Part shown: piece by piece, positions 1 through 38,677 of the stretch
Position numbering within the stretch: position 1 is the first letter of the stretch
How the letters are laid out: every line of letters begins with the position of its first letter
IMG/VR virus record: IMGVR_UViG_3300045988_139913
DNA length: 38,677 bases
Source: a virus
Taxonomy: Duplodnaviria > Heunggongvirae > Uroviricota > Caudoviricetes
Reading direction: 5' to 3' (one strand)
Notes under the pieces: generated by a model
Databases searched by the model: none
What the model was told of the DNA's origin: nothing
The model's input: only the letters and a program-made list of their open reading frames with translations
Translations under genes and position numbers: made by a program

Positions 1-2
1 CC

Positions 3-350
3 TTCGGGGCGACCGGGTTGTCACATGACCTTGCTGATGAAGACCTGAATCCCGTCACTATCGTCCAGAACTTCACCAATATGTCCGATCCGATGAAAGA
101 GCTGGAAGCAGCGATTGAATCGGGACGCTTTCATCATGACGGCAATCCCATCATGACCTGGTGTATCGGCAATGTGGTCGGCAAAAACATGCCAGGTAAC
201 GATGATTTAGTGAAGCCCGTCAAGGAGCAGGCGGAAAACAAAATCGATGGTGCGGTTGCACTGATTATGACGATCGGTCGGGCAATGCTCAAAGAACCTG
301 ACGATTTCCTCTCATCTCTTGATCCGGACGATGATCTCTTAATTCTATGA
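3..350 (+). CDS. Terminase large subunit, C-terminal part (5' end off-window); belongs to the flanking non-Mu phage
   Basis: Frame open from nt 3 to TGA at 348-350; C-terminal motif [15 protein letters not shown]...[14 protein letters not shown] resembles Terminase_1-family TerL C-termini; sits directly upstream of a portal gene. Confidence 0.5.
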
Positions 351-508
351 AATCACTAATTGCTGATGTTATCGGGCTGGCTGGTTTTGGCCTGCTTACG
401 TGCGGGGTTTACCTGCAGTTTGGTATGGCTCCGGCTCTGATTTTGTCCGGTGCTTTACTGCTGGTGGGCGCACTGGCTATGGCCAGAAGGGGGACGCGTG
501 CTGCTTGA
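347..508 (+). CDS. Small hydrophobic protein (53 aa) between terminase and portal of the flanking phage
   Basis: ATG overlapping the TerL stop (ATGA); predicted product [53 protein letters not shown] is largely one or two TM helices; below the ORF-track size cut-off, read by hand. Confidence 0.3.
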
Positions 509-1604
509 TGCTCTGTTCAGAAGTAAATCACTGGAGAATCCTTCCACCCCGATAACCGGTGATGCCGTTGATACTGATGGGCTGTTCCGGGCAGACGTTT
601 ATGTCAGTCCTGAGACTGCGATGAAACTGGCTGCGGTGTATTCCTGTATCTATGTCCTGTCTTCCAGCCTTGCCCAGATGCCGTTGCATGTTATGCGCAG
701 GCACAAGGGGAAGGTTGAACCCGCACGCGATCATCCGGCGTTTTATCTGGTTCATGATGAGCCCAATACCTGGCAAACCAGCTACAAATGGCGCGAACTG
801 AAGCAACGTCACATCCTTGGCTGGGGGAATGGGTATACCTGGGTGAAACGTAATCGTCGCGGTGAAGTCATATCCCTGGATTGCTGTATGCCGTGGGAAA
901 CGACGCTGATGAATACTGGTGGCCGATATACCTACGGTTTGTACAACGAATATGGGGCGTTTGCGATCAGTCCGGACGATATGATCCACATCCGTGCGCT
1001 GGGTAATAATCAGAAGATGGGGCTGAGTCCGATTATGCAACATGCCGAAACAATAGGCATGGGGATGAGCGGTCAGAAGTACACAGAAAGCTTCTTCAGC
1101 GGTAATGCCCGTCCGGCGGGGATAGTATCCGTTAAAAGCGGACTCAATAAGGAAAGCTGGGGCTGGCTTAAAGATCAGTGGCAGAAGGCATCGCAGGCGT
1201 TACGCCGCCAGGAAAACAAAACCATGCTGCTGCCAGCCGATCTGGATTACAAGGCACTGACTGTGTCGCCAGTTGACGCTCAGATCATTGACATGATGAA
1301 GCTGAACCGTTCAATGATCGCCGGTATTTTCAATATTCCTGCGCACATGATTAATGACCTCGAAAAAGCCACCTTCTCCAATATTTCTGCGCAGGCGATT
1401 CAGTTTGTCCGCTACACGATGATGCCGTGGGTGACGAACTGGGAGCAGGAGCTTAACCGTCGCTTGTTTACCCGCGCTGAGTTAGCCGCCGGGTATTACG
1501 TCAGGTTCAATCTGACGGGGCTTTTACGCGGAACTCCGCAGGAGCGCGCGCAATTCTATCACTTCGCTATTACCGATGGATGGATGAGCCGTAATGAGGC
1601 CCGC
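498..1604 (+). pseudogene. Portal gene of the flanking phage (HK97-like family), 5' portion, interrupted by the Mu-like insertion
   Basis: ORF-track ORF 450..1607; likely GTG start at 498 preceded by AAGGGGG; C-terminal region ...LLRGTPQERAQFYHFAITDGWMSRNEAR is portal-like; reading frame is cut by the prophage end at 1605, whose TGA supplies the stop. Confidence 0.65.
1600..1604. repeat. Target-site duplication CCCGC (right-end side of prophage)
   Basis: CCCGC immediately outside the prophage terminus; identical 5-mer at 38582..38586. Confidence 0.8.
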
Positions 1605-1700
1605 TGAAGCGGCGCACGAAAAGCGCGAAAGCGTTTCAAATAAAATACGAAAACTCAAAACTTTCGCGCTTCAATTGAGACAGTTGTTTTATGTATGTCA
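1605..1700. other. Prophage right end (attR) with transposase-binding repeats (R1-R3 region)
   Basis: TGAAGCGGCGCACGAAAAGCGCGAAAGCGTTTCAAATAAAATACGAAAAC with repeated CGAAA motifs, as in the Mu right end. Confidence 0.75.
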
Positions 1701-2144
1701 GTTTCGTTTACATTTATACGTCTTAAAAATATTCACATCATCTCGGATATAAAGATTTTTTCCTGATTTATCAACGATAAAATACTTTATAACCGCAGGA
1801 TTTCTAGTCAAAGCATAGAGATAATCAGTCCCTTTAATCTTTTCATCCTTGTCTTGTTCGTCAATTTGGCCTGTTTCTATCTGAGTGTATAGTTCACCTG
1901 TATCAAGGTCTGTCCATGACCCCATATCAACGCCCATATGCATACGAATACCGTGGCAGGTCCAAAAACCAGAGGCAGGGGCTTTATTTGCAACACTCTT
2001 ATCTGGATCTATCCCGGCGGACCTTAAGACTGCATCAGCAGCCACTTCAGGATCAAAATCTTTTTCTTGAGCGTGATTGACTGAGGAGGCGGTTAGTACG
2101 AATAGGCTGATGATGGTACTGATTAGCAATTTTGATTTTTTCAT
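1698..2144 (-). CDS. Secreted/periplasmic protein of unknown function (148 aa); moron between mom and attR
   Basis: N-terminal Sec-type signal peptide MKKSKLLISTIISLFVLTASSVNHA; own GGAG RBS; strongly AT-rich relative to flanking phage DNA; two Cys (C63, C146). Confidence 0.7.
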   Translation of the reverse strand: MKKSKLLISTIISLFVLTASSVNHAQEKDFDPEVAADAVLRSAGIDPDKSVANKAPASGFWTCHGIRMHMGVDMGSWTDLDTGELYTQIETGQIDEQDKDEKIKGTDYLYALTRNPAVIKYFIVDKSGKNLYIRDDVNIFKTYKCKRN

Positions 2145-2188
2145 CTAATATGCTCCGTATGTGAGTAAATACATAAATTTATATGATA

Positions 2189-2926
2189 CTAATCAGAACT
2201 GCTTTTTGGGTATGGCTGAATCCTGAATAGTTTGGTATTTAGCCGCTTTCTTGCTCGCTTGTTCAGGAACCTGATGTAGCGATACTGATTAAATTTGTGC
2301 ACCACGGCACGCTCTTTATTAGCCCGTAAATACATGCCTCGTTGTCCACCGCGCTTAATTGCGTTCATCGTTATCTCGTGATACCACTCACCATCCAGCT
2401 CGTAGAACGTGCTTTCATGGCTGCCAATAAAATCAAAATTTGACGCCTGATACACAACGCCAGCACGTCCGCAGCGTTCGTCTGCAAAAGACTGAACCCA
2501 CTCCACTGACGGATACAGTAACCTTATGGTTTTCAGTGCATAACTGATGGCCCGTGATTCAGAGTTGCGGGGCATGTCGTCGTGTAGCCACATGCGGTTC
2601 AACTCCATATAGCCCCGGTTATCCGTTTCAAGCACGACACGACGACCAGAGTTGGGGTTAAGGGCATATCCCCACTGGAGAACGCCAACCAGATCGCGTC
2701 CGCTGAATACTCCCAAGTGGAGGTAAGAGTTATTCACAAAACGGCGGGAATAGTGCTTTGTCTGAATAATTGTGCGGGCCAGCCAGCAGGATATGGTTTC
2801 AACGCGCAGCTCCTTTGAACCATAGCCAACAATCTGGCTTTCATACTCAATAACGCACGGTTTCGTCAGAATGCGTGATTTCTTCTCTTTTCCCACAATG
2901 TTTCTCCGTGGGATGCTCGCAGGCAT
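2189..2926 (-). CDS. mom: Mom DNA-modification protein
   Basis: Overlaps the 3' end of com as in Mu; last gene before the right end region; true start uncertain (ORF-track start is the longest possible). Confidence 0.8.
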
Positions 2927-3035
2927 TCAGCATTATGATATGACGTTTGCAACGCGGACACCTGATTTCAATGTGATCAAAGGAATCCGCCTTAAATAAC
3001 AGTTTGTTGCAGTTTTTACAGCGAATTGATTTCAT
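2847..3035 (-). CDS. com: Com, zinc-finger translational activator of mom
   Basis: 62 aa, [34 protein letters not shown]... with CxxC...CxxC; AGGAGG RBS; matches Mu Com as I recall it. Confidence 0.9.
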
Positions 3036-3093
3036 CTCACCTCCTTTGCATCAATTCGCCACTATCTTAAAAAACATCGTGGGTTGAGTGTGG

Positions 3094-3150
3094 TTATTGG
3101 GGCATAATCGATCTGTATTGCCGATCGATTTGATTGATTCGATCGTCGTT
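3094..3150 (-). promoter_or_regulatory. Pmom control region: dyad TTATTGGGGCATAA (candidate C-activator site) plus three clustered GATC (Dam) sites
   Basis: TTAT-N6-ATAA dyad at ~3094-3107 about 60 bp upstream of com ATG; GATC at ~3110, 3123, 3141; matches the known Dam/OxyR/C-regulated architecture of Mu Pmom. Confidence 0.6.
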
Positions 3151-3711
3151 TTCTATATGCGTTCGTTTCGCGGGGTGTTTTTTATACAGAGTTGACAGAG
3201 CCACATCATAGATCAATGCAACCTGCTTGCGGGGGATTCCTTGTGCTAATAAACGCCCGGCCTGCTCCCATTCCGCTTTGGTTAGTTTAGGTGGTCGCCC
3301 ACCAATACGGCCTTTATTTCTGGCGGCAGCAAGTCCAGCCATCGTTCGCTCGATGATTAGTTCTCGTTCCATTTCAGCCAGGGCACCCATAACGTGGAAG
3401 AAAAAACGCCCCATTGGAGAAGATGTGTCTATGCTGTCGGTAAGACTGCGAAAATTAATCCCTCGCTCCCGTAGTTCCCCGACGAGGGAAATCAGATGTT
3501 TCATGCTTCGCCCGAGGCGATCCAGTTTCCAGACAACCAGTGTGTCACCTTTTTGAAGGCGCTTTAACGCGCGTTTTAATCCAGGTCTGTCTGTCCTTGT
3601 TCCGCTTAATTTATCTTCAAATATTTGTTCACATCCTGCACAAACAAGAGCGTTTCGTTGCAGGTCTGTATTCTGGTCATTTGTTGATACCCTTACATAG
3701 CCAATCAGCAC
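3094..3711 (-). CDS. gin: Gin serine DNA invertase
   Basis: N-terminus MLIGYVRVSTNDQNTDLQRNAL typical of Gin/Hin/Cin/Pin resolvase-invertase family; adjacent to gix site. Confidence 0.95.
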   Translation of the reverse strand: MLIGYVRVSTNDQNTDLQRNALVCAGCEQIFEDKLSGTRTDRPGLKRALKRLQKGDTLVVWKLDRLGRSMKHLISLVGELRERGINFRSLTDSIDTSSPMGRFFFHVMGALAEMERELIIERTMAGLAAARNKGRIGGRPPKLTKAEWEQAGRLLAQGIPRKQVALIYDVALSTLYKKHPAKRTHIENDDRINQIDRQYRSIMPQ

Positions 3712-3765
3712 TCTGGATCTCCCGTTTAAAAGCGCAAATCATGCCATGCAGGCCGGAAACAACCA

Positions 3766-3799
3766 TTATCTAAAACCTCGGTTTACAGGAAACGGTAAA
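3766..3799. repeat. gix recombination site (gin-proximal inverted repeat of G segment)
   Basis: TTATCTAAAACCTCGGTTTACAGGAAACGGTAAA; inverted copy at ~6535..6569. Confidence 0.85.
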
Positions 3800-4736
3800 T
3801 CAGGCTTCTGGCTCATTACAGAAAAACCAGAACGGCGCAGATATTCCGGGAAAAGATACCTTCACCAAAAATATTGGTGCCTGCCGCGCATATAGCTCAT
3901 GGCTGAATATTGGTGGCGATAGTCAGGTCTGGACAACCGCGCAATTTATTTCGTGGCTGGAGAGTCAGGGAGCATTTAACCATCCTTACTGGATGTGCAA
4001 AGGCTCATGGGCTTATGCAAATAATAAGATCATTACAGATACAGGTTGCGGAAATATTTGTCTTGCAGGTGCTGTGGTGGAAGTTATTGGCACTCGCGGC
4101 GCAATGACCATACGCGTTACTACGCCGAGCACGTCCAGCGGTGGCGGAATTACTAACGCTCAATTCACCTATATTAATCATGGTGATGCTTATGCTCCTG
4201 GCTGGCGACGAGACTACAACACGAAAAACCAGCAGCCTGCATTTGCTTTAGGGCAAACAGGAAGCACTGTCGGAAATGATAAAGCTGTTGGCTGGAACTG
4301 GAACAGCGGGGTTTATTGCGCCAGCATCACCGGCGCATCAACATTAATTCTTCATTTCAATATGAATACGGGTAGTTGTCCAGCAGTACAGTTCCGCGTG
4401 AATTATAAGAACGGCGGTATCTTTTATCGTTCAGCCCGTGATGGTTATGGTTTTGAAGCCGACTGGTCCGAATTTTACACCACCACCAGAAAACCTTCAG
4501 CAGGAGATGTTGGTGCATATACTAAAGCGGAATGTAATTCACGATTTATTACAGGTGTCCGTTTAGGAGGACTGTCATCTGTTCAAACATGGAATGGGCC
4601 TGGTTGGTCTGATAAGTCAGGTTATGTCGTTACAGGTTCAGTTAACGGAAACCGTGACGAATTAATTGATACAACTCAGGCAAGGCCAATTCAGTATTGC
4701 ATTAATGGGACGTGGTATAACGCGGGGAGTATTTAA
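3774..4736 (+). CDS. Sv' alternative tail-fibre variable segment (no own start; expressed only after G inversion as Sc-Sv' fusion)
   Basis: Frame open from the gix core (NLGLQETV, identical to the Sc/Sv junction in S) to stop at 4736; ORF track only reports it from an internal ATG at 3993. Confidence 0.75.
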   Translation, partial: NLGLQETVNQASGSLQKNQNGADIPGKDTFTKNIGACRAYSSWLNIGGDSQVWTTAQFISWLESQGAFNHPYWMCKGSWAYANNKIITDTGCGNICLAGAVVEVIGTRGAMTIRVTTPSTSSGGGITNAQFTYINHGDAYAPGWRRDYNTKNQQPAFALGQTGSTVGNDKAVGWNWNSGVYCASITGASTLILHFNMNTGSCPAVQFRVNYKNGGIFYRSARDGYGFEADWSEFYTTTRKPSAGDVGAYTKAECNSRFITGVRLGGLSSVQTWNGPGWSDKSGYVVTGSVNGNRDELIDTTQARPIQYCINGTWYNAGSI

Positions 4737-4738
4737 CG

Positions 4739-5272
4739 ATGATGCACTTAAAAAACATTACTGCTGGCAATCCTAAAACAAAAGAGCAATATCAGCTAAC
4801 AAAGCAATTTAACATCAAATGGCTTTATACAGAGGATGGAAAAAACTGGTATGAGGAACAAAAGAATTTCCAGTCTGATACGTTGAAAATGGTCTATGAC
4901 CATAACGGCGTTATTATTTGTATTGAAAAGGATGTTTCAGCAATTAATCCAGAAGGCGCAAGCGTCGTTGAATTACCTGATATTACAGCAAATCGCCGGG
5001 CTGATATTTCGGGTAAATGGATGTTCAAAGATGGTGCGGTGATAAAGCGAACTTATACCGGGGAAGAGCAGAGGCAGCAGGCAGAGAATGAAAAACAAAG
5101 CCTGTTGCAACTTGTCAGGGATAAAACCCAGCTATGGGACTCACAGCTACGGCTGGGCATCATTTCCGATGAGAATAAACAGAAATTAACCGAGTGGATG
5201 CTCTATGCGCAGAAAGTCGAATCCACAGACACCTCCAGCCTGCCGGTAACATTCCCCGAACAACCAGAATGA
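4739..5272 (+). CDS. U' tail-fibre assembly protein (alternate orientation set)
   Basis: 177 aa immediately after Sv'; tail-fibre assembly (Tfa)-like; convergent with U. Confidence 0.75.
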   Translation: MMHLKNITAGNPKTKEQYQLTKQFNIKWLYTEDGKNWYEEQKNFQSDTLKMVYDHNGVIICIEKDVSAINPEGASVVELPDITANRRADISGKWMFKDGAVIKRTYTGEEQRQQAENEKQSLLQLVRDKTQLWDSQLRLGIISDENKQKLTEWMLYAQKVESTDTSSLPVTFPEQPE

Positions 5273-5398
5273 GAAAGGCCCGTTATCGGGCCTTAATTTT
5301 ACTCAGGCTTTTGTGGCCATCCAGGCTTTTCCATATCCACATGACTGCGGAAAGCAAGGAAATACAAAATAACAAAAATGATAATAATTGTGCTGGTA

Positions 5399-5884
5399 TT
5401 ATAGCGTCGTTTTCACATCCTCTGCGCTGCTCTCTTTGCCGCTTTGTTCGTCTGGAACAGCGGGCCACTCAATATCCGTCGCGGTTGATGTATCAATACG
5501 CATAAGCAGCACACGATATTTTTTCCATTCAGCCAGTACAGTGATTTCTGCTTCTGTCGCCATCCCTGCGTCAACAGCATCCTGCCGCCAGGCAATTTCT
5601 GTGTTCGCAATCTCGGCTAAATCCTTTTTCTTCTGCTCTTTTAATGCGATTAACTGCTCTGTTGTTGGTTCTGATACATCAATCCATGTAGGGAAACCAG
5701 ATTCATCACGGCCTCTCTTTTTTCCCTCTGGCGGTCTTCCCGTAAACTCTTCATACATATCGTTTGTGACTGCCACCAAATCGTCAGGCCATGCGCCTGA
5801 TTTTTCATAGTCCGGTTTCATGGATTCAAAGAAAAACGTATTATTCCTGGCACTATAGAATATTTTACTGGACATGATTAACAC
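5399..5884 (-). CDS. U: U tail-fibre assembly protein (currently expressed set)
   Basis: 161 aa directly downstream of S, Tfa-like. Confidence 0.75.
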   Translation of the reverse strand: MLIMSSKIFYSARNNTFFFESMKPDYEKSGAWPDDLVAVTNDMYEEFTGRPPEGKKRGRDESGFPTWIDVSEPTTEQLIALKEQKKKDLAEIANTEIAWRQDAVDAGMATEAEITVLAEWKKYRVLLMRIDTSTATDIEWPAVPDEQSGKESSAEDVKTTL

Positions 5885-7065
5885 CCCACACCAATACAGA
5901 AGAATGGTTTAGAAACAGCAACCCCAGACCTTTCCATTAACGTGACCTGCATATCGCGATCATTTAATCTTTTAACACCCGCAATTGCACTTGCTATCGA
6001 GTCACCAGCAACGTTACAGGCTAACAAACCAAAGCAACGAACAGGCCAACCAACAGGAAACGGGGCAGATGCCCAGCCACTGGCATCAGTATTTCCCCAA
6101 CACCATTGAAAAATGATGCCATTTGGAAAACGTACCCAGCCAGCATCGGCCATCGCCTGGGTAAAATCACTGTTTTTTGTATACCCCTGAATGCTCCATC
6201 CATTCTGGGGAATTAACTGCCTGATATTTCCATCCAAAGTAAATGCAACCTTGCGGCGGTCAGAAATATTGCCTGCCGGAGACAATGCAACATCTATGTA
6301 GTTCGCGCCATTTTCCATTATTCCGCAAATGAGCGATGACATAATCGCTCCGCCAAATGAGAAATCGACTCCATTTGCACTTCCTGCAACCGTGCTCTTG
6401 TTTCTGATGTGAATACCAGAAAAGCCATTATCTTTTTCAATAAGTAATTCATTCCCAATTAACGAGAGAATGCCCTTGATAATCACATCACCGTTAACCA
6501 CCCCGCCATATGTTGATAACGCTTCCGAAGCTAATTTTACAGTTTCCTGTAAACCGAGGTTTTGGATAAACAGCGGCTTATTGGGAATATCTGCTCCGTT
6601 CCGGTCTTTTGCCAGACGGGCATTGGCATTATCCATCGCAATTTTCACCGCTTTTGCGGTGGCTGCCAGCGTTTCACTGGGGCTGTCAGTGGCACTGGTT
6701 AGCTGAACGAGTCCTTTTTTGTTCAGGCTGGCATCCCAGATATCCAGATTTTCACGTGCTGTACGCTGTGCTGATGCCCCGGCAGTTTTAATTTCGCTGA
6801 GGTTATTTTTTATCAGCAGCGCGTTATTGCTCATAATGGCTTTAATGGACAGTGCAAGCTGGTTTAATTTTGTTTTATCCGGTTGAATACCGGCTTCTTC
6901 CAGCGTGTTTAATAACTCCGCCTGCACAATATTAAACCAGTCCATGCCGGGCCATGTGATAACATTATTCCCGTCACCTTCTGAAAACCAGCGAACGATA
7001 GCACTACGCTGGGCGGATACGGGCGGCATGACGGTTACGCCGCTGTCGTTATCAATATAAAACAT
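5878..7065 (-). CDS. S: S tail fibre (Sc constant part ~6538..7065 fused to Sv variable part inside G)
   Basis: 395 aa; spans the gix site at ~6538-6561 (NLGLQETV); start overlaps stop of upstream gene (TAATG). Confidence 0.85.
   Translation of the reverse strand: MFYIDNDSGVTVMPPVSAQRSAIVRWFSEGDGNNVITWPGMDWFNIVQAELLNTLEEAGIQPDKTKLNQLALSIKAIMSNNALLIKNNLSEIKTAGASAQRTARENLDIWDASLNKKGLVQLTSATDSPSETLAATAKAVKIAMDNANARLAKDRNGADIPNKPLFIQNLGLQETVKLASEALSTYGGVVNGDVIIKGILSLIGNELLIEKDNGFSGIHIRNKSTVAGSANGVDFSFGGAIMSSLICGIMENGANYIDVALSPAGNISDRRKVAFTLDGNIRQLIPQNGWSIQGYTKNSDFTQAMADAGWVRFPNGIIFQWCWGNTDASGWASAPFPVGWPVRCFGLLACNVAGDSIASAIAGVKRLNDRDMQVTLMERSGVAVSKPFFCIGVGC
6535..6569. repeat. gix recombination site inside S (Sc/Sv junction)
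   Basis: TTTCCTGTAAACCGAGGTTTTGGATAA, inverted repeat of the site at 3766..3799. Confidence 0.85.
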
Positions 7066-7607
7066 TAGTTATCTCCGTCATGGTAAACAAATTTATAAAT
7101 CTGATGTGCGGGTTTATATTTCTCCAGTAAACATTCCAGCGCACCCGATTCATAAACACGTAACGGCGTCAGAACATTATCCAGCACCGTTGCGTTGCGA
7201 TAATTTTTAATACCGTAAATATTGACCTGCGTAACCCACTGGCCTTCTGTGGAATCCGTCAGCCTGACGGTAAAACCGTACTGCGCAGCCAGCCATTCAT
7301 AAAAGCGCCGACTCAGATTGCCGGTCATACGCATTTTATTCGCGGCAGCCCGCTGGCGTTCGGACAGGGTGCCGTTTTCGCTGGTACAGTCCGGCAACCC
7401 CAGAAATGATTCCCACTCCCCCAGATACCAGCGGGATGTGGACGGGAAACGCTCCCGCAGCATTTGCCGCGCATCATCCGCCGCAGTGGCAATCACGTCG
7501 CTGATGGCCTGCGCCAGCGCAGATAATTTGCTGTCGGGGCTTTTATTCCAGGCAAGCCCTGACGGCAGTAATTGCAGAAAGGCCGTCTGATAGGGTGTTA
7601 CAGCCAT
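7065..7607 (-). CDS. Tail protein (Mu gp48-like)
   Basis: 180 aa between baseplate R and fibre S, Mu gene order. Confidence 0.7.
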   Translation of the reverse strand: MAVTPYQTAFLQLLPSGLAWNKSPDSKLSALAQAISDVIATAADDARQMLRERFPSTSRWYLGEWESFLGLPDCTSENGTLSERQRAAANKMRMTGNLSRRFYEWLAAQYGFTVRLTDSTEGQWVTQVNIYGIKNYRNATVLDNVLTPLRVYESGALECLLEKYKPAHQIYKFVYHDGDN

Positions 7608-8680
7608 TCAATTGTCCCCGGTGTTAACAGTTCCGTATTCTCCGAACGCTGGATCTCTGTCGGGAAACGCACTTCAAAATCATCCAGACCGGTAACACCT
7701 GCCACCGCACGGATAATACGGGAGGGGGCAAGTGCGCCGCCCGGCGTCACCTCATTAAAAAACATGGTATTAATGGCGTGAGTAATAGCCTGTTTCAGTT
7801 CGGCTGTCTTCGGTGATATATAAATCCGTGGATTTACCGGCTTTGCCTTTGGCGCAAATACCGTGACATTTACACCATCAGGCTGCCCGACAATCAGGCC
7901 GGTTATCGGGTCAGTATGACCGGCGATATAATCCGCCACACGTTCCACATCTGCCGGTTGTGGAAAAATATTGATCCGGTTATCCATAACAAACGTCACC
8001 CCGACTGTGCCACCGCCTTTCCATGTCGGAAAACACCAGGCACGGGTAACGCCGCTGACTTCACGTGCCCAGCGGACGTAATCAAACTGATTACCGCCGA
8101 ACGGAGGATACTGGACACGATATTCCAGCCGTGACAGCAGCTCCGCTGCACTCTCAATATCTGCCCCACCGGAAAACCCTTTTACAGTGATGGCATCGGA
8201 AACAACACAGGCAACCGGGGTGATCAACGTTAAAAGGGTATTCTCACCGGTATTTCCTGCTTCACCGGCAGCCAGTGCGGTAACGGTAATTTCCGTCGTT
8301 CCTGCACGGTCAATCACAATGGCATCAGCCAGGCTGTAAACCACACCATCAGCACGCTGCCAGCGTGTACCGGCAGGAATGGTGGTCGCTGCCGATGTGG
8401 TGACAGTCAGCGGGCCGCTGGCGGCTGTCGCCTGTTTGCGGCGCACGCCCCAGAACCGGCAGTGCTCCAGCAACTCATCTTCATCTGCTGTCGACGGGAT
8501 AATCTGCCGTCCAACCCATGAAATATGCTCGTGACAACCGGCAGCAAGGCCTGCCTGAGCATAAGCAATGGCACTCAGCGTTTTTTCACGGGCCTGAGGC
8601 CAGCTACCCGGCAGGCGCTGTTCAATATTCTGTTCTGTACGGGCAATCAGCGATGATAATGTCGGTGGTGAATAAGCCAT
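7598..8680 (-). CDS. R: Baseplate J-like protein
   Basis: 360 aa; position and size as Mu gp47. Confidence 0.75.
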   Translation of the reverse strand: MAYSPPTLSSLIARTEQNIEQRLPGSWPQAREKTLSAIAYAQAGLAAGCHEHISWVGRQIIPSTADEDELLEHCRFWGVRRKQATAASGPLTVTTSAATTIPAGTRWQRADGVVYSLADAIVIDRAGTTEITVTALAAGEAGNTGENTLLTLITPVACVVSDAITVKGFSGGADIESAAELLSRLEYRVQYPPFGGNQFDYVRWAREVSGVTRAWCFPTWKGGGTVGVTFVMDNRINIFPQPADVERVADYIAGHTDPITGLIVGQPDGVNVTVFAPKAKPVNPRIYISPKTAELKQAITHAINTMFFNEVTPGGALAPSRIIRAVAGVTGLDDFEVRFPTEIQRSENTELLTPGTIEWL

Positions 8681-9118
8681 TTAAACCCCGTTAAATGCTG
8701 CTTTAAACTCATAAGGAATAACGGAACCATCCGGTAATGTCAGTGCAATGTAGAGGTATAACCAGCCCTGATGTAACTGTTCCACTCTGACGTTAATCGC
8801 ACTTACCCGGCCCGCTGTTTTCAGCCATTCCAGCGCCTCTTCGGCATACCCTCTGGCGCGTTCCAGCGTATCCGGTGTGGCTTTTTCACGTGATAACAGC
8901 CACAACCGCGAACCGATGGGGCGGTCGCGGTAACTGTCACCCCACCATCCACGGCGATCATCTGAACCATCCGGCAGCGTGTCAGAATCCAGCGCGCGCC
9001 GGTCGGTAAACAGGGAGATTGTCACATCGGTTGTCAGGCTGTCGTCGGTCAGCATATCAATGCCATCCTGTGCAATATCGCCGCGTCCGTTCGTCCAGAT
9101 AATGGCTAAATCGGTCAT
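8681..9118 (-). CDS. W: Baseplate protein (GPW/gp25-like)
   Basis: 145 aa; Mu order V-W-R. Confidence 0.75.
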   Translation of the reverse strand: MTDLAIIWTNGRGDIAQDGIDMLTDDSLTTDVTISLFTDRRALDSDTLPDGSDDRRGWWGDSYRDRPIGSRLWLLSREKATPDTLERARGYAEEALEWLKTAGRVSAINVRVEQLHQGWLYLYIALTLPDGSVIPYEFKAAFNGV

Positions 9119-9708
9119 TGCATTGGCCCCGTGGTTCCGCCGCTGTCGCCACGGTGGATATGCTTATCCGTCGATTTGCCATTGATGATGGCATCCGGGG
9201 CAGTAATATTGCTGTCGAACTGGCTTTTACCTTTAACGCCCAGACCTTTCTGGATCTCAACGTCGCCGGTAAACGTGGTTCTGGGTGTGTCAACTGTCAT
9301 ACTTTCATCAGCGTAAACCTCAACCGTTTTACAGGTAATGATGCAGCGTCCGTCCTTTGTCAGCCTGATACGATGCCCCTCGTGGTGGTAAATGCCTGCA
9401 TCACCCGGTTCAAGATTTGTCGGGCGGTAGCGGCGGTCTTCCACCACAACAGCAATCCCCTGATCACGTTGTGCGCCCACACAGGCAATCAGCGCCTCTG
9501 CTCCCGGCAGGGGAACGCTGAAATGCCCGTAATTTTGCAGGCGCTCCACTTCATCAGATTCCTCATCATCCAGCAGGCCGACCTGCAGGTTCTGAACCTT
9601 TCGCCCGTCGTTAATCACGTTAACAACAGCGCGCGCAAGCATCAGGCGCACACGACGCATCAGCGGCATCAGCAGGCGGTTCAGGGCGGAATCATTTACT
9701 CTTTCCAC
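9115..9708 (-). CDS. V: Baseplate assembly/spike protein
   Basis: 197 aa; Mu order Q-V-W. Confidence 0.75.
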   Translation of the reverse strand: MERVNDSALNRLLMPLMRRVRLMLARAVVNVINDGRKVQNLQVGLLDDEESDEVERLQNYGHFSVPLPGAEALIACVGAQRDQGIAVVVEDRRYRPTNLEPGDAGIYHHEGHRIRLTKDGRCIITCKTVEVYADESMTVDTPRTTFTGDVEIQKGLGVKGKSQFDSNITAPDAIINGKSTDKHIHRGDSGGTTGPMQ

Positions 9709-10835
9709 GGCGGCGTTTTCTCCGGGTGTCTGCGATAATAATCTTCAACCAGCGCATCAATACCGCCGTTACTGTCGTCGCCTTTCCTGTTTTTACGGTC
9801 GCTTTCAACCGGCACCAGAAAGCCTTCGCGTGGTGCAAGGCTGACGCGGGTTTTCAGCCCGTCCTGGTCATTCAGTATCAGGGTGACTTTGCTGACCAGT
9901 AATTCTGTGGTTTTGATGGCATATTTCGATGCATCAATAGTGACCAGCAGGTTCGGCATCCAGAGTTGCCCGTCCTTGCGTGTCCATCCGTCAATTTCTG
10001 CCTCAAAGGTGATGGATTTTGCCAGTCTGCGGCGTTGCTCACGCAGGGCGCGGGCCTGTGCATCCTTCGCCGTAATTTTGCTGTCGGCAATGATGATCAT
10101 CGGTCTGTAACGGGTCACATTACTGTCAGTGGCGGTCCCTTTCCGGGAGACGATACTTTTCGCATCAATATCATCACCCTCAGCACCGTTTGCGCGGGCA
10201 TACCCCTTGACGGTGTATTCGCTGAACCGGTCGCGGAAGTCTTCCTCAAAATCCAGTGTCAGCAGATTTTCTCCGAGAACCAGCTCATCAGTGGCTGTGC
10301 TGGCAGCCCGGCTGAATACCAGCTCTCCTGCGGCATTGCTGGTCATCAGTACACCGCGTGCGCGGGAGGCACGCACCAGCGCCTCATAAACGGTTTCTGA
10401 ATGGTCCAGCGTGAAGCCGGGAAAAGCTGCCGAACTTTCCTTATCGGAAAGCTCCCAGCGAACGGTAACGCCATAAGGAGCGCACAGGTCACGCGCAATC
10501 TGTTCCAGTGTGCGGTTTTTCCACTGCCCGCCACTGTAAACGGCAGCACAGTCAATCAGGTCAGCCGTTTTGTCACGTCCGGCGACAGTGATTTTCATAC
10601 TGTCAGCGGTCATCTGGCGTCGCCGTGAATCGATATAACCGGTGCAGACAATCTGCCCCTCGATTTCGAGCGTGAACTTCTTCCCCGGTGCCAGCCCGGA
10701 TAAATCCGTGCCCGGTGGCACGTTCACCCCCAGCTCAAAATATCCGGCTACGGATTCAATCGAGCGGGTGACAGAGACTGACGTCCAGCCGGTAAAAAGC
10801 CTGCCATCCGTTCGCAGCGTGACGGTATTACTCAT
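9696..10835 (-). CDS. Q: Baseplate hub / tail protein (Mu gp44-like)
   Basis: 379 aa downstream of P. Confidence 0.75.
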
Positions 10836-12315
10836 TAATCACCTCAATACTGACGCCACCGGGAACAAACAACGGGTTGCTGATACCGTTCCTGCGGGCC
10901 AGCCGTTGCCAGTTCCGGCTGTTTCCTGTGTAACGGTACAGGGCCACCATTGCAGGCATCGTCTCCGGCAGGCGGTGCGTTTCACTGCCCGCCAGTTGCA
11001 GCCCGCGTTTTTCCAGGTCGGCAACAACCAGCAGACGCAGTTGCGTAAGCTGAACGCTGTCTGTCGAAAAGCCCTGCTCAGATGCCGTCAGAATGACGGT
11101 ATCCAGTGCAGCCCCCAGCATGGCGGCTGTTTTTCCGATATCGGACACACTTTCAAATACCGGGGGCGTGGCTGTACCACTGTCTGAAAAGGATACCTGT
11201 GAAAAGCCGCCGTCCGGGGTTATGGCAGTTAACTGTAACTGTCCCTGTGTGACAGTAGCAGATGTGCTGCTGGCCCCGCTGGCTGTGCCGGTTGTGGTGG
11301 ACGGGGCATCCAGTACAGGTGCACGGGCGGCATTATCCATCCGGCGACTGAAATCCAGTGCCGCAGTCAGTGCCTGACTGGCAGCTTCTGCCCGGTATGT
11401 CTGCGCCGCTGCCAGCATGACGTAGTTCAGTGTGGCAATATTTTTTTCTGCAACCGGACTGTTGTACGAGGTTGTGATTGTCCCCTGTCTGCCTGCGGTG
11501 GCGGCATGGCGAGGTTCGAATCGCTGCGCCAGACGGTTCCATGTGGAAAATGCTGTCCGGGTATCGCATAACGATGAAACGCCGGACAGCGCCCCCATCA
11601 GCGAGGAGGCCAGCATGGCAGGCTGGTTAATCAGGCTGGTCACAGAGCCTTTCATCGCAGAAAGCGATCCCATCAGACCGCTGACAGTCTGCGTAACCCC
11701 CAGATTGTCCACCGCATCACTGATATCATCGATGACACCGGTTACAGCTTCCATCACGGCGGTTGCCGCCGCAGTGCCATCTTTTACGGTTTGCCAGACA
11801 GAGGACAGCGTATCTCCCAGAGAACCGGTTACAGCAACGGCCTGTGCAGGTACGGCTGCACTGGTGTCTGTCTCTGCGTCCGGGGCAGTATCCTGCAACG
11901 ACGGATAAACGGTAACGGTGAACGCGTAATAATTCAGTTCATCCGCTTTAGTGCGGCATTCCCATGAATCCACCATGACGTCCACAGTGCCGAAATCAGG
12001 ATGTACCAGCTCACCGCTACCCGGAGCATCAAGAGCATCCATCAGCGCACCCGCTTCATCTCTGGCTGTTTCTGCGTTGCTGTTCAGAATGCAGGCGCTG
12101 AATGTACGGGAGCGAAGCTTTTTCCCCAGGTCATTGACGCCGCCGGTATCACGTAACGGGTACTCGCGTTTAACCAGGCGACGTCCGCCAGCCTGTTTTT
12201 GCTCCTCGATGACGAGAAACGGCACGTTACGGAACGTGCCTTTGCCGGTTGTTTTCTTACCACCGCTGATTTTATCCCGGACAGCATTAACGGCATTTAA
12301 AGCATCTTCAAACAT
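10828..12315 (-). CDS. P: Tail/DNA-circularisation protein (Mu gp43-like)
   Basis: 495 aa immediately after tape-measure gene. Confidence 0.75.
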
Positions 12316-14392
12316 GGTTTTCCCAGCCTGTAATGTAGTTATCGCCCGCGTAAATATTCAGCCCCATACCATCCTCGGTGACACGGGAACTGGCCAGACG
12401 TAACCCCTCGCCAAGTTCGACGCGCAGCGAGGCTTCCGCATTCACTTTTTGTTCCTGCGGTTCCTTATCCGGGGCCGTCCATTTCTGATACAGGTCGGTT
12501 ACAAAACCGCCCAGATACTCCCCGGCGACACTGCCCAGCGTGGCACCGGCAACCGTACCCAGCGGTCCGGCAAGGCTGCCAACGGCACCGCCGAGCCATG
12601 CACCGGCTGTACTGCCAATTGCACCTGCTTTTTCATGGGTTGACGCCTGCTCATCCATCAGGACGGGGGCAAGCTGGAGTGCCCCCATTACCGGGCCACC
12701 CAGACGTGACAACGCACGACCGGCACCTTTCCCCATCCAGCCCAGCGCCCCGGCACCTTTTGTCACAACCCGACCGATCGCACTGCCTGCAAGTTTGTTT
12801 CCGATACCGGAAAACCACCCGCCAACAGCACGCCCGGCATCAGCCAGCTTTCCGACCGTTCCCGTAACCAGTTGCCCGGCAGCACTGCCTGCAAGCCTGC
12901 TCAGAAGACCGGATTTACCGGGTAAAGGTAATGGTGCAGGCCGTGCTGTTACCGGTACGCCGGGTGGGGGTAATGCCAGTACAGGGCGTGGTGCAGGTAA
13001 TGCCAGCGGCTGTGGCCCGGACAGCAATAACGGCTGGCGGGGTAACAGCGGGGCCATTCTTCCGCCGCTCCGTCCGCGACGACCGCCGCCACTCCCGTAG
13101 CCACCAAATCCACGGGGCCAGTTGATGACAAACACACGCTGAATGCCGATACCCTGCAACAGCGTCTCAGACGTCATGGCATCCGGGACCGGCAGACCTG
13201 CCTGCCCACGTTTGCGGTTTCGCATCCAGCGCCACATACGACGCCCGGTTTTAAACGGATAACTGGCAACCTGCCATGAGGGTTTTGCCACGGCCCAGCC
13301 TGCTCTCAGGGCTTTATTGGCAAGCCAGACAGACACCAGAACAGCAGCCAGTTTTTTCAGGCTGACAATATTCTGGTCAACCCATGCCAGCGCATCTTTA
13401 CCCGGTTTCAGCCAGCGCCATAATTCCTGCGCCGCGATTTTTACCGTTCTGAACGTGGTCAGAAATTTCTGACCAATGTTTTCTGCCAGTGCGTCAAGTT
13501 CCCCGGATTTATCCGCCATGTCGTGCCAGTTAAGCACCCGGCGCATCTCGTTCTTGATTTCTTCAAAGGGGCCGCTGTTTGCCACCTTTATGCGAAATTC
13601 AAGCAGGTTAGCTTCCATCTGGGCGAACATCCCGTCCCAGGAGTTCATCGCACTGGCCTGTGCACCTTTTGACTGTTCTGACAGCGTTCTGAATACCGTC
13701 AGAATGGATTTCAGACCCAGCTTGCCTTTTTCACCTTGTTTGCGGATATCCTTAACGTCTTTACCCAGTGCATCCGCCAGCGTCTGGTAAACGTTAATAC
13801 CGTAACCGGTCAGCAGGTTGGCATCCGCCGCTGTGATTTGCTGGCGGGCAAACATCTGTTTCAGTTGCAGTGAGGCACCCTGTGCAGTTGGTAAATCCCA
13901 GCCGTGCATGGCCCCCTGATCCTGCAACATGGTGATGAACTGTTTCGTCTGTTCATCCGTCATGCCGAAGCCTTTCGACGAACGGATCTCATCAAGAACA
14001 CCACTCAGCCCCCACGTGGTGTCCTTCGCGTTCTGCTTCGCCCAGGCCATCATGGCCTGCGCTCTGACCTTATCGCCGTGATACAGCGAGTTCATGGCGA
14101 TGATCTGCTGCTCACGCTGGGCGGCTGCACCAATAAACAGTTTATTGGCGGTGTAACCCACGCCAGCGATACCCAGCGCCCCGGCTGACAGCATTCGGAA
14201 TGTACGGGTTGACAGAGAACCCATTCTGTCAATGGCACCAGAAACGCGCACAACCTCCATACGCAGGGCACGAAGGGAACTTTGTCCGCTACGGGACAGG
14301 GCGTTTATCTGGTTCGAATACTGGCGGGAACGCCGGGAAAGATTGCCATTAAGATCAATAATGACAGACGCCTTTAAGCGTTTCCCGGTCAT
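12308..14392 (-). CDS. N: Tail tape-measure protein
   Basis: 694 aa, longest tail gene, Gly/Pro-rich low-complexity core, located between chaperone-like Y and P. Confidence 0.85.
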
Positions 14393-14536
14393 AGAGATTT
14401 CCTGATTTAACGGTGATATTGAGAGAGGGTTTTAGCCTGCTGGCAGTGCCGGAAAAAGCGGGACAGCGGAAGGGATAAGGCCCATTCCGGGCCACTTTTC
14501 AGAATAACGCCAATCGCTGTCGCCGCTTTCTCAATA

Positions 14537-14971
14537 TCATTCCGGCACCGCAGCCACTCGCCCCCGTTCTTGCGTCAGCGATGCCGCCACAGCCATGTCG
14601 TACATTTCTGTGGCCAGCGACAGACGCTGGAAGTCATCGACAGACAGCTTACGAATCAGCGCCATCGACAACGGGCCTTTGATGCAGCCCACGCTGGCAA
14701 TCTGTCGGCGCAGCATTTCCAGTCCCATCCGGGACGGGGAACTGACCAGCACCGGACCTTCCTTGCTCATTACCAGCTTTTCAGCAGCCGCCTGTGCATC
14801 AATCATATCGCCTGCGGTCAGTTCACGCAGTGTCACGTCATACTGCATTTCAGTCTCGTCACCGGTGCCGAACGGCAGGCCGTCTTTCAGTTTCAGCACG
14901 CCGGACTGAATTTCTGCCACAATGCTGTCATGCAGTTCCTGTGCTTCAGGACCTAAATTCATTTCGTCCAT
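14537..14971 (-). CDS. Y: Tail assembly chaperone-like protein (Mu gp41-like)
   Basis: 144 aa, between tail tube and tape measure. Confidence 0.7.
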   Translation of the reverse strand: MDEMNLGPEAQELHDSIVAEIQSGVLKLKDGLPFGTGDETEMQYDVTLRELTAGDMIDAQAAAEKLVMSKEGPVLVSSPSRMGLEMLRRQIASVGCIKGPLSMALIRKLSVDDFQRLSLATEMYDMAVAASLTQERGRVAAVPE

Positions 14972-14980
14972 TGTTTCCCC

Positions 14981-15337
14981 TTATGCAATGCGTTTGCTTT
15001 GTTTTGCCATCAGTACCAGCGAAATTTCGCCGCCGTCGTTTTTCGGTTCATCTGCCTGCCAGGCATTCGCCATCATCCAGGTTTCACCGGTGTCTGCCTG
15101 AAACTCTGCCGTGATATTTTCCCAGCCGATGATTTCATCCAGACCGATATCACCACCGCCCGGAATTTTGCATTCCAGCTTTGCGGCACGTGGTTTACCT
15201 TTCCAGCCATAAACCCGCGAGCCGGTCACTTCTTCACGGGTGATGCCGGAAGGTGTGAAGGAGGCCCCTTCCATCGTTTCAAGCTCCATGCCATTGACAC
15301 GGATGAACGCCACCCCCTGACGCTGATTTCCAGCCAT
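14981..15337 (-). CDS. M: Tail tube protein
   Basis: 118 aa directly after sheath gene. Confidence 0.8.
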   Translation of the reverse strand: MAGNQRQGVAFIRVNGMELETMEGASFTPSGITREEVTGSRVYGWKGKPRAAKLECKIPGGGDIGLDEIIGWENITAEFQADTGETWMMANAWQADEPKNDGGEISLVLMAKQSKRIA

Positions 15338-15346
15338 AAATGCTCC

Positions 15347-16834
15347 TTACAGAATGAACTGAACTTGTGCCGCGAAAATGCGGAACTGGTTAATCAGATT
15401 CGGGCCGCACAGCACATCAAGACGGTCTTTGTCGTCCTTGTTACGTGCCACATACAGCTCCTCTTTGAACGTGTCGAAATCCTCGACCAGTCCGGCGTTT
15501 TCCCATTCTTCAAACAGTGCCAGCAGTTCCGTTTTGATCACGGATGGCGTCACCACGGCCTGACCGGTGGCAAAGCGGGTGCCATCACTTGCCAGCTTGT
15601 AGTTCGGGAATTTCTGCGTGATGCGGGTTCGCAGCGAATAACGCAGATAACTCAGCGTGGCGATGGTATTCACGTTCAGATAAGACGGATCACTGTCACC
15701 GTACTTGTTTGTGCGGTACATCGTGATCATGCGTTCAATCTGCATTTCACCACCATCATTCACGTTAAACGTGGAGATGCCGTCAAACAGCAGCGCATTA
15801 CGTTCTGACCAGGTAAAACGATCCCCCACCGCAGGCGGCATTCTTCCGGGCAACGTCAGCGTCTGGAGCGGACGCGCCGGGTCGATGGAAAGCGCCTGGC
15901 TGGCAACGGCACACAGTGTGGCGGCGTACAGATATGACGGTTCCGGTGCACCGGCAATCCCCATACAGGAGATCAGATGGTCATTACGACTGACACCAAA
16001 CGTAGAAATATCCCCATACGTGCCGGACAGCACTGTCACGGCAAAACCATCAGCCTGATTGACCGGTCCCCAGCGTTCCTGCAATTCAGTGCGTAACAGA
16101 TTCAGGTTCGGTTCATCGGTATAGGGCATCACAATATATTTGTATTGCAGATCGCCCATTCCCGCGATACTTGCGCTGATATCCGGGTTGCCATTTTTCC
16201 CGGAGGCGGCTTTGAATGCCGTGATAATCCCGTAAGGGGTGGTTTCACCCGCGTAATAGTTCCAGCGCACGTCCACGGCAGATAATGCACCCGTAAATTT
16301 TGCACTCAGAACCACATCTGCATGGGTGTCATCATCTCCGCTGTCTGCGCGAACTTCTGCCGTCACCGGTAAATCCGGCTGGCCTTTGATTCGGGCAACC
16401 AGCAGGTCAGCCAGCGCCGCTCCCGTTGCACCTGCTGCGACAGATACCGCCAGTCGCTGACCGGCAATGTAAGTCACAAGCGAGCCGTTTTCGCCTGCCG
16501 TTCCTGACAGTGAAATTTCACCGACAGCAGCATTACCGGTGCCGTTCCCCTGCGGAATACACCACAGCTCCGCCACGCGGTTAGCGTTCAGGAATGCATC
16601 TGCCATCAGTGCCAGCATGGAACCCTGACCAAACGCCGCACTGGCCTGTGAGCCGGAACGGATACGGACAGGCACGTTTGGTGCCGCACTGGCTTTACTT
16701 CCGCTTTGCCCGAACATCAGCACGCGCTGACGGGGTGCCGGTGTTCCGCTGACGGCATTACTGTTATCAAATTCGATATACGTCAGAGGAACGCGAACAT
16801 CTGACGGGATCGCGTTAAATGAAATATCGCTCAT
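15347..16834 (-). CDS. L: Contractile tail sheath protein
   Basis: 495 aa; size and position as Mu gpL. Confidence 0.85.
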
Positions 16835-17037
16835 TTCGATTTACTCCGTTTTTTCGGCGCAGCGTCGGTATCATCCGCCGTGTTTTCGGTGTTCCCGACT
16901 TCAACCACATCACCGGCTGCAAGGCGACGTATCCAGAAACTGTTACGGGGCTTTTCTTCTCCCTCCGGAGCCAGTAATTTCATCGTGAGCGGGTCACGGA
17001 TGGCTTTTCCCGCTGCGGGTTTAATTTTCAGCATCAT
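16831..17037 (-). CDS. Small protein (Mu gp38-like)
   Basis: 68 aa, translationally coupled between K and L. Confidence 0.55.
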
Positions 17038-17569
17038 GATCCTTTTCCTGATTCACATTGATATGTGCGGCAAATTCCGGGGTTTCGTCCGGGAATTTCC
17101 AGGTCTGCCAGTGACGCTCGTAATCATCCAGCGAATCCATGTCCACCACGGACGGCAGCGGGGTAGTGCCACTGAACAGAACGCCGTAAAGCACCACACC
17201 GGCATTGATACGGTTGTCGTCACAAAGATTTCTGACCTGCGTCAGTCTCATCCCGGTGGTCGGGCCAAACGTCTGACCGTTAACACCGGCAATCAGTCGC
17301 TCCACAATCTGATAAATACCGGGCCGGTTTACCTGTTCCCCGTTCAGCAACTCCGCCACGACAAAAAATGCCCAGCGACTTTCAACTTCCCGACGCGTAC
17401 GCCCCTCACCACAGCCCATCCATGCCAGAAATACCGATGGCGGGGCCAGAAAGAGACGGTGCACATCCTCGTTAGTCCATGTGCCGGTAAGGGGTTCCAC
17501 CTGCCGCAGGGTTGCCCCAAACAACTCACGAACGCGCGCCAGCAGTGCGGCTTCGGTTTCTTCCAGCAT
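17021..17569 (-). CDS. K: Head-tail completion/neck protein (Mu gp37-like)
   Basis: 182 aa, Mu order J-K. Confidence 0.7.
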   Translation of the reverse strand: MLEETEAALLARVRELFGATLRQVEPLTGTWTNEDVHRLFLAPPSVFLAWMGCGEGRTRREVESRWAFFVVAELLNGEQVNRPGIYQIVERLIAGVNGQTFGPTTGMRLTQVRNLCDDNRINAGVVLYGVLFSGTTPLPSVVDMDSLDDYERHWQTWKFPDETPEFAAHINVNQEKDHDAEN

Positions 17570-17994
17570 CAGATAAACCCCTTCTGTTTTCGTGAGAAGA
17601 CCGGCGCGTCAGACTGCACCTGCACAAGGTTTTCACCATCCGGCGAGGCTGCCGTCCTGCTTTCCACGCCGGGATCTGTTTTGCCATCGCGCACCTGTTC
17701 CAGCCAGCGCACTGTGTCCCTGTAGGCAGCGGTGATCTGCTCGGTGGGTTGTGATTCATTCAGATAAAACCAGGCCACCACGCAACACTGCCGTTTCAGC
17801 AGTGAGGGGACGACGGTAAGCGGCAGAACAAAGCGCGCGGCGAGATAGCCATCAATAAAGGCCGAGGCATCTGCCAGTGCCTGTTCTGCCACGGCATCAT
17901 CCGGCTGCCCGTCCGCTGTTTTAGGGCGGGTGAGAATATCCAGCCGCGTACGTGTATAGCGGGCGCACAGGTCATTTACCGTCGCGTAATTCAT
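17569..17994 (-). CDS. J: Head completion protein (Mu gp36-like)
   Basis: 141 aa, Mu order. Confidence 0.7.
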   Translation of the reverse strand: MNYATVNDLCARYTRTRLDILTRPKTADGQPDDAVAEQALADASAFIDGYLAARFVLPLTVVPSLLKRQCCVVAWFYLNESQPTEQITAAYRDTVRWLEQVRDGKTDPGVESRTAASPDGENLVQVQSDAPVFSRKQKGFI

Positions 17995-18401
17995 GCATCC
18001 GCCTCAGCCAGCGCCGCTTTGATTTGCGCACTGCTCACCGGTTCCCCCAGCGCCGCACTGACGGCTTTCACTTTGGGTTCTCCCCCTGCGGTAAAGTGCT
18101 CCGGGTTTGCCTTATCCAGACCGGCAACGGTCGCACGGATACGGGTATTCAGATCGCCCACACCCAGAACGTCCAGCCCCCCAGCCTCAGCGAGCGTTTC
18201 TGCTGACGATGCAGATACCACAGACAGCACGCTGTCGGCACGAATGATCGCCAGTTGTTCTTCGGTGACTTCCACGGTGTTTTCACCACGTGTAAAGGCG
18301 ATTCCGGCGCGGCGGTAGACCGGACGAAGGCATTTAATAATCGCCGTGCAAGTGATGCGAGAAGTGTCCAGCCGTTGTGAATTAAGCGAAGTGCCTGACA
18401 T
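17991..18401 (-). CDS. Conserved head-region protein (Mu gp35-like)
   Basis: 136 aa, strong RBS AAGGAGGAG, directly after major head gene. Confidence 0.65.
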   Translation of the reverse strand: MSGTSLNSQRLDTSRITCTAIIKCLRPVYRRAGIAFTRGENTVEVTEEQLAIIRADSVLSVVSASSAETLAEAGGLDVLGVGDLNTRIRATVAGLDKANPEHFTAGGEPKVKAVSAALGEPVSSAQIKAALAEADA

Positions 18402-18433
18402 AACACATGCTCCTCCTTTTCCTTTAAATCAGG

Positions 18434-18461
18434 TTAAAAGGCGGCCTGAACCGCCTTTTAA
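18434..18461 (-). terminator. Perfect palindromic stem-loop immediately downstream of major head gene T
   Basis: TTAAAAGGCGG-CCTGAA-CCGCCTTTTAA in the 66-bp T/gp35 gap. Confidence 0.45.
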
Positions 18462-18467
18462 CGACGG

Positions 18468-19385
18468 TTACAGGTAGTCAGCGACAACCAGTTGCAGCTT
18501 GCCCTTCATCTCGTTGGAGACGGTGGTATTGCCATCCGCGAACAGTTCACGGTTAAGCAGTTGCTCTGCGGCTTTTTCCAGTCCGACCGGTACAACGATA
18601 TGCGTCGGCTTCAGGCCCAGCTTCTTACCGCCATCACCTTCAAAAGAGCGCATCAGTTGCCAGCCCTTCCAGAGGTTATCCAGCGTCAGATCGCCTTTTA
18701 TCGCGACAGCCATCTGCCAGAAGCCGTAACCGGCAGCACGGCGGGCGCTGGCACCAAACAGGAACTCGTTATCCATAAAAACGTGGTCGTCATCGATACG
18801 GGTACGTGCGACCAGCTCCGGTTTGCGGCGCTCCTGGAAAATCAGCGGTTTGACTGCGCGGGAGCAGTCCAGCAGATAGAACGGCAGACCGCTGAAGCTG
18901 TCCTGCTCAACGATGTTGGAGGTATTAACCGCGCTGCCCGTGCCGTCCACATTCGGATATACCGGATGCTCCTTGTCGAAGAAGTTCTGACCGTCATAGC
19001 ACGGCTGGGTAAAGCCATCTTTCAGAAGTTTAAAAATCAGCTCATCCGGCTGAACTGCCGCAGAACGGCCCATCTCCTGAAAAATCGGCGCATAAATACC
19101 CAGATTGTCATCCTCGAAGTCATCACGGGAAATACCCACGGTGCCTTCAAACGTTTTATTGGCGATGGAGTAGCCATGCGCTTCCATTTGCTGAATGGTT
19201 CGCTTACCCACCCATTCTTTCAGGGTCGGGAATTTACCCAGCCAGCCATAGGTATTACTGCGGGTGGAAGAGTTCACCACCATTGCAATTTTGTTGTACT
19301 GCGACGGGGCGTCTTCAAGACCGCCCTGAAAATCCTTACGCCAGGAGGTCATCAGGGCTTTAATGGATGCCGGGGTGACAATCAT
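18468..19385 (-). CDS. T: Major head (capsid) protein
   Basis: 305 aa; size and position as Mu gpT. Confidence 0.85.
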   Translation of the reverse strand: MIVTPASIKALMTSWRKDFQGGLEDAPSQYNKIAMVVNSSTRSNTYGWLGKFPTLKEWVGKRTIQQMEAHGYSIANKTFEGTVGISRDDFEDDNLGIYAPIFQEMGRSAAVQPDELIFKLLKDGFTQPCYDGQNFFDKEHPVYPNVDGTGSAVNTSNIVEQDSFSGLPFYLLDCSRAVKPLIFQERRKPELVARTRIDDDHVFMDNEFLFGASARRAAGYGFWQMAVAIKGDLTLDNLWKGWQLMRSFEGDGGKKLGLKPTHIVVPVGLEKAAEQLLNRELFADGNTTVSNEMKGKLQLVVADYL

Positions 19386-20467
19386 TTTTCTTGTTCCTGT
19401 TTCATTTTCAGATACTCAGCCTCTGTAATGCCGAGCGCCTTCACTGCTGCCTGTTCATCAGCAGACAGCACCGCCACCGCCGTTTTTTCCTGCGACGGGA
19501 TTTTCGCTGTGGTGGTCTGCATGGCAGATAACGCAGCGATAGGCTGTTTTTTCTCAAGCTGTGCCGACAGTGCCGCCACGCCAATCTGACCGCCAAGCTG
19601 TTCCAGATAGGTACGTTCGCTTTTGAAAATGCGGCCTTCCTGTTCCGCCTTGTCCAGAACGGCGCTCAGGCTGGCTGTGGCGCTTTGTGCAGTCGCCTGT
19701 GCCAGTTCATCACGCAGGGCGTTGTAGCTTTCCACCGGGACGTATTTCGTCAGGTCAACGGCGGCTTTCTGTGCCTTTTCCAGTTCGGCAGACAACGCCG
19801 CCACTTTTCCGGCATCTGTTTCGAGCGCATCAAGCGCACTCAGGGCCGCGCTGGCCTGTTCATCGGTGATGTCTGCATTTTCGGGGACCGTCACCCCAAG
19901 ACGCGCAAGCAGCTTGCGCAGCGTTTCATTCATGGGTTTGTTCTCCTGTTGAAGGATGTCGGGAAGGTCTGCCGCCAGTGCGGTCAGCTTTTTCATGCCG
20001 GTGGCACCGGGGTCATTGGTCAGCGCAGCAAGGCGGATTTGCAGCACTGCACCGGTGGCGGTGTCATACGGAAAAACCGCAGAGAGATAACCAAATTCGC
20101 CGTCATCGATGCGCTGCTGGGCCGCCGCCGTCCAGCGTGGGTGGATAAATAACCCTTCACCTTCACGCCACTGCATTTCATCGGCGTTAAACCAGCCAGC
20201 CGCGACGAGTTGTTCCGGGGGTAATCCTTTGTCCTTACGTAGCTGGTTATGCTCGTAATCAATCAGCACGTCCTGGTTGAGCGCGCGAACGCCTTCAACC
20301 AGACGCCCGGCAATCTCACCGTCGATGAACCACCCCTGACCGTCTGTCACATCAAACGGACGACCATCACGGGCACTGAAATGACCGGCAGGCAATAGCT
20401 GGCACCAGCCGTCATCGTCAATGGACAGCGCACTCAGTGCGGCAATGCCAATCGCGTGTTTTTTCAT
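19382..20467 (-). CDS. I: Head protease/scaffold protein I (scaffold Z expected as nested C-terminal product)
   Basis: 361 aa, Ala/Glu-rich coiled-coil C-terminus, precedes T. Confidence 0.8.
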   Translation of the reverse strand: MKKHAIGIAALSALSIDDDGWCQLLPAGHFSARDGRPFDVTDGQGWFIDGEIAGRLVEGVRALNQDVLIDYEHNQLRKDKGLPPEQLVAAGWFNADEMQWREGEGLFIHPRWTAAAQQRIDDGEFGYLSAVFPYDTATGAVLQIRLAALTNDPGATGMKKLTALAADLPDILQQENKPMNETLRKLLARLGVTVPENADITDEQASAALSALDALETDAGKVAALSAELEKAQKAAVDLTKYVPVESYNALRDELAQATAQSATASLSAVLDKAEQEGRIFKSERTYLEQLGGQIGVAALSAQLEKKQPIAALSAMQTTTAKIPSQEKTAVAVLSADEQAAVKALGITEAEYLKMKQEQEK

Positions 20468-20663
20468 GTCCTGCTGCTCATCATGGTTTGTGAGCAGTCA
20501 GTTTGCGGGAGGTGCGGGAAAATCTGGGGTTATGCTATTTGAGTAATGGAGAAAGAAAGTGGAAGGAAGATAAAACGGGATTCATACACCGTTAAATACC
20601 GGTTTAAAAATCCCGTGGCGCGTTTTAAAAAATCTGTGCGGCTGATTTCATGTCTGATTCAGT
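20468..20663 (-). promoter_or_regulatory. G-I intergenic region: candidate late promoter P_I and position of the Mu central strong gyrase site
   Basis: Only ~200-bp non-coding gap in the late region, ~18.0 kb from the left end; contains GCATAACCCC (minus orientation) ~60 bp upstream of I. Confidence 0.45.
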
Positions 20664-21134
20664 TTATTGCCTCAGAGCGGCGCTGACGCGTTTTCTGATG
20701 GCATCAAAAATTTCCTGTTCCCCGGTCTTATCCAGCCCCATATAAGGACGCGCAGGAACGCCTGCCGGGCGGGGTGCCATATCGGGTGTACCGCCCCACT
20801 GATGAATGGCAGCATAAATTTTTGGCGAACCAATAAGGGCATAATCCTGTCCATAATCGGTGGTAATGCTGCGTGCCAGATCGCCATGCAGGGTAAGGAT
20901 ACTGCCCGGAACAAAACCATGATCCTGACGCCATGCCTGCCACGAATCGCTCCACGCTTCCCAGCCTTTCCCTGTATCCGGGTCTGCCTGCCGTTCAAAT
21001 GCCTGTTCCGTGGATGACAGCAGCGCCGCAGCCATCACACGGGGAATGGCGCGGTCACGTGTAACGGTTCCCAGTTCATCCAGTGCAAGCTGAATACGTC
21101 GCACATCCACGGCAACGTTCATATCAAGACTCAC
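20664..21134 (-). CDS. G: Virion morphogenesis protein G
   Basis: 156 aa, Mu order F-G. Confidence 0.75.
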   Translation of the reverse strand: MSLDMNVAVDVRRIQLALDELGTVTRDRAIPRVMAAALLSSTEQAFERQADPDTGKGWEAWSDSWQAWRQDHGFVPGSILTLHGDLARSITTDYGQDYALIGSPKIYAAIHQWGGTPDMAPRPAGVPARPYMGLDKTGEQEIFDAIRKRVSAALRQ

Positions 21135-22486
21135 TTATTCACCTCCACATGCCCCTCCAGTATGTCAATCATCCCGTCAGCAATCGCGGCTTCAAGCGAC
21201 TGTGCAGATACGCGGCTGATACTGACCAGCACATCCGCCCGGTCATTCTGTTTGCTGACAGCCTGCGATGTTCTGACCACAACTTTTGCAGTGCCGTCGC
21301 GGGTTGCCACAACATACAGCAACTGGTGGTTCTCCCTGTCCCACAATACCGCCTGTGGTTTTGCCATCAGCGACGGCAGACGCTGTAAATCCTCCGGTTT
21401 CAGGGCGGCATCAGCAGTGGTCGCCAGACTTTTCCCGTTCATCACAAGCAGACGGGCTGGCATATTCCCGGTGCGCTGATATACGGCCTCCGCCACGGAT
21501 CCCGTCATAAAACCCAGCGTACGGACCTCATGTCCGGCCCGGCGTGATTTCGCCAGACGTTTAAGCCAGAGGGAAAAAGCAAGCTGACGCTCCCGGCTGT
21601 TATTCAGCGTCTGAACAACCTGCTCACGCAGCTGCGCGTCACGAACTTCCACCAGTTTTCGAATCAGTGCCTGATCCGTACCAAATGCCGCCGAACCGGG
21701 GTTATATGACCAGCCCACATCTGGCGTCATTTTTACCCGACCGTTGTCAAACGTGGTTGACGATGTGCGGAAAATCTCTCCGGTGCTTTCATCCGTACCG
21801 GCATCCACTTCGCGGGTATTCATGAATGACGTACCATAACTGACCTGTAGCCCCAGTTCTTTCATGCGGGCCGCAGACAGCGCCCGGACGCGACAGCGGC
21901 AGTTCCAGCCATTGGGCGGGTAATGCGTCTGCCAGAAAATGTCGTCATACCGGAAAACCATATTGTGCAGCCGCGCATGTTCCGGGCGTGTTCTGCCATC
22001 CATAACGGCAACGTACTGCCAGTACGGGTACAAATCGGCGGTATTCATCATCTGCGCATAACGTCCTGCCCCATACGCCGTACGGGTATTGACGTTATAA
22101 ATGGTTGCCAGACGACGCGGACTGCCCAGCTCGATTACCTTTGCGTTTCCGTCTGCATCCACGATGATTTGTTTTCCCCACCATCCGAGTTTTTGCAGCC
22201 GGGGGGCAAGTGTGCGGGTAAATTCCTCACGGGTGATGCCTTCACTGACAGCCCGCTCCACTTCCTCACGGATTGTGGTCAGTACATCCATCCGGGTGGC
22301 TTTGGCAACGGTAAAGGCGCAGGCGTGCGCGTCTGCCAGTTGTTCGTACCAGTTCCAGGTGATGTTGTAACCTTTGGCGCGGAAATACGCGACAGCCTCC
22401 TTTGGCGGGAGGCGTGCGGCATACGCCAGATCAATGGTCTGCTGCGGCATCCAGACGCCCCCATATATCGGCAACAAAAATGGCAC
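21131..22486 (-). CDS. F: Minor head/morphogenesis protein F
   Basis: 451 aa; ORF-track start is GTG, alternative ATG at 22450; overlaps 3' end of portal gene. Confidence 0.75.
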   Translation of the reverse strand: MPFLLPIYGGVWMPQQTIDLAYAARLPPKEAVAYFRAKGYNITWNWYEQLADAHACAFTVAKATRMDVLTTIREEVERAVSEGITREEFTRTLAPRLQKLGWWGKQIIVDADGNAKVIELGSPRRLATIYNVNTRTAYGAGRYAQMMNTADLYPYWQYVAVMDGRTRPEHARLHNMVFRYDDIFWQTHYPPNGWNCRCRVRALSAARMKELGLQVSYGTSFMNTREVDAGTDESTGEIFRTSSTTFDNGRVKMTPDVGWSYNPGSAAFGTDQALIRKLVEVRDAQLREQVVQTLNNSRERQLAFSLWLKRLAKSRRAGHEVRTLGFMTGSVAEAVYQRTGNMPARLLVMNGKSLATTADAALKPEDLQRLPSLMAKPQAVLWDRENHQLLYVVATRDGTAKVVVRTSQAVSKQNDRADVLVSISRVSAQSLEAAIADGMIDILEGHVEVNK

Positions 22487-23969
22487 GGGTCAGCATGTCG
22501 ATAAGTTCTGCATCATCCATCTGCGGATATAATGAAGCGGCTTTGTTCATGGCGGCTTCCGGGCCATCTTTCAGCACAGAAAGAATGACTGGTTTCAGCA
22601 GGGGATCAACCGAACGCTGCCAGTCTTCCGGTGAGACGCCCATCCGGTCGATATCATCCTCCTGCGGGATATCTTCAGCGGATAATGCGGCCTCTTTCTG
22701 CGGACCGTTATCCATGACGACCGGTTGAGCAGTAAACACGGCTTCATCACCGACCGGCTGTGGAATATGGAGTTTTTCCTGTATCCATGAGACCGGAATA
22801 CGCATTCCCGCCGCCAGTTTCGGAATGGCGTCAGACAGTGCCGTAATATCACCCGCTTCACTGGTATCAAATACAATGCCCGGCAGGCGGTTAATATCAA
22901 TGGTGCTGTCACTGTTCAGTGCCAGCAGGGGATAAATCAGGTCACGGTTAATACTGCGGGCAAGCTGGCCCACATCCGCGTTACGGATTTCCCGGCGAAC
23001 CTCATCATGCACTTCACCCAGCGACCGTGCACCTTTATCGCCAGCCTCTGTGGTCAGGGTGCCGCCCAGAATGGCTTTTGAAATCGCTTTTTCTGCCCAG
23101 CCAATCATCGCCATAAAGGGGTCTGACTGACCATCTGCGGCGCTCTGAAAATCCAGCGTCATCCCCATCGGAATAATGCCACCGGCACGTCGCCCGATAT
23201 CCATCACGGCCTGCATCAGCGTGGCTTTCTCGCGGTTCGTGGAGCCGGTCGGATATTTACCGACGCGCATGGGGAGTCCGTAAATTTCCAGAAACTCTGC
23301 AAAATCACGCACGGAATAGTTTTTAAAAATAAAAGGCCAGATAAGCGTGCGCACAAGGCCATTGGTGCCGACATACCCGGTGCGGGATTTGGCCCGGTGC
23401 ATAAACCAGCCGAACGGTTGCAGCTCCAGCCCGTGATAAGACGTATCACGCAGACGTAATTCGTTCAGATTATCGGGGTTCGCGCAGAACAGCGCCGGAT
23501 CGCGATGATGCAGCGCCACCGGCACGCGCATTTTGCCCAGCCAGCCCCATTCAATCTCCTGCATGGAATAACCCTTGAGAATGGCATCACCGGCATCAAA
23601 CAGGGCATCTTCAAACCACGCCGCATCATGCAGATATTCATTCAGCATGTCGGCGTCTTTTTTCTCCTGTGCGCTGGCATCACGTGCCGGAGCGATGCGC
23701 CATTCCAGCGCCTGAATGGCAAGGCGGCGCTTGCTCAGTTCGGAAAAAAGGTGGGTGTCCTTTTCTTCCATATCAAAGGCCAGGTCAGCCTGTGCTGTCA
23801 GATCACCGCGTTCGGCATCACGCAGCATCTGCGCGGCCCGGTTCGGCGTCACACCACTGGAAGGATGCTCCTGCGTGCGCTTCATGACCATTGCCAGCTC
23901 ATCGCTGCGGGTCTGCATTTCATCGTCAAAATCAAACGGCTGCCCGGAAATATCCAGAATACGGCCCAT
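22431..23969 (-). CDS. H: Portal protein (Mu gpH-like)
   Basis: 512 aa directly downstream of large terminase. Confidence 0.8.
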   Translation of the reverse strand: MGRILDISGQPFDFDDEMQTRSDELAMVMKRTQEHPSSGVTPNRAAQMLRDAERGDLTAQADLAFDMEEKDTHLFSELSKRRLAIQALEWRIAPARDASAQEKKDADMLNEYLHDAAWFEDALFDAGDAILKGYSMQEIEWGWLGKMRVPVALHHRDPALFCANPDNLNELRLRDTSYHGLELQPFGWFMHRAKSRTGYVGTNGLVRTLIWPFIFKNYSVRDFAEFLEIYGLPMRVGKYPTGSTNREKATLMQAVMDIGRRAGGIIPMGMTLDFQSAADGQSDPFMAMIGWAEKAISKAILGGTLTTEAGDKGARSLGEVHDEVRREIRNADVGQLARSINRDLIYPLLALNSDSTIDINRLPGIVFDTSEAGDITALSDAIPKLAAGMRIPVSWIQEKLHIPQPVGDEAVFTAQPVVMDNGPQKEAALSAEDIPQEDDIDRMGVSPEDWQRSVDPLLKPVILSVLKDGPEAAMNKAASLYPQMDDAELIDMLTRAIFVADIWGRLDAAADH

Positions 23970-25624
23970 TACCAGCCCCCTCGTTCAAACTGGTGATAAT
24001 CATCAAAATCATCGTTATCAACATCATCACCACGGTGGCGTGGTGGCAGCGCCTGTATGCTGTCCTCGTCGATAACAAAACCATTCATATAAGACGCCCT
24101 GACAGCCATACAGAGCGCCACGGCAAAGTCACCATGTCGTCGGCCTTTACCGCTTTCATCTTTTGTGCGCCCCTTATCAATCTGCGGAATACCTTTGTCC
24201 ACCTTGATATGAAGCAGGTCATCGAGTGTGGTCTGATGCCGGGCAATCGTGATGTTCTGCGCTTCAAACTCGCCTTTCAGTTTCGGCATCCACTCCTGAT
24301 ACCAGGCGGCGGTCAGACTGATGCAGTCGATCATCTCCGGGCCATAAATCAGACGGGCGGCTTCTGCCAGATAACCGCCGTTACCGGTGGCATCAAATGC
24401 AGCGCCGGTAAAACGGGGCAAACGGGACAGAATGAATAAAAGGATTTGTCGCTGCTGGTCATAGGTCACATTACGCAGCTCCACGCGGAAACATTCGCGT
24501 TTGCGTAAGTCAGGAGTGATGGCAAGCGGAACAAACACCGTCAGGTCGCCACGGCGTGCAAAGTCTTCGCCCAGTACGTGTTTATTGAGCGGCGACAGCG
24601 CATCGAGCAACGGGAGCAGCTCCTGTTCACACCAGTCCTGAACGATGCCGTGGCGCATTTGTGGTGTCAGCGATTCAAAATCGTCCGGGGCTTCAAAACG
24701 CAGAATCGGGATATCCCGCGCTGGCGTCATGGCGGCTTCAATCAGCACGCGTGACAGATAAGCGCCCCCGGATTTTTTAGGAATGCAGCCGTATTCCTCG
24801 TCGGCACTCTCTTTATTCGGCGCATTCCGGTACAGGCCATCACGCCAGGCTTTTTCCGCTTCCGGCGACCACGGCTGATTCGTGACGTAACAGATACGTC
24901 GGTACAACCCGTCAGCGATGGCATCATCCAGCGTGATGCGGTGAACGCTGTAATCCTTGCGCCCCTCGCGCGCATCCTGAATGTACTGGTTAAACAGGTT
25001 ATCGACGCCGTTATGTGTCGATATGATCCGCACGCGGGCACCCCACATGGTGAGAGCAAAGGCCGCTTTCAGGAGTTCGTCCAGGGCTTCATGAAATGCC
25101 GCCTCATCAATCACCACGTCCCCCTGCAAACCACGCAGGTTAGACGGACGGCTTGACAGCGCCTGCACCTTAAATCCGCTGTTAGGGAAACGGATCATAT
25201 AAGTGAGGATTTCTTCTTTTTTGTCGCTGTCCCAGAAGGTCTGCTCCCAGACATCAGCCTTTGCCAGCTGGTTAAAGGCGCGGGCAAACAGGGCACAGGC
25301 GGCGATATATTCCAGCGCCATTTCCTGACGGGAACCCACATAAAAGACGTTGCGACCGCCACGGCGGCGCGGCTTTGCTGCCGTCATGACATTGCGGCCC
25401 GCTTCGGCCCATGTCAGACCGGTACGACGGGATTTTTCAGCGATGCAAATCTGGCTTTCATCCTCAAACCAGCGGCGCTGATAGCCCAGAAAAACCGGTT
25501 CATTGCGGGGCTGTGCTTCCCCGATATCGGTCACGATATGCACGCCGAGCAGTTCGGCTTCCTCACGCAGGTTGATTTTTCGGGGGGCATGAAGGGCTTT
25601 AAGGTTGTTTTCTCTGGTGTTCAT
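23969..25624 (-). CDS. Terminase large subunit (Mu gp28-like)
   Basis: ORF-track ORF 23969..25816 trimmed to the ATG (MNTRENN...) just after the upstream stop; 551 aa. Confidence 0.8.
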   Translation of the reverse strand: MNTRENNLKALHAPRKINLREEAELLGVHIVTDIGEAQPRNEPVFLGYQRRWFEDESQICIAEKSRRTGLTWAEAGRNVMTAAKPRRRGGRNVFYVGSRQEMALEYIAACALFARAFNQLAKADVWEQTFWDSDKKEEILTYMIRFPNSGFKVQALSSRPSNLRGLQGDVVIDEAAFHEALDELLKAAFALTMWGARVRIISTHNGVDNLFNQYIQDAREGRKDYSVHRITLDDAIADGLYRRICYVTNQPWSPEAEKAWRDGLYRNAPNKESADEEYGCIPKKSGGAYLSRVLIEAAMTPARDIPILRFEAPDDFESLTPQMRHGIVQDWCEQELLPLLDALSPLNKHVLGEDFARRGDLTVFVPLAITPDLRKRECFRVELRNVTYDQQRQILLFILSRLPRFTGAAFDATGNGGYLAEAARLIYGPEMIDCISLTAAWYQEWMPKLKGEFEAQNITIARHQTTLDDLLHIKVDKGIPQIDKGRTKDESGKGRRHGDFAVALCMAVRASYMNGFVIDEDSIQALPPRHRGDDVDNDDFDDYHQFERGGW

Positions 25625-25631
25625 AACCCTC

Positions 25632-26222
25632 TCATGCCTTACCCAGCAGCACATCACGGATACGCTGCTCCAGCTCTTCGCTGATGCCATCCTGCCCGCG
25701 CAGTTCTTCACTGACGGCGTTTGCCGCTTCTTCTGCGAATGCCTGGCGGATTTCTTTCTCGCGCCGGTGGCTGGACATTGCCGTGGATTCCAGACGCTGT
25801 GCCGCCAGCATGGCATTTTTCAGCAGGTCAATATCCACGTCAGATTCCGGGTTTTCGATTTGCCGCATCATGGCCTTAAAAAGCTGGCTGCGGGCCATTT
25901 CCAGAATCAGCTTTGTGGTTTCTCCCATTGGCTTGTCGCCAAGTTCTGCGGTCAGTGCTGACGTCATTTCACGCATCTGTCGCAGGTTATGGCCTACTTG
26001 CTCGACGTTCGTCGCGTAACGGTTCAGACCGGAACGGGAGAGTTTCATCTCATCCGGCAGGCCAGCGTCTTCAATCAGTGCGTTAATTTCTTCCAGAATG
26101 CGGGCCTGTGGGATCGCCTTATCACGCAGCATTTCATGCAGCGTTTTACGTACGTTTTCCGGCAGTAAATCCACTTTTGAAGCCCGGCCCCGTGTTTTCC
26201 TGTCCATCACGCCTCCTGTCAT
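25632..26222 (-). CDS. Putative small terminase/DNA-binding protein (Mu gp27-like)
   Basis: 196 aa immediately upstream of TerL; alternative start at 26207. Confidence 0.55.
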   Translation of the reverse strand: MTGGVMDRKTRGRASKVDLLPENVRKTLHEMLRDKAIPQARILEEINALIEDAGLPDEMKLSRSGLNRYATNVEQVGHNLRQMREMTSALTAELGDKPMGETTKLILEMARSQLFKAMMRQIENPESDVDIDLLKNAMLAAQRLESTAMSSHRREKEIRQAFAEEAANAVSEELRGQDGISEELEQRIRDVLLGKA

Positions 26223-26509
26223 GCACGGGGACGCGGACGCTTGACACCGGCAACGCGGGCGCGGCCTTCCGCCACATCCTGACCTCGGGAGGTCAGCGTT
26301 ACGACATAAAAGCCGCGCAGGTTTTCCACGGTGACCAGTTGCTGCTCTGCCAGCCAGTCAATCTGGCCGCGAACCACATCGCGGGAAACGTTGTGTCCGT
26401 ATGCATCCAGACAGTCCTGAAGGATGGATTCGTTGGCTTCGTTATTGCAGTCCATCAGGGAACGCAGGATGACCAGACGACGGTCTTCAGTCAGAATATC
26501 GTTAATCAT
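26219..26509 (-). CDS. Conserved late protein (Mu gp26-like)
   Basis: 96 aa, translationally coupled in late operon. Confidence 0.55.
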   Translation of the reverse strand: MINDILTEDRRLVILRSLMDCNNEANESILQDCLDAYGHNVSRDVVRGQIDWLAEQQLVTVENLRGFYVVTLTSRGQDVAEGRARVAGVKRPRPRA

Positions 26510-26805
26510 GAATTACTCCGGTTTACTGCGTTTTCAAGCAGCAGCTCCAGTTGATGGGAAAATGACTGCACCCGCTGGGACAGCACCCGGATATCGCCGG
26601 ACAGCTCTGCAATACGCAGGCGCATTTCGTGTACATCTTCTGTGCCTGGGATGCTGGCGTAGCGGGTTTCCATTTCGGTCATCCGGTTTTCAAGACGCTC
26701 CACACGCTCGGTGCTGGCAAAACTACGACGCATCGCCCAGACGGCCCCACCGGCCACAACAGGCAACAGGTAAGGCCATAACGCTAAAACTGAAATCAAA
26801 TCCAT
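26506..26805 (-). CDS. Membrane protein with coiled-coil, Mu gp25 (releasin)-like
   Basis: N-terminal TM helix LISVLALWPYLLPVVAGGAVWA followed by coiled-coil; start chosen at Met overlapping upstream stop. Confidence 0.55.
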   Translation of the reverse strand: MDLISVLALWPYLLPVVAGGAVWAMRRSFASTERVERLENRMTEMETRYASIPGTEDVHEMRLRIAELSGDIRVLSQRVQSFSHQLELLLENAVNRSNS

Positions 26806-26999
26806 TATTCTGCTCCACGGCACCAGTGGCAGTAGTTCGCCATCGGCTGCTGTCTCAGCACATCAGGCCGCAGCTCACGACCGCAACCGGCACACAATAC
26901 AGGCGGGTCATACGCCGCCGGGCGGGGAATATCACGGGTATCCCCCTGCCAGAGTTCAGCGAGCAGCAGCACCACCGCCCGGTTCTGGTCTTCGTTCAT
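26805..26999 (-). CDS. Small Cys-rich protein (Mu gp24-like)
   Basis: 64 aa with CAGC...CHWC zinc-ribbon-like motif. Confidence 0.5.
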   Translation of the reverse strand: MNEDQNRAVVLLLAELWQGDTRDIPRPAAYDPPVLCAGCGRELRPDVLRQQPMANYCHWCRGAE

Positions 27000-27297
27000 A
27001 AATTTCTTTCCTCCGGGTCTCCTGTTCCCGGACTGATGCCTTGTCGCGGTTGCACTGCCCGAGCGCCATCAACAGGTCAGCATTCCAGAGAAGGGATGCT
27101 CCCCACGTCAGGGGCTGTGGCATGGGCGGAACGGGTGTTGCTTCCGTCAGTTCTGCATCAGTTTCGGGCAGGAGCACCACCGATGGCACGGGTGCGTTTT
27201 TCGAGTTCCCGCAACCTGTCAGCAGCACCGGCAGGCACAGGACGAGTGCTGCAATTGTCACCGGTAATGGCGGTTGTAATTTTTTGTTTTGCATCAT
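26956..27297 (-). CDS. o-spanin (outer-membrane lipoprotein, Rz1-like)
   Basis: Start at MMQNKK within ORF-track ORF 26956..27504; lipobox LLTGC; Pro-rich; out-of-frame overlap with 3' end of i-spanin gene. Confidence 0.7.
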   Translation of the reverse strand: MMQNKKLQPPLPVTIAALVLCLPVLLTGCGNSKNAPVPSVVLLPETDAELTEATPVPPMPQPLTWGASLLWNADLLMALGQCNRDKASVREQETRRKEIYERRPEPGGGAAAR

Positions 27298-27544
27298 GAT
27301 GTTCTGTCTCGTCTGCCAGCCGCGCGGCACGATTTGCGGCACGGATAGCGGAAAATACCTGCATCGTTTGCTCCTGACCGTGTAACAACCATTCAGCCGT
27401 GTGGCGGGCCTGTTGCTCCGTCTGTAATTCACGGCGCAGCGTCTGGTTATCGTGGCGGGTGCTGCCCAGCCTGTGCCACAACACACCGGACAGAACGGCG
27501 GCAAACACGGCTGCCAGCAGTAAACTTTTACTTGCGAAGGTCAT
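27158..27544 (-). CDS. i-spanin (Rz-like)
   Basis: 128 aa, N-terminal TM helix then coiled-coil periplasmic domain, directly after endolysin. Confidence 0.7.
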   Translation of the reverse strand: MTFASKSLLLAAVFAAVLSGVLWHRLGSTRHDNQTLRRELQTEQQARHTAEWLLHGQEQTMQVFSAIRAANRAARLADETEHHDAKQKITTAITGDNCSTRPVPAGAADRLRELEKRTRAIGGAPARN

Positions 27545-28046
27545 CCGCCCCCCTGATATTCCAGATTGCCATTTCCACTTCGCGACGGTTCATCAGTCCT
27601 TTCCATTTATGGCCTGCGGCAAACACCCAGCGGGCCATCTGGTCACGCGCTCCGGCGTAATCACCGGCATTGAGTTTTTTCAGCAGCGTTGATTTACTGA
27701 ATGCGGTAACACCAGTGTTGAAAATAAACGTTGCCAGCGCCGTTTTCTGATATGGCGTCAGCGGCACCCTGACAAGACGATCGATTGCCGCATAAACCGG
27801 TTTTAAATCACTGTCGAGGAGAGCCATACACTCCGCATGGCTGTAACGGCGCATTTCGATATCCGGCCCGGTATGTCCCACACAGACCGTAAGCACACCG
27901 GCAATATCGCGGTAAGGCATATAAGCGATATTTTCCAGATGGATCAGAGACTGACGGGTCATTTCCTGATAACCACCCACACCGCCACCGGCAATCGTTA
28001 CAGCCAGCAGTGTGGCTTTCAGTTTTTTTGGTATCCCCGCCATCAT
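27528..28046 (-). CDS. lys: Endolysin (lysozyme), SAR-type N-terminus
   Basis: 172 aa; weakly hydrophobic Gly/Ala-rich N-terminal segment LLAVTIAGGGVGG typical of signal-anchor-release endolysins; first gene of late operon as in Mu. Confidence 0.85.
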   Translation of the reverse strand: MMAGIPKKLKATLLAVTIAGGGVGGYQEMTRQSLIHLENIAYMPYRDIAGVLTVCVGHTGPDIEMRRYSHAECMALLDSDLKPVYAAIDRLVRVPLTPYQKTALATFIFNTGVTAFSKSTLLKKLNAGDYAGARDQMARWVFAAGHKWKGLMNRREVEMAIWNIRGADDLRK

Positions 28047-28098
28047 GCTTCCCTGAAAAAATGCTCTGATGGCAGTCTAAAAAATCAGGTGGCAGATG

Positions 28099-28109
28099 CG
28101 GGATTATGG
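28099..28109 (-). promoter_or_regulatory. Candidate C-activator half-site upstream of lys (Plys)
   Basis: CATAATCCCGC (minus orientation) ~55-63 bp upstream of lys ATG; same ATAAYCCC motif seen upstream of I and com. Confidence 0.35.
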
Positions 28110-28117
28110 TGACAGGA

Positions 28118-28144
28118 AATAACCGGCAGGATGCCGGTTATTTT
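28118..28144 (-). terminator. Hairpin at the end of C (middle-operon terminator candidate)
   Basis: AAATAACCGGCA-GGA-TGCCGGTTATTT, 12-bp perfect stem overlapping the C stop codon. Confidence 0.5.
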
Positions 28145-28560
28145 GGGCTTTCAGGTGAGAACAGATCAGGCTGATGACGTCGTGTATGCAGCTTTCTCTG
28201 GCGGGCAATAATCTGGTAGATCTGCGGCTGGGACAGGCGGTACTGGCGACGCAGTTCTTCCATGTTACGACCATTAAACTGGCAGTAAAGCAAATCGTCG
28301 CGTAACGCGGTCAGGATCGTATCGCCGCAGGGGATGTAAAACTGCCGTCCACCCAGAAAACATGACAGGGCAACGGCCTGTTTACGGGCAAGTTCACGGG
28401 GATTGCTGACGTTCTGGCGTTTCAGTTCGTTTTCCAGAACATCAATCAGATCAACCACCGAACGGGGCCAGCGTGATTCCAGTTCCGGGGCCGGGATGTT
28501 ATCAATATGTCCGATTAACTGGCGAATTGCCGGATCGTGTTCAAATAAATCATGCTGCAT
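28138..28560 (-). CDS. C: Late transcription activator C
   Basis: 140 aa; paralogous to Mor (shared ...YIPRG/YIPCG...NGRN...EL...Y core); last gene before lys. Confidence 0.9.
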   Translation of the reverse strand: MQHDLFEHDPAIRQLIGHIDNIPAPELESRWPRSVVDLIDVLENELKRQNVSNPRELARKQAVALSCFLGGRQFYIPCGDTILTALRDDLLYCQFNGRNMEELRRQYRLSQPQIYQIIARQRKLHTRRHQPDLFSPESPK

Positions 28561-28572
28561 ATTTTCCCCCGG

Positions 28573-28692
28573 TTAACAGACAGAAAGATACACCACGGCA
28601 CTGATGGTTATCAGAACCACAAGGGCAATCACTTTTATCGCACTAATCAGCGTGGACGGCCCGAAACATTCATCACTGAATTTTCTGTACAT
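28573..28692 (-). CDS. Small membrane peptide (39 aa; Mu gp20-like position)
   Basis: Hand-read ORF MYRKFSDECFGPSTLISAIKVIALVVLITISAVVYLSVC, single TM helix; below ORF-track cut-off. Confidence 0.4.
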   Translation of the reverse strand: MYRKFSDECFGPSTLISAIKVIALVVLITISAVVYLSVC

Positions 28693-28701
28693 GGTGCCCC
28701 T

Positions 28702-29064
28702 TTACCCGAACAGACGAGCGCGAAAACGAAAGGAGATCCAGAACGTCAGCAATCCGGCCAGCGCCCAGATGACATGCTCAGGACCCGTTTTCAGTTGAGA
28801 CGTTGCCATCACGGCTAATCCCAGCCCGGACAGACTCCCCAGCCAGGTCAGAGGCCAGACGAACCGGGCAAAATGTTCAGGCACCCGGCAGCTCATTATC
28901 AGCGCATCCAGGCAATCACCGGCAACACATAAAGCAACACTGAAAACCGAGGCACAGCAAAACATCAGCGCGCGCCAGCCACAAAACAGACTTATCCACA
29001 ATAACAGCGCCAGTAACACCACCGATAAAAAATCAGGCCACTGACGAGCAGAACGCTCAGACAT
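28702..29064 (-). CDS. Multi-pass membrane protein (Mu gp19-like)
   Basis: ORF-track ORF 28702..29115 trimmed to internal Met; 3 predicted TM segments. Confidence 0.55.
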   Translation of the reverse strand: MSERSARQWPDFLSVVLLALLLWISLFCGWRALMFCCASVFSVALCVAGDCLDALIMSCRVPEHFARFVWPLTWLGSLSGLGLAVMATSQLKTGPEHVIWALAGLLTFWISFRFRARLFG

Positions 29065-29275
29065 AATGTTTCTCCCTGTAAAGCAGGCAATGATGAAGAA
29101 TTTCCGGCATATCAACTGACTGCCAGCCTTTCATGTAATAACTGCCGTGGGTGCCATCATGACCGGTATAGTCGCGGGGCGCAGGACGTGGCCCACCGGC
29201 GACACGGTGCAAAACCTCCTGACGCAGCCGCTCACGTCTGCCAAGATGAAAGGATGCATTCCAGCCTTTACCCAT
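29057..29275 (-). CDS. Small protein, first gene of middle operon (Mu gp18-like)
   Basis: 72 aa directly downstream of the early terminator. Confidence 0.5.
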   Translation of the reverse strand: MGKGWNASFHLGRRERLRQEVLHRVAGGPRPAPRDYTGHDGTHGSYYMKGWQSVDMPEILHHCLLYREKHYV

Positions 29276-29319
29276 GATGATTTCCCCCGGTACGGTTATT
29301 CATCACAGGATATTGAGGA

Positions 29320-29348
29320 CGTAAAAAAAGCCGGATTAACCGGCTTTA
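29320..29348 (-). terminator. Rho-independent terminator of the early operon
   Basis: AAAGCCGG-TTAAT-CCGGCTTT followed by TTTTT immediately after mor stop (symmetrical A-tract/T-tract). Confidence 0.7.
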
Positions 29349-29352
29349 CTGT

Positions 29353-29742
29353 TTACAGAAGTGAGGGCTGGTACTGGCGGTATTTCAGCCGTCGCATCCG
29401 GCGAATGGCCTTGTAAACCGTATTGAAAGTGACACCATAACGGGTGGTCAGTTCGCTGACGTTGCGACCGTTAAAATCATTCCAGATACGCAAATCCCGA
29501 ATCAGCGAGTCCAGAACCTGACCGCGTGGAATGTAGACCTGACCGCCGCCCAGATGCTTACAGATAGCCACAACAATCTCCAGTGAATGGGCAGGATCAA
29601 CACCCAGTCGGGACAATTCCCCGCGTAGTAAATCGTTCAGCTCCGCCAGCAGTGCCGGAAAGCGTGACGTATCCTCTGCGGGATTGTCAAGATGTGCCAG
29701 GATGGTGTCATCCTGCAAATCACCAAATAAATCTTCCGTCAT
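29353..29742 (-). CDS. mor: Middle-operon activator Mor
   Basis: 129 aa; C/Mor family; downstream of gemA as in Mu. Confidence 0.9.
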   Translation of the reverse strand: MTEDLFGDLQDDTILAHLDNPAEDTSRFPALLAELNDLLRGELSRLGVDPAHSLEIVVAICKHLGGGQVYIPRGQVLDSLIRDLRIWNDFNGRNVSELTTRYGVTFNTVYKAIRRMRRLKYRQYQPSLL

Positions 29743-30290
29743 TGTGCCATCCTCCGTGTCTTTCTGGCATGGGCATAAGCCGCCGTCATGGCATCATAGC
29801 CGCGCAGTTCACGACCGGACGGACTGACCGGCAATGGAAGCCCGTGACGGGAAAAGGCTTCACGAATACAGCGGATGTGCCACTGTTTGAGTGTTTCGAG
29901 GACTGTCAGCAGCGTGTCGCCATGACACCACGCCAGTGTGGAAACACCCTGTCCGCCGTTGCGTTTCGCGGTCAGGCGTTGAACATATCTGTCCAGCGCC
30001 ACATCACCGCCATCGGTAATAAAACCGTCTTCTGCCATCTGCTGCCAGATTTTATACACCTTCTCGCGGGGTGTGACATGTTCCTTAAAGCGGCGACGGG
30101 GGTATTTATTCAGCTTCTTAAAGCCGCGTTCTTTCATGGCATCGAGCACCTGTTCCAGTTGCGTAACCGTAAGCTCGCGGCAACTGATTTTGCCCGTTTT
30201 CTGCATCAGAAAAGCGCGGTAAGTGTCGTCGTCGAGTTGTAGCTCCCGACGGGCGACATGGATTAATTTAATCAGGGATGTGCGACTCAT
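29739..30290 (-). CDS. gemA: GemA
   Basis: ORF-track ORF 29739..30533 trimmed to MSRTSLIKLIHVARREL... with GGAGG RBS; upstream extension is low-complexity junk. Confidence 0.8.
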   Translation of the reverse strand: MSRTSLIKLIHVARRELQLDDDTYRAFLMQKTGKISCRELTVTQLEQVLDAMKERGFKKLNKYPRRRFKEHVTPREKVYKIWQQMAEDGFITDGGDVALDRYVQRLTAKRNGGQGVSTLAWCHGDTLLTVLETLKQWHIRCIREAFSRHGLPLPVSPSGRELRGYDAMTAAYAHARKTRRMAQ

Positions 30291-30309
30291 GATCGTACCT
30301 CCGGAAAGA

Positions 30310-30329
30310 GGCGGTGCTGCAACACCGCC
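30310..30329. other. Short hairpin between gemA start and the divergent acidic ORF
   Basis: GGCGGTG-CTGCAA-CACCGCC. Confidence 0.3.
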
Positions 30330-30359
30330 ATATTCAGTAATAACATAAAAGGAAATATT

Positions 30360-30719
30360 ATGGCTGAACAAGAACAACATACGGTGTCGGATGATGAACA
30401 AAACCCAGATTTCGAAACAAACCAGAAAGACACCCCTGTTAATAACCAGGATAAATTCTTTGGTATAACCGGTTTTATGCTGGTCGGTAATCTGATGATT
30501 AAGCTGATTGAAAACGGTGTTATCAACATGCACGATGCTTATGACATCATCAGAAATACACAGGCCAGCTATAAGAACCGAAAAACGTTCGAAGAACTGG
30601 ATTTTGAGGCCGATGAGTATGTTGATCTGCTGCTCAATAAGCTCTGGGCTTCAAGGCAGGATATTGTTAATGCCGGGAACCTCTCATCAGAGCACACAGA
30701 TACTGACGCTGTGGAATAA
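30360..30719 (+). CDS. Opposite-strand acidic protein (119 aa) of unknown function
   Basis: ATG with AAAGGA RBS; highly acidic, hydrophilic product with one hydrophobic stretch; AT-rich codon usage; minus strand of this stretch has no plausible ORF. Confidence 0.5.
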   Translation: MAEQEQHTVSDDEQNPDFETNQKDTPVNNQDKFFGITGFMLVGNLMIKLIENGVINMHDAYDIIRNTQASYKNRKTFEELDFEADEYVDLLLNKLWASRQDIVNAGNLSSEHTDTDAVE

Positions 30720-30972
30720 CCGCTGAATCATCAACGCCAAGCTCACGACAAACAATATTGTTGTGGGCTTTTTTGTTATGCAACAAAACTTCGTCGCGTA
30801 TGAGATGAATTTCCCGTGTCATAATTTCAAGGGCCTCTCTCGCAGAAAAGCCTTTACTGATTGCAGTCTCAATAACATCGCGCATACGCTCAAGCATCTT
30901 AGCTTTCACCAGTTCTTCATCCAGGTCTTTAGGCGTAAATTTAGTTTCATTATTCATATTATTCACCTTCAC
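30667..30972 (-). CDS. Early-region protein (101 aa)
   Basis: In-series with early operon; 3' end overlaps the plus-strand acidic ORF by ~50 nt. Confidence 0.55.
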   Translation of the reverse strand: MKVNNMNNETKFTPKDLDEELVKAKMLERMRDVIETAISKGFSAREALEIMTREIHLIRDEVLLHNKKAHNNIVCRELGVDDSAVIPQRQYLCALMRGSRH

Positions 30973-31141
30973 AATTCATGCACGCCGTGTCATCGCCCAT
31001 ATCGCAGTGGTTGCATTTCTGCCCGCCACAATGAGGGCACTCTTTCAGATATTCAGGAGATTCATTACCGCAGGTCGGGCATTCCTGTTTCACCGTGGTA
31101 AATTTCCCCAGCCACGAATACGATGTTTCATTGTTTTTCAT
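30959..31141 (-). CDS. Small zinc-ribbon protein (60 aa)
   Basis: CPTCG...CPHCGGQKCNHC...CMNCEG; 8 Cys in 60 aa. Confidence 0.55.
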   Translation of the reverse strand: MKNNETSYSWLGKFTTVKQECPTCGNESPEYLKECPHCGGQKCNHCDMGDDTACMNCEGE

Positions 31142-31668
31142 TGTTTTCCATTGTTTACCTCCGCCTGTTTTTGCGCCCGGATAAATTCGTCAGAAAGGAT
31201 TTCAGTCATGCGGCCTTGTGCGGGTGTCATCCCCGTCATGACGTAAATCACATCACCAACACGGAACCACTGGAGCGGCCCGAATATTGTTGCGCTGAAA
31301 TCCAGTCCCAGTGCGGGTAAAAGAGCGTCTGTGCGGGCGTAAGTGACCGGAATATTCTCCTGCCATATTTTCGCCAGCTCTCTTGCCTGCTCCCTGAGAT
31401 GAGCAGGTATCCGTGAAGTTCTGGGCCTGCAACTGTTACCTGATGCGGGCCGTTGTACGGTCCACAGCTCCCGCGAGAAGGGGCGCTCATTCCCCGGAAA
31501 ATTCACGCCATGAAAATGACGCCCACCAATACCTGTGCTGAATACTGACCGGCAACCACAGCCCAGAACCTTATCAAGATGGCGGGCTTCTTCGCGTAGT
31601 TTCAGGCAGTCCGCCATAAACTGGTCCCATGCCAGCAGTGCTGCGGAATTTGACGTTTTAAAAAACAT
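31138..31668 (-). CDS. Early-region protein (176 aa)
   Basis: ORF-track ORF 31138..31707 trimmed to Met overlapping upstream stop. Confidence 0.55.
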   Translation of the reverse strand: MFFKTSNSAALLAWDQFMADCLKLREEARHLDKVLGCGCRSVFSTGIGGRHFHGVNFPGNERPFSRELWTVQRPASGNSCRPRTSRIPAHLREQARELAKIWQENIPVTYARTDALLPALGLDFSATIFGPLQWFRVGDVIYVMTGMTPAQGRMTEILSDEFIRAQKQAEVNNGKQ

Positions 31669-32198
31669 CACGCCACCTCCTGCACCGCTGCGGGAACCGG
31701 AGAACAATCAAGAATGAGATAACGCAGTACATGGTCGGTGATATTCCAGGCGCTTGAACTGCAAATAAAACGCCCCAGCCGGATATCGATATAAGCCATC
31801 ACAAAACGGGGCATACCCTGTTCGCACATGCTGTTGTCCACTTCTGCAACGATGTGAACGGATTCACAGGTCAGTACGCCCGTCGCAAACTCTTTTGCCA
31901 GCGCGGGGATGGTATTACCTTCCACCCAGGGTAATGAGCGACGCCAGTTGCACCACACCGCATCATCAACAGCAGGCTGCTCAGTTACGTTTCGTCTTAC
32001 AGGCGGCGTCGGACGCGGGCGCGGAACGTCATAAAATCCGTTGCATTCGGTGAGCACTCCGGCATCAACTGCATCACGCAGGAAATACACCATTGACGAG
32101 GGCAGCATATTCATTTTTTCAGCCAGAACTCCGCAGGTCAGGCGTCCGTAAGCCCGTAATAATGTGCTGACACCATTCAGAATTTTTGCATCAACCAT
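31668..32198 (-). CDS. Early-region protein with N-terminal winged-helix-like segment (176 aa)
   Basis: Downstream of gam; N-terminal ~60 aa resemble a wHTH. Confidence 0.5.
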   Translation of the reverse strand: MVDAKILNGVSTLLRAYGRLTCGVLAEKMNMLPSSMVYFLRDAVDAGVLTECNGFYDVPRPRPTPPVRRNVTEQPAVDDAVWCNWRRSLPWVEGNTIPALAKEFATGVLTCESVHIVAEVDNSMCEQGMPRFVMAYIDIRLGRFICSSSAWNITDHVLRYLILDCSPVPAAVQEVA

Positions 32199-32296
32199 GT
32201 TTTATTCCTCAGTAATCTGTTTCAGGCGCGAGCAATCCCCTGACGCATCGCGCCATAATTAAAAGAATGTGAATTAATTAAATATTAATGGTGGTA

Positions 32297-32821
32297 TTAA
32301 ATACCGGCTTCCTGTTCAAACGGAATAATGGAAAAATCTTCAATTCCCGATTTAACTGTAATTCCGGCAACACTTGCGACCGCTTTCGGTTCCAGTAAAA
32401 TCGCTTCCTTGTTGATTTCCTGCTTCGTGCGAATAAAGCGTTGCAGGCCAAGACGCTCCAGCGTTTCCATCACTGCATCCATACCACGAATACTTACTGA
32501 GGGTGGACGGACCCGCCACGATACATCACCGGTGACAAGATTCGCCGTCTTCACTTTGCCGCCGTTTGTCAGTTCGTCGCGGTTCGCTTCACACCATCCC
32601 TGAACACCTTTTGAAAGGGTTTCAATATCGGTTTTAATCGGTGCAATCCGGGCTGCAAATTTCTCCGTAATTTCCGCGATGGCATCATTCATTTCCGTTT
32701 CCAGACGTGATGCTTCGCGCTGTAAATCCCCGATGCGTTTAATATCGGTAATCACCGCATCGCGGTTTTGTGGCACATAAGCCGCTGCGGCACTTTTGAT
32801 ACGTTTTGCTGGTTTAGCCAT
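32297..32821 (-). CDS. gam: Gam host-nuclease inhibitor (Ku-like DNA end-binding)
   Basis: 174 aa MAKPAKRIKSAAAAYVPQNRDAVITDIKRIGDLQRE...; matches Mu Gam as I recall it. Confidence 0.9.
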   Translation of the reverse strand: MAKPAKRIKSAAAAYVPQNRDAVITDIKRIGDLQREASRLETEMNDAIAEITEKFAARIAPIKTDIETLSKGVQGWCEANRDELTNGGKVKTANLVTGDVSWRVRPPSVSIRGMDAVMETLERLGLQRFIRTKQEINKEAILLEPKAVASVAGITVKSGIEDFSIIPFEQEAGI

Positions 32822-32840
32822 AAATTAAAGCTCCTGTTAA

Positions 32841-33140
32841 TTAATATCCGCTGTATACAATGCTGGATACAGCCCGATTGCTTAATTCCATCTTTCGGGC
32901 AATGACATGAATATCCAGCCCTTCTTTATAAAGTTCACGACACAAATATTTGTCGTGCTCACTGATTCGGTATACACACAATGATATTCCGTGCCTTCTG
33001 GCATGTGCCCGGAGGGCGGTTGTGGCGACTTTCAGTTTTTCCGCCATTTCTTCAACGGTCATTTTCCCGACGTTGGCTTCGATAAATTCCCGGTCTTCGC
33101 GTGACCAGCGCTTACGATTACACTTCATGTCAGCCACCAT
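32841..33140 (-). CDS. Early-region protein (99 aa)
   Basis: Co-directional ORF in early operon. Confidence 0.55.
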   Translation of the reverse strand: MVADMKCNRKRWSREDREFIEANVGKMTVEEMAEKLKVATTALRAHARRHGISLCVYRISEHDKYLCRELYKEGLDIHVIARKMELSNRAVSSIVYSGY

Positions 33141-33560
33141 TCAGTACAGCAGAGGCTCGCGCAGTGGTGCCGGAATATGTCGCAGCGATAACTGAACCGC
33201 TTTCAGGGCAAGCGAGGAATAACAGCAGCGCGCCCAGCCTTTTGCCATTAACCGGTAATCGCGCCAGATACGCTGCCACATTTCACGGGCTTCAGGGTCT
33301 GATGCGCAGATGTATTCCCGGTCCATGACGTACTCCCATAAATCCACGTTGAACGCACCTCCAAATGCAATGGCGCGGGATATGCTTTCGCCGCAATAAC
33401 GCGCACAGATGCTGTAATGGTCGAAAGCAATCAGGTACGTCTTTTCACCACAATCATCAACTTTCCTGGCGCAAATAAACTCGCGTAATTCACCACCGTT
33501 GTTATTGCGTTCCTGAATTCGGATTAATGCCTGAATTTCATTTCGGATTTTGACGTTCAT
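33141..33560 (-). CDS. Early-region protein (139 aa)
   Basis: Co-directional ORF in early operon. Confidence 0.55.
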   Translation of the reverse strand: MNVKIRNEIQALIRIQERNNNGGELREFICARKVDDCGEKTYLIAFDHYSICARYCGESISRAIAFGGAFNVDLWEYVMDREYICASDPEAREMWQRIWRDYRLMAKGWARCCYSSLALKAVQLSLRHIPAPLREPLLY

Positions 33561-33580
33561 TGTCAGCGTTCCTTTGCGAA

Positions 33581-33850
33581 TTAATGTTTAACCGCATTCA
33601 CCGGATGTGGTACTAAATCACATTCAGCTTCCATACCCACTTTCTTCATAGTGGTCAGCATCTCATCTTTGGCCTTTTTAATAATTTCAGGAGCCATAGT
33701 CAGGACGATATTTGCCAGTAAATCATGAGGCCCGGTATTTTCCGTTGGCGAGATATCTGCAAGACATGCTTTTGCATCCAGAACTTCTCTGCGCCCATTG
33801 CAACCGTCACTACTTTCCAGCCATGTAAACTCAAAGATAACCTTTGCCAT
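33581..33850 (-). CDS. Early-region protein (89 aa)
   Basis: Co-directional ORF in early operon. Confidence 0.5.
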   Translation of the reverse strand: MAKVIFEFTWLESSDGCNGRREVLDAKACLADISPTENTGPHDLLANIVLTMAPEIIKKAKDEMLTTMKKVGMEAECDLVPHPVNAVKH

Positions 33851-33861
33851 TTTGTTTCTCC

Positions 33862-34092
33862 TTATTGATTCTGAATAACTGCGCTGGCTTTTACCTTCGC
33901 GCCTTTTACCTGCTTAAAGAAAACCGCGCTGCACCACGGACAACATGTCAGGGAATCCCGAATTTCCTTTTCGGGTGAGCATTGCGTCATAATCTGTTCA
34001 CCACATCCGGGGCATTTATATGTCGTCAGCGGCAACCCGTGGCACTGACAGTGTTTAACCCATTCAATATATTTTTCAGCTTTAATACACAT
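33862..34092 (-). CDS. Small zinc-ribbon protein (76 aa)
   Basis: ORF-track ORF 33862..34116 trimmed to ATG with GGAG RBS; CQCHG...CPGCG...CCPWC motifs. Confidence 0.55.
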   Translation of the reverse strand: MCIKAEKYIEWVKHCQCHGLPLTTYKCPGCGEQIMTQCSPEKEIRDSLTCCPWCSAVFFKQVKGAKVKASAVIQNQ

Positions 34093-34094
34093 CG

Positions 34095-34322
34095 TTATCT
34101 CCAGATAATCTGGCAACCATTAAGACGGGCCGTCCATACAGAACGGGCCACCCCGGACTTATGCTCCATAATTCTGACCGCGTTTTTTACCAGTTCCACC
34201 GGTGGGTAAGTGATTTCAAGAATCGGACGCGCCACGCCGAGATATGATTCATTTACATGACTCCCGCGCGCCTGTAACCAGTTCTGCGCATCCGTTGCCA
34301 TTTTTATATTTCGGGCCATCAT
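34095..34322 (-). CDS. Small protein in Mu kil position (75 aa)
   Basis: First ORF after B, AAGGAG RBS; assignment as Kil is positional only. Confidence 0.55.
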
Positions 34323-34337
34323 AATTTCTTCTCCTTC

Positions 34338-35276
34338 TTAATTACGCAGCAGCGTTGAAATATCAACGTCCAGGTCTAATTCACGGAAAGCCTGACGCAG
34401 ATAATCTTCGTTAACACGCTCACCTTTACCGTGAGCCGTCATGGCGGCAAGGCGAAGTGAATGATTCAGAATGCGAAGCGCACCTGGTTTCTGCGCAATC
34501 TGCTGTAATAACTCCAGTTCTTTTTCGCCGTTAATCTGCCAGGCATCCGCAATAGCTTTTACATCGGCTTTTTTGGTTTTATTAATTGCAGTGCGCTTTG
34601 CAATACGGGAAAACAGACGGGCAAATTCAACCGTTCTGTTACCCCCCGTCATATTTGAATAAACCCGGTGATTTCCCATCAGCACAAGGCCAATACGGGT
34701 TGATTCCTGTAACAGGCGGAGTTCTTCCAGAACTTCGGCACCAAGATGATCAGCTTCGTCGATGATAACCAGCCCCTGTGTACCTTCAAGGCGACGTCGC
34801 AGGGCGCGGGAGAGCGGCCCTTTACGGCGTGGTGCGTCATTCATTCCCAGCTCAAACGCCAGTTCAGTAAGACATTCCAGAACGCTGGCACAGGATGGCG
34901 TAATGGTGATCATCCAGACATTGTTATTGGTGCGGCGATATTCACGGGCCGCTTCGGTTTTGCCCACACCAGGATTGCCACATACAACAGCAATACTTTC
35001 AGTCAGGCTGGCAAAACGCATACTTGTCCAGATTTGTTTTACCGTCTGCGTTTCCACAAAGCGGGGCGGTTCAGGTAGTTCTGCAACTGCATGATATTTT
35101 TCCAGCCAGCGTTGCAGCATTTGTGAAACACGCTCGTTATCCCCGTTGTACTTATCATTGATAAAACTACTGATAGTTCCGGTAGAAAGTCCGCTCTCAA
35201 GAGCAATTTGTTTAAAGGTGGTTTCTTCATTTTCTACAAGCGTGCGCAGTCCTGCGCGAATATCGGAAATATTCAT
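34338..35276 (-). CDS. B: Transposition ATPase/target DNA activator MuB
   Basis: 312 aa; Walker A GNPGVGKT; N-terminus MNISDIRAGLRTLVENEE as Mu B. Confidence 0.95.
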   Translation of the reverse strand: MNISDIRAGLRTLVENEETTFKQIALESGLSTGTISSFINDKYNGDNERVSQMLQRWLEKYHAVAELPEPPRFVETQTVKQIWTSMRFASLTESIAVVCGNPGVGKTEAAREYRRTNNNVWMITITPSCASVLECLTELAFELGMNDAPRRKGPLSRALRRRLEGTQGLVIIDEADHLGAEVLEELRLLQESTRIGLVLMGNHRVYSNMTGGNRTVEFARLFSRIAKRTAINKTKKADVKAIADAWQINGEKELELLQQIAQKPGALRILNHSLRLAAMTAHGKGERVNEDYLRQAFRELDLDVDISTLLRN

Positions 35277-35314
35277 CTGAATAACCTCGTAATTAAATTT
35301 TGTTTAAACGTTAA

Positions 35315-37303
35315 TTAAATGGCTTTTTTACGTCTGTTCTGTTCCAGAATATCCAGCGAATGATTCAGATATTCATCACGCTCAGTTTCGTATTCATCAT
35401 CACGCTCCTGATTCTTCACTCGTTCCGTATTACCGGAAGGCCGGAAAATGCCGACAATTCGTGATTCTGGTGCTTCAGGTTCGGCTATCTGCGGCAGCAG
35501 CTCTGCCACTTCCAGTGCATCCATTTGTTTCTGTGCCTTAATTGCTGCTTTCGTCGCAGATTTCAGTTGTTTCTGGCGGCGGCGATATTCACGGCCTGCC
35601 GCAGCATCATTAAACGCAACAGGTGCCAGACATTCCGCTTCACAGATAAACCGACCGTCAAGGGTGTAGCAATAAACCGTGCTGTGTAACTGCTGTGGAT
35701 CAAATCTGACCACAACTTTTTTTACTCCGGCATTCATTAACGCCATGTTGTAATAAACGTTTTTCGCACCTTTAAGGGAGCCACCAACTTTAAGCGCGAA
35801 CTCGCCTTTACGTGAAACGTTCACTGCCTCGGCAGGCAGTAACAGCATCCGTTTTTGCTCTTCGGTAGGCTTACGCACAATCGTTCTGGCGTATTCACGC
35901 TCAAAAACGTCATCAAACGAAAGTTTGCCTCCGCACATTTCTGTTTCACGGCCTGTTCTGGCATTGAACATCGCCACACCTTCGGCAAGGGTTTTCAGAA
36001 ACAGCTCTGCATCAACAGCGCGGTCGCCATAGTTATCAGGTTTTGCCTGCGGATTAGGCCCCGTATATGCGCCAGCCAGTGCCGGATGCTTATCAACGTA
36101 TTCCTCAAGCCCACCAACACCGAAAGCACGTTCAACAGGTTTTGCCTGGCCCCAGCCTTTACCGGCAACAACGCTTGTCCAGTGCATTTTCGCCCCCATC
36201 AGTAAAAACAGTCCTTTTGGATCGTCCTCTTTTACCTTAAAGCGGTAGCGATTGGGCGCGCCTCCCGTCAGCCATTTATTCGCAGCACCACGGGTGTTAT
36301 CAATGGTGATGTGAAAATCCTCCGGGATACCGTAGCGAGTCACAACATCCATGAACGAGAGGCGAATTGAATCAATGTTCTCGCTCACATCGCAGCGCCA
36401 GCCCAGAATTTTTCGGGTTTTCACATCCTGCCAGAACCATGTTTTCGGACGGATCACATCACCGTTAAACCAGCGTACAAAGACGTTATGCAGATAACCG
36501 TCGCCGTTGATCCACTGCATGGCGTCCAGGTGTTCCACAGTTCGCTGCTGTGCCGGTATCAGATGCATCAGTGCATGTTCACCTTCACGACAGGCAACAA
36601 CCATTGCCTCGTCCAGTTGCTGAATCCGGCGAAAGGCCGTGGCACGGGAGGGAATACTCCAGCCATGCTCGCGGGCTGCCAGTTCCAGACGCTCATAACA
36701 TTTGCGGAAGGCGGGTTTTTCCGGTCGCAGATAATCTGCAATCAGAAACTGCCAGGCATCCTCGTCAAATTCACTTTTGTGAACATTGCGACGGGATGCT
36801 CCACGTCCATCAACAAGTGCAGCCGCCCAGTCAGGCTTCGCAAACTTCTGTACCTGGTAATACTTGTCCCGCAAAGTGGATGCGCTGACCTGGTAATGCC
36901 CTGCAACGGTCGCAAAAGCCGTTTTCGTTGAAATCCCCTGGTTCAGCATTTCGTCTGCAGCCTGAACCGCAGGCAACCATTTTTCAGCAAGTCTGCGCTG
37001 GGAATCGCTGGCGTTATCCCATTTGCTCCACAGTGCCTCACGATCATAATCATGGGCTTCCAGCGTGGGGCGGGCGATTTCAAAATACCCCTGACTTGTT
37101 TCAATTCTCCCTTGTTGCAACAGAATTTCAGCACGTAATGCGACAGGGAATGATTTGATATTGAATTCAAATGATACACCTTTAGTCCCTGCAACCTGCC
37201 TGAACTCCCAGCCTTCTCTTTGTGCCTTACGTGTAATGTTAGTGGCTTGCTTTGGTAAACCTGCCAAACCGAGCAACTCTTTTGCTGTATACCATTCTTT
37301 CAT
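35315..37303 (-). CDS. A: DDE transposase MuA (D108-type N-terminal domain)
   Basis: 662 aa; C-terminal ~600 aa as Mu A; N-terminal ~60 aa diverged and homologous to the N-terminus of the adjacent repressor. Confidence 0.95.
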
Positions 37304-37310
37304 AGCGCAC

Positions 37311-37532
37311 CTAGTATCGAGACGGCCAAATATCTTGCGGTGTCATTCCCAGTGCATCTGCAATGATTTTCTCCGCTTTCGGATATCTCTTATCCAAAGC
37401 ATTTTTTAATGTTGAAGACGAAAGATGATTAGATCTTCCCAATTCAGCTAGTGACATATTGCGTTTTCGTAGCTCTGCAACGATGTCAGCTCTGTGCCAA
37501 TCTTGGCGGTTAGTTCTTTTATTCATATGCAT
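37311..37532 (-). CDS. ner: Ner DNA-binding regulator (D108-type)
   Basis: 73 aa [73 protein letters not shown]; first gene of early operon. Confidence 0.9.
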
Positions 37533-37717
37533 TTCATGTAATCCTTTCAGATTCCCCCGTGAGCTACGCTATAAAGTAGCTCACGGCATATCGTGCAATG
37601 TAGTGTGGAATCATTTTTAAATCAATAGTGATTTGAAAGGATTTATCATGATTTCATATAACAGCATGATTTTTATATGAATTTATTTTGTCTCTATTGA
37701 AATCACTAGGATTTTAA
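37533..37717. promoter_or_regulatory. Immunity/operator region between ner and c (divergent Pe/Pc promoters, repressor operators, transposition enhancer)
   Basis: AT-rich 185-bp divergent intergenic region with repeated TAGTGATTT-type motifs. Confidence 0.7.
37557..37586. promoter_or_regulatory. Ner operator: two perfect 11-bp inverted repeats separated by 8 bp
   Basis: CCGTGAGCTAC-GCTATAAA-GTAGCTCACGG; matches the D108 ner operator architecture as I recall it. Confidence 0.7.
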
Positions 37718-38242
37718 ATGATGTCTTTTGAAATCAAAGAATGGTTTAATGCGAAAGAGCTGGAAGGGATGCCTGGTGTACCAAAGTTGGCGACTAACAT
37801 TACCAGGAAAGCTGTGGCGGAAGATTGGGTAAAACGTCAGCGTCACGGTGGGAAAGGTGTCGCTTATGAGTATCACATCAACAGTCTGCCAGAAGAAACA
37901 CGCAGGGCCATTAAAGGAGCCTCACTTTCTGATAAACCAGTGCATACATCAATCGTCCATACAGTTGATGAGAGGCTAATTTATGCAATGAGTTTCTTAA
38001 CACCAGATGAGCAGGCCGCAGCAGTGGAGATCATTCGTGTAGCAGGGATTAAAGGACTTATGCCTACAATTGTCAGTAAAGATAAGGCATTAGAGGCATT
38101 AGGGATTACTGTGGAGCAACAGAAAACCCTGCAAACTCTTCAGGCATTACCACCGGAAAAAGTGAGAGAGATTTTGTCTCAGTATGAAGGCAAAGAACAT
38201 AATTTCCCTGTAAGAGAAAACGATGTAAAGAAAGCTGTATAA
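37718..38242 (+). CDS. c: Immunity repressor c (D108-type)
   Basis: 174 aa, divergent from ner, pointing toward attL; N-terminal domain homologous to the MuA N-terminus ([25 protein letters not shown]). Confidence 0.85.
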   Translation: MMSFEIKEWFNAKELEGMPGVPKLATNITRKAVAEDWVKRQRHGGKGVAYEYHINSLPEETRRAIKGASLSDKPVHTSIVHTVDERLIYAMSFLTPDEQAAAVEIIRVAGIKGLMPTIVSKDKALEALGITVEQQKTLQTLQALPPEKVREILSQYEGKEHNFPVRENDVKKAV

Positions 38243-38399
38243 CAACCAGGTAATAGCTAAGACATAAACTTCACTCCAGGTAATTACATATGTAAGATAC
38301 TCAAACAGTGATGATTGTTTTTGACACACATCACTTGCTGAAAGCCTGGTTGTTACCGTTTTTGAAGCATTTTTGAAGCTGTACTTGAAATGATGCGTG

Positions 38400-38581
38400 A
38401 AGTAATTGCTTTTCGTGTCTTTAATGAATCAAAAGCTGTTTCCAACAATCTTTCGCGTTTCAAGATGTAACGGCTAAAATCTGTCCTACAGGCTTGCAAG
38501 CCCCACTAAATCTAATCCCGCCAAATACCGAATAATCCAATGTCCTCCCGGTTTTTTTCGTACTTCAAGTGAATCAATACA
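38400..38581. other. Prophage left end (attL) with transposase-binding sites L1-L3
   Basis: ...CCGAATAATCCAATGTCCTCCCGGTTTTTTTCGTACTTCAAGTGAATCAATACA is the reverse complement of the Mu left terminus; additional TTTCG(T/C)G repeats at ~38421 and ~38450. Confidence 0.8.
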
Positions 38582-38586
38582 CCCGC
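38582..38586. repeat. Target-site duplication CCCGC (left-end side of prophage)
   Basis: Identical to 1600..1604. Confidence 0.8.
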
Positions 38587-38677
38587 GCATTCGAGGATAT
38601 GAATCCGGTTGAAGGGCTGGACGAGATGCTGGTAAGCGTGAATGCTGCTAACCCGGCAGGAGATTTTAAGCCCCCAA
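38582..38677 (+). pseudogene. Portal gene of flanking phage, continuation 3' of the insertion (runs off window)
   Basis: After removing one TSD copy the frame continues ...NEAR-AFEDMNPVEGLDEMLVSVNAANPAGDFKPP. Confidence 0.6.

Follow-up and report, generated by a model that had tools for sequence, protein, structure and literature searches.

A Mu-type prophage nested in the portal gene of an SfV-like prophage in gut Escherichia coli

Results

Insertion anatomy and the interrupted allele

The window, that is the whole stretch of 38,677 bp that was analysed, is very likely a chromosomal contig of a gut E. coli lineage in which a Mu-type phage integrated once into the portal gene of an SfV-like prophage and has been inherited in that position since. 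The window is an entire metagenome contig (ENA ERZ1741935 NODE_164), assembled from short reads by metaSPAdes at a coverage of 13.87. A Mu-type element of 36,977 bp with the termini TG…CA fills positions 1605..38581, as found by extraction of the end sequences by script. From 1605 onward the sequence reads TGAAGCGGCGCACGAAAAGCGCGAAAGCGTTTC / TGAAGCGGCGCACGAAAA, which is the reverse complement of the attR end of Mu and D108, and the attL end of the element reads ...GAATCAATACA / ...CACTTCAAGTGAATCAATACA, the last base being 38581. The element is flanked by two copies of the pentamer CCCGC (Table 1). The initial annotation had placed a Mu-like phage inside the portal gene of another phage, and the junction coordinates and the 5-bp duplication that it gave were all confirmed. 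The cut portal frame is stopped at once by the in-frame TGA at 1605-1607, the opening triplet of the Mu end. Beyond the right copy of the duplication the portal frame is open again from 38587 (AFEDMNPVEGLDEML...), and the sequence following this in-frame resumption is the one that had first been written for it. The last 9 codons of the portal gene and its stop fall outside the contig. The left flank had been interpreted as the C-terminus of a terminase, a small membrane ORF and the first 369 aa of an HK97-like portal protein, and matches to Pfam, RefSeq and the HK97 portal structure 8CEZ bear this out. At the matching place in intact prophages the 53-aa ORF carries the RefSeq label hypothetical protein.

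Table 1. Positions of the resident prophage, the target duplication and the inserted element in the window.
Feature	Position	Strand	Basis or remark
Terminase large subunit (TerL), 3' end, last 116 codons, nuclease domain, resident prophage	3..350	+	Pfam TerL_nuclease PF20441, 1.4e-17; same annotation in 99.8%-identical genomes
53-aa small membrane (hydrophobic) ORF between terminase and portal	347..508	+	RefSeq WP_000838376.1; PHROG 7105, 3.2e-22
Portal gene, codons 1-369 of 408, HK97 family, start GTG at 498	498..1604	+	PF04860, 2.7e-98; 8CEZ, 1.3e-38
5-bp target duplication, left copy CCCGC	1600..1604	.	Script extraction of junctions
Complete Mu/D108-type transposable prophage, inverted, attR at 1605 and attL at 38581	1605..38581	-	LR595867 positions 150-37126
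gin	3094-3711	-	
Invertible G segment, gix inverted repeats 3766-3808 and 6527-6569	3766..6569	.	Comparison with the Mu reference and LR595867
MuB gene	34338..35276	-	Converted from LR595867 3455-4393; identical protein with stop
MuA transposase gene, 662 aa	35315..37303	-	Identical to LR595867 'DNA transposition protein'
D108-type repressor c, 174 aa, transcribed toward attL and the portal remnant	37718..38242	+	ORF; D108 covers the early region, Mu does not
5-bp target duplication, right copy CCCGC	38582..38586	.	Script extraction of junctions
Portal gene resumed, codons 370-399 and one base	38587..38677	+	38582-38677 is 100% identical to ETEC H10407

Removal of the element in silico, by joining 1..1604 to 38587..38677, gives an allele of 1,695 bp. 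It was found that this joined allele holds a single open portal frame of 399 codons up to the end of the window. The prediction that the joined flanks would form a continuous ORF with similarity to Phage_portal (PF04860) was correct, as the frame scores 329.5 bits (cut-off 39.1) over the full profile, positions 2-321 of 321. Homology of the portal to a solved structure (8CEZ, 1.3e-38) and to the portal family PHROG 12 (5.6e-134) agrees with this. The joined allele matches 1,922 of 5,426 complete E. coli genomes, 879 of them at a coverage of at least 80% and at identities of up to 99.8%, so that the uninterrupted allele which had been expected in related genomes is indeed present there. The best genome matches (99.6-99.8%) run across the joint in a single ungapped piece and are annotated as terminase large subunit, hypothetical protein and phage portal protein. 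Identity to phage SfV is 99.76% over the 1,695 bp. A match of 5 bp alone would occur by chance once in 1,024 cases; because the duplication goes together with an ungapped alignment of 99.6-99.8% across the joint, the arrangement is not a product of chance.

The same evidence bears on the possibility that the window is an assembly chimera of a Mu-type phage and prophage fragments from another genome. The contig does come from a short-read metagenome at a depth of about 14x, and the sample evidently also contains the uninterrupted allele. However, a chimera is barely credible in view of the matching 5-bp duplication at the two junctions, the flanks that rejoin perfectly in frame, and the left junction, which was reproduced by three assemblers from separate samples (metaSPAdes NODE_164, MEGAHIT k119_5008 and a Logan contig). 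This explanation was therefore rejected.

The resident prophage and the effect of the insertion

The window shows no more than 1.7 kb of the resident. Because the joined flank matches SfV (U82619) at 99.76% identity and the module order is that of the prophage in ETEC H10407, the resident is, as judged from these comparisons, an SfV-like temperate myovirus. The homologous prophage of H10407, which is 99.7% identical over the joined flank, is complete (~39 kb) and adjoins dusA. It starts with a lambdoid early region, followed by holin, endolysin and Rz genes, an HNH endonuclease and a P27-type small terminase; then come TerL, the 53-aa ORF, the 408-aa portal, the HK97 protease and capsid, and a Mu-like contractile tail. 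From TerS through capsid, in the packaging and head module, it is 99.3% identical to SfV. The gene order TerS, TerL, 53-aa ORF, portal, protease and capsid is thus common to SfV and H10407, and the portal gene is undivided in both, whereas in the window it is split after codon 369. The flanks belong to a phage morphogenesis module and not to ordinary chromosomal genes, as the initial annotation had proposed.

It had also been presumed that the resident, having a split portal gene, is unable to package. The cut aligns to residue 387 of the 424 residues of the HK97 portal (8CEZ). Order in the HK97 portal is limited to residues 32-398, and its crown, which faces the packaged DNA, is made by the C-terminus (PMC10359639). 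The truncated protein lacks 39 residues, which by the HK97 alignment would correspond to ~11 ordered crown residues and a disordered, flexible tail. Because the loss is limited to these parts, truncation of the portal by itself need not be lethal, and the proposition that it alone proves inactivation was rejected, since the cut lies near the C-terminus and takes away about 11 ordered residues of the crown. Loss of packaging is nevertheless likely on account of the size and orientation of the insert. The insertion would approximately double the spacing of the packaging sites of the resident, giving a composite of ~76 kb for a head built for ~39 kb. Because the composite exceeds the capacity of the head, the SfV-like resident has very probably lost its viability as a virus. 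The case is made stronger by the fact that the protease, capsid, connector and tail genes would now lie 37 kb beyond the late promoter; the 37-kb insert is mostly transcribed opposite to the late genes of the resident and would separate the downstream head and tail genes from that promoter. In the order of the H10407 prophage, the lysis cassette of the resident type stands upstream of the break. Therefore induction of the resident would still kill the cell, and the host would gain no obvious protection.

The inserted Mu-type element

Compared over its whole length with Escherichia virus Mu_3F6 (LR595867), the element shows a single real SNP and an inverted G segment. The substitution is a T-to-G change in the stop codon of the tape-measure gene, which leads to a readthrough of 4 codons and a product of 694 residues, as against 690 in LR595867; the other apparent mismatches fall in the overlapping gix repeats. 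The G segment is oriented as in the Mu reference and opposite to LR595867, the record of which carries it flipped relative to the element. Of the 55 proteins of LR595867, 54 are encoded identically; with stops included the number is 53, and the exceptions are the tape measure and S, the latter because the C-terminus of S varies with the orientation of the G segment. MuA, MuB, the repressor/ner switch and the full set of late genes are all encoded. By the measure of its gene set the Mu-type element is intact, in keeping with what had initially been stated of it and with its near identity to LR595867.

Alignments of the element run out to both ends of the D108 record (GQ357916; positions 1 and 37235), with 98.4% identity in the late region and 97.7% in the early region. 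The element shares with D108 the c-ner immunity region and the two termini. With Mu_3F6, D108 and Mu (AF083977), of the genus Muvirus, the element has in common the TG…CA termini, MuA and MuB, gin and the G segment, com/mom and the 5-bp duplication. It differs from Mu by its D108 early region and by an additional 148-aa secreted ORF between mom and attR, and the variable part of its expressed tail fibre differs from S and U of Mu. A literature search for Mu_3F6, and for a paper on a Muvirus wastewater coliphage, found no report.

Recurrence of the junction in other assemblies

The exact 369-aa product of the truncated portal gene is called on 14 public contigs, namely that of the window and 13 further ones, and ten retrieved contigs were aligned. 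One of them (L004; ERZ27239376, MEGAHIT k119_5008) spans the left junction, extends 2.2 kb into the Mu element and differs from the window only at 18, 44 and 75. A second (L006; Logan ERR14032891) spans the left junction by 115 bp and has SNPs at 18, 44, 75 and also at 140. On the Mu side L004 and L006 are identical in sequence. Thus the identical insertion is found with two flank haplotypes, and the SNPs which distinguish them all lie at 18-140, ~1.5 kb from the junction, in the mosaic terminase gene. Haplotype B without the insertion is present in the closed genome Res13-Sevr-PER07-33. By sequence comparison the SNPs of haplotype A (18, 44, 75) were not clearly imported from terminase genes of the SfI, SfII or SfIV type. 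Because the differences between the haplotypes are confined to 18-140 and the Mu side is identical, the insertion is read as one ancestral event, inherited in an E. coli lineage, with a small recombination tract acquired later.

The right junction was seen in the contig of the window only; it was absent from GTDB genome contigs, and the exact left junction was absent from IMG/VR viral contigs and JGI metagenome contigs. A junction-spanning query gave no match covering more than 50% in the 5,426 complete E. coli genomes.

Six of the aligned contigs stop exactly at 1604 (ERR525727, ERR525728, SHAO19 SAMEA5617746, BAEC15 SAMEA2579945, ERZ27278212 and ERZ27239375), and another (L007) ends at 1605 with the G of the uninterrupted allele. 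ERR525727 and ERR525728 belong to PRJEB6456, which is labelled human gut metagenome. The stops at precisely 1604 imply that the samples concerned also contain an uninterrupted copy, perhaps from another strain or from a second prophage. These ends imply that in such samples the insertion is absent from some cells or from some copies of the prophage. L004 itself stops exactly at 3793, where the identical gix core ends, therefore both orientations of the G segment exist in that sample, as is expected of a growing lysogen population with active Gin.

Integration sites and the question of a hotspot

The choice of integration site by Mu is nearly random. For the Mu_3F6-type phage, the 148-aa protein next to attR is represented by 3,273 blocks in the public collection, and in its ten longest contexts it lies at ten separate chromosomal loci, none of which is a phage (0/10). 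Mu-type prophages were present in 83 complete E. coli genomes, and the genes flanking them include L,D-transpeptidase, ygfK, nrdE, ssuA, potE, pduA, an Rhs gene and yehR.

It may be asked whether the portal site is a Mu hotspot, or a target in a selected strategy against competitors, so that the junctions would have arisen independently and would reflect true inter-phage conflict. The presence of the insertion in two flank haplotypes could be taken in this sense. So could the Mu-type prophage of STEC719, one of the 83 genomes, where it abuts the tail tube gene of a P2-like prophage, and the target itself, since CCCGC fits the preference of Mu: its central C-C-G agrees with Y-S-R of N-Y-S-R-N and four of its five positions agree with CYSRG. 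However, the consensus 5'-CYSRG is degenerate and the preference amounts to only ~7-fold in vivo (PMC7350765). The haplotypes differ by only 3-4 SNPs, all at 18-140, which looks like a recombination tract in a mosaic TerL gene, and the Mu sides of L004 and L006 do not differ. The same position, orientation and phage variant would be very unlikely to recur in independent events, and 10/10 other prophages of this type stand in ordinary chromosomal genes. Independent junctions at a favoured or selected site are hence highly improbable. The idea of an insertion hotspot was rejected, as one Mu variant occupies one site and the other ten loci all differ.

Contig ends and packaged DNA

The ends of the window raise another possibility, that the contig is not chromosome and represents DNA packaged in a Mu-type virion, cut in situ by the headful mechanism from the copy in the portal gene. 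Its host flanks of 96 bp at attL and 1,604 bp at attR, with a total of 38,677 bp, resemble packaged Mu DNA and are within the ranges for headful Mu virions (50-150 bp at attL, 0.5-3 kb at attR, ~39 kb in total). Packaging of Mu takes on average 100 bp on the left and 1.5 kb on the right (PMC7350765), or ~50 bp and ~2,000 bp (PMC5557969). In its deposited record, LR595867, the same phage has 149 bp of non-Mu sequence on the left. Moreover, standard k values and SNPs fail to explain the two ends of the window: the de Bruijn-graph arithmetic fails for the ends of the metaSPAdes contig, in which the overhang of 96 bp would need k=97, and five complete genomes showed no polymorphism at joined positions 0 or 1696.

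Against this, copies of the phage are scattered by replicative transposition before they are packaged. The flanks of virions are therefore heterogeneous, and a single clonal junction would not be expected from their assembly. The junction is also spanned in two further assemblies whose flank haplotypes differ. A scaffold from another assembly (L011) equals window 1..1604 exactly, therefore both coordinates are branch points of the graph. The starts of MEGAHIT contigs in TerL obey the k arithmetic in four cases; the k119 and the k141 contigs agree on a branch at window position -194, and a k127 contig (L012) implies one at 267, beside the mosaic boundary at 269 of SfI/II/IV. A virion origin of the contig is thus unlikely, and if true it would alter only the physical source of the DNA, while the insertion itself would stand.

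Discussion

We infer the following history for the integrated, inherited insertion. The host lineage would have carried an SfV-like myovirus prophage with a P27-type small terminase, an HK97-type portal, protease and capsid, and a Mu-like tail. An ancestor would have been infected by a Mu-type phage of D108 immunity, essentially identical to Escherichia virus Mu_3F6. MuA is known to carry out strand transfer into a 5-bp staggered target (PMC7350765), and nick-and-join strand transfer of this kind into the staggered CCCGC at portal codon 368-369, with repair of the 5-nt gaps, would have produced the target duplication. The insertion would have been tolerated because the morphogenesis genes of a prophage are dispensable to the host, and would then have been inherited, probably as a neutral change. 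The Mu-type prophage retains all its genes, and its G segment would still be actively inverted.

The initial annotation had regarded the arrangement as a direct record of inter-phage conflict by insertional inactivation. This goes further than the data, considering the near-random integration of Mu, the ten contexts at ten different loci and the lack of protection to the host. Prophages make up several percent of the genomes of wild E. coli and are dispensable. For this reason an occasional surviving Mu insertion inside a prophage is to be expected. The nested arrangement thus points to chance and tolerance, not to targeted phage warfare. It is decidedly unlikely that the nesting has been kept because silencing the virions of an SfV-like competitor benefits the Mu-type phage or the host, or that the contig derives from clonal virions packaged in situ from this one site, which would mean that Mu-type particles were made in the infant gut with no preceding round of replicative transposition.

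The two phages and the mechanism are of known kinds; the nested allele is absent from the closed genomes searched and present in several gut metagenome assemblies. It offers a tidy natural case in which one temperate phage has knocked out another by transposition, and the finding of the junction in several gut metagenome assemblies indicates that prophages nested in this way can last and spread. The case leaves the picture of Mu biology and of phage-phage conflict as it was. Two cautions follow for the handling of such sequences. Mu-type contigs with host flanks of ~0.1 kb and ~1.6 kb may be packaged DNA or assembly fragments, and prophage callers will merge both phages into one 'viral' contig.

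A literature search for a Mu-like prophage inside another prophage found no relevant report. The event resembles classical Mu insertional mutagenesis, which reportedly goes back to Taylor in 1963, in mechanism and in outcome, i.e. quasi-random intragenic integration, a 5-bp duplication and a polar null allele. In the genetics of the 1970s Mu insertions into lambda and other prophages were in use. Classical Mu mutagenesis is a laboratory procedure, whereas the insertion in the window arose naturally in a gut E. coli lineage and is seen in several metagenome assemblies. The Mu-type prophage of STEC719, beside its P2-like neighbour, is likewise a natural counterpart of the classical Mu insertion into a prophage.

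Interrupted and uninterrupted portal alleles

It was found that six independent assemblies (L005 and L008-L012, public contigs carrying the truncated portal product) break exactly at the Mu junction, window position 1604. Another such contig, L007, terminates at 1605, where its base is G. The coincidence of six contig ends with the junction indicates that the interrupted and the uninterrupted portal alleles occur together in those samples, which in turn implies the presence of a second SfV-like prophage or of a second strain. Within the inserted element, the independent contig L004, which crosses the left junction, ends at window 3793, the exact limit of the identical gix core. Thus, both G orientations must be present in the sample of L004.

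In the 3' end of TerL, T, C and A at window positions 18, 44 and 75 form a haplotype that is common to the window, L005, L011 and L012, and no 100% match to it was found among 5,426 complete genomes. At these positions L004 and L006, the other carriers of the insertion, show C, T and G, which is the common haplotype. The three SNPs span only 58 bp, and the cluster looks like a recombination tract in a mosaic terminase gene.

Contig ends and other insertions

Host DNA extends for 1,604 bp beyond attR and for 96 bp beyond attL in a contig of 38,677 bp, and these flank lengths and total have the same geometry as headful-packaged Mu virion DNA. Neither standard k-mer sizes nor known SNPs account for either end of the contig (1; 38677). 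In the deposited genome of Mu_3F6 (LR595867), positions 1..149 are non-Mu DNA bearing no relation to the portal flank, and the terminus is exactly attR; LR595867 therefore derives from the same phage in a separate event of insertion or packaging.

E. coli STEC719 (NZ_CP041411.1, 9001..11192) provides a second natural example: the attL end of a Mu-type prophage borders on or overlaps a P2-like prophage's tail tube gene, and the neighbouring sheath gene carries a frameshift.

Features of the inserted element

Features of the inserted prophage
Feature	Position	Strand	Remark
148-aa ORF	1698..2144	minus	between mom and attR; signal-peptide-like N-terminus
Invertible G segment	3766..6569
Silent set	4077-4736, 4739-5272		96-97% identity to Mu S' and U'
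Chaperone of expressed fibre	5399-5875	minus	37% identity to Mu U
Expressed fibre	5878-7065	minus	395 aa
Tape-measure gene	~12308..14392	minus	SNP near 12322
D108-type repressor gene	37718..38242	+	reads outward over attL

The G segment lies in the same orientation as in the Mu reference and opposite to that of LR595867. The silent set is close to that of Mu. The expressed fibre resembles Mu S over the N-terminal ~207 residues only, and the identity of its chaperone to Mu U is only 37%. The sole real substitution between the window and LR595867 is T to G in the tape-measure stop codon, which lengthens the tape measure to 694 residues as compared to 690 in LR595867, and the longer frame overlaps the start region of the next gene.

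Downstream of the repressor gene lie the portal 3' remnant (to 38677) and then the protease and capsid genes of the resident, and it is conceivable that transcription reads out from the repressor gene into resident genes in the lysogen. The 148-aa ORF, which D108 and Mu_3F6 share but Mu lacks, matched no Pfam family and may be a moron or lysogenic-conversion gene. Its PHROG match is 15648, a group of unknown function, and 3,273 blocks of the public collection contain the identical protein.

Follow-up and report, generated by a model that had tools for sequence, protein, structure and literature searches.

Two well-described phages, Mu (NC_000929) and D108 (NC_013594, placed by NCBI in the species Muvirus mu), provide the framework for the element reported here, together with Mu_3F6 (LR595867.1), a plaque-forming phage that is spontaneously released by the infant-gut Escherichia coli strain 3F6 and was isolated from its supernatant (Mathieu et al. 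2020, PMC6969025); LR595867 was tied to that study via the paper's supplementary table. The repressor of SfMu is 89% identical to that of D108 and approximately 24% identical to that of Mu (PMC4406740), and the published target consensus of Mu is 5'-CYSRG (PMC7350765).

The window, i.e. the whole stretch of 38,677 nucleotides that was analysed, is one entire metagenome contig (NODE_164, coverage approximately 14x). Its positions 1605-38581 very probably constitute a complete Mu prophage of the D108 immunity type, belonging to the species Muvirus mu and placed by Mu transposition. Neither of the two tests made gave evidence against this identity, since the ends align with those of Mu and D108 and the flanks rejoin into one gene. 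The identification was already known and is a correct but ordinary find, because the element is one base away from a phage already isolated from infant-gut E. coli. The element, its ends and its surroundings are as follows.

1605..38581, minus strand (phage map on this strand): complete D108-type Mu prophage, 36,977 bp, by alignment with D108 and Mu_3F6
1600..1604, no strand: target-site duplication CCCGC, copy at the Mu right end, read directly; single CCCGC in the empty site of NZ_CP062811
38582..38586, no strand: target-site duplication CCCGC, copy at the Mu left end, read directly and by the empty-site test
1605..1677, minus strand: right end (attR) with R1 (1615-1631), R2 (1637-1653) and R3 (1661-1677, inverted), by consensus scan
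38410..38581, minus strand: left end (attL) with L1 (38555-38571), L2 (38450-38466) and L3 (38410-38426), by consensus scan
498..1604, plus strand: 5' part of the portal gene of a resident SfV/e14-like prophage (Pfam Phage_portal, E=8e-97)
38587..38677, plus strand: 3' part of the portal gene, exact continuation of the uninterrupted gene

The alignment with D108 is collinear, with 98.3% identity over positions 1-32046 and 96.8% over 33235-36977 of the reverse-complemented element (el_rc), together 95% of its length. When the element is taken in halves, D108 covers 95-100% of each at approximately 98% identity (98.4% and 97.9%), which places the element within Muvirus mu by the species yardstick of at least approximately 95% nucleotide identity over most of the genome. 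Shared with D108 are the ends, c, ner, the operators, A, B, gp56 and the gene order. Every one of the 56 D108 genes is matched by a full-length counterpart free of gaps and stops, the exceptions being gp7, which is present as a divergent allele, and the Sv/U cassette (tail-fibre tip and chaperone), which has been replaced and is itself intact; 54 of the 56 proteins are 89-100% identical to those of D108. In contrast to the element, D108 carries a G(+)-side Sv/U cassette of approximately 1.45 kb (the replacement here measures approximately 1.2 kb), another gp7 allele (40% identity; Mu gp7 is 25% identical to the one found here) and a Gin protein without the 8 extra C-terminal residues. An alignment against Mu and D108 had been proposed as a check by a sequence-only reading of the window, and it bore that reading out, as the ends correspond and no internal deletion relative to D108 was found. 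The whole window yielded no Rfam match at gathering thresholds and no tRNA or tmRNA with ARAGORN.

The lysis, head and contractile-tail modules, controlled by Mor and C, are collinear and in D108 order, with full-length genes at 96-100% identity. In the Mu record, gp30 is named F and the tube gene gp40 is named M.

28141..29742, minus strand: middle activator Mor (29742..29356), then gp18-gp20, then late activator C (28560..28141), 99-100% identical to D108
26222..28043, minus strand: lysis region with endolysin gp22 (28043..27531), spanin gp23, gp24, gp25 and gp26, 96-100% identical to D108
17572..26207, minus strand: head and packaging genes gp36, gp35, T, I/Z, gp31.5, G, gp30, portal gp29, terminase gp28 and gp27, full-length and 96-100% identical to D108
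20543..20743, minus strand: region matching the central strong gyrase site of Mu, 196/201 identical to Mu 17780-17980; the Mu cut site at 17879/80, annotated in NC_000929, falls at about window position 20643
7068..17569, minus strand: tail and baseplate genes gp48, gp47, gp46, gp45, P, N, gp42, gp41.5, gp41, tube gp40, sheath L, gp38 and gp37, by D108 comparison each full-length, 97-100% identical and free of gaps and stops
12308..14392, minus strand: tape-measure gene gp42 with a stop-codon loss, TAA to GAA at 12322

The closest match is Mu_3F6, to which all 36,977 bp are identical save one base, with the G segment in opposite orientation; the rare Sv/U cassette, gp56, the gp7 allele and the 205-aa Gin are all shared. 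Two further apparent differences, located in the outer gix repeats, were rejected as artefacts of the position at which the in-silico inversion had been cut. The sole true base difference lies at window position 12322, where the tape-measure stop codon, TAA in D108, Mu and Mu_3F6, reads GAA, by which four residues (ENHV) are added to gp42 and the gene now overlaps the start of N. The earlier description of a complete gene set without obvious frameshifts holds for all 56 D108 genes (the gp7 allele and the Sv/U exchange set aside) and has to be amended for the tape-measure gene. As the contig was assembled at approximately 14x from a metagenome, the GAA base could be an assembly or population variant.

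One alternative is that the prophage is structurally complete and no longer makes infectious particles, a defect that could be caused by the 4-residue extension of the tape measure or by regulatory or positional effects inside another prophage. The stop loss is missing from all three reference phages, and the occurrence of the same junction in several samples suggests vertical persistence, both of which would fit such a defect. However, the change in gp42 is a short C-terminal extension and not a truncation or frameshift, all other bases equal those of the plaque-forming isolate Mu_3F6, and both the ends and the genes for transposition match D108 or Mu_3F6 at 100%, so that we consider a defective prophage unlikely. 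The sequence-only reading had taken the element to be inducible and functional, and that view is strengthened because the near-identical Mu_3F6 was recovered as plaques from a lysogen supernatant; this copy is probably still inducible and would yield infectious particles.

The limits of the element (1605-38581, 36,977 bp) could be read directly from the sequence. On the right-end side the window runs through GTAATGAGG into CCCGC (1600-1604) and continues from 1605 with TGAAGCGGCGCACGAAAAGCGCGAAAG; on the left-end side CTTCAAGTGAATCAATACA ends at 38581 and is followed by CCCGC (38582-38586) and GCATTCGAG. On the minus strand of the window the element starts with TGTATTGATTCAC and finishes with GCGCCGCTTCA, i.e. 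TG...CA, which in phage orientation reads 5'-TGTATTG...GCTTCA-3'. The Mu-type TG...CA termini recognised previously match the ends of Mu and D108, with 200/200 identical positions over the left 200 bp and 118/120 over the right 120 bp in comparison with D108. Six MuA sites are present in the Mu layout, with L1 followed by L2 and L3 approximately 80 bp further inside and with R1, R2 and R3 contiguous and R3 inverted; their mismatches to the MuA-site consensus amount to 0, 2 and 1 for L1, L2 and L3 and to 0, 1 and 1 for R1, R2 and R3. The span initially assigned (1600-38586) was right to the base and included both copies of the duplication; given CCCGC at 1600-1604 and 38582-38586, the element itself occupies 1605-38581. 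CCCGC agrees with the Mu target consensus at 4 of the 5 positions.

Two fixed positions would carry the same 5 bp by chance with a probability of approximately 1/1024, and the decisive test of the duplication is the empty site. Window positions 1-1604 and 38587-38677 were joined, keeping one CCCGC, and the joined flanks gave a gapless alignment with a phage portal gene that is uninterrupted in E. coli NZ_CP062811, with 3 mismatches in 1,695 bp and none in the 136 bp that span the junction. Among complete E. coli genomes, no alignment ran on beyond window position 1604. Since the portal gene becomes continuous again, as it is in complete E. coli genomes, once the element and one copy of CCCGC are taken out, the perfect 5-bp duplication reported from the sequence is a real target-site duplication, both copies having been read and a single one being present in the empty site. 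The portal gene, the intact version of which is WP_000923135, is split after codon 369 of 408 and is now closed by a TGA at 1605-1607 that is provided by the Mu end. The arrangement is a nested one, in which a Mu-type prophage interrupts another prophage of the SfV/e14-like kind.

That this Mu-in-portal arrangement is a chimera of metagenome assembly is extremely improbable: the window is a whole metagenome contig at the coverage given above, and three related contigs (L008, L010, L011) stop at or beside the junction, but a chimera would not produce an exact 5-bp duplication at both junctions together with flanks that rejoin perfectly, and two independent assemblies, ERZ27239376 and a Logan run, contain the identical right-end junction. 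The three related contigs were not counted as having the insertion, because all of them merely end at or beside the junction. Recurrence of the junction in other samples shows stable inheritance of the lysogen and not activity. The Mu_3F6 record is flanked at its left end by 149 bp of yejO, where the element has the prophage portal gene, and a related prophage with the same ends, flanked by an ATAAA duplication, lies in agaC; elements of this kind are therefore inserted at different sites.

The immunity and early regions, with c on the strand opposite to ner, A and B, contain the following features.

37718..38242, plus strand: c, lysogenic repressor of the D108 immunity type (174 aa; Pfam Mu DNA-binding domain, E=3e-52), 99.4% identical to its D108 counterpart
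37532..37718, no strand: intergenic region from c to ner, which from established knowledge of Mu and D108 we take to be the operator and transposition enhancer; 187/187 identical to D108 864-1050
37314..37532, minus strand: ner, early negative regulator of the D108 type, 100% identical to D108 Ner
35318..37303, minus strand: A, DDE transposase MuA, 662 aa, 100% identical to D108 A (Pfam HTH_Tnp_Mu_1, HTH_Tnp_Mu_2, DDE_2 with E=2e-136, Mu-transpos_C)
34341..35276, minus strand: B, AAA+ target-capture and transposition protein, 99.4% identical to D108 B over 312 aa
29742..34322, minus strand: semi-essential early region with kil, gp6, gp7, gp8, gp9, gam, gp11-14 and gemA, by D108 comparison
30360-30719, plus strand: antisense 119-aa ORF in the early region (phrog_38610), DNA identical in D108

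With Mu, the element has in common the architecture, the end sequences over the left terminal approximately 55 bp and the R1 site, late genes at approximately 98%, the S'/U' cassette at approximately 94% and the strong gyrase site region, whereas the repressor/ner/operator region, the 5' end of A, gp7, the gp14-15 region and the Sv/U cassette differ. The description as a Mu-type prophage consequently stands for the ends and the layout and needs refinement for the immunity region and the right end, which are of the D108 type and not those of Mu proper. An identification as Mu proper, for which the approximately 98% identity across most of the late region could speak, is hardly credible, as the left 1.4 kb (c, ner, operators and 5' end of A) is 99-100% identical to D108 but poorly or not alignable with Mu (the immunity region aligns only over the first 360 bp, at 79%), the D108-like repressor of SfMu itself reaches only about 24% identity to the Mu repressor (PMC4406740), and Mu has no gp56 past mom.

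The right end of this D108-type prophage carries three genes.

2847..3035, minus strand: com, activator of mom translation (PF10122 Zn_ribbon_Com), 98.4% identical to D108 Com
2189..2926, minus strand: mom, DNA modification (anti-restriction), 99.6% identical to D108 Mom (Pfam Mom, E=1.9e-75)
1698..2144, minus strand: gp56, 'D108-specific protein', 148 aa with a signal peptide, 100% identical to D108 gp56 (phrog_15648)

The gp56 product is predicted to be a small, secreted beta-barrel. For gp7, the antisense ORF and gp56, neither PADLOC nor Pfam gave a match, and PHROGs gave only families of unknown function.

Between the right-end genes and the tail genes lies the invertible G segment with its invertase and two tail-fibre cassettes.

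3094..3711, minus strand: gin, serine invertase that acts on the G segment (205 aa; Pfam Resolvase and HTH_7)
3766..6569, no strand: invertible G segment, with gix sites inside the 34-bp inverted repeats at its two ends (3766-3799 and 6536-6569)
3843..5272, plus strand: silent cassette of the Mu/D108 S'/U' type, S'v (3843-4736; 96.3% identity to D108 S') and U' (4739-5272; 97.2% identity to D108 U')
5399..7065, minus strand: expressed cassette, tail fibre S (7065..5878; Pfam Phage_fiber_2 and Gp53-like_C) and tail-fibre chaperone U (5884..5399; Caudo_TAP)

Residues 1-197 of Gin are 100% identical to D108 Gin, with a C-terminal tail that is 8 aa longer here, and the two inverted repeats differ at 2 of the 34 positions. 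The expressed S tail fibre comprises 395 aa, of which 176 aa form the constant part. When the segment was flipped in silico at the gix core, the S protein of Mu_3F6 was obtained exactly, and both fusion ORFs (395 and 488 aa) are intact. The G segment has thus inverted within this lineage, being present in opposite orientations in two otherwise identical copies. At the DNA level, the variable Sv/U part was found among phage records only in Mu_3F6, and in 2 of the 5,426 complete E. coli genomes.

Following established Mu biology, MuA bound to L1-L3 and R1-R3 would have transferred both 3'-CA ends to the target strands with a 5-bp stagger, in the portal gene of another resident prophage that is now split, and gap repair would have left CCCGC on each side. 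In the lysogen, the D108-type repressor c would shut the early promoter at the operator/enhancer region; upon derepression, Ner, A and B would drive replicative transposition, after which Mor and then C would turn on the genes for lysis, head and tail, with headful packaging beginning at the left end. Gin presumably flips the G segment such that two pairs of tail-fibre tip and chaperone alternate, and Com and Mom would modify the DNA against restriction.

One may go further and read the rare Sv/U cassette in expressed orientation, gp56 and the antisense 119-aa ORF as functional adaptations (a new receptor specificity, a periplasmic exclusion or protective factor) instead of neutral mosaicism, and the portal-gene insertion as being kept for silencing a competitor prophage. 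This reading, which may be drawn from the presence of these genes and from the recurrence of the junction in several samples, appears to us very doubtful.

Beyond annotation, the importance of the find is small: it allows the contig to be annotated with confidence as a D108-type Mu prophage, in essence Mu_3F6, that disrupts an SfV/e14-like prophage of gut E. coli. It offers a clean natural case of the 5-bp duplication of Mu with a verifiable empty site and, in two copies that are otherwise identical, a natural case of a switched G segment. New insight into Mu host range or lysogenic conversion could come only from the rare tail-fibre cassette and from gp56.

Direct reading of the window gave ...GAGG-CCCGC-TGAAGCGGCGCACGAAAAGCGCGAAAG... 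at the right-end side and ...CAAGTGAATCAATACA-CCCGC-GCATTCG... at the left-end side, so that the two pentamers delimit an element of 36,977 bp. On the minus strand, which carries the phage map, the element starts with TGTATTGATTCAC and ends with GCGCCGCTTCA. Alignment to Mu (NC_000929) and D108 (NC_013594) identified these termini as the left and right ends of both phages, with 200 of the first 200 bp and 118 of the last 120 bp identical to D108. A consensus scan also found the MuA sites in the layout known from Mu. The sequence-only reading had reported Mu-type ends with identical CCCGC flanks at 1600-38586, which is the element plus both pentamers.

Features of the element ends
1600-1604, CCCGC, right-end side
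1605-38581, Mu-type element (phage map on the minus strand)
1615-1677, MuA sites R1, R2 and inverted R3
38410-38426, MuA site L3
38450-38466, MuA site L2
38555-38571, MuA site L1
38582-38586, CCCGC, left-end side

Since a 5-bp match at fixed positions has a chance of about 1/1,024, an empty-site test was run. Of 5,426 complete E. coli genomes, 1,925 contain a phage terminase/portal region that matches the left flank (1-1604) and, among the best matches listed (99.6-99.8% identity), the alignment ends exactly at 1604. When 1-1604 was joined to 38587-38677, keeping one CCCGC, this reconstruct aligned gaplessly with E. coli Res13-Sevr-PER07-33 (NZ_CP062811). Over 1,695 bp the two differ at 3 positions, all of them outside the 136 bp spanning the junction, and the joined flanks encode an uninterrupted 408-aa portal protein. 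The CCCGC pair, present as a single copy in this empty site, is a true target-site duplication. It agrees with the Mu target consensus 5'-CYSRG at 4 of 5 positions (PMC7350765).

Top matches in a megablast search of 50,697 phage records were D108, PhiR68_1, Mu, several Yersinia Mu-like phages and SfMu, together with Mu_3F6 (LR595867) at 100% identity. By pairwise blastn the element is collinear with D108, at 98.3% identity over positions 1-32046 and 96.8% over 33235-36977 (element coordinates, phage orientation); about 1.2 kb of its G segment, the Gin-invertible tail-fibre region, is replaced, and no internal deletion relative to D108 was found. In the same type of comparison to Mu, the repressor/ner/5'-A region, gp7 and the gp14-15 region could not be aligned either. 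After inversion of the G segment, the element is identical to Mu_3F6 save one base, at window position 12322. Another pair of seeming mismatches, located in the outer halves of the repeats that hold the gix recombination sites, resulted from the position of the in-silico cut. Mathieu et al. (2020) isolated Mu_3F6, under the name 'myophage Mu', from the supernatant of an infant-gut E. coli strain; their supplementary table links accession LR595867 to that name (PMC6969025). Judged by these alignments, the element is not a new phage but a D108-type Mu that is essentially Mu_3F6.

To assess gene content, all 56 annotated D108 genes were translated and searched against the window. Full-length, gapless and stop-free counterparts were found at 89-100% identity for all except gp7 and the tail-fibre cassette replaced relative to D108, which comprises U and the variable portion of S. 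The c-ner intergenic operator/enhancer region is identical to that of D108 (187/187), and the surroundings of the Mu strong gyrase site are nearly so to Mu (196/201). Searches of the window for Rfam families and tRNAs returned none.

Products recognised by Pfam
MuA transposase, four domains (DDE_2, E=2e-136)
Repressor, Mu-type
Gin invertase
Mom
Tail fibre, Phage_fiber_2 and gp53-like C-terminal domains
Chaperone, Caudo_TAP

The observation made in the sequence-only reading is thereby confirmed and its interpretation as a complete Mu-type prophage supported, with one reservation. At 12322, in gp42 (12308-14392, minus strand), the tape-measure stop TAA, kept in D108, Mu and Mu_3F6, has become GAA, which lengthens the protein by ENHV up to a TGA overlapping the N start. 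This stop loss alone stands against 'no defects'; given the metagenome coverage of about 14x, the base could be a minority variant or an error.

Some genes deserve separate mention. The gp7 gene (33581-33850, minus strand) represents a third allele: its identity is 40% to D108 gp7 and 25% to Mu gp7, with length and position unchanged. At 205 aa in both the element and Mu_3F6, Gin is longer than in D108 (197 aa) and Mu (193 aa); the additional residues form a C-terminal tail (3094-3120, minus strand) and the remainder is identical. Gp56 (148 aa) has a signal peptide and two invariant cysteines, and its homologues make up only 16 clusters, in E. coli, Citrobacter, Salmonella and Hafnia. Opposite the early operon, a low-GC stretch holds an antisense ORF (30360-30719, plus strand) for an acidic 119-aa protein, which falls in phrog_38610 (unknown function) and matched neither Pfam nor PADLOC entries; D108 carries identical DNA with the ORF left unannotated, and Mu lacks it.

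Related elements occupy other sites. Positions 1-149 of the Mu_3F6 record (L002) are E. coli yejO, host DNA at the left end outside the phage sequence, and this junction differs from the portal-gene junction of the window. In E. coli N1286 (NZ_CP178401; L005 1001-38143), a related 37,143-bp Mu-like prophage splits agaC with a 5-bp ATAAA duplication; it shares the end sequences of the element but differs in the repressor region. Mu-like prophages bearing mom occur in 98 of the 5,426 complete genomes, and the D108-type right end with gp56 in only 6, beside differing host genes.

The element would be expected to follow established Mu biology from MuA end-joining to Com/Mom protection. Upon infection, MuA bound to L1-L3 and R1-R3 would join the 3'-CA ends to a target captured by MuB, at positions staggered by 5 bp, and repair would give rise to the duplication. 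Repressor c would hold off the early promoter; derepression would lead to replicative transposition driven by Ner, A and B, and to late gene activation by Mor and then C. Headful packaging would begin at the left end, while Gin would alternate the tail-fibre tips and Com and Mom would protect the phage DNA from restriction.

The element has inserted into the portal gene of an SfV/e14-like prophage (flanks 1-1604 and 38587-38677), which combines HK97-type head genes with Mu-like contractile-tail genes, so that one prophage is nested in another. The portal gene is split after codon 369 of 408, a TGA from the Mu end providing the new stop, and 37 kb of oppositely oriented DNA now separates it from the protease and capsid genes. 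The insertion probably disables virion production by the resident prophage. The window is the entire metagenome contig NODE_164_length_38677 (ENA assembly ERZ1741935), and two independent assemblies, ERZ27239376 and Logan run ERR14032891, contain the identical portal/Mu-right-end junction, indicating that a lysogen with the nested prophage circulates. Three other metagenome contigs (among L006-L011) stop at CCCGC or one base beyond, as might result if their samples contain both occupied and empty sites.

The G segment (3766-6569) is bounded by 34-bp inverted repeats at 3766-3799 and 6536-6569. In the window, the S gene crosses the left repeat and encodes a protein of 395 aa, the chaperone after it having 158-161 aa, and the Mu/D108-type S'v-U' pair is inverted and silent. 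The expressed cassette (5399-6535, minus strand) encodes a tail-fibre tip with gp53-like C-terminal domain and its chaperone. At the DNA level it is present in Mu_3F6 only, among the 50,697 phage records, and at about 97% identity in 2 of the 5,426 complete E. coli genomes; within these collections, the tail-fibre cassette now expressed is rare. Mu_3F6 carries its G segment in the orientation opposite to that of the window, and when the segment of the window is inverted in silico at the gix core, the resulting 488-aa S is identical to the S annotated in Mu_3F6. Two otherwise identical genomes with opposite G segments are thus separated by Gin inversion, which provides direct evidence that the G switch works in this lineage.

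Follow-up and report, generated by a model that had tools for sequence, protein, structure and literature searches.

In the annotation of phage Mu, mom is the final gene. In the DNA analysed here, 38,677 nucleotides of a Caudoviricetes virus record (IMGVR_UViG_3300045988_139913; the whole stretch is hereafter called the window), an open reading frame (ORF) of 148 amino acids separates mom from the right end of a Mu-type prophage. What is this additional gene, where did it come from, and does it serve the lysogen or the phage in lytic growth? A preliminary description, made from the letters alone, had taken Mu as the reference phage and had read the ORF as a moron, an AT-rich and uncharacterised gene for a secreted protein, with lysogenic conversion, superinfection exclusion or periplasmic immunity as its conceivable functions.

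The genes concerned are on the minus strand and follow one another leftwards in the order gin, com, mom, the 148-amino-acid ORF and a block of transposase-binding sites. The features on which the argument depends are listed here.

1605–1683, no strand: right end of the prophage (attR), starting with TGAAGCGGCGCACGAAAA and containing transposase-binding sites, recognised by homology to the Mu right end
1684–2207, minus strand: D108-type block of 524 bp with a GC content of 0.374, delimited by pairwise alignment with Mu
1698–2144, minus strand: gene 56 coding sequence, 148 amino acids plus stop, encoding a protein identical to D108 gp56 (ACV50316)
1701–1979, minus strand: conserved core, residues 56–148, predicted by AlphaFold2 to form an 8-stranded beta-barrel
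2070–2144, minus strand: putative signal peptide, residues 1–25 (MKKSK, a hydrophobic core and VNHA, then Q), from sequence inspection
2153–2156, minus strand: Shine-Dalgarno sequence GGAG, 8 nt upstream of the ATG
2189–2926, minus strand: mom (Pfam Mom, E=1.9e-75), with the D108-type C-terminal extension KSSSD
2847–3035, minus strand: com, which opens the late mom operon and activates mom translation
3094–3711, minus strand: gin

The sequence with which position 1605 opens is that of the right end of a Mu-type transposable phage in inverted orientation. The segment 1605–1683 is 84% identical to Mu bases 1–86, with which the pairwise Mu alignment agrees, and the D108 record has transposase-binding sites annotated at the matching positions. 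The prophage spans 1605–38581 of the window. Its right-end region is 100% identical to Mu_3F6 and 99.5% identical to D108; its left end (repressor c, ner, A) is 99.9% identical to D108, and the match of that end to Mu is confined to the transposase gene. Identity of 99.5–99.9% at the two ends assigns the prophage to D108 and not to Mu. The Mom protein encoded here ends in PYPKSSSD, five residues beyond the PYP with which Mu Mom ends; these residues are specified by window positions 2189–2207.

The ORF itself corresponds to a catalogued gene. Its product is 100% identical to D108 gp56, with a single synonymous nucleotide difference between the two genes, and the D108 record annotates an ORF at exactly the same position as gene 56, 'D108-specific protein'. 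An exact-sequence look-up returned the same name, with the representative identifier GES_BPD10, and at least 1000 contigs. The protein matched PHROG 15648 over residues 1–148 of 148 (E=7.6e-88), a group that carries no assigned function. Between our ORF and D108 gp56 we found no difference in protein, position, strand or flanking DNA. The feature is already on record, as GenBank, RefSeq and UniRef name D108 gene 56; 'uncharacterised' is apt for its function, which has no assignment, and not for the gene. What is new here is that the family is confined to Mu-like prophages and usually occupies a slot at the end of the early operon, together with the signs of selection and the predicted fold.

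The coding sequence bears marks of constraint. Comparison of gene 56 with a homologue of 89% amino acid identity (locus L018, described below) gave a dN/dS of 0.14 at a dS of 0.36, and homologues of 25–61% amino acid identity retain 26 invariant columns. The low dN/dS, together with invariant columns that persist in homologues down to 25% identity, argues that gene 56 is a real gene under purifying selection. The ORF starts with MKKSKLLISTIISLFVLTASSVNHA followed by QE; divided into its segments, MKKSK-LLISTIISLFVLTA-SSVNHA before QE, this N-terminus runs from basic through hydrophobic to small residues, as a signal peptide does. On inspection of the sequence, no cysteine of a lipobox was present near the predicted cleavage region, and cleavage after A25 is likely from the residue pattern. 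The preliminary description was accordingly right about the existence and location of the ORF, about its candidate Sec signal peptide and about a ribosome-binding site of its own.

Alignment with Mu placed gene 56 within a discrete block. Homology to Mu covers 1605–1683 and resumes from 2208, on the mom side, and the 524 bp in between stand for 44 bp of Mu. Measured from the G-segment boundary, the right end lies 2174 bp away here, as against 1693 bp in Mu, in line with the longer segment that had been noted. The GC content of the block compares with 0.518 for the whole prophage, of which 0.05% of equal-sized windows have a GC content as low; the lower GC had likewise been noted correctly. The block, which consists of gene 56 with about 60 bp upstream and 14 bp downstream of it, is, in comparison with Mu, an optional insertion of foreign composition.

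Gene 56 was present at the same position in five sequenced phages (D108, Mu_3F6, vB_YpM_3, vB_YpM_23 and PhiR68_1) and absent from Mu, SfMu, vB_YpM_5, vB_YpM_6 and Tongde. In a survey of 5426 complete E. coli genomes, the gene 56 block was found in 6, and com-mom at 95% identity or more in 46 records. Because it is present in 6 E. coli genomes as against 46 com-mom records, gene 56 is a known optional feature of the D108 lineage. Conservation of the ORF at this position in canonical Mu or D108 had been named in the preliminary description as an observation that would speak against a moron; the ORF is conserved there in D108 and missing from Mu.

The D108-type block starts inside the final codons of mom. 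Its upstream part, at about 2175–2207 and including the last five D108-type mom codons, is common to vB_YpM_5-type phages without gene 56. The phages vB_YpM_5, vB_YpM_6 and Tongde have a third type of right end, whose overlap with the D108 type is limited to this stretch. At L025 (vB_YpM_5, 850–1215) and L026 (Tongde, 200–604), the sequence from mom to the end is of this third type, without gene 56 and with other terminal repeats; the C-terminal extension of Mom and about 20 nt past the stop codon are all that it has in common with D108. In these comparisons the DNA immediately past mom looks like a recombination joint.

A different rearrangement was observed at L018 (1–1263), where a deletion has removed com, the mom promoter and the 5′ part of mom, so that the remaining 3′ part of mom is fused to the 3′ part of gin; this mom remnant also has a premature stop codon. 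The gene 56 homologue is intact and lies directly downstream of gin, behind an upstream spacer that is longer than and different from that of the window. The intergenic DNA of the window and of L018 showed no conservation except in the ribosome-binding-site stretch, where ACGGAGCATATTAGATG around the Shine-Dalgarno sequence is kept. The intact state of the gene in a phage that has lost the mom promoter argues that its value is independent of the mom operon.

The origin of the gene was approached through its relatives. A profile search of 1.84 billion cluster representatives placed the family in 11 clusters, and a scan of one genome per species (185,579 species) yielded 4 loci. Both cysteines are among the 26 invariant columns, which also include PASGFW-C-G, HM, W77, KG-Y, F-VD-GKNL-DD and Y-CKR. 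All full-length members have a signal-peptide-like N-terminus, the sequence of which is itself not conserved. The hosts found so far are Escherichia, Salmonella, Citrobacter, Cronobacter, Hafnia, Kluyvera and Apirhabdus, that is, enterobacteria and close relatives.

All 11 diverged homologues with readable flanks (7 from protein look-ups and 4 from the genome scan, in hosts that include Salmonella, Hafnia, Kluyvera and Apirhabdus) lie in Mu-like prophages, between gemA and a single gene for an activator of the Mor/C family. This activator is 75% identical to the C protein of the window and 39% identical to its Mor protein, and the endolysin gene comes after it. Of the five co-directional loci examined, four have the gene 1–60 nt after gemA with no terminator hairpin intervening; at all five, a strong terminator hairpin, AAATCCCGC...GCGGGATTTTTT, lies 3′ of the gene. 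Because there is no hairpin after gemA at four of these five loci and a strong one behind the gene at every one of them, the gene seems, in most relatives, to close the lytic early operon. This early-operon position weakens the lysogenic-conversion reading. Since every diverged homologue with readable flanks sits in a Mu-like prophage, the distribution further argues that gene 56 is not of outside origin and is instead a gene of this phage family that was relocated to the right end.

The early-operon slot has several variants. At L004 (7906–8529) and the equivalent positions of L006, L013, L016 and L019, the homologue holds the place that mor has in Mu, last before the strong early terminator. 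Prophages of the L004 type carry one Mor/C-family activator only, and at L004-type loci a TATAAT-like hexamer follows right after the T-run of the terminator. L004 has a second copy of the hairpin upstream too, so that terminator hairpins flank the gene on both sides. In two Salmonella-type Mu-like prophages, L010 (7828–8460) and L015 (5843–6460), the homologue points the opposite way to every phage gene around it and sits between two similar hairpin sequences, an arrangement that suggests that the cassette was flipped by recombination between inverted hairpins. The inverted genes of L010 and L015 and the hairpin-bracketed gene of L004 imply that in some phages the gene must be able to use a promoter of its own.

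In the window, the region from gemA through mor to C contains no second copy or remnant of gene 56. Between mor and C there is a 137-amino-acid ORF with several hydrophobic segments (28702–29115, minus strand), and the slot that the barrel gene occupies in other Mu-like phages is taken by a membrane-protein gene in D108 and Mu.

How gene 56 is expressed at its D108 position was assessed from its flanks. A possible promoter had been suggested for it; a consensus scan at a threshold of 9/12 or more, which a weak or atypical promoter might escape, gave none upstream of the gene. A relaxed scan gave a single 8/12 site, TACCCA-18-TATCAT, which equals the background for such sites in this prophage (0.9 per 256 nt). 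No sigma-70-like promoter above background was thus found within 250 nt upstream of gene 56, and the suggested promoter was not confirmed. No terminator was predicted between mom and gene 56, nor from the gene 56 stop codon to the end of the prophage, and RNA folding of both flanks was not significant (z of about −1.5; for 1590–1720, z = −1.6 against shuffled sequences). The inverted transposase-binding sites at 1612–1672 (minus strand) can fold into a hairpin with a stem of at least about 10 bp and UUUUCG behind it; this fold is not significant (z = −1.6), and the hairpin might weakly terminate transcripts that leave the prophage.

The Mu annotation has the late promoter upstream of com. Gene 56 starts 44 nt past the mom stop codon on the same strand, and ends 14 nt before the transposase-binding-site block. 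This close spacing and the lack of a detectable promoter or terminator make it probable that transcripts of the late, C-activated com-mom operon run on into gene 56. The inverted and terminator-bracketed relatives, together with L018, keep an autonomous or lysogen-expressed regime as a rival to this arrangement.

Structure prediction, which the preliminary description had recommended for the mature protein, returned a confident barrel. With an alignment of 14 sequences as the input, AlphaFold2 produced a model with a mean pLDDT of 78, in which eight strands follow a signal peptide of low confidence and a variable linker that contains one helix; the linker is missing in several homologues. By blocks of 10 residues, the pLDDT was 80 for residues 51–60, 90–97 for 61–130, 78 for 131–140 and 92 for 141–148. 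The modelled core, of about 93 residues, ends without a helix behind strand 8. Within the family its predicted pI lies anywhere from 4.9 to 9.0; the overall charge is thus not conserved. The invariant C63 lies at the end of strand 1 and the invariant C145 just past strand 8 of the model. Since the ends of strands 1 and 8 would adjoin in an up-and-down barrel, we infer a C63–C145 disulfide that would close the barrel.

Searches for known relatives of the protein gave little. Neither the single protein nor any of the 14 aligned members had a match in Pfam, NCBIfam or PADLOC, and the sole library match was PHROG 15648. Against the PDB, sequence and profile searches returned nothing beyond one chance match (E=0.33), and Foldseek against the PDB and viral models returned nothing at E<=0.001, with E-values of 0.09 or worse. 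Membership in the PliC/MliC family was rejected: the hhalign probability against E. coli MliC was 2%, and the Pfam MliC model matched 0 of the 14 family members even at E up to 10. In the structural search PliC/MliC were not at the top, and many unrelated barrels scored as high or higher. More generally, gene 56 has no sequence or profile relationship to the calycin-type inhibitors (PliC/MliC, serralysin inhibitors of the LupI/AprI type and staphostatins) and does not share their inhibitory loop motifs, the E. coli MliC motifs SASGARY and WSKGDEA having no aligned counterpart in the family; the structural likeness to these inhibitors is no better than that to Cap15 or streptavidin. Lipocalins have the 8-stranded up-and-down architecture that is also predicted for the gene 56 product, but they measure about 160–180 residues and possess a C-terminal helix, which the much shorter core does not have, and no Pfam match links the two. 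As modelled, the gene 56 product would share only the general fold with PliC/MliC and with lipocalins, and by sequence it is not of their families.

We put these results together as follows, at a probability of roughly 0.55 for the reading as a whole: the ORF is D108 gene 56, a dispensable accessory gene that would encode a secreted barrel acting during lytic growth as a binder of an envelope component. The D108 lineage would have gained it by recombination with another Mu-like phage, in an exchange that brought in essentially the ORF, its ribosome-binding site and about 60 bp of upstream DNA. In D108 the protein would be made late, through com-mom read-through, and in most relatives from the early operon; both would amount to production in lytic growth. 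The product would be exported by the Sec pathway and cut after about A25, and C63 and C145 would be oxidised in the periplasm, tying the first strand to the last. It would then act as an inhibitor or blocker of an envelope component in the infected cell. Binding is favoured over catalysis because the domain has about 93 residues and no catalytic signature, and because its architecture is common to many periplasmic inhibitor and immunity proteins.

As to what such binding would be for, the most plausible class of role, which we put forward tentatively and by analogy, is to exclude other phages or to protect the cell wall up to the time of lysis. T4 Spackle, T4 Imm and T5 Llp are exclusion proteins that are made in the infected cell and act at the envelope. 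They would resemble the gene 56 product in being small, exported, phage-encoded, produced in lytic growth and dispensable on laboratory hosts; they differ from it in having other folds or in being lipoproteins or membrane proteins, and we found no homology between them and gene 56. The receptor of Mu and D108 is LPS, not a protein. A wider proposal, which is speculative, is that the family represents an unrecognised class of exported phage effectors in Mu-like phages, disulfide-locked barrels that bind an envelope component of the host or of a competitor and are mobile between two slots. Such effectors would block superinfection, or inhibit a cell-wall hydrolase or a periplasmic defence factor, and the cassette would have hopped from one accessory slot of the Mu genome plan to another, the two being the right end and the terminal position in the early operon.

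Against this lytic-growth binder stands the original reading as a true moron, in which a weak promoter of its own would express the gene in the repressed prophage and the product would protect the lysogen from the periplasm, by superinfection exclusion or by immunity to a toxin, a colicin or a T6SS effector, as a case of lysogenic conversion. Like the lambdoid morons of the bor/lom type, the concept of which is reportedly that of Hendrix and colleagues, gene 56 is patchily present among close relatives, here near-identical phages, strongly deviant in GC content and located at a module boundary. Unlike them, it has no detectable promoter or terminator, so that of the four hallmarks that could be tested two were found (polymorphic presence and composition) and two were not (own promoter and own terminator). 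Morons are expressed from the prophage, whereas the relatives of gene 56 are mostly within the lytic early operon, placed at four of five co-directional loci behind gemA, without an intervening hairpin, under the control of the repressor. Nor does the DNA upstream of gene 56 retain, in L018, anything but the ribosome-binding site, and PADLOC offered no match. Autonomous transcription is nevertheless implied for the antisense homologues of L010 and L015 and for the terminator-bracketed one of L004, and in L018, which lacks com and the 5′ part of mom, the intact gene now has gin directly upstream, a gene that is expressed in lysogens. We regard the moron as possible, if doubtful: its optional and compositionally foreign character stands, and it lacks its own detectable promoter and terminator, its diverged homologues with readable flanks all being in Mu-like prophages.

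Two narrower functions for the barrel appear improbable. One is the inhibition of a cell-wall hydrolase in the periplasm, after the manner of T4 Spackle or PliC/MliC; the protein would attach to an enzyme of the lysozyme type, brought by an incoming phage or present outside the cell, and so keep lysis from coming too early. An ancestral location two genes ahead of the endolysin gene would suit this function, which is hard to reconcile with the failed MliC profile comparisons, the missing loop motifs and the equal or better scores of unrelated barrels; moreover, Mu has a near-identical lysis cassette and yet no gene 56. The barrel might instead be a lipocalin-like periplasmic carrier whose partner is a small hydrophobic or anionic ligand and not a protein, an idea to which we give equally little credence. 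The lipocalin motif consists of GxW and a C-terminal pair of basic residues, of which the invariant G59-x-W61 in strand 1 and the invariant K146-R147 at the C-terminus are reminiscent. A barrel of this size is, however, far below the length of a true lipocalin, the model has no helix past its last strand, and neither Pfam nor Foldseek (E of 0.09 or worse) supplied a lipocalin match. That the ORF is a chance frame or a decaying remnant without function would accord with its having no known function and with its being dispensable, Mu doing without it. This is scarcely credible in view of the dN/dS, the invariant columns, the confident fold and the occurrence on at least 1000 contigs; by simple arithmetic, a frame of 148 codons would stay open by chance with a probability of about 3e-5, given about 6.8% stop codons expected at the local base composition. 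The selection and conservation data effectively refute it.

The significance of these findings is modest. Mu and D108, the classic transposable phages, differ in few respects, and gene 56 is among them. Far from being a random foreign insert, it belongs to a tiny, conserved family of predicted exported barrels that is restricted to Mu-like phages and is normally placed at the end of the early operon. These family results should be useful to phage Mu specialists and are not surprising. Literature searches, with papers on SfMu and on Yersinia Mu-like phages included, turned up no statement on gene 56; a heteroduplex paper of 1981 on D108 is said to describe an insertion loop of about 0.5 kb near the right end of D108.

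The insertion site of the prophage provides a further observation. A 5-bp target duplication, CCCGC, flanks D108 at 1600–1604 and 38582–38586. The prophage interrupts the portal gene (ORF 450–1607) of an SfV-like prophage, of which window positions 1500–1604 are 100% identical to the SfV portal sequence, and the portal frame runs on across the junction once the insert and one copy of the repeat are taken out. Because the D108 insertion sits within the portal gene, one prophage (D108) has inactivated another (SfV-like).

Follow-up and report, generated by a model that had tools for sequence, protein, structure and literature searches.

The start of the com gene in a Mu-like prophage carries a perfect 10-bp inverted repeat, and the question raised by this locus is what the repeat does, if anything. 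The stretch of DNA analysed (the window) was 38,677 nucleotides long (IMG/VR virus record IMGVR_UViG_3300045988_139913). An earlier note on its sequence had assigned positions 3021–3150 to the regulation of Mu mom by activator C and Dam/OxyR, and had proposed that the repeat could fold at the 5′ end of the mom transcript and modulate its stability or translation. The promoter features are already known Mu biology; from them the window can be recognised as a Mu/D108-type prophage, and they settle which strand is read and where the promoter lies. The repeat is the little-studied part of the region, and it matters only if it is functional.

Identity of the region and gene layout

The gin-com-mom segment was 99.9% identical to that of Mu_3F6 (Escherichia virus), 99.4% to D108 and 96.2% to Mu over 1.6–1.7 kb. 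Over 210 bases reaching from upstream into com, the control region aligned with Mu and D108 free of gaps at a mean column identity of 97%. It departed from Mu by four single-base differences, which left the dyad, the −10, the GATC sites and both repeat arms untouched. Since com, mom and gin are all encoded on the minus strand, every feature is read in that sense. The genes and the known RNA element of the operon were as follows.

3711..3094, minus strand: gin invertase gene, an ORF of 205 aa, co-directional with and directly upstream of com, its stop codon within the C dyad
3035..2847, minus strand: com CDS, a 62-aa zinc-ribbon translational activator of mom with Pfam PF10122 homologues, annotated com in Mu and D108
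2926..2189, minus strand: mom CDS, a DNA adenine modification enzyme, overlapping the 3′ end of com
2928..2904, minus strand: Com target/translation-inhibition structure GAAUGCCUGCGAGCAUCCCACGGAG, upstream of and overlapping the mom start

In gin, one of four base differences from Mu removes Mu's stop codon, and a single-base difference from D108 extends the ORF to 205 aa, ending inside the C dyad. The prophage shares the D108-specific gene 56, located beyond mom. The element at 2904–2928 matched exactly the Com target/translation-inhibition sequence at the mom start quoted in PMC6483171; it is a separate, known RNA switch, distinct from the repeat at the com start.

Near-identity to Mu, together with an architecture matching that in PMC2582627 and PMC3378877, bore out the assignment to Mu mom regulation by C and Dam/OxyR, and all features listed in the earlier note were present in place, on the minus strand. 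Judged by this likeness, positions 3021–3150 in minus-strand sense are almost certainly the Pmom control region of a Mu/D108-type prophage.

Promoter elements and the transcription start

The dyad of activator C and the cluster of three GATC sites in about 35 bp, both reported in the earlier note, were found at 3094–3107 and at 3110, 3123 and 3141. With these, the promoter comprised the following elements.

3110–3113, 3123–3126 and 3141–3144, minus strand: three Dam sites (GATC) spanning 35 bp, at about −53 to −87 from +1, the OxyR/Dam-sensitive upstream region
3094–3107, minus strand: C-activator dyad TTATTGGGGCATAA (mRNA sense ATTATGCCCCAATAACC), TTAT-N6-ATAA, overlapping the −35 region, identical to Mu
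3089–3094, minus strand: proposed −35, ACCACA, with a 19-bp spacer to the −10
3069–3074, minus strand: T6 run in the promoter spacer
3064–3069, minus strand: −10, TAAGAT (−12 to −7), sharing one base with the T6 run
3057, minus strand: deduced Pmom +1, a G, giving a 22-nt com leader

GATC was rarer in the window than expected (81 sites against about 145), and 3110–3144 was its sole GATC triple within 35 bp; TTAT-N6-ATAA occurred twice, against about 0.4 expected. The −10 hexamer was unchanged across 14 Mu-type haplotypes. In Mu, the binding site of C is an imperfect dyad of 16 bp with its centre at −43.5, and ACCACA has been named as the −35 with 19-bp spacing (PMC2582627). Dam/OxyR control of Pmom, its poor promoter elements with a T stretch that distorts the promoter, and protection of −7 to +12 by Fis have also been described (PMC3378877). 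The com-mom operon of the window shares with that of Mu the C dyad, the −35, the T6 run, the −10, the three GATC sites, the com leader, the com-mom overlap and the Com target.

Three published statements on Mu agreed on the start. A primer stated to anneal downstream of +56 (GGAATCCGCCTTAAATAACA, PMC3378877) lay at 2982–3001 of the window; the dyad centre, 3100.5, set at −43.5 (PMC2582627), gave +1 = 3057; and the fragment “−136 to +79” (PMC3378877) corresponded to the HincII site GTTGAC (3191–3196) and the BclI site TGATCA (2974–2979). A start at 3057 in this strain follows from these statements, carried over from Mu. Given the identity with the studied Mu promoter, C, OxyR and Fis would likewise be expected to bind here, and expression to depend on Dam.

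An inverted repeat across the transcription and translation starts of com

The perfect 10-bp repeat described in the earlier note, GCGAATTGAT (3021–3030) and ATCAATTCGC (3050–3059) around a 19-nt loop holding the com Shine-Dalgarno (SD) sequence and ATG, was found exactly. Its parts, in the order of the mRNA, were as follows.

3060..3062, minus strand: stem extension bases, forming G·U/U·G wobbles with 3018–3020, upstream of +1 and in read-through RNA only
3050..3059, minus strand: 5′ arm (mRNA sense GCGAAUUGAU), positions −2 to +8, of which +1 to +8 alone are transcribed from Pmom
3031..3049, minus strand: loop of 19 nt, with the SD sequence AGGAGG at 3040–3045 and the com ATG at 3033–3035
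3021..3030, minus strand: 3′ arm (AUCAAUUCGC), mRNA +28 to +37, from the last base of com codon 2 to codon 5

Counted from the A of the com AUG, the 3′ arm is +6 to +15; the SD sequence and AUG lie in the loop, outside the stem. Since +1 lies 2 nt inside the 5′ arm, the native mom mRNA retains 8 of the 10 pairs and lacks the two closing G-C pairs. The hairpin that the earlier note had placed in the mom transcript therefore survived in part: the start is not downstream of the 5′ arm, but it falls inside it, and 8 AU-rich pairs are left.

Five distinct perfect 10-bp repeats with a loop of at most 30 nt were present in the window, against about 1.2 hits expected, and at least one occurred in 59% of Markov shuffles. 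The existence of the repeat is thus unremarkable; its location is the point of interest. The first explanation to be weighed is chance complementarity between the leader and the first com codons, kept by close kinship and by other constraints on the leader (the Fis site at −7 to +12, the initial transcribed sequence and ribosome binding). An expectation of about one such short-loop repeat per window fits this explanation, as does the Fis footprint, which covers −7 to +12.

A scan of positions 2700–3300, both strands, with the Rfam 15 covariance models gave no match at E up to 1. In the literature searched, neither a com 5′ hairpin nor gin-to-mom read-through was mentioned, and no experiments on a hairpin at the com start were reported; an earlier mention is possible, e.g. 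in sequence papers of the 1980s or in Hattman's 1999 review.

Folding of native and read-through RNA

Native RNA starting at 3057 was predicted to form 8 AU-rich pairs worth −5.2 kcal/mol when evaluated and −6.9 kcal/mol as the minimum free energy (MFE). This hairpin was the MFE structure of the first 40–48 nt (ensemble frequency 0.52), and its pair probability was 0.47 in a 198-nt context. Compared with shuffled sequences it was unexceptional (z = −0.97; 36 of 200 shuffles equally good). Folding of the 5′ 80 nt, the check that the earlier note had proposed, went against it: the native MFE structure lacked the hairpin, and the SD sequence paired with codons 17–19 instead. With a start one base further downstream, the stem was worth only −2.3 kcal/mol.

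RNA entering from upstream of Pmom gave another picture. Read-through RNA was predicted to form 10–11 pairs (an 11-bp helix in the MFE structure) worth −11 to −13.4 kcal/mol, with a pair probability of 0.91–0.94, and the stem reached up to 13 pairs when further G·U wobbles were counted. When folding began 5 nt before +1, the full hairpin (−13.4 kcal/mol) had z = −3.54, and none of 200 shuffles was equally good. What stands out statistically is therefore the complete repeat, present solely in RNA initiated upstream of Pmom. That the full 10–11-bp stem exists only in such RNA points to insulation of com against read-through, a role that the earlier note had not considered.

In the window itself the thermodynamic proxies disagree. 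The predicted cost of opening the ribosome site (−14 to +13) was 8.1 kcal/mol in native RNA vs 8.4 kcal/mol in long read-through RNA, and 7.8–10.4 kcal/mol over many 5′ ends; a freed 5′ arm pairs with other upstream partners. A duplex-energy shuffle test gave p = 0.23. The similar opening energies and this p value speak for chance, whereas the full hairpin, as an outlier against shuffles at z = −3.54, speaks against it.

The second explanation is the idea of the earlier note, restated for 8 pairs: the stem in Pmom mRNA would hinder 5′-end-dependent decay by RppH/RNase E and/or modestly throttle com translation, codons 2–5 being paired. Pairing of the 5′ terminus is an established stabiliser of E. 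coli mRNA (Emory 1992, Bouvet & Belasco 1992 and Bricker & Belasco 1999, as cited in PMC3997798). Like the 5′ stem-loops of ompA and papA, the com-mom stem begins at the first transcribed nucleotide and leaves no unpaired 5′ nucleotides, and the hairpin was the MFE structure of the first 40–48 nt with an arm invariant among Mu-type haplotypes. Unlike them it is much weaker and AU-rich, and it encloses the ribosome binding site rather than preceding it. A stem of −5.2 to −6.9 kcal/mol with z = −0.97, occupied to 47% in 198 nt, absent from the 80-nt MFE structure and abolished by a start one base downstream (−2.3 kcal/mol), makes such a role unlikely; it also leaves unexplained both the complementarity that continues upstream of +1 and the arm predicted to lie outside the transcript in other lineages.

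Three further candidates were discarded. Com binding to its own leader hairpin was rejected on the loop, which is without the CC(N)2–3GAG motif; an intrinsic terminator, on the stem, which is followed by no U tract, and on a negative terminator scan; and an RNase III site, on the shortness of the stem.

Conservation among Mu-type sequences

The 5′ arm had no variable sites (0 of 10) among 14 distinct Mu-type haplotypes, vs 22 of 84 other upstream non-coding positions (comparison span −109 to −25 relative to the com ATG). At the local non-coding rate, the probability of 0/10 is about 0.05, which tells against chance to that extent. The 3′ arm had no variable sites either. Since the arms did not vary among Mu-type sequences, they offered no covariation to test, and the chance explanation gains from this. 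In E. coli genomes, 47 Mu-type copies were at least 96.9% identical, except for one partial match on a plasmid, 91.7% identical across 63% of the query.

The only changes adjoining the arm were found in lineage L083. Two substitutions upstream of the arm replace a G·U and a U·G wobble by A-U and C-G pairs and lengthen the helix to 13 bp; they are sited upstream of +1, in a stretch of the stem restricted to read-through RNA.

Predicted hairpins over the com ribosome site in diverged com-mom lineages

Com homologues of 35–75% identity, with their flanks, were drawn from genomes, viral contigs, metagenomes and assemblies, and 16 representatives of about 11 com-mom lineages were analysed. Left out were a group at 74% Com identity (L098–L110 and L176–L229), whose promoter could not be placed, L031, with a com predicted to be leaderless, and L024, which had no GATC cluster. 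A small ACAGGG/CUCUGU hairpin of the 74% group was not kept in L110 and L178; a pattern scan of metagenomes yielded only further members of this E. coli group.

Most lineages kept the layout of Mu: a GATC cluster, a 17-nt activator box right after the last GATC, about 22 nt, and the −10. The GATC triple adjoining the activator box was conserved in the diverged com-mom loci. The +1 was predicted by the Mu rule as the 53rd base after the last GATC; a shift of 3–4 nt alters the share of the arm that is transcribed. A co-directional gene (gin-like or for tail-fibre assembly) ends 110–180 nt upstream of com in most lineages; L083 and L066 were without a co-directional upstream neighbour. Where a late tail gene lies upstream, read-through would come late, when Mom is wanted anyway, which counts against insulation.

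Hairpins masking the com ribosome site were predicted in about 10 diverged lineages and were non-homologous in sequence. In read-through RNA the partner of the ribosome site lay between −41 and +8 in every representative, mostly upstream of the predicted +1, and the 5′ arms abutted the predicted −10 or sat in the promoter spacer, as follows (5′ arm/3′ arm).

L113 and L235: G(A/G)GUGCAUGUU / AACAUGCACUC, directly after TAAGAT
L111 and L237: CCCCCUC / GAGGGGG, after TACTAT
L114: UGACCUCC / GGAGGUCA, overlapping TAAAAT
L244: CUCUCCGG / CCGGGGAG, after TAAGAT
L246: GGUCCUCGA / UCGAGGAUC, after TAGAAT
L241: AGCCCCCU / AGGGGGCU, after TAAGAT
L243: UGCCCCCC/GGGGGGCA, like L246 a strong predicted element
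L003, L112, L004 and L066: arms within the promoter spacer, upstream of the −10

In these relatives the SD sequence or the AUG is inside the stem. The predicted cost of opening the ribosome site was 2.7–8.4 kcal/mol in native and 12.8–20.8 kcal/mol in read-through RNA in all representatives except the Mu haplotype of the window. A native transcript unable to form the structure was predicted for L111, L114, L243, L244, L246 and L241, whereas the Mu-type hairpin was weakened (from −13.4 to −6.9 kcal/mol) but not abolished. When the upstream 100 nt of each lineage were joined to the ribosome site of every lineage, the cognate pair ranked 1–3 of 13–16 for 15 of the 16 representatives, 8 of which had it in first place; the exception was the window, where the pair ranked 10 of 15 because the native transcript already contains most of the arm. 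The duplex-energy shuffle test gave p values from 0.008 to 0.74 per lineage and about 0.005–0.008 combined.

In the hairpin shared by L114, L242, L243 and L004, 96.9% of cells were paired. Two pairs had changed on both sides (A-U to C-G and U-A to C-G), and three one-sided changes led to G·U; this compensatory evidence comes from four sequences, and 29 of 500 shuffles were equally good. Independent hairpins at the same place in about 10 lineages, specificity for the cognate partner and compensatory changes make pure accident in Mu less likely, and for the repeat of the window we regard chance as a somewhat unlikely explanation.

The same comparison bears on a DNA-level role, in which a dimeric protein would bind the repeat as a palindromic operator, or the repeat would extrude as a cruciform overlapping the start site, with repression of Pmom or of the divergent promoter momP2 as the result. 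The repeat does overlap +1 and the mapped Fis footprint (−7 to +12), and several lineages have arms directly adjoining the −10 hexamer, but the arm sequences are wholly different across lineages while position and pairing are retained, loops of 13–19 nt disfavour cruciform extrusion, and no protein footprint at +28 to +37 was reported in the literature searched; a role of this kind is very improbable. Pairing was moreover kept through G·U wobbles, which are mismatches in DNA and in the antisense strand, and this fits pairing in sense-strand RNA over a DNA palindrome.

A model for read-through insulation of com

We propose that the Mu-type repeat is an RNA hairpin that damps com translation on read-through transcripts, a reading that comes near an even chance without reaching it. 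The case is weak in the window itself, where 8 of the 10 pairs persist in native RNA, the SD sequence and AUG are in the loop and the opening costs are equal. The fold-back as a family-wide com-mom pattern has a somewhat better claim.

The known part of the pathway, as in Mu, would run as follows. Where Dam has left them unmethylated, the three GATC sites are bound by OxyR; C binds the dyad at −43.5 and recruits RNA polymerase to the poor promoter, with the start at 3057; and the 22-nt leader is followed by com, whose product later acts at the 2904–2928 switch to open mom to translation. On this the repeat would be superimposed as a sense-strand RNA hairpin straddling +1, in which −2 to +8 pairs with +28 to +37. 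RNA entering from upstream would form the full stem around the loop with the com SD sequence and AUG, burying codons 2–5. No terminator-like site was found in the minus-strand interval from gin to com, and read-through from gin would therefore be the likeliest source of such RNA. With +6 to +15 paired and the SD sequence and AUG in a closed loop, accommodation of the 30S subunit would be hindered on read-through RNA, and hindered initiation would keep Com, and hence toxic Mom, low while Pmom is off. In transcripts begun at Pmom the two closing G-C pairs and the extension are missing, so com would be translated more readily from them; the residual 8-bp hairpin at their 5′ end may slightly damp translation or shield the end. 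Discrimination between native and read-through RNA is predicted to be partial in Mu and nearly complete in most diverged com-mom operons.

For the com-mom operons of Mu-like prophages in Enterobacterales at large, a more complete proposal can be put forward tentatively, at rather less than an even chance. A promoter-embedded anti-ribosome-site, next to the −10 or within the spacer, would pair with the com SD sequence or AUG only in read-through RNA from gin or tail-fibre genes, Com and the toxic Mom would be made only from Pmom RNA, and positions 3021–3059 of Mu/D108 would be a shifted, leaky version of this arrangement.

Fold-back inhibition in IS10 and IS50 shields the transposase gene from external promoters (Davis, Simons & Kleckner 1985, as cited in PMC13181058). 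As there, an inverted repeat straddles the start of the element's own transcript, both complete arms occur only in RNA started upstream, and the translation initiation region drawn into the fold belongs to a gene that is harmful if expressed at the wrong time. By prediction, the diverged com-mom operons fit this logic closely. The Mu-type operon departs from it: its native transcript retains 8 of 10 pairs, the SD sequence and AUG are in the loop and not in the stem, the window shows no net predicted difference in opening energy, and the protected gene encodes a translational activator, not a transposase. Because those 8 pairs remain, Mu departs from the strict IS10 pattern, in which the element's own transcript cannot form the structure.

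The proposed hairpin also resembles the Com-dependent structure at the mom start, in the same operon, in being an RNA hairpin that would limit initiation in a toxic pathway. It differs from that structure (2904–2928, acting on mom and opened by Com) in its place (3021–3059), in its gene (com) and in a loop without the Com motif.

The gene mom is a classic toxic gene under stacked controls (Dam/OxyR, C, Fis, promoter distortion and Com). If the model is true, a promoter-embedded fold-back would be a further control, directed against read-through, through which the start point of an RNA governs the translation of com. As a mechanism it would be another instance of read-through insulation by fold-back across a transcription start, and it would show the device of IS10 and IS50 in use outside transposases.

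Prophage end and the D108-type gene

Positions 1-1604 of the window matched another prophage over its terminase and portal genes. Many E. coli genomes carried that prophage uninterrupted, and here the portal ORF (450..1607) was broken off at its junction with the Mu-like phage (1605-1700). From these sequence matches, the Mu-like phage appears to have transposed into a resident prophage, with the portal gene as its target. Between mom and the prophage end was one further ORF:

1698-2144, minus strand, 148-aa ORF with a signal-peptide-like N-terminus

This ORF was the counterpart of the "D108-specific protein 56", which was absent from Mu and also from the otherwise identical prophage of E. coli A21.

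Reading frame of gin

The gin ORF (3094-3711, minus strand) encoded 205 aa and was longer than its Mu (193 aa) and D108 (197 aa) versions, the stop codons of both Mu and D108 having been lost through single-base changes. Its translation crossed all three GATC sites and stopped at a TAA within the C-activator dyad (TTAT-N6-ATAA). This gin, 618 nt long, also stands in the RefSeq annotation of E. coli A21.

Pairing elements and motif counts

A second perfect inverted repeat (3106-3113 / 3123-3130, AATCGATC / GATCGATT, 9-nt gap) linked Dam sites 1 and 2 of the OxyR region. In the minimum-energy fold computed on the first 80 nt of the authentic mom mRNA, the com Shine-Dalgarno region CAAAGGA (3042-3048) paired with UCCUUUG (2978-2984, minus strand; com codons 17-19), and this predicted pairing is a competitor of the 5′ hairpin at the com start.

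Over the whole window, GATC was strongly depleted (81 sites versus ~145 expected from dinucleotide content), and the sole other copy of TTAT-N6-ATAA (34095-34108, TTATCTCCAGATAA) was distant from the late promoters. Besides the repeat at the com start, the window contained the following perfect inverted repeats of at least 10 bp with a short loop:

1622-1631 / 1661-1670, in the transposase-binding region of the prophage right end
18433-18462, candidate intergenic stem-loop by appearance
28117-28143, candidate intergenic stem-loop by appearance
37557-37586, candidate intergenic stem-loop by appearance

com-mom control regions in other lineages

Collected com-mom loci from other genomes (L numbers) were compared with the Mu layout, which had this order:

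three GATC sites
17-nt activator-box-like dyad directly after the last GATC
~22 nt
-10

One group of E. coli loci (L098-L110, L176-L229; Com identity 74%) had two GATC sites only, both within a perfect palindrome (CGATCGATA-N6-TATCGATCG). A clear Mu-type box or -10 was absent at the usual distance in this group, and its mom promoter, as read from the upstream sequence, seems to be differently organised. When the Mu spacing rule was applied to L031 (Edwardsiella anguillarum), the predicted transcription start was the com ATG itself, so the com mRNA of this locus may be leaderless.

The Mu layout was kept in com-mom operons at just 35-75% Com identity (L003, L004, L111-L114, L066, L235-L247), and hosts carrying it upstream of com included Salmonella, Citrobacter, Mixta, Erwinia, Apirhabdus and others. 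Its retention at such low identity suggests that Dam/OxyR plus C-type control was the ancestral state of the com-mom module.

Follow-up and report, generated by a model that had tools for sequence, protein, structure and literature searches.

The window analysed here is the whole 38,677-nucleotide stretch of DNA, and it holds a Mu-like prophage integrated at positions 1605-38581 in E. coli sequence. The ends of the prophage match the left and right ends of Mu, a 5-bp CCCGC target duplication flanks it (1600-1604 and 38582-38586) with host sequence otherwise contiguous, and it aligns collinearly with Mu (94-98% identity), including the A/B transposition genes and the late and tail genes. Because it has Mu-type ends, the 5-bp duplication and collinearity with both Mu (AF083977) and the phage genome Mu_3F6 (LR595867.1), it belongs to Muvirus. 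A segment of 2,804 bp (3766-6569), bounded by two 34-bp inverted repeats and adjoined by the serine DNA invertase gene gin, takes in the variable part of the tail-fibre gene S, and with a probability of roughly 0.9 we read this region as an invertible G segment carried by a transposable prophage of the Mu kind in the E. coli chromosome.

In the recorded state S runs on the minus strand from 7065 to 5878 and encodes 395 aa, made up of a constant N-terminal part, Sc, and a variable C-terminal part, Sv. Sc (6570-7065, minus strand) lies outside the segment and carries the Pfam domain Phage_fiber_2; it is identical to Mu S at 175 of 177 positions across residues 1-177 and matches PDB 5YVQ and 8JU3 over residues 1-184, and the start of S overlaps the baseplate gene upstream by a single base. 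The octapeptide NLGLQETV occupies residues 169-176 of S, after which the frame continues (...KLASEALS...) into Sv (5878-6535, minus strand), which is joined to Sc here and has a gp53-like C-terminal domain (Pfam Gp53-like_C, 32 bits; cut-off 24.9). The chaperone gene of this state, U (5399-5875, minus strand; 158 aa; Pfam Caudo_TAP, E = 7e-36), starts with an ATG 2 nt past the S stop, the same arrangement as in Mu; the open reading frame listing also offers an upstream GTG at 5884 as an alternative start. With 43 of 128 aligned residues identical to Mu U, the protein is not of the Mu U type. A first-pass annotation made from the sequence had already read the constant part of S through the gix core (NLGLQETV) into Sv and then U, and the coordinates given here (7065 to 5878, followed by 5875 to 5399) agree with that reading.

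The gin-adjacent gix site (3766-3799) reads TTATCTAAAACC-TC-GGTTTACAGGAAACGGTAAA and was identified by repeat search, comparison with Mu_3F6 and direct reading, while the gix site within S (6536-6569), which codes for (I)QNLGLQETV, reads TTATCCAAAACC-TC-GGTTTACAGGAAACTGTAAA on the minus strand. An automated repeat search returned arms of 43 nt (3766-3808 and 6527-6569) that are 86% complementary, and the 34-bp limits were set from overlaps of the window with Mu_3F6 together with direct reading. The two repeats are identical at 32 of 34 positions, with mismatches at positions 6 and 29 and a perfect 22-nt centre that in both copies equals the Mu gix. Their consensus is TTATC(T/C)AAAACC-TC-GGTTTACAGGAA, that is, 12-bp half-sites about the asymmetric central dinucleotide TC, with the two sites in inverted orientation. 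Shuffling positions 2500-8500 100 times gave longest exact inverted repeats with a mean length of 11.7 nt and a maximum of 14, so the inverted repeat is far above chance expectation. The two inverted gix sites of about 34 bp proposed earlier around a 2.8-kb segment are present at the coordinates assigned to them.

The other half of the segment is Mu-like and would be silent in this state. Sv' (3774-4736, plus strand; 320 aa), an alternative Mu S'-type C-terminus, opens with the same NLGLQETV octapeptide, and since a TAA stop at 3771-3773 immediately precedes it and its first Met comes only at 3993, the frame is genuinely start-less. The stop is created by a T at position 6 of the gin-proximal gix, where Mu has C. 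Sv' is identical to Mu Sv' at 308 of 320 residues and matches residues 169-488 of PDB 8JU3, a Mu S/S' fusion, with E = 2.9e-216. It is followed by U' (4739-5272, plus strand; 177 aa; Pfam Caudo_TAP, E = 2e-36), the paired tail-fibre assembly chaperone, identical to Mu U' at 172 of 177 residues. This bears out the proposal of a start-less plus-strand Sv' followed by U', as does a best BLASTP E-value of 4.7 between Sv and Sv' the further proposal that the two are unrelated in sequence. U and U' both contain Caudo_TAP, and their pairwise resemblance is slight (E = 0.2). Between the convergent U' and U lies a G+C-rich, putatively terminator-like hairpin (5275-5294), called by a consensus scan alone and located in a stretch common to the window and Mu. 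Beyond it, 49 nt on the minus strand (5299-5347, ...PGWPQKPE-stop) are a vestige of a Mu-type U gene's 3' end and align with Mu 33454-33502. The Mu match ends at 5347, and judged by this alignment the vestige marks the left breakpoint of a cassette replacement.

The gin gene (3094-3711, minus strand; 205 aa) has a GTG start as in Mu, and its product is recognised as an invertase by Pfam Resolvase (E = 8e-50), Pfam HTH_7 (E = 3e-17) and the PHROG 'DNA invertase' family (E = 5e-95). An inactivated gin, together with a single observed orientation, had been named as what would refute the switch, and gin in the window carries no inactivating mutation: Gin is identical to Mu Gin at 192 of 193 residues and to the Mu_3F6 Gin at 205 of 205, and it keeps the nucleophilic Ser9 in the motif VRVSTNDQ. 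At nt 580 a TAA to CAA change at Mu's stop codon adds a 12-aa C-terminal extension (residues 194-205), the Mu protein being shorter by those 12 residues. The Mu recombinational enhancer, with its Fis-binding sites, is located in the 5' part of gin, and here nt 1-123 agree with Mu throughout, followed by three synonymous differences at nt 124, 129 and 144. By its near-identity to Mu Gin, its Ser9 and its two domains, Gin looks functional.

When the window is compared with Mu_3F6, the interior of the segment is identical at 2736 of 2736 positions but lies in the opposite direction between flanks that are themselves identical. Of the two variable repeat positions, Mu_3F6 keeps position 6 on the gin flank (outer half) and has position 29 moved with the segment (inner half), a pattern that places the exchange inside the 22-nt centre. 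An exact-protein look-up of U, with exact U on 22 public contigs examined, provided a census of Mu-like prophages carrying the gp53-like cassette in public assemblies: six are in the window's state (L008/L012, L009, L010, L011, L013 and L019) and three have the segment flipped (L015, L016, which is Mu_3F6, and L018), with the 193-aa and 205-aa Gin alleles each found in both states. We considered an assembly artefact and rejected it: each repeat spans no more than 34 bp, the same junctions turn up in assemblies made independently, and the two SNPs are reshuffled as a real inversion predicts. These comparisons indicate that inversion has occurred in the lineage of the window phage. The first-pass annotation had described an intact host-range switch of which the window records one state, and had counted against it the sight of only one orientation along with an inactivated gin. 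All parts of the switch are present and both orientations are seen, in the window versus Mu_3F6 and in six versus three prophages. The recorded state should be read as the consensus of a lysogen assembly only, and a culture may contain both states.

Two features of the window's allele could be taken to mean that the switch has since frozen, namely the 12-aa extension of Gin and the T for C at position 6 of the gin-proximal gix, which together would have stopped inversion and fixed the observed state. A precedent is found in SfMu, where a single-base change in one repeat has been proposed to hinder inversion (PMC4406740), but that change adjoins the central dinucleotide, whereas the differences here fall at positions 6 and 29 and leave the 22-nt centre perfect. 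Moreover, the identical gin allele and gix variant are found in both orientations, in the window, L009 and L012 as against Mu_3F6 and L018, and among these the flanks and the segment interior are 99.96-100% identical. We consider a frozen switch extremely improbable. Only slightly less remote is the idea that inversion was the work not of the phage's own Gin but of a related host or prophage invertase (Pin, Cin or Hin type) acting in trans, or of homologous recombination between the 34-bp repeats. The Gin, Cin, Pin and Hin invertases cross-complement, and many such recombinase genes lie beside tail-fibre cassettes in E. coli, where parts of the region have matches in 1,377 of 5,426 genomes; the SNP pattern, too, locates the exchange no finer than a 22-nt stretch. 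However, gin is intact, adjacent and near-identical to the biochemically proven Mu enzyme, 22 nt of perfect homology would be a very poor RecA substrate, and a second enzyme is not required by any of the data.

In the proposed mechanism, inversion by the phage's own Gin would act on an S gene that is split between constant and variable parts. Sc, outside the segment, would be transcribed with the late tail operon, and its frame would run via the 34-bp gix into the variable part that happens to face it. In the recorded state Sc is predicted to be expressed as a fusion to the gp53-like Sv, with the matching U expressed downstream, while Sv' and U', lying in the opposite direction and apparently lacking a promoter or start codon, would be silent. 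Gin would bind both inverted gix sites, cleave them at their 2-bp centre (TC) and rotate the strands, flipping the 2.8 kb and joining Sc to the Mu S'-type Sv', with U' behind it, probably giving fibres for a different receptor. The 34-bp repeats, the G(+) and G(-) host ranges, Ser9 and Fis are published background (PMC4406740, PMC3575834). We infer the help of Fis and the enhancer, the use of promoters and the change in host range by analogy with Mu biology, and a change of adsorption specificity on inversion is further suggested by the unrelated Sv and Sv' and by the 96% identity of Sv' to Mu S'. With Sv' joined to Sc, the phage is expected to resemble Mu G(-).

As a switch of the Gin/Cin/Pin/Hin type, the segment is a textbook Mu-type G segment that is intact and belongs to a system already known, with one tip of a rare type. 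Its value is mostly confirmatory, as a clean natural example of Gin and its G segment in which the same phage can be seen in both states in public data, and it leaves current understanding unchallenged. Mu is the same type of phage, with the gene order gp48-S-U / U'-S'-gin-com-mom, and it shares its gix sequence of 34 bp and its NLGLQETV junction with the window. This is in contrast to its segment length (3,060 bp, against 2,804 bp in the window) and to its S of 504 aa, against 395 aa; Mu Sv and nearly all of Mu U are replaced in the window (5348-6535) by the unrelated gp53-like Sv and a different Caudo_TAP chaperone. Mu_3F6 is essentially the window's phage: beyond the segment the two share 99.95-99.99% identity, and they have the gin allele and the gp53-like cassette in common. 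Its S is a 488-aa fusion of Sc to Sv', its segment being opposite to that of the window, and it is a phage-genome deposit whereas the window contains an integrated copy with target-site duplication; literature searches for its name and accession found no paper describing it.

The possibility that the window is simply in Mu's G(+) state was rejected, as Mu S/U and the half expressed here share no similarity at the DNA level. The earlier label of G segment suits the Sv'/U' half, which is Mu-like at 96-97% identity, but the Sv/U half is unrelated to S/U of Mu, D108 and P1; likewise, in the comparison with the fibres of Mu, P1 and D108 that had been suggested, Sv' corresponds to Mu S' and Sv matches none. 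No DNA match of Sv to Mu was obtained. Among 50,697 phage records Mu_3F6 is the sole match to the gp53-like Sv cassette, and a search of 5.8 billion sequences placed Sv in eight protein clusters. A tblastn search of 72,556 PLSDB plasmids gave no match to Sv, and the exact gix-Sv junction pattern was absent from the viral contigs, species-representative genomes and metagenome contigs scanned. Sequence and profile searches of the PDB with Sv returned only the shared Sc part or chance-level matches, and an AlphaFold2 monomer model from an 8-sequence alignment had a mean pLDDT of 42.9, too low for a fold search.

Outside the Mu-like phages, sequence matches place this rare cassette in P1-like, P2-like and lambdoid elements also. 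The C segment of P1 and P7, with Cin, has the same design of a split S, two Sv/U pairs and an adjoining serine invertase, and its Sv'/U' region aligns with window 3808-5347 at 87-94% identity. Reference P1, P7 and D6 are without the gp53-like cassette, whereas a P1-like contig (L014) has a P1-type Sc followed by the gp53-like Sv and exact U, which makes its S 679 aa long. What sets P1, P7 and L014 apart from the window is a different constant part, a different invertase (Cin, 186 aa) and a different crossover site beside cin. In a lambdoid side tail fibre of E. coli MLI104K2 (NZ_CP116925.1, L006) the gp53-like tip, at 97% DNA identity, is joined at the ...LGLQET... motif with a gix-like relic retained, but this fibre is not invertible, with no second site or invertase nearby within the annotated stretch. 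The presence of the module in Mu-like, P1-like, P2-like and lambdoid contexts indicates that invertible cassettes and a conserved junction motif serve as exchange points for host-range modules. On even odds, we propose that Sv/U is a receptor-binding module outside those characterised so far in the Mu, P1 and P2 families, which would give a 'G(+)' host range unlike Mu's specificity for E. coli K-12, and that the two-tip cassette moves as a unit between Mu-, P1- and P2-like phages via gix or LGLQETV-coding sites. The receptor of the gp53-like tip would be relevant to phage engineering and to host-range prediction. In the P2-like prophage of E. coli 720632 (NZ_CP025842.1, L005) and in L017 the cassette is present in full, as Sv-U-vestige-U'-Sv', at 92-96% identity, and it has the same crossover sites and an adjoining recombinase gene but a P2 H-type constant part; in E. 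coli 720632 it is the Sv' side that is expressed, and U' is interrupted by IS600.

The window holds an intact inversion switch of the Mu type, and both of its states occur in nature. A repeat search of the window found inverted arms at 3766-3808 and 6527-6569 (43 nt, 86%), within which the limits of the 34-bp gix sites, 3766-3799 and 6536-6569, were set by the overlaps of three BLAST segments against Escherichia virus Mu_3F6 (LR595867.1). Read directly, the repeat is TTATC(T/C)AAAACC-TC-GGTTTACAGGAAAC(G/T)GTAAA; its copies are identical at 32 of 34 positions and share a perfect 22-nt centre equal to that of the Mu gix sites, while in shuffled sequence exact inverted repeats average 11.7 nt, the longest being 14. 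The first-pass annotation, made from the sequence alone, had described two inverted gix sites of about 34 bp bounding the segment, an S gene running through an NLGLQETV core into Sv and then U, a start-less Sv' opening with the same octapeptide on the other strand ahead of U', and an Sv and Sv' unrelated to each other, and every element of this description was borne out. S (7065 to 5878, minus strand, 395 aa) spans the gix repeat as ...PLFIQNLGLQETVKLASE..., with NLGLQETV at residues 169-176, and U (5875 to 5399, minus strand, 158 aa) begins 2 nt past the S stop codon. On the plus strand Sv' (3774-4736) opens with NLGLQETV, has no methionine before 3993, and is followed by U' (4739-5272); a TAA stop at 3771-3773 lies immediately 5' of the Sv' frame because repeat position 6 is a T. 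Apart from the octapeptide, Sv and Sv' have nothing in common (best E = 4.7). A second inverted repeat, 3822-3847 and 6584-6609 (26 nt, 88%), encodes NGADIP(N/G)K both in Sc and in Sv'; after inversion its copies would be close direct repeats inside one S protein, and it is more readily read as a motif that recurs in tail fibres than as a site of recombination.

The adjoining invertase gene gin (3711 to 3094, minus strand) encodes Resolvase and HTH_7 domains, with Ser9 present. The protein is identical to Mu_3F6 Gin and matches Mu Gin at 192 of 193 residues, and over the common 193 codons all DNA differences from Mu except one are synonymous. A T to C change has turned the Mu gin stop TAA into CAA, adding 12 residues (QIDRQYRSIMPQ; 3094-3129, minus strand); further Mu-like prophages of E. 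coli share this 205-aa allele, and each of the two alleles is found with either segment orientation. By sequence comparison, the gin 5' region is nearly identical to that of Mu.

That the window records one of two states is confirmed by Mu_3F6, which holds the opposite orientation. Segment and flanks align with the window on opposite strands, and the interior is identical at 2736 of 2736 positions. The gin-proximal site of Mu_3F6 combines the outer half of the window's gin-side site (T at position 6) with the inner half of its Sc-side site (T at position 29), and the other gix site has the reverse combination; such junctions are what a crossover in the middle of the repeat should yield. Among Mu-like prophages carrying the gp53-like Sv/U cassette, the window's state is found at public loci L008/L012, L009, L010, L011, L013 and L019, and the flipped state at L015, L016 (Mu_3F6) and L018. 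Thus both states are seen and gin is intact, rather than there being a single orientation beside an inactivated gin. We note that two independent contigs, the P2-like L017 and the Mu-like L018, both end at locus position 7081, 5 nt into the inverted repeat coming from the Sv' side, and that contigs with U are often short (< 5 kb in 26 of 41 index blocks); the shared ends may be assembly breaks from mixed orientations in the sequenced cultures. In L019, S is 373 aa long, 22 codons of Sc just ahead of gix being absent, with N at the junction (...ATGGATANAAACCTCGG; ~4300-4320), which could stem from faulty assembly or from loss of sequence at a pseudo half-site, GGATAA.

In the Mu model, Gin dimers on two gix sites synapse and are activated by Fis on an enhancer, and cleavage at the central dinucleotide via Ser9 is followed by rotation and religation (PMC3575834, PMC4406740). 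The window's switch would follow this established model, a Gin-driven flip at the gix sites; transcription presumably comes in from the late tail operon, which lies upstream of Sc, and this would leave only the Sv/U pair facing Sc expressed. How Fis and an enhancer take part, how promoters are used and that host range changes with orientation are inferred by analogy with Mu, in the case of Fis and the enhancer from the near-identity of the gin 5' region. Hosts of Mu G(-) include E. coli C, Citrobacter and Shigella sonnei, among others (PMC3575834, PMC4406740), and similar behaviour is expected of the Sv' state. Five defining features of the Gin/G-segment family were checked and found, and the switch is a member of that family. 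As such it is ordinary and already known, a virtually identical phage of opposite orientation being in GenBank; the sole difference from Mu, D108 and P1 is the rare, uncharacterised Sv/U module on the expressed side.

The remaining parts are close to those of Mu: Sc is identical at 175 of 177 residues and matches PDB 5YVQ and 8JU3, and U' is identical at 172 of 177. Comparison of the two variable parts with fibres of Mu, P1 and D108, which had been proposed for predicting receptor specificities, showed Sv' to be Mu-like (308 of 320 identical to Mu S'; PDB 8JU3, E = 2.9e-216). Window 5348-6535 (Sv and nearly all of U) finds no counterpart in Mu DNA. By Pfam, Sv has a Gp53-like_C domain (32 bits, cut-off 24.9) and U is a Caudo_TAP chaperone, and PDB searches found no solved relative of the gp53-like Sv. 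Downstream of the new U, at 5299-5347 (minus strand), the final 49 nt of a Mu-type U (...PGWPQKPE*) survive as a vestige, which also accompanies the cassette in P2-like copies. This vestige beside a stretch unmatched in Mu shows that the cassette took the place of an earlier Mu-type Sv/U pair, the breakpoints lying at ~5347 and at the gix site.

BLAST of the whole window against Mu (AF083977) and Mu_3F6 shows 1605-38581 to be a Mu-like genome in reverse complement, with 99.95-99.99% identity to Mu_3F6 and 94-98% to Mu. The Mu left end is at 38581, the right end begins at 1605, and a 5-bp target duplication, CCCGC, lies at 1600-1604 and 38582-38586. The host flanks (1-1604 and 38582-38677) are DNA of another prophage, comprising its terminase large subunit and portal gene, and in E. 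coli genomes lacking the insert both are contiguous within that portal gene. These ends and flanks identify the window as a Mu-like prophage that integrated by transposition, as opposed to DNA packaged in a virion. Stretches 30330-30931, 33576-33830 and 37116-38221 match Mu_3F6 and have no Mu DNA match. The third of these takes in the repressor/immunity region close to the left end, and 38222-38581 is only 79% identical to Mu, so the immunity type is probably different from that of Mu. Between mom and the phage right end, an ORF of 148 aa (1698-2144, minus strand) is absent from Mu and present in Mu_3F6 and related prophages; it has no Pfam match even at E <= 1.

The gp53-like cassette is rare. 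Mu_3F6 is its only match among 50,697 phage records, none of 72,556 plasmids matches, and it is found in two of 5,426 complete E. coli genomes. In one of these a P2-like prophage carries the entire invertible cassette beside a recombinase, and its U' contains an IS600 insertion; in the other (L006) the same gp53-like tip forms part of a non-invertible lambdoid side tail fibre, whose junction keeps a degenerate gix-like relic (~8099, minus strand; GTTATCGAATACCTCGGTTTACAGGAAACTATAAA). Among 5.8 billion proteins, homologues make up only 8 clusters; they come from E. coli and Citrobacter braakii, and all start at the ...LGLQET... motif. The conserved junction seems to be a site at which tail-fibre modules are generally exchanged. 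An exact-protein look-up placed U on 22 contigs, among them Mu-like prophages at differing insertion sites, a P2-like element and a P1-like element whose S is 679 aa long and adjoins cin, lydA/B and darA. Turnover of G-segment cargo is common, since further E. coli Mu-like prophages hold other cargo again in their G segments.

Follow-up and report, generated by a model that had tools for sequence, protein, structure and literature searches.

The stretch of DNA considered here (hereafter the window) is 38,677 nucleotides long and carries a Mu-type prophage that shows two differences from Mu_3F6 in 27,857 aligned bases. The feature under study lies in an open reading frame at 12308..14392 on the minus strand, and this gene is that of the Mu tape-measure protein, gp42. 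Our reasons for this assignment are that: (i) the product, 694 aa long here and 690 aa in Mu, matches the Pfam family TMP_3 (PF20155) over aa 106-266 with 58.7 bits against a cut-off of 41 (E 8.4e-16); (ii) the gene is collinear over its full length with gene 42 of Mu in a Mu-type genome, with DNA identities of 97.9% to Mu, 99.3% to D108 and effectively 100% to Mu_3F6 (2,085 nt); (iii) in a PDB sequence search residues 1-690 match 9ki1 chain g, the 'Probable tape measure protein' (Mu gp42, NP_050646) and (iv) the minus-strand gene order is sheath (15347-16834), tube (14981-15337), Gp41_Mu chaperone (14537-14971), the gp42 ORF and then a DNA_circ_N gene (10828-12315), which is the arrangement of chaperone, tape measure and baseplate-tube-initiator downstream of sheath and tube by which a tape-measure gene is recognized. 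All 13 full-length phage records that match the gene align to it as a single ungapped piece of 2,085 nt without an indel, at 94.8-100% DNA identity. A preliminary description of this DNA had called the gene a tape-measure gene, which the TMP_3 match and the identity to Mu gene 42 bear out, and had labelled its product the N protein, which is a misnomer; N is gp43, the DNA-circularisation protein, and it is encoded by the adjacent ORF (10828..12315, minus strand), where the DNA_circ_N domain sits and which the Mu and D108 records name N. Matches of gp42 to CHCHD2/CHCHD10 structures in the PDB were weak and compositional (E >= 0.03) and were set aside as low-complexity noise.

The prophage is complete, extending from 1605 to 38581 (36,977 bp) with TG...CA ends, and a 5-bp direct duplication, CCCGC, flanks it at 1600-1604 and 38582-38586; a 5-bp duplication of this kind is what Mu transposition characteristically leaves. 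On both sides the flanking DNA matches the portal/terminase region of another E. coli prophage, from which it follows that Mu inserted in the portal gene of a resident prophage. A block of about 2.8 kb (3766-6569), which is the invertible G segment with the tail-fibre genes S/U and S'/U', has the reverse orientation to that in Mu_3F6, the remainder being collinear, so the window carries the opposite G orientation. In addition, genes 41 and 42 are separated by a 144-nt gap where the +1/-2 frame is open over 55 codons (14393-14575, minus strand); this frame begins within the 3' end of gene 41, near CGG GGG CGA, and bridges to gene 42. The tail-assembly chaperone of Mu is made by a -2 programmed frameshift (PMC5009743, PMC2628397), and the open frame fits this.

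The window gene also carries a change at its 3' end. At the normal stop position of gp42 (codon 691; 12320..12322, minus strand) it reads GAA where all relatives examined have TAA, and this adds four residues, ENHV, before a TGA (12308-12310) is reached, which overlaps with the start of gene N. This is one of the two differences from Mu_3F6, which has TAA as do six other Muvirus genomes. Among the 120 database clusters listed, a length of 694 aa is found only in the cluster that matches the window. The GAA could reflect an error in sequencing, or it could be a rare variant that lengthens the C-terminus, the part of gp42 that docks in the baseplate hub.

The flagged stretch, 12900-13110, corresponds to aa 428-498 of gp42, and both peptides quoted in the preliminary description are present in the 694-aa ORF. 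The Pro/Gly-rich, low-complexity core that it proposed is real. Proline makes up 16 of the 71 residues (22.5%) against 2.1% of the remaining protein (Fisher P = 7e-10), and glycine 19.7% against 12.0% outside; the core proper, aa 447-492, has 16 prolines in 46 residues. The final conserved anchor preceding this low-complexity linker is a VFVINWP motif (aa 420-426; 13115..13135, minus strand), of which V420, V422 and N424 are invariant, and P426 nearly so, in homologues down to 23% identity. Next comes a basic tract rich in glycine and arginine (aa 428-445; 13058..13111, minus strand), which is defined by composition and coincides in position with a Gly/Lys/Arg-rich tract in distant homologues. 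It is followed by a Pro/Leu/Ala-rich tract with all 16 prolines (aa 447-491; 12920..13054, minus strand) that is nearly invariant across seven Muvirus genomes. Three units, all on the minus strand and all single in the window, can be delimited in and beyond this tract: a 17-aa unit (aa 462-478; 12959..13009) that holds both copies of the DNA motif discussed below and is present twice in 703-aa alleles of the protein; a 14-aa unit (aa 475-488; 12929..12970) that DNA and protein alignments show to be duplicated in 766- and 828-aa alleles; and a 62-aa (186-nt) module (aa 479-540; 12773..12958), of which relatives have one or two extra copies, termed B, upstream of the resident one. Every 30-aa block between aa 301 and 570 of gp42 has a net positive charge. 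A separate 32-nt direct repeat at 12780-12811 and 12882-12913 (75% identity, spacing 102 nt or 34 aa) encodes two 13-aa peptides, and the Gly/Ala-rich C-terminal third of gp42 may have been built from older, degenerate repeats of this kind.

A 186-aa ORF (12540..13100) exists on the plus strand opposite this region, and the compositional signal could in principle belong to it instead. We think this almost certainly wrong, since the product would be Pro/Ala/Gly low complexity read off a stretch of 61-68% GC, the opposing minus-strand ORF encodes a well-supported and structurally verified protein, and no record annotates a plus-strand gene at this place. We rejected the antisense ORF, which most probably owes its existence to the GC-rich composition of the codons.

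The repeated DNA motifs that had been reported in the flagged stretch are also genuine. The 38.7-kb window has exactly two copies of GGTAATGCCAG, at 12969-12979 and 12996-13006, which are in frame and 27 nt (9 codons) apart; with one mismatch allowed there are 5 matches against 0.70 expected, a number reached by none of 100 shuffles. The pentamer GGTAA is found 5 times in the 211 nt, where 0.32 would be expected from the remaining window. GGTAA is the complement of a Leu(TTA)-Pro(CCN) codon pair, and TTA codes for 6 of the 11 leucines in aa 447-491 compared to 4 of 65 elsewhere (P = 3e-4). The proposed tandem-repeat periodicity, on the other hand, does not hold for this window: Tandem Repeats Finder (TRF) detected no array in 12900-13110 even at its lowest threshold (minimum score 30), which is the result that the preliminary description had itself named as refuting the idea. 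A repeat finder recovered from the flagged stretch just two imperfect copies of 17 nt (88% identity) at 27-nt spacing. Shuffling the codons of the region produced an exact local repeat of at least 11 nt in 0.6% of cases, and synonymous reshuffling, which preserves the protein, did so in 7%, from which we conclude that the DNA repeat is beyond chance but mainly mirrors a repeat in the peptide. At the DNA level, the GGTAATGCCAG pair simply records a degenerate LALP...LALP half-repeat within the 17-aa unit, where LALPAPRPV is followed by a 10-aa partner.

A sceptical reading would be that the composition has arisen by chance and that the GGTAATGCCAG pair is a coincidence. There are two copies only, TRF is negative, further exact repeats of 11 to 14 nt are present at other places in the gp42 gene and, once the protein is held fixed, the identical codon choice is just mildly unusual (P = 0.07). 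Such a reading is very unlikely given the strength of the proline enrichment and the frequency of the local 11-mer repeat under codon shuffling (P = 0.006), and it is largely refuted by the family data described next, where the unit bearing GGTAATGCCAG is duplicated in the 703-aa alleles and the indels all fall in the flagged stretch.

When 122 close relatives were aligned pairwise with the window protein, every internal indel fell within aa 435-499, and substitutions were densest in aa 391-570. Natural gp42 alleles of 690 aa (the common length), 691, 703, 766, 814 and 828 aa were found, those of 766 and 814 aa in a large protein database, those of 691 and 828 aa in viral contigs and that of 703 aa in complete E. 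coli genomes. The 691-aa allele differs by one additional residue in the Gly/Arg tract. In the 703-aa allele the 17-aa unit, PLALPAPxxVxALPxPx, is present twice and the Gly/Arg tract is 4 aa shorter; the representative of this allele from SE11 (WP_000147077) is 87% identical to the window in DNA and 90% in protein, and TRF reported no array in it, the two 17-aa units sharing only 59% DNA identity. In the 766-aa allele (P0002) there is an extra 14-aa unit, PPPxVPxxARPAPx, together with one more 62-aa module; the 814-aa allele (P0009) has two additional 62-aa modules, and the 828-aa allele (L028) has two additional 62-aa modules and an additional 14-aa unit. Outside the insertion the 766- and 814-aa alleles are 97% and 95% identical to the window in DNA. 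The insertion site of the relatives corresponds to about 12921-12970 of the window; for the 766- and 828-aa alleles it is immediately 3' of the 14-aa unit, at about 12921-12929. DNA identity is 94-99% among the B copies and about 74-76% between these and the resident one. In keeping with this, TRF did detect an array with a 186-nt period in relatives, namely 2.6 copies at 93% in one contig (L009) and 1.8 copies at 81% in another (L007).

The idea that repeat number makes this site a hotspot of variation, as the preliminary description had it, can therefore be upheld for the family, all of whose indels are in aa 435-499, and not for the window, which has no array. Similarly, it is correct that the copy number of a repeat varies, but the varying units are 42, 51 and 186 nt long and are neither GGTAA nor the 11-mer. 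As the window gene has a single module and single units, it represents the minimal allele.

With regard to where the long alleles occur, the gene in six other Muvirus genomes (Mu, D108, SfMu, PhiR68_1, vB_YpM_5 and Tongde) shows zero indels relative to the window, and the Pro tract is identical in them save for one residue in one phage. Each of the 13 matching phage records has a single module, and no sequenced phage isolate has a long allele. The 766- and 814-aa alleles reside in otherwise complete Mu-type prophages in which the flanking tail genes are unchanged, the sheath (495 aa), tube (118 aa) and chaperone (144 aa) being of unaltered length, and the long alleles in RefSeq complete genomes are annotated as tape measure protein. 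The Mu-type prophages of E. coli strains S6 (NZ_CP107134) and 1290 (NZ_CP184007) are examples with the 814-aa allele. Of 5,426 complete E. coli genomes, 44 have a Mu-type tape-measure gene and 2 contain a junction between two B modules. A second protein search for higher copy numbers, with the 292-aa linker of the 828-aa allele as query, gave 10 hits and no new alleles; most of these hits are short, and five bear a source name that marks them as partial. A contig scan with the gp42 protein yielded 46 pattern matches, none of which was confirmed by tblastn.

The linker also seems to be a break point of short-read assemblies. Three viral contigs from draft assemblies (L024, L026 and L031) start or stop inside the tape-measure gene at aa 443-456, and the short proteins P0123, P0128 and P0272-P0276 matched the linker query, five of them being 'partial' according to their source. 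The breaks may be caused by the 186-nt repeats or by the presence of two diverged Mu-type prophages in one genome.

Scanning 1.8 billion representatives without a profile yielded 1,644 relatives of gp42. Among the matches listed below about 40% identity, the best-matching stretch mostly stops before about aa 450. When 12 full-length homologues (23-61% identity) are aligned, they share a common order, in which a conserved VQxVFVTNWP motif is followed by a Gly/Lys/Arg basic tract, a variable spacer and, finally, a Gly-rich region and a C-terminus that are both conserved. The spacer after the basic tract varies both in length and in composition across the 12 homologues, and a Pro-rich tract is present in the window and in the 59%-identical P0121 only.

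That homology to distant tape measures breaks at this boundary, in a sequence that is exposed, Arg-rich and of low complexity, could also be taken to mean that the stretch is a hinge or proteolytic site parting an N-terminal ruler from a C-terminal, membrane-active fragment. The C-terminus of lambda gpH is trimmed, and processing of gp42 would resemble it. We regard this as highly improbable, as no evidence for gp42 processing turned up in the literature consulted (PMC11915804), and production of a separate fragment from an internal start is argued against by the lack of conservation of Met446, which is replaced by Thr both in P0009 and in the alleles of 703 aa. An internal translation start at Met446 was rejected on the same grounds.

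We favor the possibility that the flagged stretch is a low-complexity linker in the center of gp42, probably non-helical, that serves as filler of ruler length and tolerates the duplication of its units, and we consider this likely. The linker would come after the helical N-terminal two-thirds of the protein (the TMP_3 domain, a hydrophobic helix and the VFVINWP motif) and would consist of the basic Gly/Arg tract (aa 428-445) and the 45-residue Pro/Leu/Ala tract (aa 447-491), the latter running into a Gly/Ala-rich C-terminal third whose terminal 17 residues dock in the baseplate hub. Lying in the interior of the tail tube, it would add length to the ruler without forming a folded domain, and its basic charge may face the negatively charged lumen of the tube. 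This is in line with the cryo-EM structure of Mu, where gp42 is a trimer in the tube lumen of which residues 674-690 only are modelled, docked in the hub and spike, and where 30 rings, each rising by 35 Å, make up a tube whose lumen is strongly negative (PMC11915804). The length of the protein agrees with a ruler function; using the published values for the Mu protein, which is 98% identical to that of the window, 690 aa x 1.5 Å gives 103.5 nm compared to 105 nm for 30 x 35 Å, or about 23 aa per ring. AlphaFold2, run with the 12-sequence alignment, predicted helices up to aa 394, coil in aa 395-564 and helices again in aa 565-639, with a mean pLDDT of 47; across the linker the pLDDT is 25-38, and 'coil' there may mean merely not predictable. 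The analysis shows the identity of the gene, its composition, the lack of a tandem array in the window and the location of all length variants at this site, whereas disorder or extension of the linker, its contact with the tube lumen and any effect on tail length are inferred. That the exact sequence of the linker is of little importance would explain why it is the sole indel-tolerant site in the Mu-type protein family. The near invariance of the Pro tract in the compared Muvirus genomes counts against a filler, and the sequence could be under constraint.

It is also conceivable that the linker has a specific job after ejection, either as a rigid Pro-rich rod spanning the periplasm, with the flanking hydrophobic and Gly-zipper segments entering membranes to form a conduit for the DNA, or through binding of the DNA end by the Gly/Arg tract. 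The tape measure leaves the virion together with the DNA (PMC11915804), and the linker has a hydrophobic helix (aa 342-370) on one side and, on the other, a weak Gly-zipper match (aa 592-629). Distant homologues keep a basic tract at this position. The Pro tract barely changes among seven Muvirus genomes while its flanks vary, and this near-invariance slightly favors such a role. We nonetheless consider it rather unlikely because the Pro-rich character is gone below about 50% identity, the Gly-zipper match (PF13488) scores 18.2 bits and is under the Pfam cut-off of 25, and the site accepts changes in length of 13 to 138 aa.

Returning to the linker as ruler filler, duplication of the 14-, 17- and 62-aa units within it would have given rise to the alleles of 703, 766, 814 and 828 aa, and longer gp42 alleles would be expected to direct the assembly of longer tails. 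On the above arithmetic, the predicted number of extra tube rings is about 0.5 for the 703-aa allele, 3 for the 766-aa allele, 5 for the 814-aa allele and 6 for the 828-aa allele; at 23.3 aa per ring the last three would have about 33, 35 and 36 rings in all, compared to 30 in Mu. We tentatively suggest that the series from 690 to 828 aa is generated solely through the copy number of the 14-, 17- and 62-aa units and that the longer alleles build functional contractile tails with about 3-6 extra sheath and tube rings, although we hold this as a possibility rather than an expectation; the long alleles are absent from sequenced phage isolates and so could be those of defective prophages. If the suggestion is true, the series would allow the ruler mechanism of a myovirus to be tested on ready-made, naturally occurring alleles, and it might be an adaptation to hosts whose envelope is thicker.

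The flagged feature itself is already known, as the sequence is that of Mu gp42, and both the control of tail length by the length of the tape measure and variation of the latter through internal repeats and low-complexity tracts are established. Its importance for the window is accordingly limited, the sequence being essentially that of Mu's known tape-measure protein. The allelic series of Mu-type gp42 may not have been described before and would be a modest addition. It provides a map in which natural length variation of the Mu-type tape measure is confined to one linker and occurs in defined units, which shows where length can be altered when Mu tails are engineered or compared, and it identifies prophages with 766-, 814- and 828-aa alleles as test cases for the ruler rule in a contractile-tailed phage.

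With regard to known systems, gp42 of Mu, D108, SfMu and Mu_3F6 is the product of the same gene, and the flagged peptide differs among them at 1-2 residues at most; relative to the Mu group, the window differs in its stop codon (TAA to GAA) and in the ENHV added to the C-terminus. A proline-rich spacer that lies in the periplasm is found in TonB. The gp42 linker is like it in being a Pro-rich, probably extended segment beside a hydrophobic helix; the likeness is compositional only, and unlike TonB the linker has neither (Glu-Pro)n or (Lys-Pro)n arrays nor any sequence relationship to that protein. There is precedent for changes in ruler length in lambda gpH and in the TMP of the lactococcal phage TP901-1, where in-frame deletions and duplications alter the length of the tail. 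More broadly, tandem repeats and homorepeats in tape measures correlate with tail length, the homorepeats being mainly polyA, polyG, polyS and polyT and not Pro-rich (PMC13585406). The Mu-type alleles of 690-828 aa resemble all of these rulers in varying through internal repeats and low-complexity tracts. They differ from them in that the repeats are single-copy in the window and that variation across the Mu-type family takes place at one site, by way of a composite 62-aa module that is part Pro-rich and part Gly/Ala-rich. Compared to the window, the long alleles of E. coli are expanded at about 12921-12970, by one or two further 62-aa modules, by a further 14- or 17-aa unit, or by both.

Follow-up and report, generated by a model that had tools for sequence, protein, structure and literature searches.

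An open frame with no start codon, located between tail chaperone and tape-measure genes of a Mu/D108-type prophage, is the known −2 frameshift extension FS-gp41 of phage Mu, with a candidate hairpin stimulator downstream

The window analysed here, which is the whole stretch of 38,677 nucleotides of viral DNA, raises the question of what is encoded between two tail genes that appear to be separated by 144 bp. The original prediction had claimed that this gap is not empty, in that an open stretch of 58 codons crosses it in the +1 frame relative to the upstream chaperone gene, and had proposed that the stretch is a product of programmed frameshifting. The window contains a complete Mu/D108-type prophage (about 1605..38581), with the phage genes on the minus strand and an early region resembling that of D108. 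The left end of the prophage is also D108-like, and the match to the Mu reference begins only from about base 1560 onward. Non-phage DNA flanks the prophage, with 96 bp beyond the left (c) end (window 38582..38677) and about 1.6 kb beyond the right one (1..1604). Over the 700 bases round the finding, identity is 100% to Escherichia virus Mu_3F6 and 99% to phage Mu, and the genes and frames concerned are as follows.

16834..15347, minus strand: tail sheath gene (ORF list).
14981..15337, minus strand: tail tube protein gene gp40 (M), which lies upstream of gp41 and marks the conserved gene order (ORF list; AF083977.1 Mu_40).
14537..14971, minus strand: gp41, tail assembly chaperone; 144 aa in the zero frame, stop codon TGA at 14539..14537 (ORF list; Pfam; PHROG; AF083977.1 Mu_41).
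14410..14574, minus strand: start-less +1-frame open stretch of 55 sense codons, flanked by TGA at 14577..14575 and TAA at 14409..14407.
14536..14393, minus strand: 144-bp gap between gp41 and the tape-measure ATG (ORF list).
12308..14392, minus strand: tape-measure protein gene gp42, 694 aa, ATG at 14392 (ORF list; AF083977.1 Mu_42).
10828..12315, minus strand: gene N, DNA circularization protein Mu_43, 495 aa (ORF list; AF083977.1, "also known as N").

The gp41 protein matches the Pfam family Gp41_Mu (PF23746) with E=8e-34 and 116 bits against a cut-off of 27, and it also matches PHROG 508, 'tail assembly chaperone'. The names Y and N, which had been given to the chaperone and the tape measure, should be corrected: the chaperone is gp41, the tape measure is gp42, and N is the gene after the tape measure. 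The ribosome-binding site of gp42 is AGGA at about 14403..14400 (AF083977.1 carries an RBS annotation). The tape-measure protein is four residues (ENHV; window 12308..12319) longer at its C-terminus than that of the Mu reference, and this results in an 8-nt overlap with the start of N, versus a 4-nt gap in the Mu reference.

Along the minus strand the order is tube (15337..14981), gp41 (14971..14537), the extension down to 14407 and the tape measure from 14392, so that two overlapping frames sit between the tail tube and tape-measure genes. The ORF coordinates bear out that the gap is occupied by an open stretch in the +1 frame, and the stretch has indeed no start codon of its own, ATG, GTG and TTG being all absent from its codons. 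It was said to begin about 12 codons before the chaperone stop and to end about 14 nt before the tape-measure start; the measured overlap with the 3' end of gp41 is 35 nt, and the stretch finishes exactly 14 nt short of the ATG at 14392. Only the length had been overstated: the frame is open as described, but it has 55 sense codons.

Openness by itself was rejected as evidence, since in the window, which is rich in GC, a length of 55 codons or more is reached by about 11% of all the stop-to-stop runs. The open frame is lifted above chance because it is conserved in relatives and shows a characteristic pattern of variability by codon position, and a chance ORF is ruled out by this conservation. 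A −1 reading was also considered and rejected: the −1 frame continues for 12 codons past the stop in the window and for 1–90 codons in relatives, with no conservation.

The identity of the frame was clarified by comparison with database entries. In GenBank AF083977.1, a joined CDS, Mu_56, annotated as 'tail assembly chaperone', spans the Mu counterpart of 14971..14407, and it bears the note 'verified -2 translational frameshift in PMID 15469818'. The amino-acid sequences of gp41 and of the +1-frame extension in the window are identical to those of Mu. The reconstructed full frameshift CDS is complement join(14971..14558, 14559..14407), encoding 188 aa, and it contains the following part.

14407..14559, minus strand: FS-gp41 extension after the −2 shift, 50 codons and TAA (reconstruction).

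The 188-aa product expected from a tandem slip (…ERG-R-EWLRC…) is an exact match to UIW09302.1, 'tail assembly chaperone [Escherichia phage Mu]', and a variant differing by one residue (…ERG-G-EWLRC…) is UniProt P0DJY4, 'Probable tail assembly protein FS-gp41'. The difference is at the junction residue, codon 138 (14558..14560), where GenBank UIW09302.1 has …ERG-R-EWL… versus …ERG-G-EWL… in UniProt P0DJY4; the event is represented by a different slip model in each database. Against PHROG 12783 the extension gives a match with E=8e-29, and no Pfam family was matched by it. A search of the PDB gave no relative of gp41 or FS-gp41.

The start-less frame is thus the −2 frameshift extension FS-gp41 of phage Mu, published and annotated already, and its recovery here is a rediscovery. 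The proposal of a frameshift-extended tail assembly chaperone agrees with the documented gp41/FS-gp41 pair (Mu_41, Mu_56; P0DJY4): the amino acids of chaperone and extension, the slippery octamer, the gene order and the spacing to the tape measure are all the same in Mu and in the window. The locus differs from that of Mu in a few synonymous nucleotides, in belonging to a Mu/D108-hybrid prophage and in the four additional residues of its tape-measure protein. The anatomy of the locus and the identity of its proteins with those of Mu were established here. The −2 programmed frameshift of Mu gp41 was reportedly described by Xu, Hendrix and Duda in 2004. The unusual direction, +1/−2, which the original prediction had also called for, is given as −2 in the note of AF083977.1 and in papers on Mu, and for this direction we rely on that note and on the papers citing the Mu work. 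We consider it very probable that the programmed −2 ribosomal frameshift of phage Mu gp41/FS-gp41 explains the locus.

The extension is treated differently among annotated genomes. In D108 (GQ357916.1; L002:948-1094) it is annotated as a separate 48-aa protein, 41.5, starting at CTG; PHROG 12783 groups stand-alone extension calls under 'unknown function'; and in Mu_3F6 (LR595867.1) the extension region carries no annotation.

Such records bring up the explanation that the small frame is a separate gene ('gp41.5' in D108), with independent translation from a non-canonical CUG codon. This explanation can refer to the annotation of 41.5 in GQ357916.1 with its 48 aa and CTG start, to the stand-alone calls collected in PHROG 12783, and to a G run 7 nt upstream of the CUG, which could mimic a Shine-Dalgarno sequence. 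However, the frame is without ATG, GTG or TTG, other clades keep the in-frame GGGGCGA but not the CUG, and the GenBank note on Mu reports the fusion product as verified. On these grounds, independent translation of the small frame is very improbable.

According to the proposed mechanism of the −2 frameshift, the shift takes place at an octamer near the end of gp41.

14558..14565, minus strand: slippery site GG GGG CGA; zero-frame codons cGG-GGG-CGA, corresponding to R136 G137 R138 (sequence; PMC3458567).

The absence of a canonical slippery heptamer had been pointed out, and it is correct that no heptamer of the type X XXY YYZ is present; the implication that there is no slippery site does not hold, because GG GGG CGA occupies 14565..14558. 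Most ribosomes would read CGG-GGG-CGA and stop at the UGA (14539..14537), producing the 144-aa chaperone gp41, and a few of them, about 2.2% according to the published value for Mu, would slip back by two nucleotides. At the moment of the slip, the P site would hold tRNA-Gly paired with GGG and the A site tRNA-Arg(ICG) paired with CGA, and after it tRNA-Gly would re-pair with GGG and tRNA-Arg with GGC. Decoding would then resume at GAG (14559..14557) and proceed through 50 codons to the TAA (14409..14407), giving the 188-aa FS-gp41. The −2 direction, the tandem slip and the efficiency of about 2.2% are taken from what the literature on Mu reports: −2 frameshifting is used in Mu (PMC5009743), it occurs as tandem −2 slippage on GG GGG CGA with tRNA-Arg ICG in the A site (PMC3458567), and Mu was the sole natural −2 case known at the time, with an efficiency of about 2.2% (PMC3498833). 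A slip involving the P site only, which gives …ERG-G-EWL…, was replaced by the tandem slip giving …ERG-R-EWL… on the basis of PMC3458567 and the GenBank protein match.

We examined the conservation of the site and the frame in relatives gathered by searching viral contigs and a set of genomes with one representative per species, with gp41 and an alignment of 30 homologues. A scan of the viral contigs with a two-sequence protein alignment gave no new loci, and the 30-sequence alignment was needed. The resulting sample consists of 97 distinct loci with 37–100% protein identity, and those from named genomes span Enterobacterales, Pasteurellaceae, Vibrionaceae, Aeromonas, Rheinheimera, Marinomonas, Shewanella and Bilophila. 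The same +1 frame is open, in the same arrangement, in 94 of the 97; in the other three (L027, L029 and L031) indels break or fuse the chaperone frame itself. Stops interrupting the extended frame in close relatives would have spoken against a frameshift product, and none was found in the 94 distinct loci, out of 97, whose gp41 frame is intact. The shift had been called tentative, a caution no longer needed for an event that is published and database-annotated for Mu and whose frame stays open in relatives.

The slippery site is also deeply conserved. The motif [C/A]GGGGGCGA, with CGA in the gp41 frame, is present in 91 of the 97 distinct loci, and the other intact loci keep GGGGCGA, which is invariant in all of 83 frame-intact distinct loci compared (83/83). 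Elsewhere in the same genes, CGA accounts for 8% of Arg codons and GGG for 17% of Gly codons. One locus has seven Gs at the site. Two loci with an intact frame have four Gs: L030:1570-1578 (Edwardsiella anguillarum; UCG GGG CGA) and L091:1564-1572 (CAG GGG CGA). A full-text literature search for 'GGGGGCGA' returned a sole match, an unrelated ribosome-binding site in a table of Burkholderia phages.

In relatives, the +1 frame reaches 21–47 codons past the zero-frame stop; counted from the slippery site, the extension is 44–51 aa long and ends between −23 and +15 nt from the tape-measure start. It retains a recognisable protein pattern, e.g., …PL(S/R)R(L/F)…, and within the Mu clade the variability of the gap, sorted by codon position of the extension frame, follows the order 3>1>2, with 32, 25 and 16 variable columns of 37, respectively. 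The deep conservation established here means that the site and the frame are under strong purifying selection.

The same comparison bears on a +1 frameshift, in which slow decoding of CGA in the A site would leave time for P-site tRNA-Gly to move from GGG to GGC, producing 187 aa with the junction …ERG/EWL…. In favour of such a shift, GGG CGA is the never-varying part of the site, and CGA is seldom used for Arg in these genes (8%). With only four Gs in L030 and L091, P-site re-pairing at −2 would be imperfect, having a first-position mismatch, and these relatives weaken −2 re-pairing and not the +1 shift; moreover, the sequence by itself fits +1 as well as −2. Against the +1 shift, the fifth G, which is needless for it, is kept in 92 of 94 intact loci, the GenBank note states that −2 was verified, and three independent papers say −2. 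Both database products are of 188 aa, and an exact-sequence look-up found no 187-aa +1-type product on record for Mu. A +1 shift is accordingly judged improbable, and the −2 shift is retained.

Some assemblies have GGGG in place of GGGGG, and in these gp41 and the extension are fused into one ORF of 187–199 aa (L029:1599-1740, L027:1581-1722; P0001, P0002, P0006 and P0047). L027 is also one G short in another G run, which lies about 70 nt further downstream. These fused assemblies look like homopolymer sequencing errors or decaying prophages and not like a constitutive fusion.

Slippage of RNA polymerase on the G5 run, by which one G is lost or two are gained, would also join the two frames, and a homopolymer run is certainly present. 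The GGGG assemblies with a fused 187-aa ORF (P0001, P0002, P0047 and L029) indicate that the run is indel-prone at least during sequencing. A run of five Gs is, however, short for productive polymerase slippage, and the invariance of the CGA that follows it would be left unexplained. Since the literature also assigns the event to the ribosome (PMC5009743, PMC3458567), transcriptional slippage is scarcely credible as the source of the extended product.

We looked for elements that might stimulate the −2 shift, and folding of the RNA downstream of the site gave an extended hairpin with the following parts.

14439..14554, minus strand: extended RNA hairpin of 116 nt, starting 3 nt after the CGA codon, candidate frameshift stimulator (folding, covariation).
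14554..14541 pairing with 14453..14439, minus strand: outer helix of the hairpin (13 bp).
14530..14515 pairing with 14468..14454, minus strand: middle helix.
14493..14489 pairing with 14483..14479, minus strand: apical stem.

The 161-nt stretch folds with a minimum free energy (MFE) of −73.2 kcal/mol (z=−3.24 relative to dinucleotide shuffles). In a ranking of 3856 overlapping 120-nt windows of the minus strand, the hairpin is second by MFE and first after GC correction, with a residual of −21 kcal/mol. Other 120-nt windows of the minus strand that are unusually stable for their GC content are at about 37540..37660 and 38240..38360 (early/left-end region), at about 9430..9550, and at about 12490..12610 within the tape-measure gene.

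An alignment of 23 distinct Mu-clade sequences was used for covariation. In these 23 sequences, 89% of the hairpin cells are paired, versus 38–48% when the partners are slid, and compensatory changes occur at 8 pairs in 26 cells, versus 9.0±2.3 cells in shuffles, and none of 500 shuffles attained as many. The outer helix and the apical stem, but not the middle helix, are also predicted independently by RNAalifold. The invariant core of the stem starts 7 nt after CGA. The hairpin lies where frameshift stimulators normally sit, and the folding and covariation together suggest that it is probably a stimulator of the shift; placed 3 nt after CGA, the 116-nt structure would promote slippage of the ribosome. 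A search of Rfam at the gathering threshold found no family in the window, and near the site there were two hits at chance level only. A description of the hairpin was not found in the accessible literature and may already stand in the primary 2004 paper; the covarying hairpin may be a new addition to the known frameshift.

In the other clades, unrelated stems start 5–7 nt after CGA, some of them with compensatory changes. In most non-Mu clades, a Shine-Dalgarno-like element (e.g., GAGGAGGTGG in L128, AAGGAG, or CAGGTGG) is present 7–12 nt upstream of GGGGGCGA; it can be seen in L128:1511-1528, L057, L042, L096 and other non-Mu loci, within the 18 nt ending 3 nt before the G run. No such upstream element was seen in the Mu clade, which has the long 3' hairpin. 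A Brenneria/Pluralibacter-type clade has a second hairpin of 11 bp with compensatory changes, located about 72 nt after the slip site and about 20 nt before the tape-measure start (L055:1611-1641; the same columns in L056, L057, L105 and L122–L136; alignment A6, columns 81–111).

For −2 shifts, spacers 1–2 nt shorter than the −1 optimum are favoured (PMC3458567). One may speculate that the hairpin is a dedicated −2 stimulator of Mu whose short spacer favours −2 over −1, and that stimulators are interchangeable across the family, the Mu clade having the long 3' hairpin and the others the upstream Shine-Dalgarno-like element with a shorter 3' stem; we regard this extended view as possible but rather doubtful.

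The arrangement can be compared with several known systems. It is like lambda G/GT in that overlapping frames lie between the major tail and tape-measure genes and a low-level shift occurs near the end of the chaperone gene, and it differs from lambda in that there is no detectable sequence similarity, that Mu shifts −2 on GG GGG CGA and that the Mu extension has only 50 aa. Lambda G/GT shifts −1 on G GGA AAG. The two systems are also alike in having a short and an extended chaperone form in a fixed ratio (PMC5009743), and in lambda the chaperone part binds the tape measure and the extension binds the tube protein (PMC5009743). By analogy with lambda, the gp41 part shared by both forms would bind the tape-measure protein, and the 50-aa extension would recruit the tail-tube protein; neither form would be part of the finished virion, and tail assembly would require them in a fixed ratio.

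Phage P2, with its E/E+E' pair, is likewise a contractile-tail phage with the genes in the same position, and the Pfam family Phage_TAC_7 ('E, or 41 or 14') weakly matches gp41, with 23.8 bits under a cut-off of 25. The P2 E+E' extension is of similar size to that of Mu. The P2 pair differs from that of Mu in its −1 shift, the efficiency of which is 2–3-fold above that of lambda (PMC5009743). Regarding stimulators, E. coli dnaX, which has an upstream Shine-Dalgarno-like element and a downstream hairpin, is similar to the non-Mu clades with a Shine-Dalgarno-like element 7–12 nt upstream, and, 3–7 nt past the site, a stem is present in every gp41-family clade examined. The Mu clade differs from dnaX in being without the upstream element, and dnaX shifts −1 on A AAA AAG. 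Outside bacteria and their phages, nsp2TF of arteriviruses uses a different slippery site and a protein-dependent stimulator. It shares with Mu the −2 direction reaching the +1 frame, but it belongs to a eukaryotic RNA virus and has an efficiency of about 20% (PMC5009743).

Among natural programmed frameshifts of the −2 type, that of Mu gp41 was described first, and for years no other was known. Its recovery from raw sequence shows that recoding is detectable by a scan of this kind and adds nothing new on the event itself. Many genome annotations miss the fusion or treat the extension as a separate protein, as is the case for D108 gp41.5, PHROG 12783 and Mu_3F6. For the phage, the shift would set the ratio of the two chaperone forms needed for a tail of the right length, and the hairpin, together with the Shine-Dalgarno-like elements of the other clades, provides a testable natural set of stimulators for the selection of −2 versus −1.

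Follow-up and report, generated by a model that had tools for sequence, protein, structure and literature searches.

The G–I intergenic region of a D108-type Mu prophage: strong gyrase site, terminator-like hairpin and late promoter as overlapping elements

The 196-bp gap between genes G and I in the viral DNA analyzed here is, with near certainty, the G–I control region of a Mu/D108-type prophage, in which the strong gyrase site (SGS), a terminator-like hairpin and the late promoter P_I are packed together as overlapping cis elements. All coordinates refer to the window, i.e. the whole stretch of 38,677 nucleotides of the IMG/VR record IMGVR_UViG_3300045988_139913, unless those of phage Mu are named. 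The SGS explains how a 37-kb transposon locates both of its own ends within a chromosome. Its location in the G–I gap is already known and annotated in GenBank; only two points of our analysis are new, and mildly so. The first is the existence of two alternative natural haplotypes of the SGS core that are combined with an invariant right arm; the second is the finding that, across several genera, no other non-coding feature of the gap is as conserved as the phased A/T tracts of this right arm.

The G–I gap and its prophage

According to the list of open reading frames, the gap extends from 20468 to 20663 between G and I, and the minus strand carries every gene surrounding it. The features that define this setting are the following:

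20468..20663, minus strand: G–I intergenic region, 196 bp, equivalent to Mu 17860-18055 (ORF list and alignments)
20664..21134, minus strand: gene G, virion morphogenesis / Neck1 (PF05069 Phage_tail_S, 'Phage virion morphogenesis family', 1.6e-42; Mu_31 annotation)
19382..20467, minus strand: gene I, head maturation protease, with an internal start for scaffold Z (PF10123 Mu-like_Pro, 'Mu-like prophage I protein', 1e-97; Mu_32/Mu_33 annotation)
20465..20472, minus strand: Shine-Dalgarno AGGA (20472-20469) and ATG of I (20467-20465), read from the sequence
1605..38581, minus strand: complete Mu/D108-type prophage, 36,977 bp (end sequences, 5-bp duplication GCGGG, megablast to D108, Mu and Mu_3F6)

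An earlier note on this DNA had claimed a 196-bp gap between G and I; it is found at exactly these coordinates, and the identity of both neighbours is backed by Pfam. The same note had described the gap as the single non-coding island of the late region. This largely holds, the gap being the largest non-coding stretch there with only smaller ones besides it: the Mu annotation leaves one of 66 bp (T/gp35; window 18402-18467) and others of 4-14 bp, and the C/lys gap, which contains P_lys, measures 94 bp. A further apparent gap of 144 bp (14393-14536), between the tail assembly chaperone and tape measure genes, is covered in Mu by a verified -2 frameshift product (Mu_56).

The left end of the prophage lies at 38581 on the minus strand (TGTATTGATTCAC... 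/ TGTATTGATTCACTTGAAGTACG...) and the right end at 1605 (...GCCGCTTCA / ...GCGCCGCTTCA). Next to each end stands the 5-bp direct repeat GCGGG (38586-38582 and 1604-1600), the target duplication expected from Mu transposition. In a megablast comparison, the prophage agrees with Mu_3F6 (LR595867) at 100% identity throughout. The early, immunity end (25000-38581) is of the D108 type: D108 aligns from nt 1, Mu only from nt 1519. The extreme right end (1605-2208) is likewise D108-type, with D108 aligning to its last base and Mu stopping at window 2208. Judged by its sequence, the prophage is a D108-type Muvirus, and the presence of the SGS confirms a complete and probably replication-competent element of the Mu/D108 type.

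Two observations concern the surroundings and the variable part of this element. The Mu-type prophage sits within another prophage (window 1-1604 and 38582-38677), and many E. coli genomes match this flank at 99.8% in their 'phage portal protein / terminase large subunit' regions. The tail-fibre / invertible G-segment region (3094-7065) is unlike that of reference Mu; megablast coverage breaks there, and the region contains two ORFs on each strand, of 395 and 161 aa (minus) and of 247 and 177 aa (plus).

The gap had also been placed at the centre of the prophage, which holds approximately. It lies 17,919-18,114 bp from the left end, i.e. at 48.5-49.0% of the prophage length and thus near the centre, but about 550 bp away from the exact midpoint at window 20093. 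Within it, 17,938 bp separate the gyrase cut from the left end and 19,039 bp from the right one; the relative position of the cut is 48.5% here versus 48.7% in Mu.

Strong gyrase site, late promoter and hairpin

A megablast query with the 1.3 kb between 19900 and 21200 returned matches to 13 phage records, with identities of 100% for Mu_3F6, 99.2% for D108 and 98.8% for Mu. The gap itself agrees with Mu 17860-18055 at 191 of 196 positions, differing by five substitutions and no indels. In the matching stretch of Mu, GenBank (AF083977/NC_000929) annotates three features, namely a 'gyrase cut site' at 17879/17880, a TransTermHP terminator at 17908-17953 and a 'late promoter, PMID 2522923' at 17977-18043. 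Transferred to the window, these correspond to a cut at 20644/20643, a terminator at 20615-20570 and a promoter at 20546-20480. Furthermore, Sutormin et al. (PMC6379681, Table S2) used a 133-bp piece of the Mu SGS in binding experiments in vitro, and this piece is identical to window 20579-20711 at 129 of 133 positions. Of the four mismatches, that at 20642 is a change specific to the plasmid fragment from pMP1000, and the remaining three are natural polymorphisms. The earlier note had described the gap as the place where Mu has its strong gyrase site and had named alignment with the Mu sequence as the check, a lack of similarity speaking against it. This alignment was run and the similarity is clear; the near-identity of the gap, the annotated cut site inside it and the match to the in-vitro fragment all argue for the proposed assignment. 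The SGS is composed of the following parts, for which no strand is given:

20644..20647: 4-bp gyrase stagger, GATT on the plus strand and AATC on the Mu top strand (GenBank cut site; PMC11626157)
20551..20643: SGS right arm (Mu about 17880-17972), outer limit approximate (identity to Mu, phased A/T tracts)
20648..20700: left half of the SGS core and left arm, into the 3' end of G, outer limit approximate (alignments; PMC6463007)

The mapped cut runs between 20643 and 20644 on the plus strand and between 20648 and 20647 on the minus strand. Window 20640-20649 reads GGCT/GATT/TC; the central tetranucleotide is unchanged, and the sole change nearby is T to C at 20649. Over Mu 17880-17960, the right arm of the window is 100% identical to that of Mu. 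According to a review, the SGS spans about 150 bp and has a left arm of 40 bp (PMC6463007); hence, the left arm extends some 40-50 bp into the 3' end of G, beyond the gap.

On the other side of the cut, towards I, the right arm contains the hairpin and is followed by the promoter. These elements and the gene of the activator are:

20569..20616, minus strand: terminator-like RNA hairpin with UUUUAU at 20574-20569 (RNA fold; TransTermHP at Mu 17908-17953)
20480..20546, minus strand: late promoter P_I ('late promoter, PMID 2522923', Mu 17977-18043; ATAAC-C motif)
28138..28560, minus strand: gene C, activator of the late promoters including P_I (PF08765 Mor family, 9.4e-34; position equal to that of Mu_21)

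In P_I, the right half of the C-activator site reads ATAACCCC (20533-20526) and the -10 hexamer CAAACT (20505-20500). The ATAAC-C element is common to four late promoters of Mu, i.e. P_I, P_lys, P_P and P_mom, and the spacing of 24 nt from ATAA to the -10 hexamer equals that of P_lys. Two differences are evident: compared to P_lys, P_P and P_mom, P_I has a poor match to the left half of the C dyad, and the upstream edge of the promoter (20546) is T in the window, not G. A simple scan of 20300-20800 detected no sigma-70 -35/-10 pair. This is what an activator-dependent promoter without a -35 element is expected to give, and P_I would be such a promoter. C-dependent transcription has reportedly been seen to start at P_I of Mu, and judging from published experiments on that phage, initiation at P_I would depend on C here as well. 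The layout fits activation by a C dimer bound around -43.5, as described in PMC2582627.

The hairpin lies inside the right arm of the SGS and coincides with the terminator annotated by TransTermHP in AF083977. In the predicted fold of the minus-strand RNA, its stem (20616-20575) consists of a 9-bp outer stem, ACGGGAUUU/GAAUCCCGU, and an inner stem of 4 bp; the folding energy is -19.8 kcal/mol, with z = -2.9, or z = -3.1 in a longer context. The simple promoter/terminator scan of 20300-20800 did not call this hairpin, owing to its internal loop and the short U-run. The hairpin is probably the 3' end of the lys–G late transcript. Zha, Zhao and Howe (1994) are said to have mapped the 3' end of the lys transcript to this very site.

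Could a structured non-coding RNA, or some other known RNA element, be encoded by the gap instead? One hairpin does fold better than shuffled sequence (z about -3). However, this sole stable structure is a hairpin with a U-tract, as is typical of terminators, its fold shape is not conserved in the corresponding regions of relatives, and a search of Rfam returned no family match to the gap at E <= 1. We regard such an RNA as scarcely credible. A small protein is just as hard to credit. Public records do annotate two candidates as CDS, a 46-aa ORF on the plus strand (20546-20686) in Mu_3F6 and a 42-aa 'gene 31.5' on the other strand in D108. Yet without the G-to-T SNP at 20546 the former would have no ATG, and neither Mu nor SE11-type prophages nor the other genera have this ORF; the latter, by the D108 coordinates as read here, starts with the non-standard ATC, and the indels that the SE11-type shows in the alignment would break its frame. 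Pfam contains no match to the 46-aa ORF. Moreover, conservation in the gap follows the phased A/T tracts and the promoter elements and exhibits no codon pattern. Since the start of the 46-aa ORF stems from a single SNP and is missing in Mu and more distant relatives, its annotation is probably spurious, and we rejected the small-ORF hypothesis.

Accordingly, we retain the reading of the gap as a control region. Two further claims of the earlier note agree with these results: the late promoter P_I had been located in the gap, where the annotated Mu promoter maps and motif, spacing and the gene for C are all present, and the ORFs of the gap had been considered short and spurious, which the SNP-dependent 46-aa frame bears out.

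Core haplotypes and conservation of the right arm

Three of the substitutions lie in the core and on the left side of the SGS (20649, 20653 and 20661), i.e. at Mu top-strand positions -2, -6 and -14 as counted from the scissile bond; the D108-type haplotype has G, A and T there, respectively, and the Mu type A, G and A (Mu 17874, 17870 and 17862). We aligned 14 sequences, comprising Mu, D108, SfMu, four phages of Yersinia or E. coli, six E. coli prophages and the window. The three-SNP haplotype is common to the window, D108 and FDAARGOS_1058, and it is partially present in vB_YpM_5, Tongde and RM8082. D108 and the window differ at two positions of the gap and share all three core SNPs. In the right arm (Mu 17880-17960), only 4 of 81 columns vary among the 14 sequences, each of them in one sequence.

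These SNPs permit a different view, according to which the gap holds the terminator of the lys operon and P_I alone, the D108-type gyrase site being weakened or non-functional. The changes are indeed close to the scissile bond, the published consensus, as aligned to the cut, has A at -2 in place of the G of the window, and a terminator-like hairpin and a promoter are both present. Against this view, the right arm is identical to that of Mu, the tetranucleotide is unchanged, and the left side is reported to be dispensable. Moreover, the same haplotype is found in D108, which is a propagated phage, and in several Mu-type phages and prophages; because D108 is the very reference phage that matches the early end, the allele is unlikely to be defective. 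A site of lost function is therefore very improbable, and we continue with the reading of the gap as containing an SGS that probably works.

Laboratory nuB mutations, which are located next to the scissile bonds, alter the efficiency or the processivity of cleavage by gyrase. One might speculate, though we consider it rather unlikely, that the D108 core is a natural allele of nuB-like kind that tunes cleavage efficiency or processivity and, separately, that the TTnnAAnG tracts described below are a signature predicting SGS-like sites in Mu-like prophages outside Escherichia. The change at -2 is the mirror image of the change at +5 that separates the pMP1000 fragment from wild-type Mu. The 'Mu SGS' fragment of pMP1000 differs from wild-type Mu at window 20642 (Mu 17881), where the window has the wild-type base; the pMP1000 base occurs naturally in RM8082 (L015) and in SE11-type prophages (L005, L006). 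As far as the figure legend of PMC6463007 goes, the base changes given for nuB1/nuB103 and the sequence of the pMP1000 fragment are not in obvious agreement.

The region is present in 44 of 5,426 complete E. coli genomes; three carry a 76%-identical prophage, here called SE11-type. A scan with protein I, using one genome per species, yielded seven Mu-like prophages. Kluyvera contributed three of them; the other four come singly from Erwinia, Apirhabdus, Edwardsiella and another member of the Enterobacteriaceae. Six of the seven (L019-L022, L024 and L025, positions about 2750-3000) keep a G–I gap of 207-245 bp, and the SE11-type prophage of E. coli (L005, 1568-1768) also keeps one of about 200 bp; in the Edwardsiella relative (L023), the gap is rearranged and measures 624 bp. 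The gap is retained in Mu-like prophages of four other Enterobacterales lineages. Six lineages, including Kluyvera, Erwinia and Apirhabdus, were aligned over G–I gaps of 196-245 bp, with the following shares of invariant positions:

Proximal right arm: 31% invariant, 56% invariant by W/S class
Neighbouring spacers: 0-5% invariant
C-site region: 32% invariant
-10 element: 57% invariant

Three TTnnAAnG tracts of the right arm (20628-20621, 20607-20599 and 20596-20590, with spacings of 21 and 11 bp) are invariant in all six lineages; the TpA steps of this arm lie at about +19, +40 and +52 from the dyad. In the more distant lineages, the third A/T tract coincides in part with a hairpin, so that conservation at this point is not assignable to gyrase function alone. 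The sequence GCAGG..CATG, i.e. the Shine-Dalgarno and the start of I, is invariant in all aligned lineages. Of the promoter, ATAACCCC is kept in the window, the SE11-type and one of the prophages from the protein I scan (L019) and has diverged in Kluyvera, Erwinia and Apirhabdus; the -10 element, its spacing from ATAACCCC and the GCAGG Shine-Dalgarno persist in the other lineages. Taken together, the two core haplotypes with an invariant right arm and the conservation of the tracts agree with the literature, which regards the right arm as the functional determinant.

Taken by themselves, sequence signals of a gyrase site are weak. In a Fourier analysis, the W/S periodicity of about 10.5 bp in 20569-20631 ranks 232nd among 38,615 sliding windows of 63 bp, i.e. 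in the top 0.6%; several coding stretches exceed the right arm in A/T periodicity, and the signal is supportive, neither unique nor diagnostic. In a crude scan for matches to the published 133-bp gyrase consensus (exact and by S/W class), which is dominated by GC content, the SGS ranks from 359th to 3,500th and so does not stand out.

Function of the site in Mu and comparison with known systems

To our knowledge, the SGS of Mu is the strongest gyrase site known, and it is a standard substrate for studies on the mechanism and structure of gyrase. Its deletion delays the replication of Mu by about 100 min, the block affecting transpososome assembly and end cleavage; a central position is best, the site needs its right arm but not its left one, and the strong gyrase sites of pSC101 and pBR322 are unable to replace it in Mu replication (reviewed in PMC10052514). 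The proximity of the prophage ends and the chromosomal domain that Mu forms on its own depend on the SGS, gyrase and a central location (PMC3820752). Topo-Seq revealed cleavage of the Mu SGS by gyrase in vivo at the same bonds (PMC6379681). For Mu, it has also been shown that gyrase binds the site with high affinity and that quinolone induces one strong cleavage there (PMC6379681, PMC10052514). A cryo-EM study with a 217-bp Mu SGS fragment located the scissile bonds at 5'-T/GATTT-3' and, on the opposite strand, at an A/A step; in this structure, the CTD of GyrA is wrapped by the right arm (PMC11626157).

From these published Mu experiments, gyrase binding, cleavage and a role in the synapsis of the ends are to be expected here too; because the experiments were done on Mu and not on this allele, it is the near-identity of the two sequences from which we infer them. 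Host DNA gyrase would bind the SGS with very high affinity and cleave at the GATT stagger (20644-20647), and the A/T-phased right arm on the I side would wrap the C-terminal domain of GyrA and present the T-segment, leading to fast and processive negative supercoiling. Given that the SGS lies near the middle of a 37-kb prophage, a plectonemic loop could form with the SGS at its apex and the two arms aligned. Such an alignment may join the left end with the right one for the assembly of the transpososome and for replicative transposition, and the loop driven by the SGS may also keep the prophage as a separate chromosomal domain. With regard to transcription, the hairpin and U-tract within the right arm most likely terminate the late transcript from lys to G, and C-dependent P_I would drive I, Z, T and the downstream genes.

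Compared to known systems, the G–I region is closest to that of Mu_3F6, to which it is 100% identical and whose record differs in annotating the 46-aa ORF. The region of D108 shows nothing of substance that is different, apart from the doubtful 'gene 31.5' in its record. With the SGS of Mu, the window shares the locus, the neighbouring genes, the 196-bp gap, the tetranucleotide and the right arm, and it differs by five SNPs. The strong gyrase sites of pSC101 and pBR322, as well as the 130-bp Topo-Seq motif, follow a common logic, i.e. a central cleavage position flanked by arms with GC/AT phasing of about 10.5 bp that wrap the CTD; the sequences of the two plasmid sites, however, are unrelated to the Mu SGS, and in the window it is one arm, the right one, that carries the signal.

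What the first reader, a model, noticed from the sequence alone, without database searches (positions are those of the whole stretch)
28047..28144. Recurring ATAA(C/T)CCC motif ~60 bp upstream of lys, I and com, plus a hairpin overlapping the C stop
The same short motif appears at similar distance upstream of the first gene of three late transcription units (28099-28109 before lys; ~20526-20535 before I; 3094-3107 before com, where it is part of a TTAT-N6-ATAA dyad). This suggests a shared activator C recognition element. Immediately upstream, a 12-bp perfect stem (AAATAACCGGCA/TGCCGGTTATTT) overlaps the C stop codon and probably terminates the middle transcript.
Basis: seen in the sequence. 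Interest (0 to 1): 0.4.

Follow-up and report, generated by a model that had tools for sequence, protein, structure and literature searches.

The report
Phage Mu late promoter and terminator
The recurring motif is the well-known binding box of phage Mu's late-gene activator C, found at all four Mu late promoters, and the hairpin beside it is the annotated terminator that ends the C operon, so this is a correct rediscovery of textbook phage regulation and not something new.

Summary
The window holds a Mu-family prophage (1605-38581, genes on the - strand, 98-100% identical to Mu and Mu_3F6). The stretch 28047-28144 contains the C stop codon, a 12-bp perfect hairpin (28143-28117) and the C-dependent late promoter Plys.

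The motif is the promoter-proximal half of the published C operator, an imperfect 16-bp dyad centred at -43.5 (TTAT-N5-6-ATAA), plus the adjacent C-run. It sits at -40 to -33, exactly 28 nt upstream of a -10-like hexamer, at Plys, PI, Pmom and also PP (11216-11225, inside N).

The bare 8-mer is barely above chance (5 hits against 1.8 expected). The box plus -10 at fixed spacing hits exactly the four late promoters (0.22 expected). It recurs at Plys and PI in eight Mu-like prophages carrying a Mu-type box whose C proteins are 72-81% identical.

Two lineages carry a different box at both promoters, together with changes at DNA-contacting C residues.

The hairpin is kept as a structure, with compensatory changes, in related prophages. 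The Mu and D108 records annotate it as a terminator.

The parts
28138..28560 (-). Gene C, the late transcription activator (Mor/C family), 140 aa. Its stop codon TAA is at 28140-28138.
   Evidence: ORF. 99.3% identical to Mu C and 100% to D108 C. Homologues carry Pfam PF08765 Mor.
28117..28143 (-). Hairpin AAATAACCGGCA-TCC-TGCCGGTTATTT. It has a GC-rich core CCGGCA/TGCCGG and a U-rich 3' side UUAUUU. It is the intrinsic terminator of the middle (C) operon and overlaps the C stop codon.
   Evidence: Fold. Annotated as a terminator in Mu and D108. Structure kept with compensatory changes in relatives.
28103..28118 (-). Inferred 16-bp imperfect dyad of the C operator at Plys (-51 to -36). Its upstream 2 nt are the last two T of the terminator's U-tract.
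   Evidence: Numbering comes from the -10 hexamer together with 'centred at -43.5' in PMC2582627. The coordinates are my inference.
28100..28109 (-). Conserved late-promoter box CCATAATCCC (-42 to -33) at Plys.
28074..28079 (-). Plys -10 hexamer TAGACT, preceded by a T-run. The inferred transcription start is near 28067. The lys ATG is at 28046 (the Mu record uses the second ATG, at 28043).
   Evidence: No sigma-70 -35/-10 consensus pair is found here, as expected for an activator-dependent promoter.
20500..20535 (-). PI: box GCATAACCCC (20535-20526) and -10 CAAACT (20505-20500). Inferred start near 20493. I ATG at 20467.
   Evidence: 66 of 67 identical to Mu's annotated late promoter.
11190..11225 (-). 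PP, inside gene N: box CCATAACCCC (11225-11216) and -10 TATCCT (11195-11190). Inferred start near 11183. P ATG at 10835.
   Evidence: 67 of 67 identical to Mu's annotated late promoter.
3064..3107 (-). Pmom: dyad TTATGCCCCAATAA (3107-3094), box CAATAACCAC (3099-3090) and -10 TAAGAT (3069-3064). Inferred start near 3057. com ATG at 3035.
   Evidence: 66 of 67 identical to Mu's annotated late promoter.

Best explanation
On the - strand, 28144-28047 is the junction between the middle and late transcription units of a Mu prophage.

**Terminator.** Middle transcripts start at the Mor-dependent promoter Pm (29360-29290) and read through gene C. They end at an intrinsic terminator made of a GC-rich hairpin containing the C stop codon, followed by UUAUUU.

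**Promoter.** The late promoter Plys lies directly downstream and partly overlaps the U-tract. It has a -10 hexamer (TAGACT) but no -35 hexamer, so host sigma-70 RNA polymerase cannot use it alone. C protein, once made from the middle transcript, binds an imperfect dyad centred at -43.5. The conserved promoter-proximal half of that dyad, with its flank, is ccATAAyCcC at -42 to -33. Bound C enables productive initiation.

**Regulon.** The same box, in the same register (28 nt from the -10 hexamer), sits at PI, PP and Pmom. One activator therefore switches on lysis, head, tail and DNA-modification genes together.

**What is shown and what is inferred.**
- Shown here: the sequence anatomy, the register, orthology to Mu's annotated elements, and conservation and covariation in relatives.
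- Taken from the literature: C binding (footprints), C dependence and the mechanism of activation.
- Inferred: the exact start sites in this window, and that the terminator shields the lysis genes from read-through of middle transcription.
For: **Identity.** The window is 98-100% identical to Mu and Mu_3F6. Its four 67-mers match Mu's four annotated late promoters with 0-2 mismatches, and the hairpin matches Mu's annotated terminator.

**Register.** Aligning the four promoters in register gives ccATAAcCcC at -42 to -33 and tA..cT at -12 to -7. The composite pattern hits exactly these four sites against 0.22 expected. Leave-one-out ranks are 1-20 of 77,336.

**Independent test in relatives.** The pattern derived from the window hits Plys and PI in 7 Mu-like prophages with C 72-81% identical, and Plys in an eighth (L015) whose contig ends before I. 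There is one extra hit in about 150 kb.

**Blind test.** In 6 of 11 genomes the longest exact substring shared by the C-lys and G-I spacers is the box itself. It occurs exactly twice per 20 kb on the coding strand (in L005 with one further copy on the other strand).

**Variant lineages.** Two lineages have a different box at both promoters: CCGGAATCCCC in L004 (seen at Plys only; the locus does not reach I), L007 and L008, and ATAAGAAACCC in L011. They also differ at C residues 112, 116 and 120. Residues 116 and 120 are reported to insert into the DNA major groove (preprint 10.1101/2025.05.02.651988).

**Literature.** PMC2582627, PMC4461284, PMC12867686.

**Hairpin.** dG is -16 kcal/mol with z = -5 to -6. 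In the alignment of 12 related modules, 97.4% of cells are paired, against 33-47% when the partners are slid. Three pairs show compensatory double changes. The GGTT end of the stem lies 13 nt before the box in Mu, L006, L007, L009 and L010.
Against: - The bare 8-mer is only about 2.7-fold enriched, and two exact copies lie outside promoters.
- A blind shared-k-mer test on three upstream regions of the window alone is not significant.
- The composite pattern was defined after seeing the four sites, so its count in the window is partly circular. The relatives provide the independent test.
- The simple terminator scan did not call the hairpin. If the full 12-bp stem forms, no T-run follows it, and the U-tract UUAUUU is short and interrupted.
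- I could not read the papers that mapped the late transcript 5' ends (PMID 2522923) or the C-operon 3' end (PMID 2136735). Start-site and termination-point coordinates in the window are therefore inferred.
Confidence: 0.93

Rival explanations
1. The motif is a chance or compositional recurrence of a short AT-then-C-rich word and has no shared function.
For: ATAAYCCC occurs 5 times against 1.8 expected, and 2 of 100 shuffles reach that count. Two copies are not promoter-associated. The blind three-region test is not significant.
Against: The fixed 28-nt register to a -10-like hexamer occurs at four sites on one strand against 0.22 expected. The pattern recurs at orthologous positions in eight relatives with a Mu-type box (Plys and PI in seven, Plys alone in L015, whose contig ends before I). 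The box changes in concert at both promoters within two lineages. Footprints and mutational data are published.
Confidence: 0.01
2. The box is an unusual -35-type element read directly by RNA polymerase and is not an activator operator.
For: It overlaps the -35 region (-40 to -33). In Pmom the adjacent ACCACA has been proposed as a -35 element (PMC2582627).
Against: It does not resemble TTGACA, and no sigma-70 consensus promoter is detected. The box varies by lineage together with DNA-contacting residues of C, whereas host sigma-70 would not vary. The literature reports protection by C alone and absolute C dependence.
Confidence: 0.03
3. The hairpin is a DNA palindrome bound by a protein (part of the C or Mor operator, or a host-factor site), or it only stabilises the 3' end of the mRNA, and it is not a transcription terminator.
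For: The simple terminator scan is negative. At Pm, an analogous terminator-like palindrome lies inside the Mor-dependent promoter region. The 3' arm of the hairpin (-61 to -50) touches the C footprint.
Against: The sequence of the stem is not conserved in relatives, but pairing is, with compensatory changes. L005 has an unrelated canonical GC stem followed by T5 at the same place. That pattern fits an RNA structure and does not fit a sequence-specific protein site. Plys fragments from -60 or -52 to +8, which lack the hairpin, are reported sufficient for C-dependent activation or were used as C-dependent reporters (PMC2582627). A stabilising role is compatible with termination.
Confidence: 0.05

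Closest known systems
[quoted passage not shown]
   Same: Same genome family, same positions, and 65-67 of 67 identical bases per promoter. The box, the 28-nt register to the -10 hexamer and the TTAT-N6-ATAA dyad at Pmom are all the same.
   Different: There are only point differences from Mu. At Plys, C>T at -29 and A>C at +5. At PI, G>T at -53. At Pmom, T>C at -22. All lie outside the -52 to -34 region reported as critical. In this window the gin reading frame also runs on and stops at the TAA inside the Pmom box.
Terminator at the end of the Mu/D108 C (middle) operon (annotated in AF083977 at 10383-10406 and in GQ357916 at 10435-10455)
   Same: The hairpin sequence is identical, and it overlaps the C stop codon in the same way.
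   Different: Nothing in the hairpin differs. I could not read experimental 3'-end mapping here.
Mor-dependent middle promoter Pm of Mu (dyad at -51 to -36, centred at -43.5)
   Same: Same architecture: a paralogous activator (Mor/C family), an operator at the same position relative to +1, a -10 hexamer without a -35, and a terminator of the preceding operon packed against the promoter.
   Different: The operator sequence is different and the specificity is strict: Mor does not activate late promoters and C does not activate Pm (PMC4287176). At Pm the terminator-like hairpin lies within the promoter region itself. At Plys it lies just upstream of the operator.

Membership tests
Mu C-dependent late promoter | Recognisable -10 hexamer but no typical -35 hexamer | tested here: met
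   TAGACT, CAAACT, TATCCT and TAAGAT lie at -12 to -7. No sigma-70 consensus pair is found in 27900-28300.
Mu C-dependent late promoter | C operator: an imperfect dyad centred at -43.5 with the conserved ATAA half-site overlapping the -35 region | tested here: met
   ccATAAcCcC lies at -42 to -33 in all four promoters. TTAT-N6-ATAA is exact at Pmom, and the upstream half-site is degenerate at Plys, PI and PP. This is consistent with PMC2582627 and PMC12867686.
Mu C-dependent late promoter | Orthology to the mapped Mu promoters | tested here: met
   0-2 mismatches per 67-mer to the features annotated in AF083977 with PMID 2522923.
Mu C-dependent late promoter | Cognate activator C encoded in the same element | tested here: met
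   Intact 140-aa ORF at 28138-28560, 99.3-100% identical to C of Mu and D108.
Mu C-dependent late promoter | C-dependent transcription and protection of the site by C | not testable with these tools
   Known for Mu from the literature. Not measured for this prophage.
Intrinsic (Rho-independent) terminator | Stable GC-rich stem-loop in the transcript | tested here: met
   12-bp stem with a 6-bp GC-rich core, dG -16 kcal/mol, z = -4.9 to -6.1.
Intrinsic (Rho-independent) terminator | U-rich tract immediately 3' of the stem | tested here: inconclusive
   UUAUUU follows the GC core but can pair with the upstream AAAUAA. The consensus scan did not call it, whereas TransTermHP did in the Mu record.
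Intrinsic (Rho-independent) terminator | Placed at the end of a transcription unit, with the structure maintained in evolution | tested here: met
   It overlaps the stop codon of the last middle gene. Among 12 related modules, 97.4% of cells are paired and 3 pairs show compensatory double changes.
Intrinsic (Rho-independent) terminator | Transcript 3' ends at the site | not testable with these tools
   The paper on the C operon transcript (PMID 2136735) is not held.

The most novel reading that the evidence does not exclude
The most novel reading left open has two parts.

1. Operator specificity in the Mor/C family may be set by a small code at HTH residues 112, 116 and 120. Q116 goes with the ATAAYCCC box, T112 with D116 goes with CCGGAATCCCC, and L116 with Q120 goes with ATAAGAAACCC. 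If so, Mu-like phages diversify their late regulons by paired changes in activator and box.

2. The end of the middle transcript falls inside the C operator of Plys: the U-tract is at -55 to -50 and the footprint spans -55 to -30. Terminating polymerase and bound C might therefore influence each other, for example by C acting as a roadblock that sharpens termination, or by read-through occluding Plys.

Neither idea concerns anything unique to this window.
Probability: 0.15. Interest if true: 0.35.

Novelty: already known. Interest (0 to 1): 0.08.

Why it matters
For annotating this window it matters in a practical way. It fixes the four late promoters, the end of the middle operon and the regulatory logic of an apparently intact Mu prophage with a 5-bp target duplication. 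It adds nothing to phage biology, because the conserved late-promoter sequence has been known since 1989 and is in the GenBank record. The one modestly useful by-product is the comparative result: box variants and DNA-contacting residues of C change together across Mu-like prophages. That gives testable candidates for specificity determinants in the Mor/C family.

Tried and rejected
**Counting and blind tests**
- Counting the bare motif and the bare dyad gave only weak enrichment, which is not convincing alone.
- A blind shared-k-mer search on the spacers first failed because the Pmom box lies inside the extended gin ORF. Repeated on the 100 nt upstream of each ATG, it found the box but was not significant.

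**Scans**
- The simple terminator scan did not call the hairpin.
- The Rfam scan of the window found nothing.

**Looking for relatives**
- The phage collection has no relatives between 99% and 40% C identity.
- The genome-contig scan gave a single locus. Intermediate relatives came instead from the protein search and contig look-ups.
- I looked for a third (PP-type) copy of the CCGGAATCCCC box in that lineage. There was none within 12.8 kb downstream of PI in L038.
- A search with protein N in viral contigs returned only relatives at 93% identity or more.

**Papers not held**
- PMID 2522923, PMC1205707, PMC208440 and PMC311498. The mapped 5' and 3' ends could therefore not be read directly.

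**Extra motif copies**
- I considered and rejected 21698-21705(-) and 16224-16231(+) as additional promoters. Neither has a -10-like hexamer at the fixed spacing, and both are inside genes.

Full report
**What the window is.** The window carries a Mu-family prophage in reverse orientation. The C-lys region is 100% identical to Escherichia virus Mu_3F6 and 98.8% identical to Mu. Megablast of the whole Mu genome against the window gives colinear blocks at 94-98.6% identity. The Mu ends lie at 38581 (left end) and 1605 (right end). They are flanked by a 5-bp direct duplication, CCCGC, the signature of Mu transposition.

**Checking the observation.** Read on the - strand, the sequence after the C stop codon is AAAA-TAA-CCGGCA-TCC-TGCCGGTTATTT-CCTGTCA-CCATAATCCC-GCATCTGCCACCTGATTTTT-TAGACT-GCCATCAGAGCATTTTTTCAGGGAAGC-ATG.

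The 12-bp perfect stem with a 3-nt loop spans 28143-28117 and contains the C stop codon (28140-28138). As RNA it folds at -16.1 to -16.3 kcal/mol, z = -4.9 to -6.1, and no shuffle of 200 folds as well.

- ATAATCCC at 28107-28100, 61 nt before the lys ATG.
- ATAACCCC at 20533-20526, 66 nt before the I ATG.
- TTATGCCCCAATAA at 3107-3094 before com, with its ATAA 62 nt before the ATG.

The Pmom copy reads ATAACCAC, so it does not fit ATAA(C/T)CCC literally.

**Is it more than chance?** By count alone, barely.
- ATAAYCCC occurs 5 times against 1.82 expected, and 2 of 100 shuffles reach 5.
- The relaxed ATAAYCMC occurs 8 times against 3.9.
- TTAT-N6-ATAA occurs twice against 0.41.
- A blind search for k-mers shared in register by the 100 nt upstream of lys, I and com recovers CCATAATC / GCATAACC / CAATAACC. 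However, 55 of 500 shuffles do as well.

The evidence becomes strong once register is considered. I mapped Mu's four annotated late promoters onto the window: Plys 28120-28054, PI 20546-20480, PP 11236-11170 and Pmom 3110-3044, with 0-2 mismatches each. All four 67-mers carry ATAA at positions 14-17. Aligned without gaps, they give ccATAAcCcC followed 18 nt later by tA..cT.

The composite pattern ATAAYCMC-N21-A-N3-T matches four times in the window. All four are on the - strand and all are these four promoters. The expectation is 0.22, with a maximum of 2 in 100 shuffles. A 10-mer weight matrix built from any three promoters ranks the fourth at 1st to 20th of 77,336 positions.

Two other exact copies lie inside genes F and L: 21698-21705 on the - strand and 16224-16231 on the + strand. 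Neither has a -10-like hexamer at the fixed spacing, and I treat them as chance.

**What it is.** The Mu GenBank record annotates the orthologous stretch as 'terminator, predicted by TransTermHP' (10383-10406), immediately followed by 'Late promoter activated by C, PMID 2522923' (10403-10469). It annotates three more late promoters, before I, inside N and before com. D108 annotates the same hairpin as a rho-independent terminator.

Papers I could read state the following:
- C binds a 16-bp imperfect dyad centred at -43.5 that overlaps the -35 region.
- C protects about -55 to -30 on Plys and Pmom.
- A 19-bp region, -52 to -34, is required at Plys, and -60 to +8 suffices for activation (PMC2582627).
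- The four sites share the bipartite consensus TTAT-[N5-6]-ATAA (PMC12867686).

If the -10 hexamer is placed at -12 to -7, the Pmom dyad centre falls at -43.5, as published. It is the promoter-proximal half-site plus the adjacent C-run, which is the best conserved part. The upstream half-site is exact only at Pmom (TTAT) and is degenerate at Plys (TCCT), PI (CTCA) and PP (GTTA / TTAA).

The start sites implied are near 28067, 20493, 11183 and 3057. These are inferences, because the mapping paper is not held.

**Independent comparative test.** The phage collection has no C relatives between 99% and 40% identity. I therefore retrieved Mu-like prophages through the protein database, contig look-ups and one Erwinia genome. 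Their C proteins are 56-81% identical to the window's.

- In every one, a box lies 59-72 nt before the lys start. Wherever the contig reaches gene I, a box also lies 67-79 nt before the I start, 28 nt upstream of a TAnnnT-like hexamer (31 nt in L011).
- The composite pattern derived from the window hits Plys and PI in seven relatives that carry a Mu-type box, and Plys alone in an eighth (L015), whose contig ends before I. There is one extra hit in about 150 kb.
- In 6 of 11 genomes the longest exact substring shared by the C-lys and G-I spacers is the box itself. It is present exactly twice per 20 kb on the coding strand (in L005 with one further copy on the other strand).

Two lineages have a different box:
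- L007 and L008 share a 19-nt identical TCAGATACCGGAATCCCCG at both promoters, with GGAA in the place of ATAA. Erwinia L004 shows the same box at Plys; that locus does not reach I.
- L011 has ATAAGAAACCC at both promoters.

These same lineages differ from Mu C in the helix-turn-helix. The first has P112T and Q116D, and L011 has Q116L and R120Q. Residues 110-116 were implicated in DNA binding by mutagenesis (PMC2582627). A cryo-EM preprint lists Q116 and R120 among the residues inserted in the major groove. Box and activator changing together is what an activator recognition element predicts, and it argues against recognition by host sigma factor.

I could not find a third, PP-type copy of the GGAA box in 12.8 kb downstream of PI in one such genome.

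**The hairpin.** A hairpin follows the C stop in all relatives except L013, which has a 386-bp spacer. The module aligns from hairpin to box. The GGTT end of the stem lies 13 nt before the box in Mu, L006, L007, L009 and L010.

- For a common structure of 12 pairs, 97.4% of cells are paired, against 33-47% when the 3' partners are slid by 1-3 columns.
- Three pairs show compensatory double changes: C-G/U-A at two outer pairs and U-A/C-G at one inner pair.
- L005 has an unrelated GC stem followed by T5 at the same place.

Conservation of pairing without conservation of sequence fits an RNA structure and does not fit a protein-binding palindrome. The published sufficiency of Plys -60 to +8, which contains only the 3' arm, shows the hairpin is not needed for activation by C.

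The weak point is the U-tract. UUAUUU is short and interrupted and can pair with the upstream AAAUAA. The simple consensus scan did not call a terminator, although TransTermHP did in the Mu record. From memory, and not verified here, the C operon transcript was mapped at about 1.2 kb, starting about 740 nt upstream of C. That agrees with the distance from Pm to this hairpin in the Mu coordinates (about 9220 to about 10406).

**How it most likely works.** Mor-dependent transcription from Pm reads through C and stops at the hairpin. Transcript ends are expected a few nucleotides after the GC core, at about -50 relative to the Plys start, which is inside the upstream edge of the C operator. This keeps the lysis operon silent during the middle phase (inferred).

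When C accumulates, it binds the operators at Plys, PI, PP and Pmom. It then allows sigma-70 holoenzyme to initiate productively at promoters that lack a -35 element. According to PMC4461284, C acts at a single step at lys, I and P, and at several steps at mom. Recent work adds a requirement for the beta sliding clamp (PMC12867686) and a tetrameric binding mode (preprint).

**Comparison, novelty and verdict.** This is the Mu Plys promoter and the terminator of the C operon, not merely something like them. Every sequence-level membership feature I could test is met. Only the biochemical features are untestable here. The differences from Mu are point substitutions outside the critical -52 to -34 region.

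The feature is already known and annotated, so interest is low. The only mildly new material is the covariation between box variants and C residues 112, 116 and 120 in related prophages.

Noticed in passing
window 1600-1604 and 38582-38586; prophage 1605-38581: The prophage is bounded by intact Mu ends and a 5-bp target-site duplication, CCCGC. The host ORF 450-1607 is cut by the insertion and ends in a stop codon supplied by the Mu right end.
   Followed up: partly
window 3094-3130 (- strand): The gin reading frame runs 12 codons past Mu's stop, because Mu's stop and the next in-frame stop are both replaced by glutamine codons here. It ends at the TAA that is part of the ATAA half-site of the C operator at Pmom. 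The recombinase gene and the mom promoter therefore overlap in this prophage.
   Followed up: partly
window 29290-29360 (- strand): The Mor-dependent middle promoter Pm is identical to Mu's. It contains the terminator-like hairpin AAAGCCGGTTAATCCGGCTTTTTTT of the preceding early operon. This is the same 'terminator packed against an activator-dependent promoter' layout seen at C-lys.
   Followed up: partly
L007:10470-10500 and 18535-18560; L008 (same); L004:1955-1985; L011:10310-10330 and 17885-17900; alignment A1: Related Mu-like prophages carry lineage-specific late-promoter boxes: CCGGAATCCCC or ATAAGAAACCC in place of ccATAAyCCC. The variant box is seen at both Plys and PI wherever both are covered (L007, L008, L011; L004 covers Plys only). 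These lineages also differ at C residues 112, 116 and 120, of which 116 and 120 are reported DNA contacts. No third copy of the GGAA-type box was found within 12.8 kb downstream of PI in L038.
   Followed up: partly
window 21698-21705 (-) and 16224-16231 (+): Two further exact ATAAYCCC copies lie inside genes F and L. Neither has a -10-like hexamer 28 nt downstream, so they are probably chance. Whether C binds them is unknown.
   Followed up: partly
window 34095-34108: A second exact TTAT-N6-ATAA dyad (TTATCTCCAGATAA) lies in the early region near the kil/gp6 junction. It lacks the C-run and was not examined further.
   Followed up: no
L004:2031-2105: In the Erwinia tracheiphila Mu-like prophage, the lys ORF begins with about nine tandem copies of CCCCAAAAG, an in-frame 9-nt repeat immediately after the start codon.
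   Followed up: no
L013:10415-10800: One relative has a 386-bp spacer between C and lys, where the others have about 100 bp, and no hairpin is evident next to the box. The box CCATAATCCCG is still 59 nt before the lys start.
   Followed up: no
window 20560-20663 (- strand) and the G-I spacers of L005-L014: The upstream half of the G-I spacer contains repeated TTTTTAAA(C/A)-type blocks conserved across relatives. This is where the Mu record marks the strong gyrase cut site (Mu 17879-17880).
   Followed up: no
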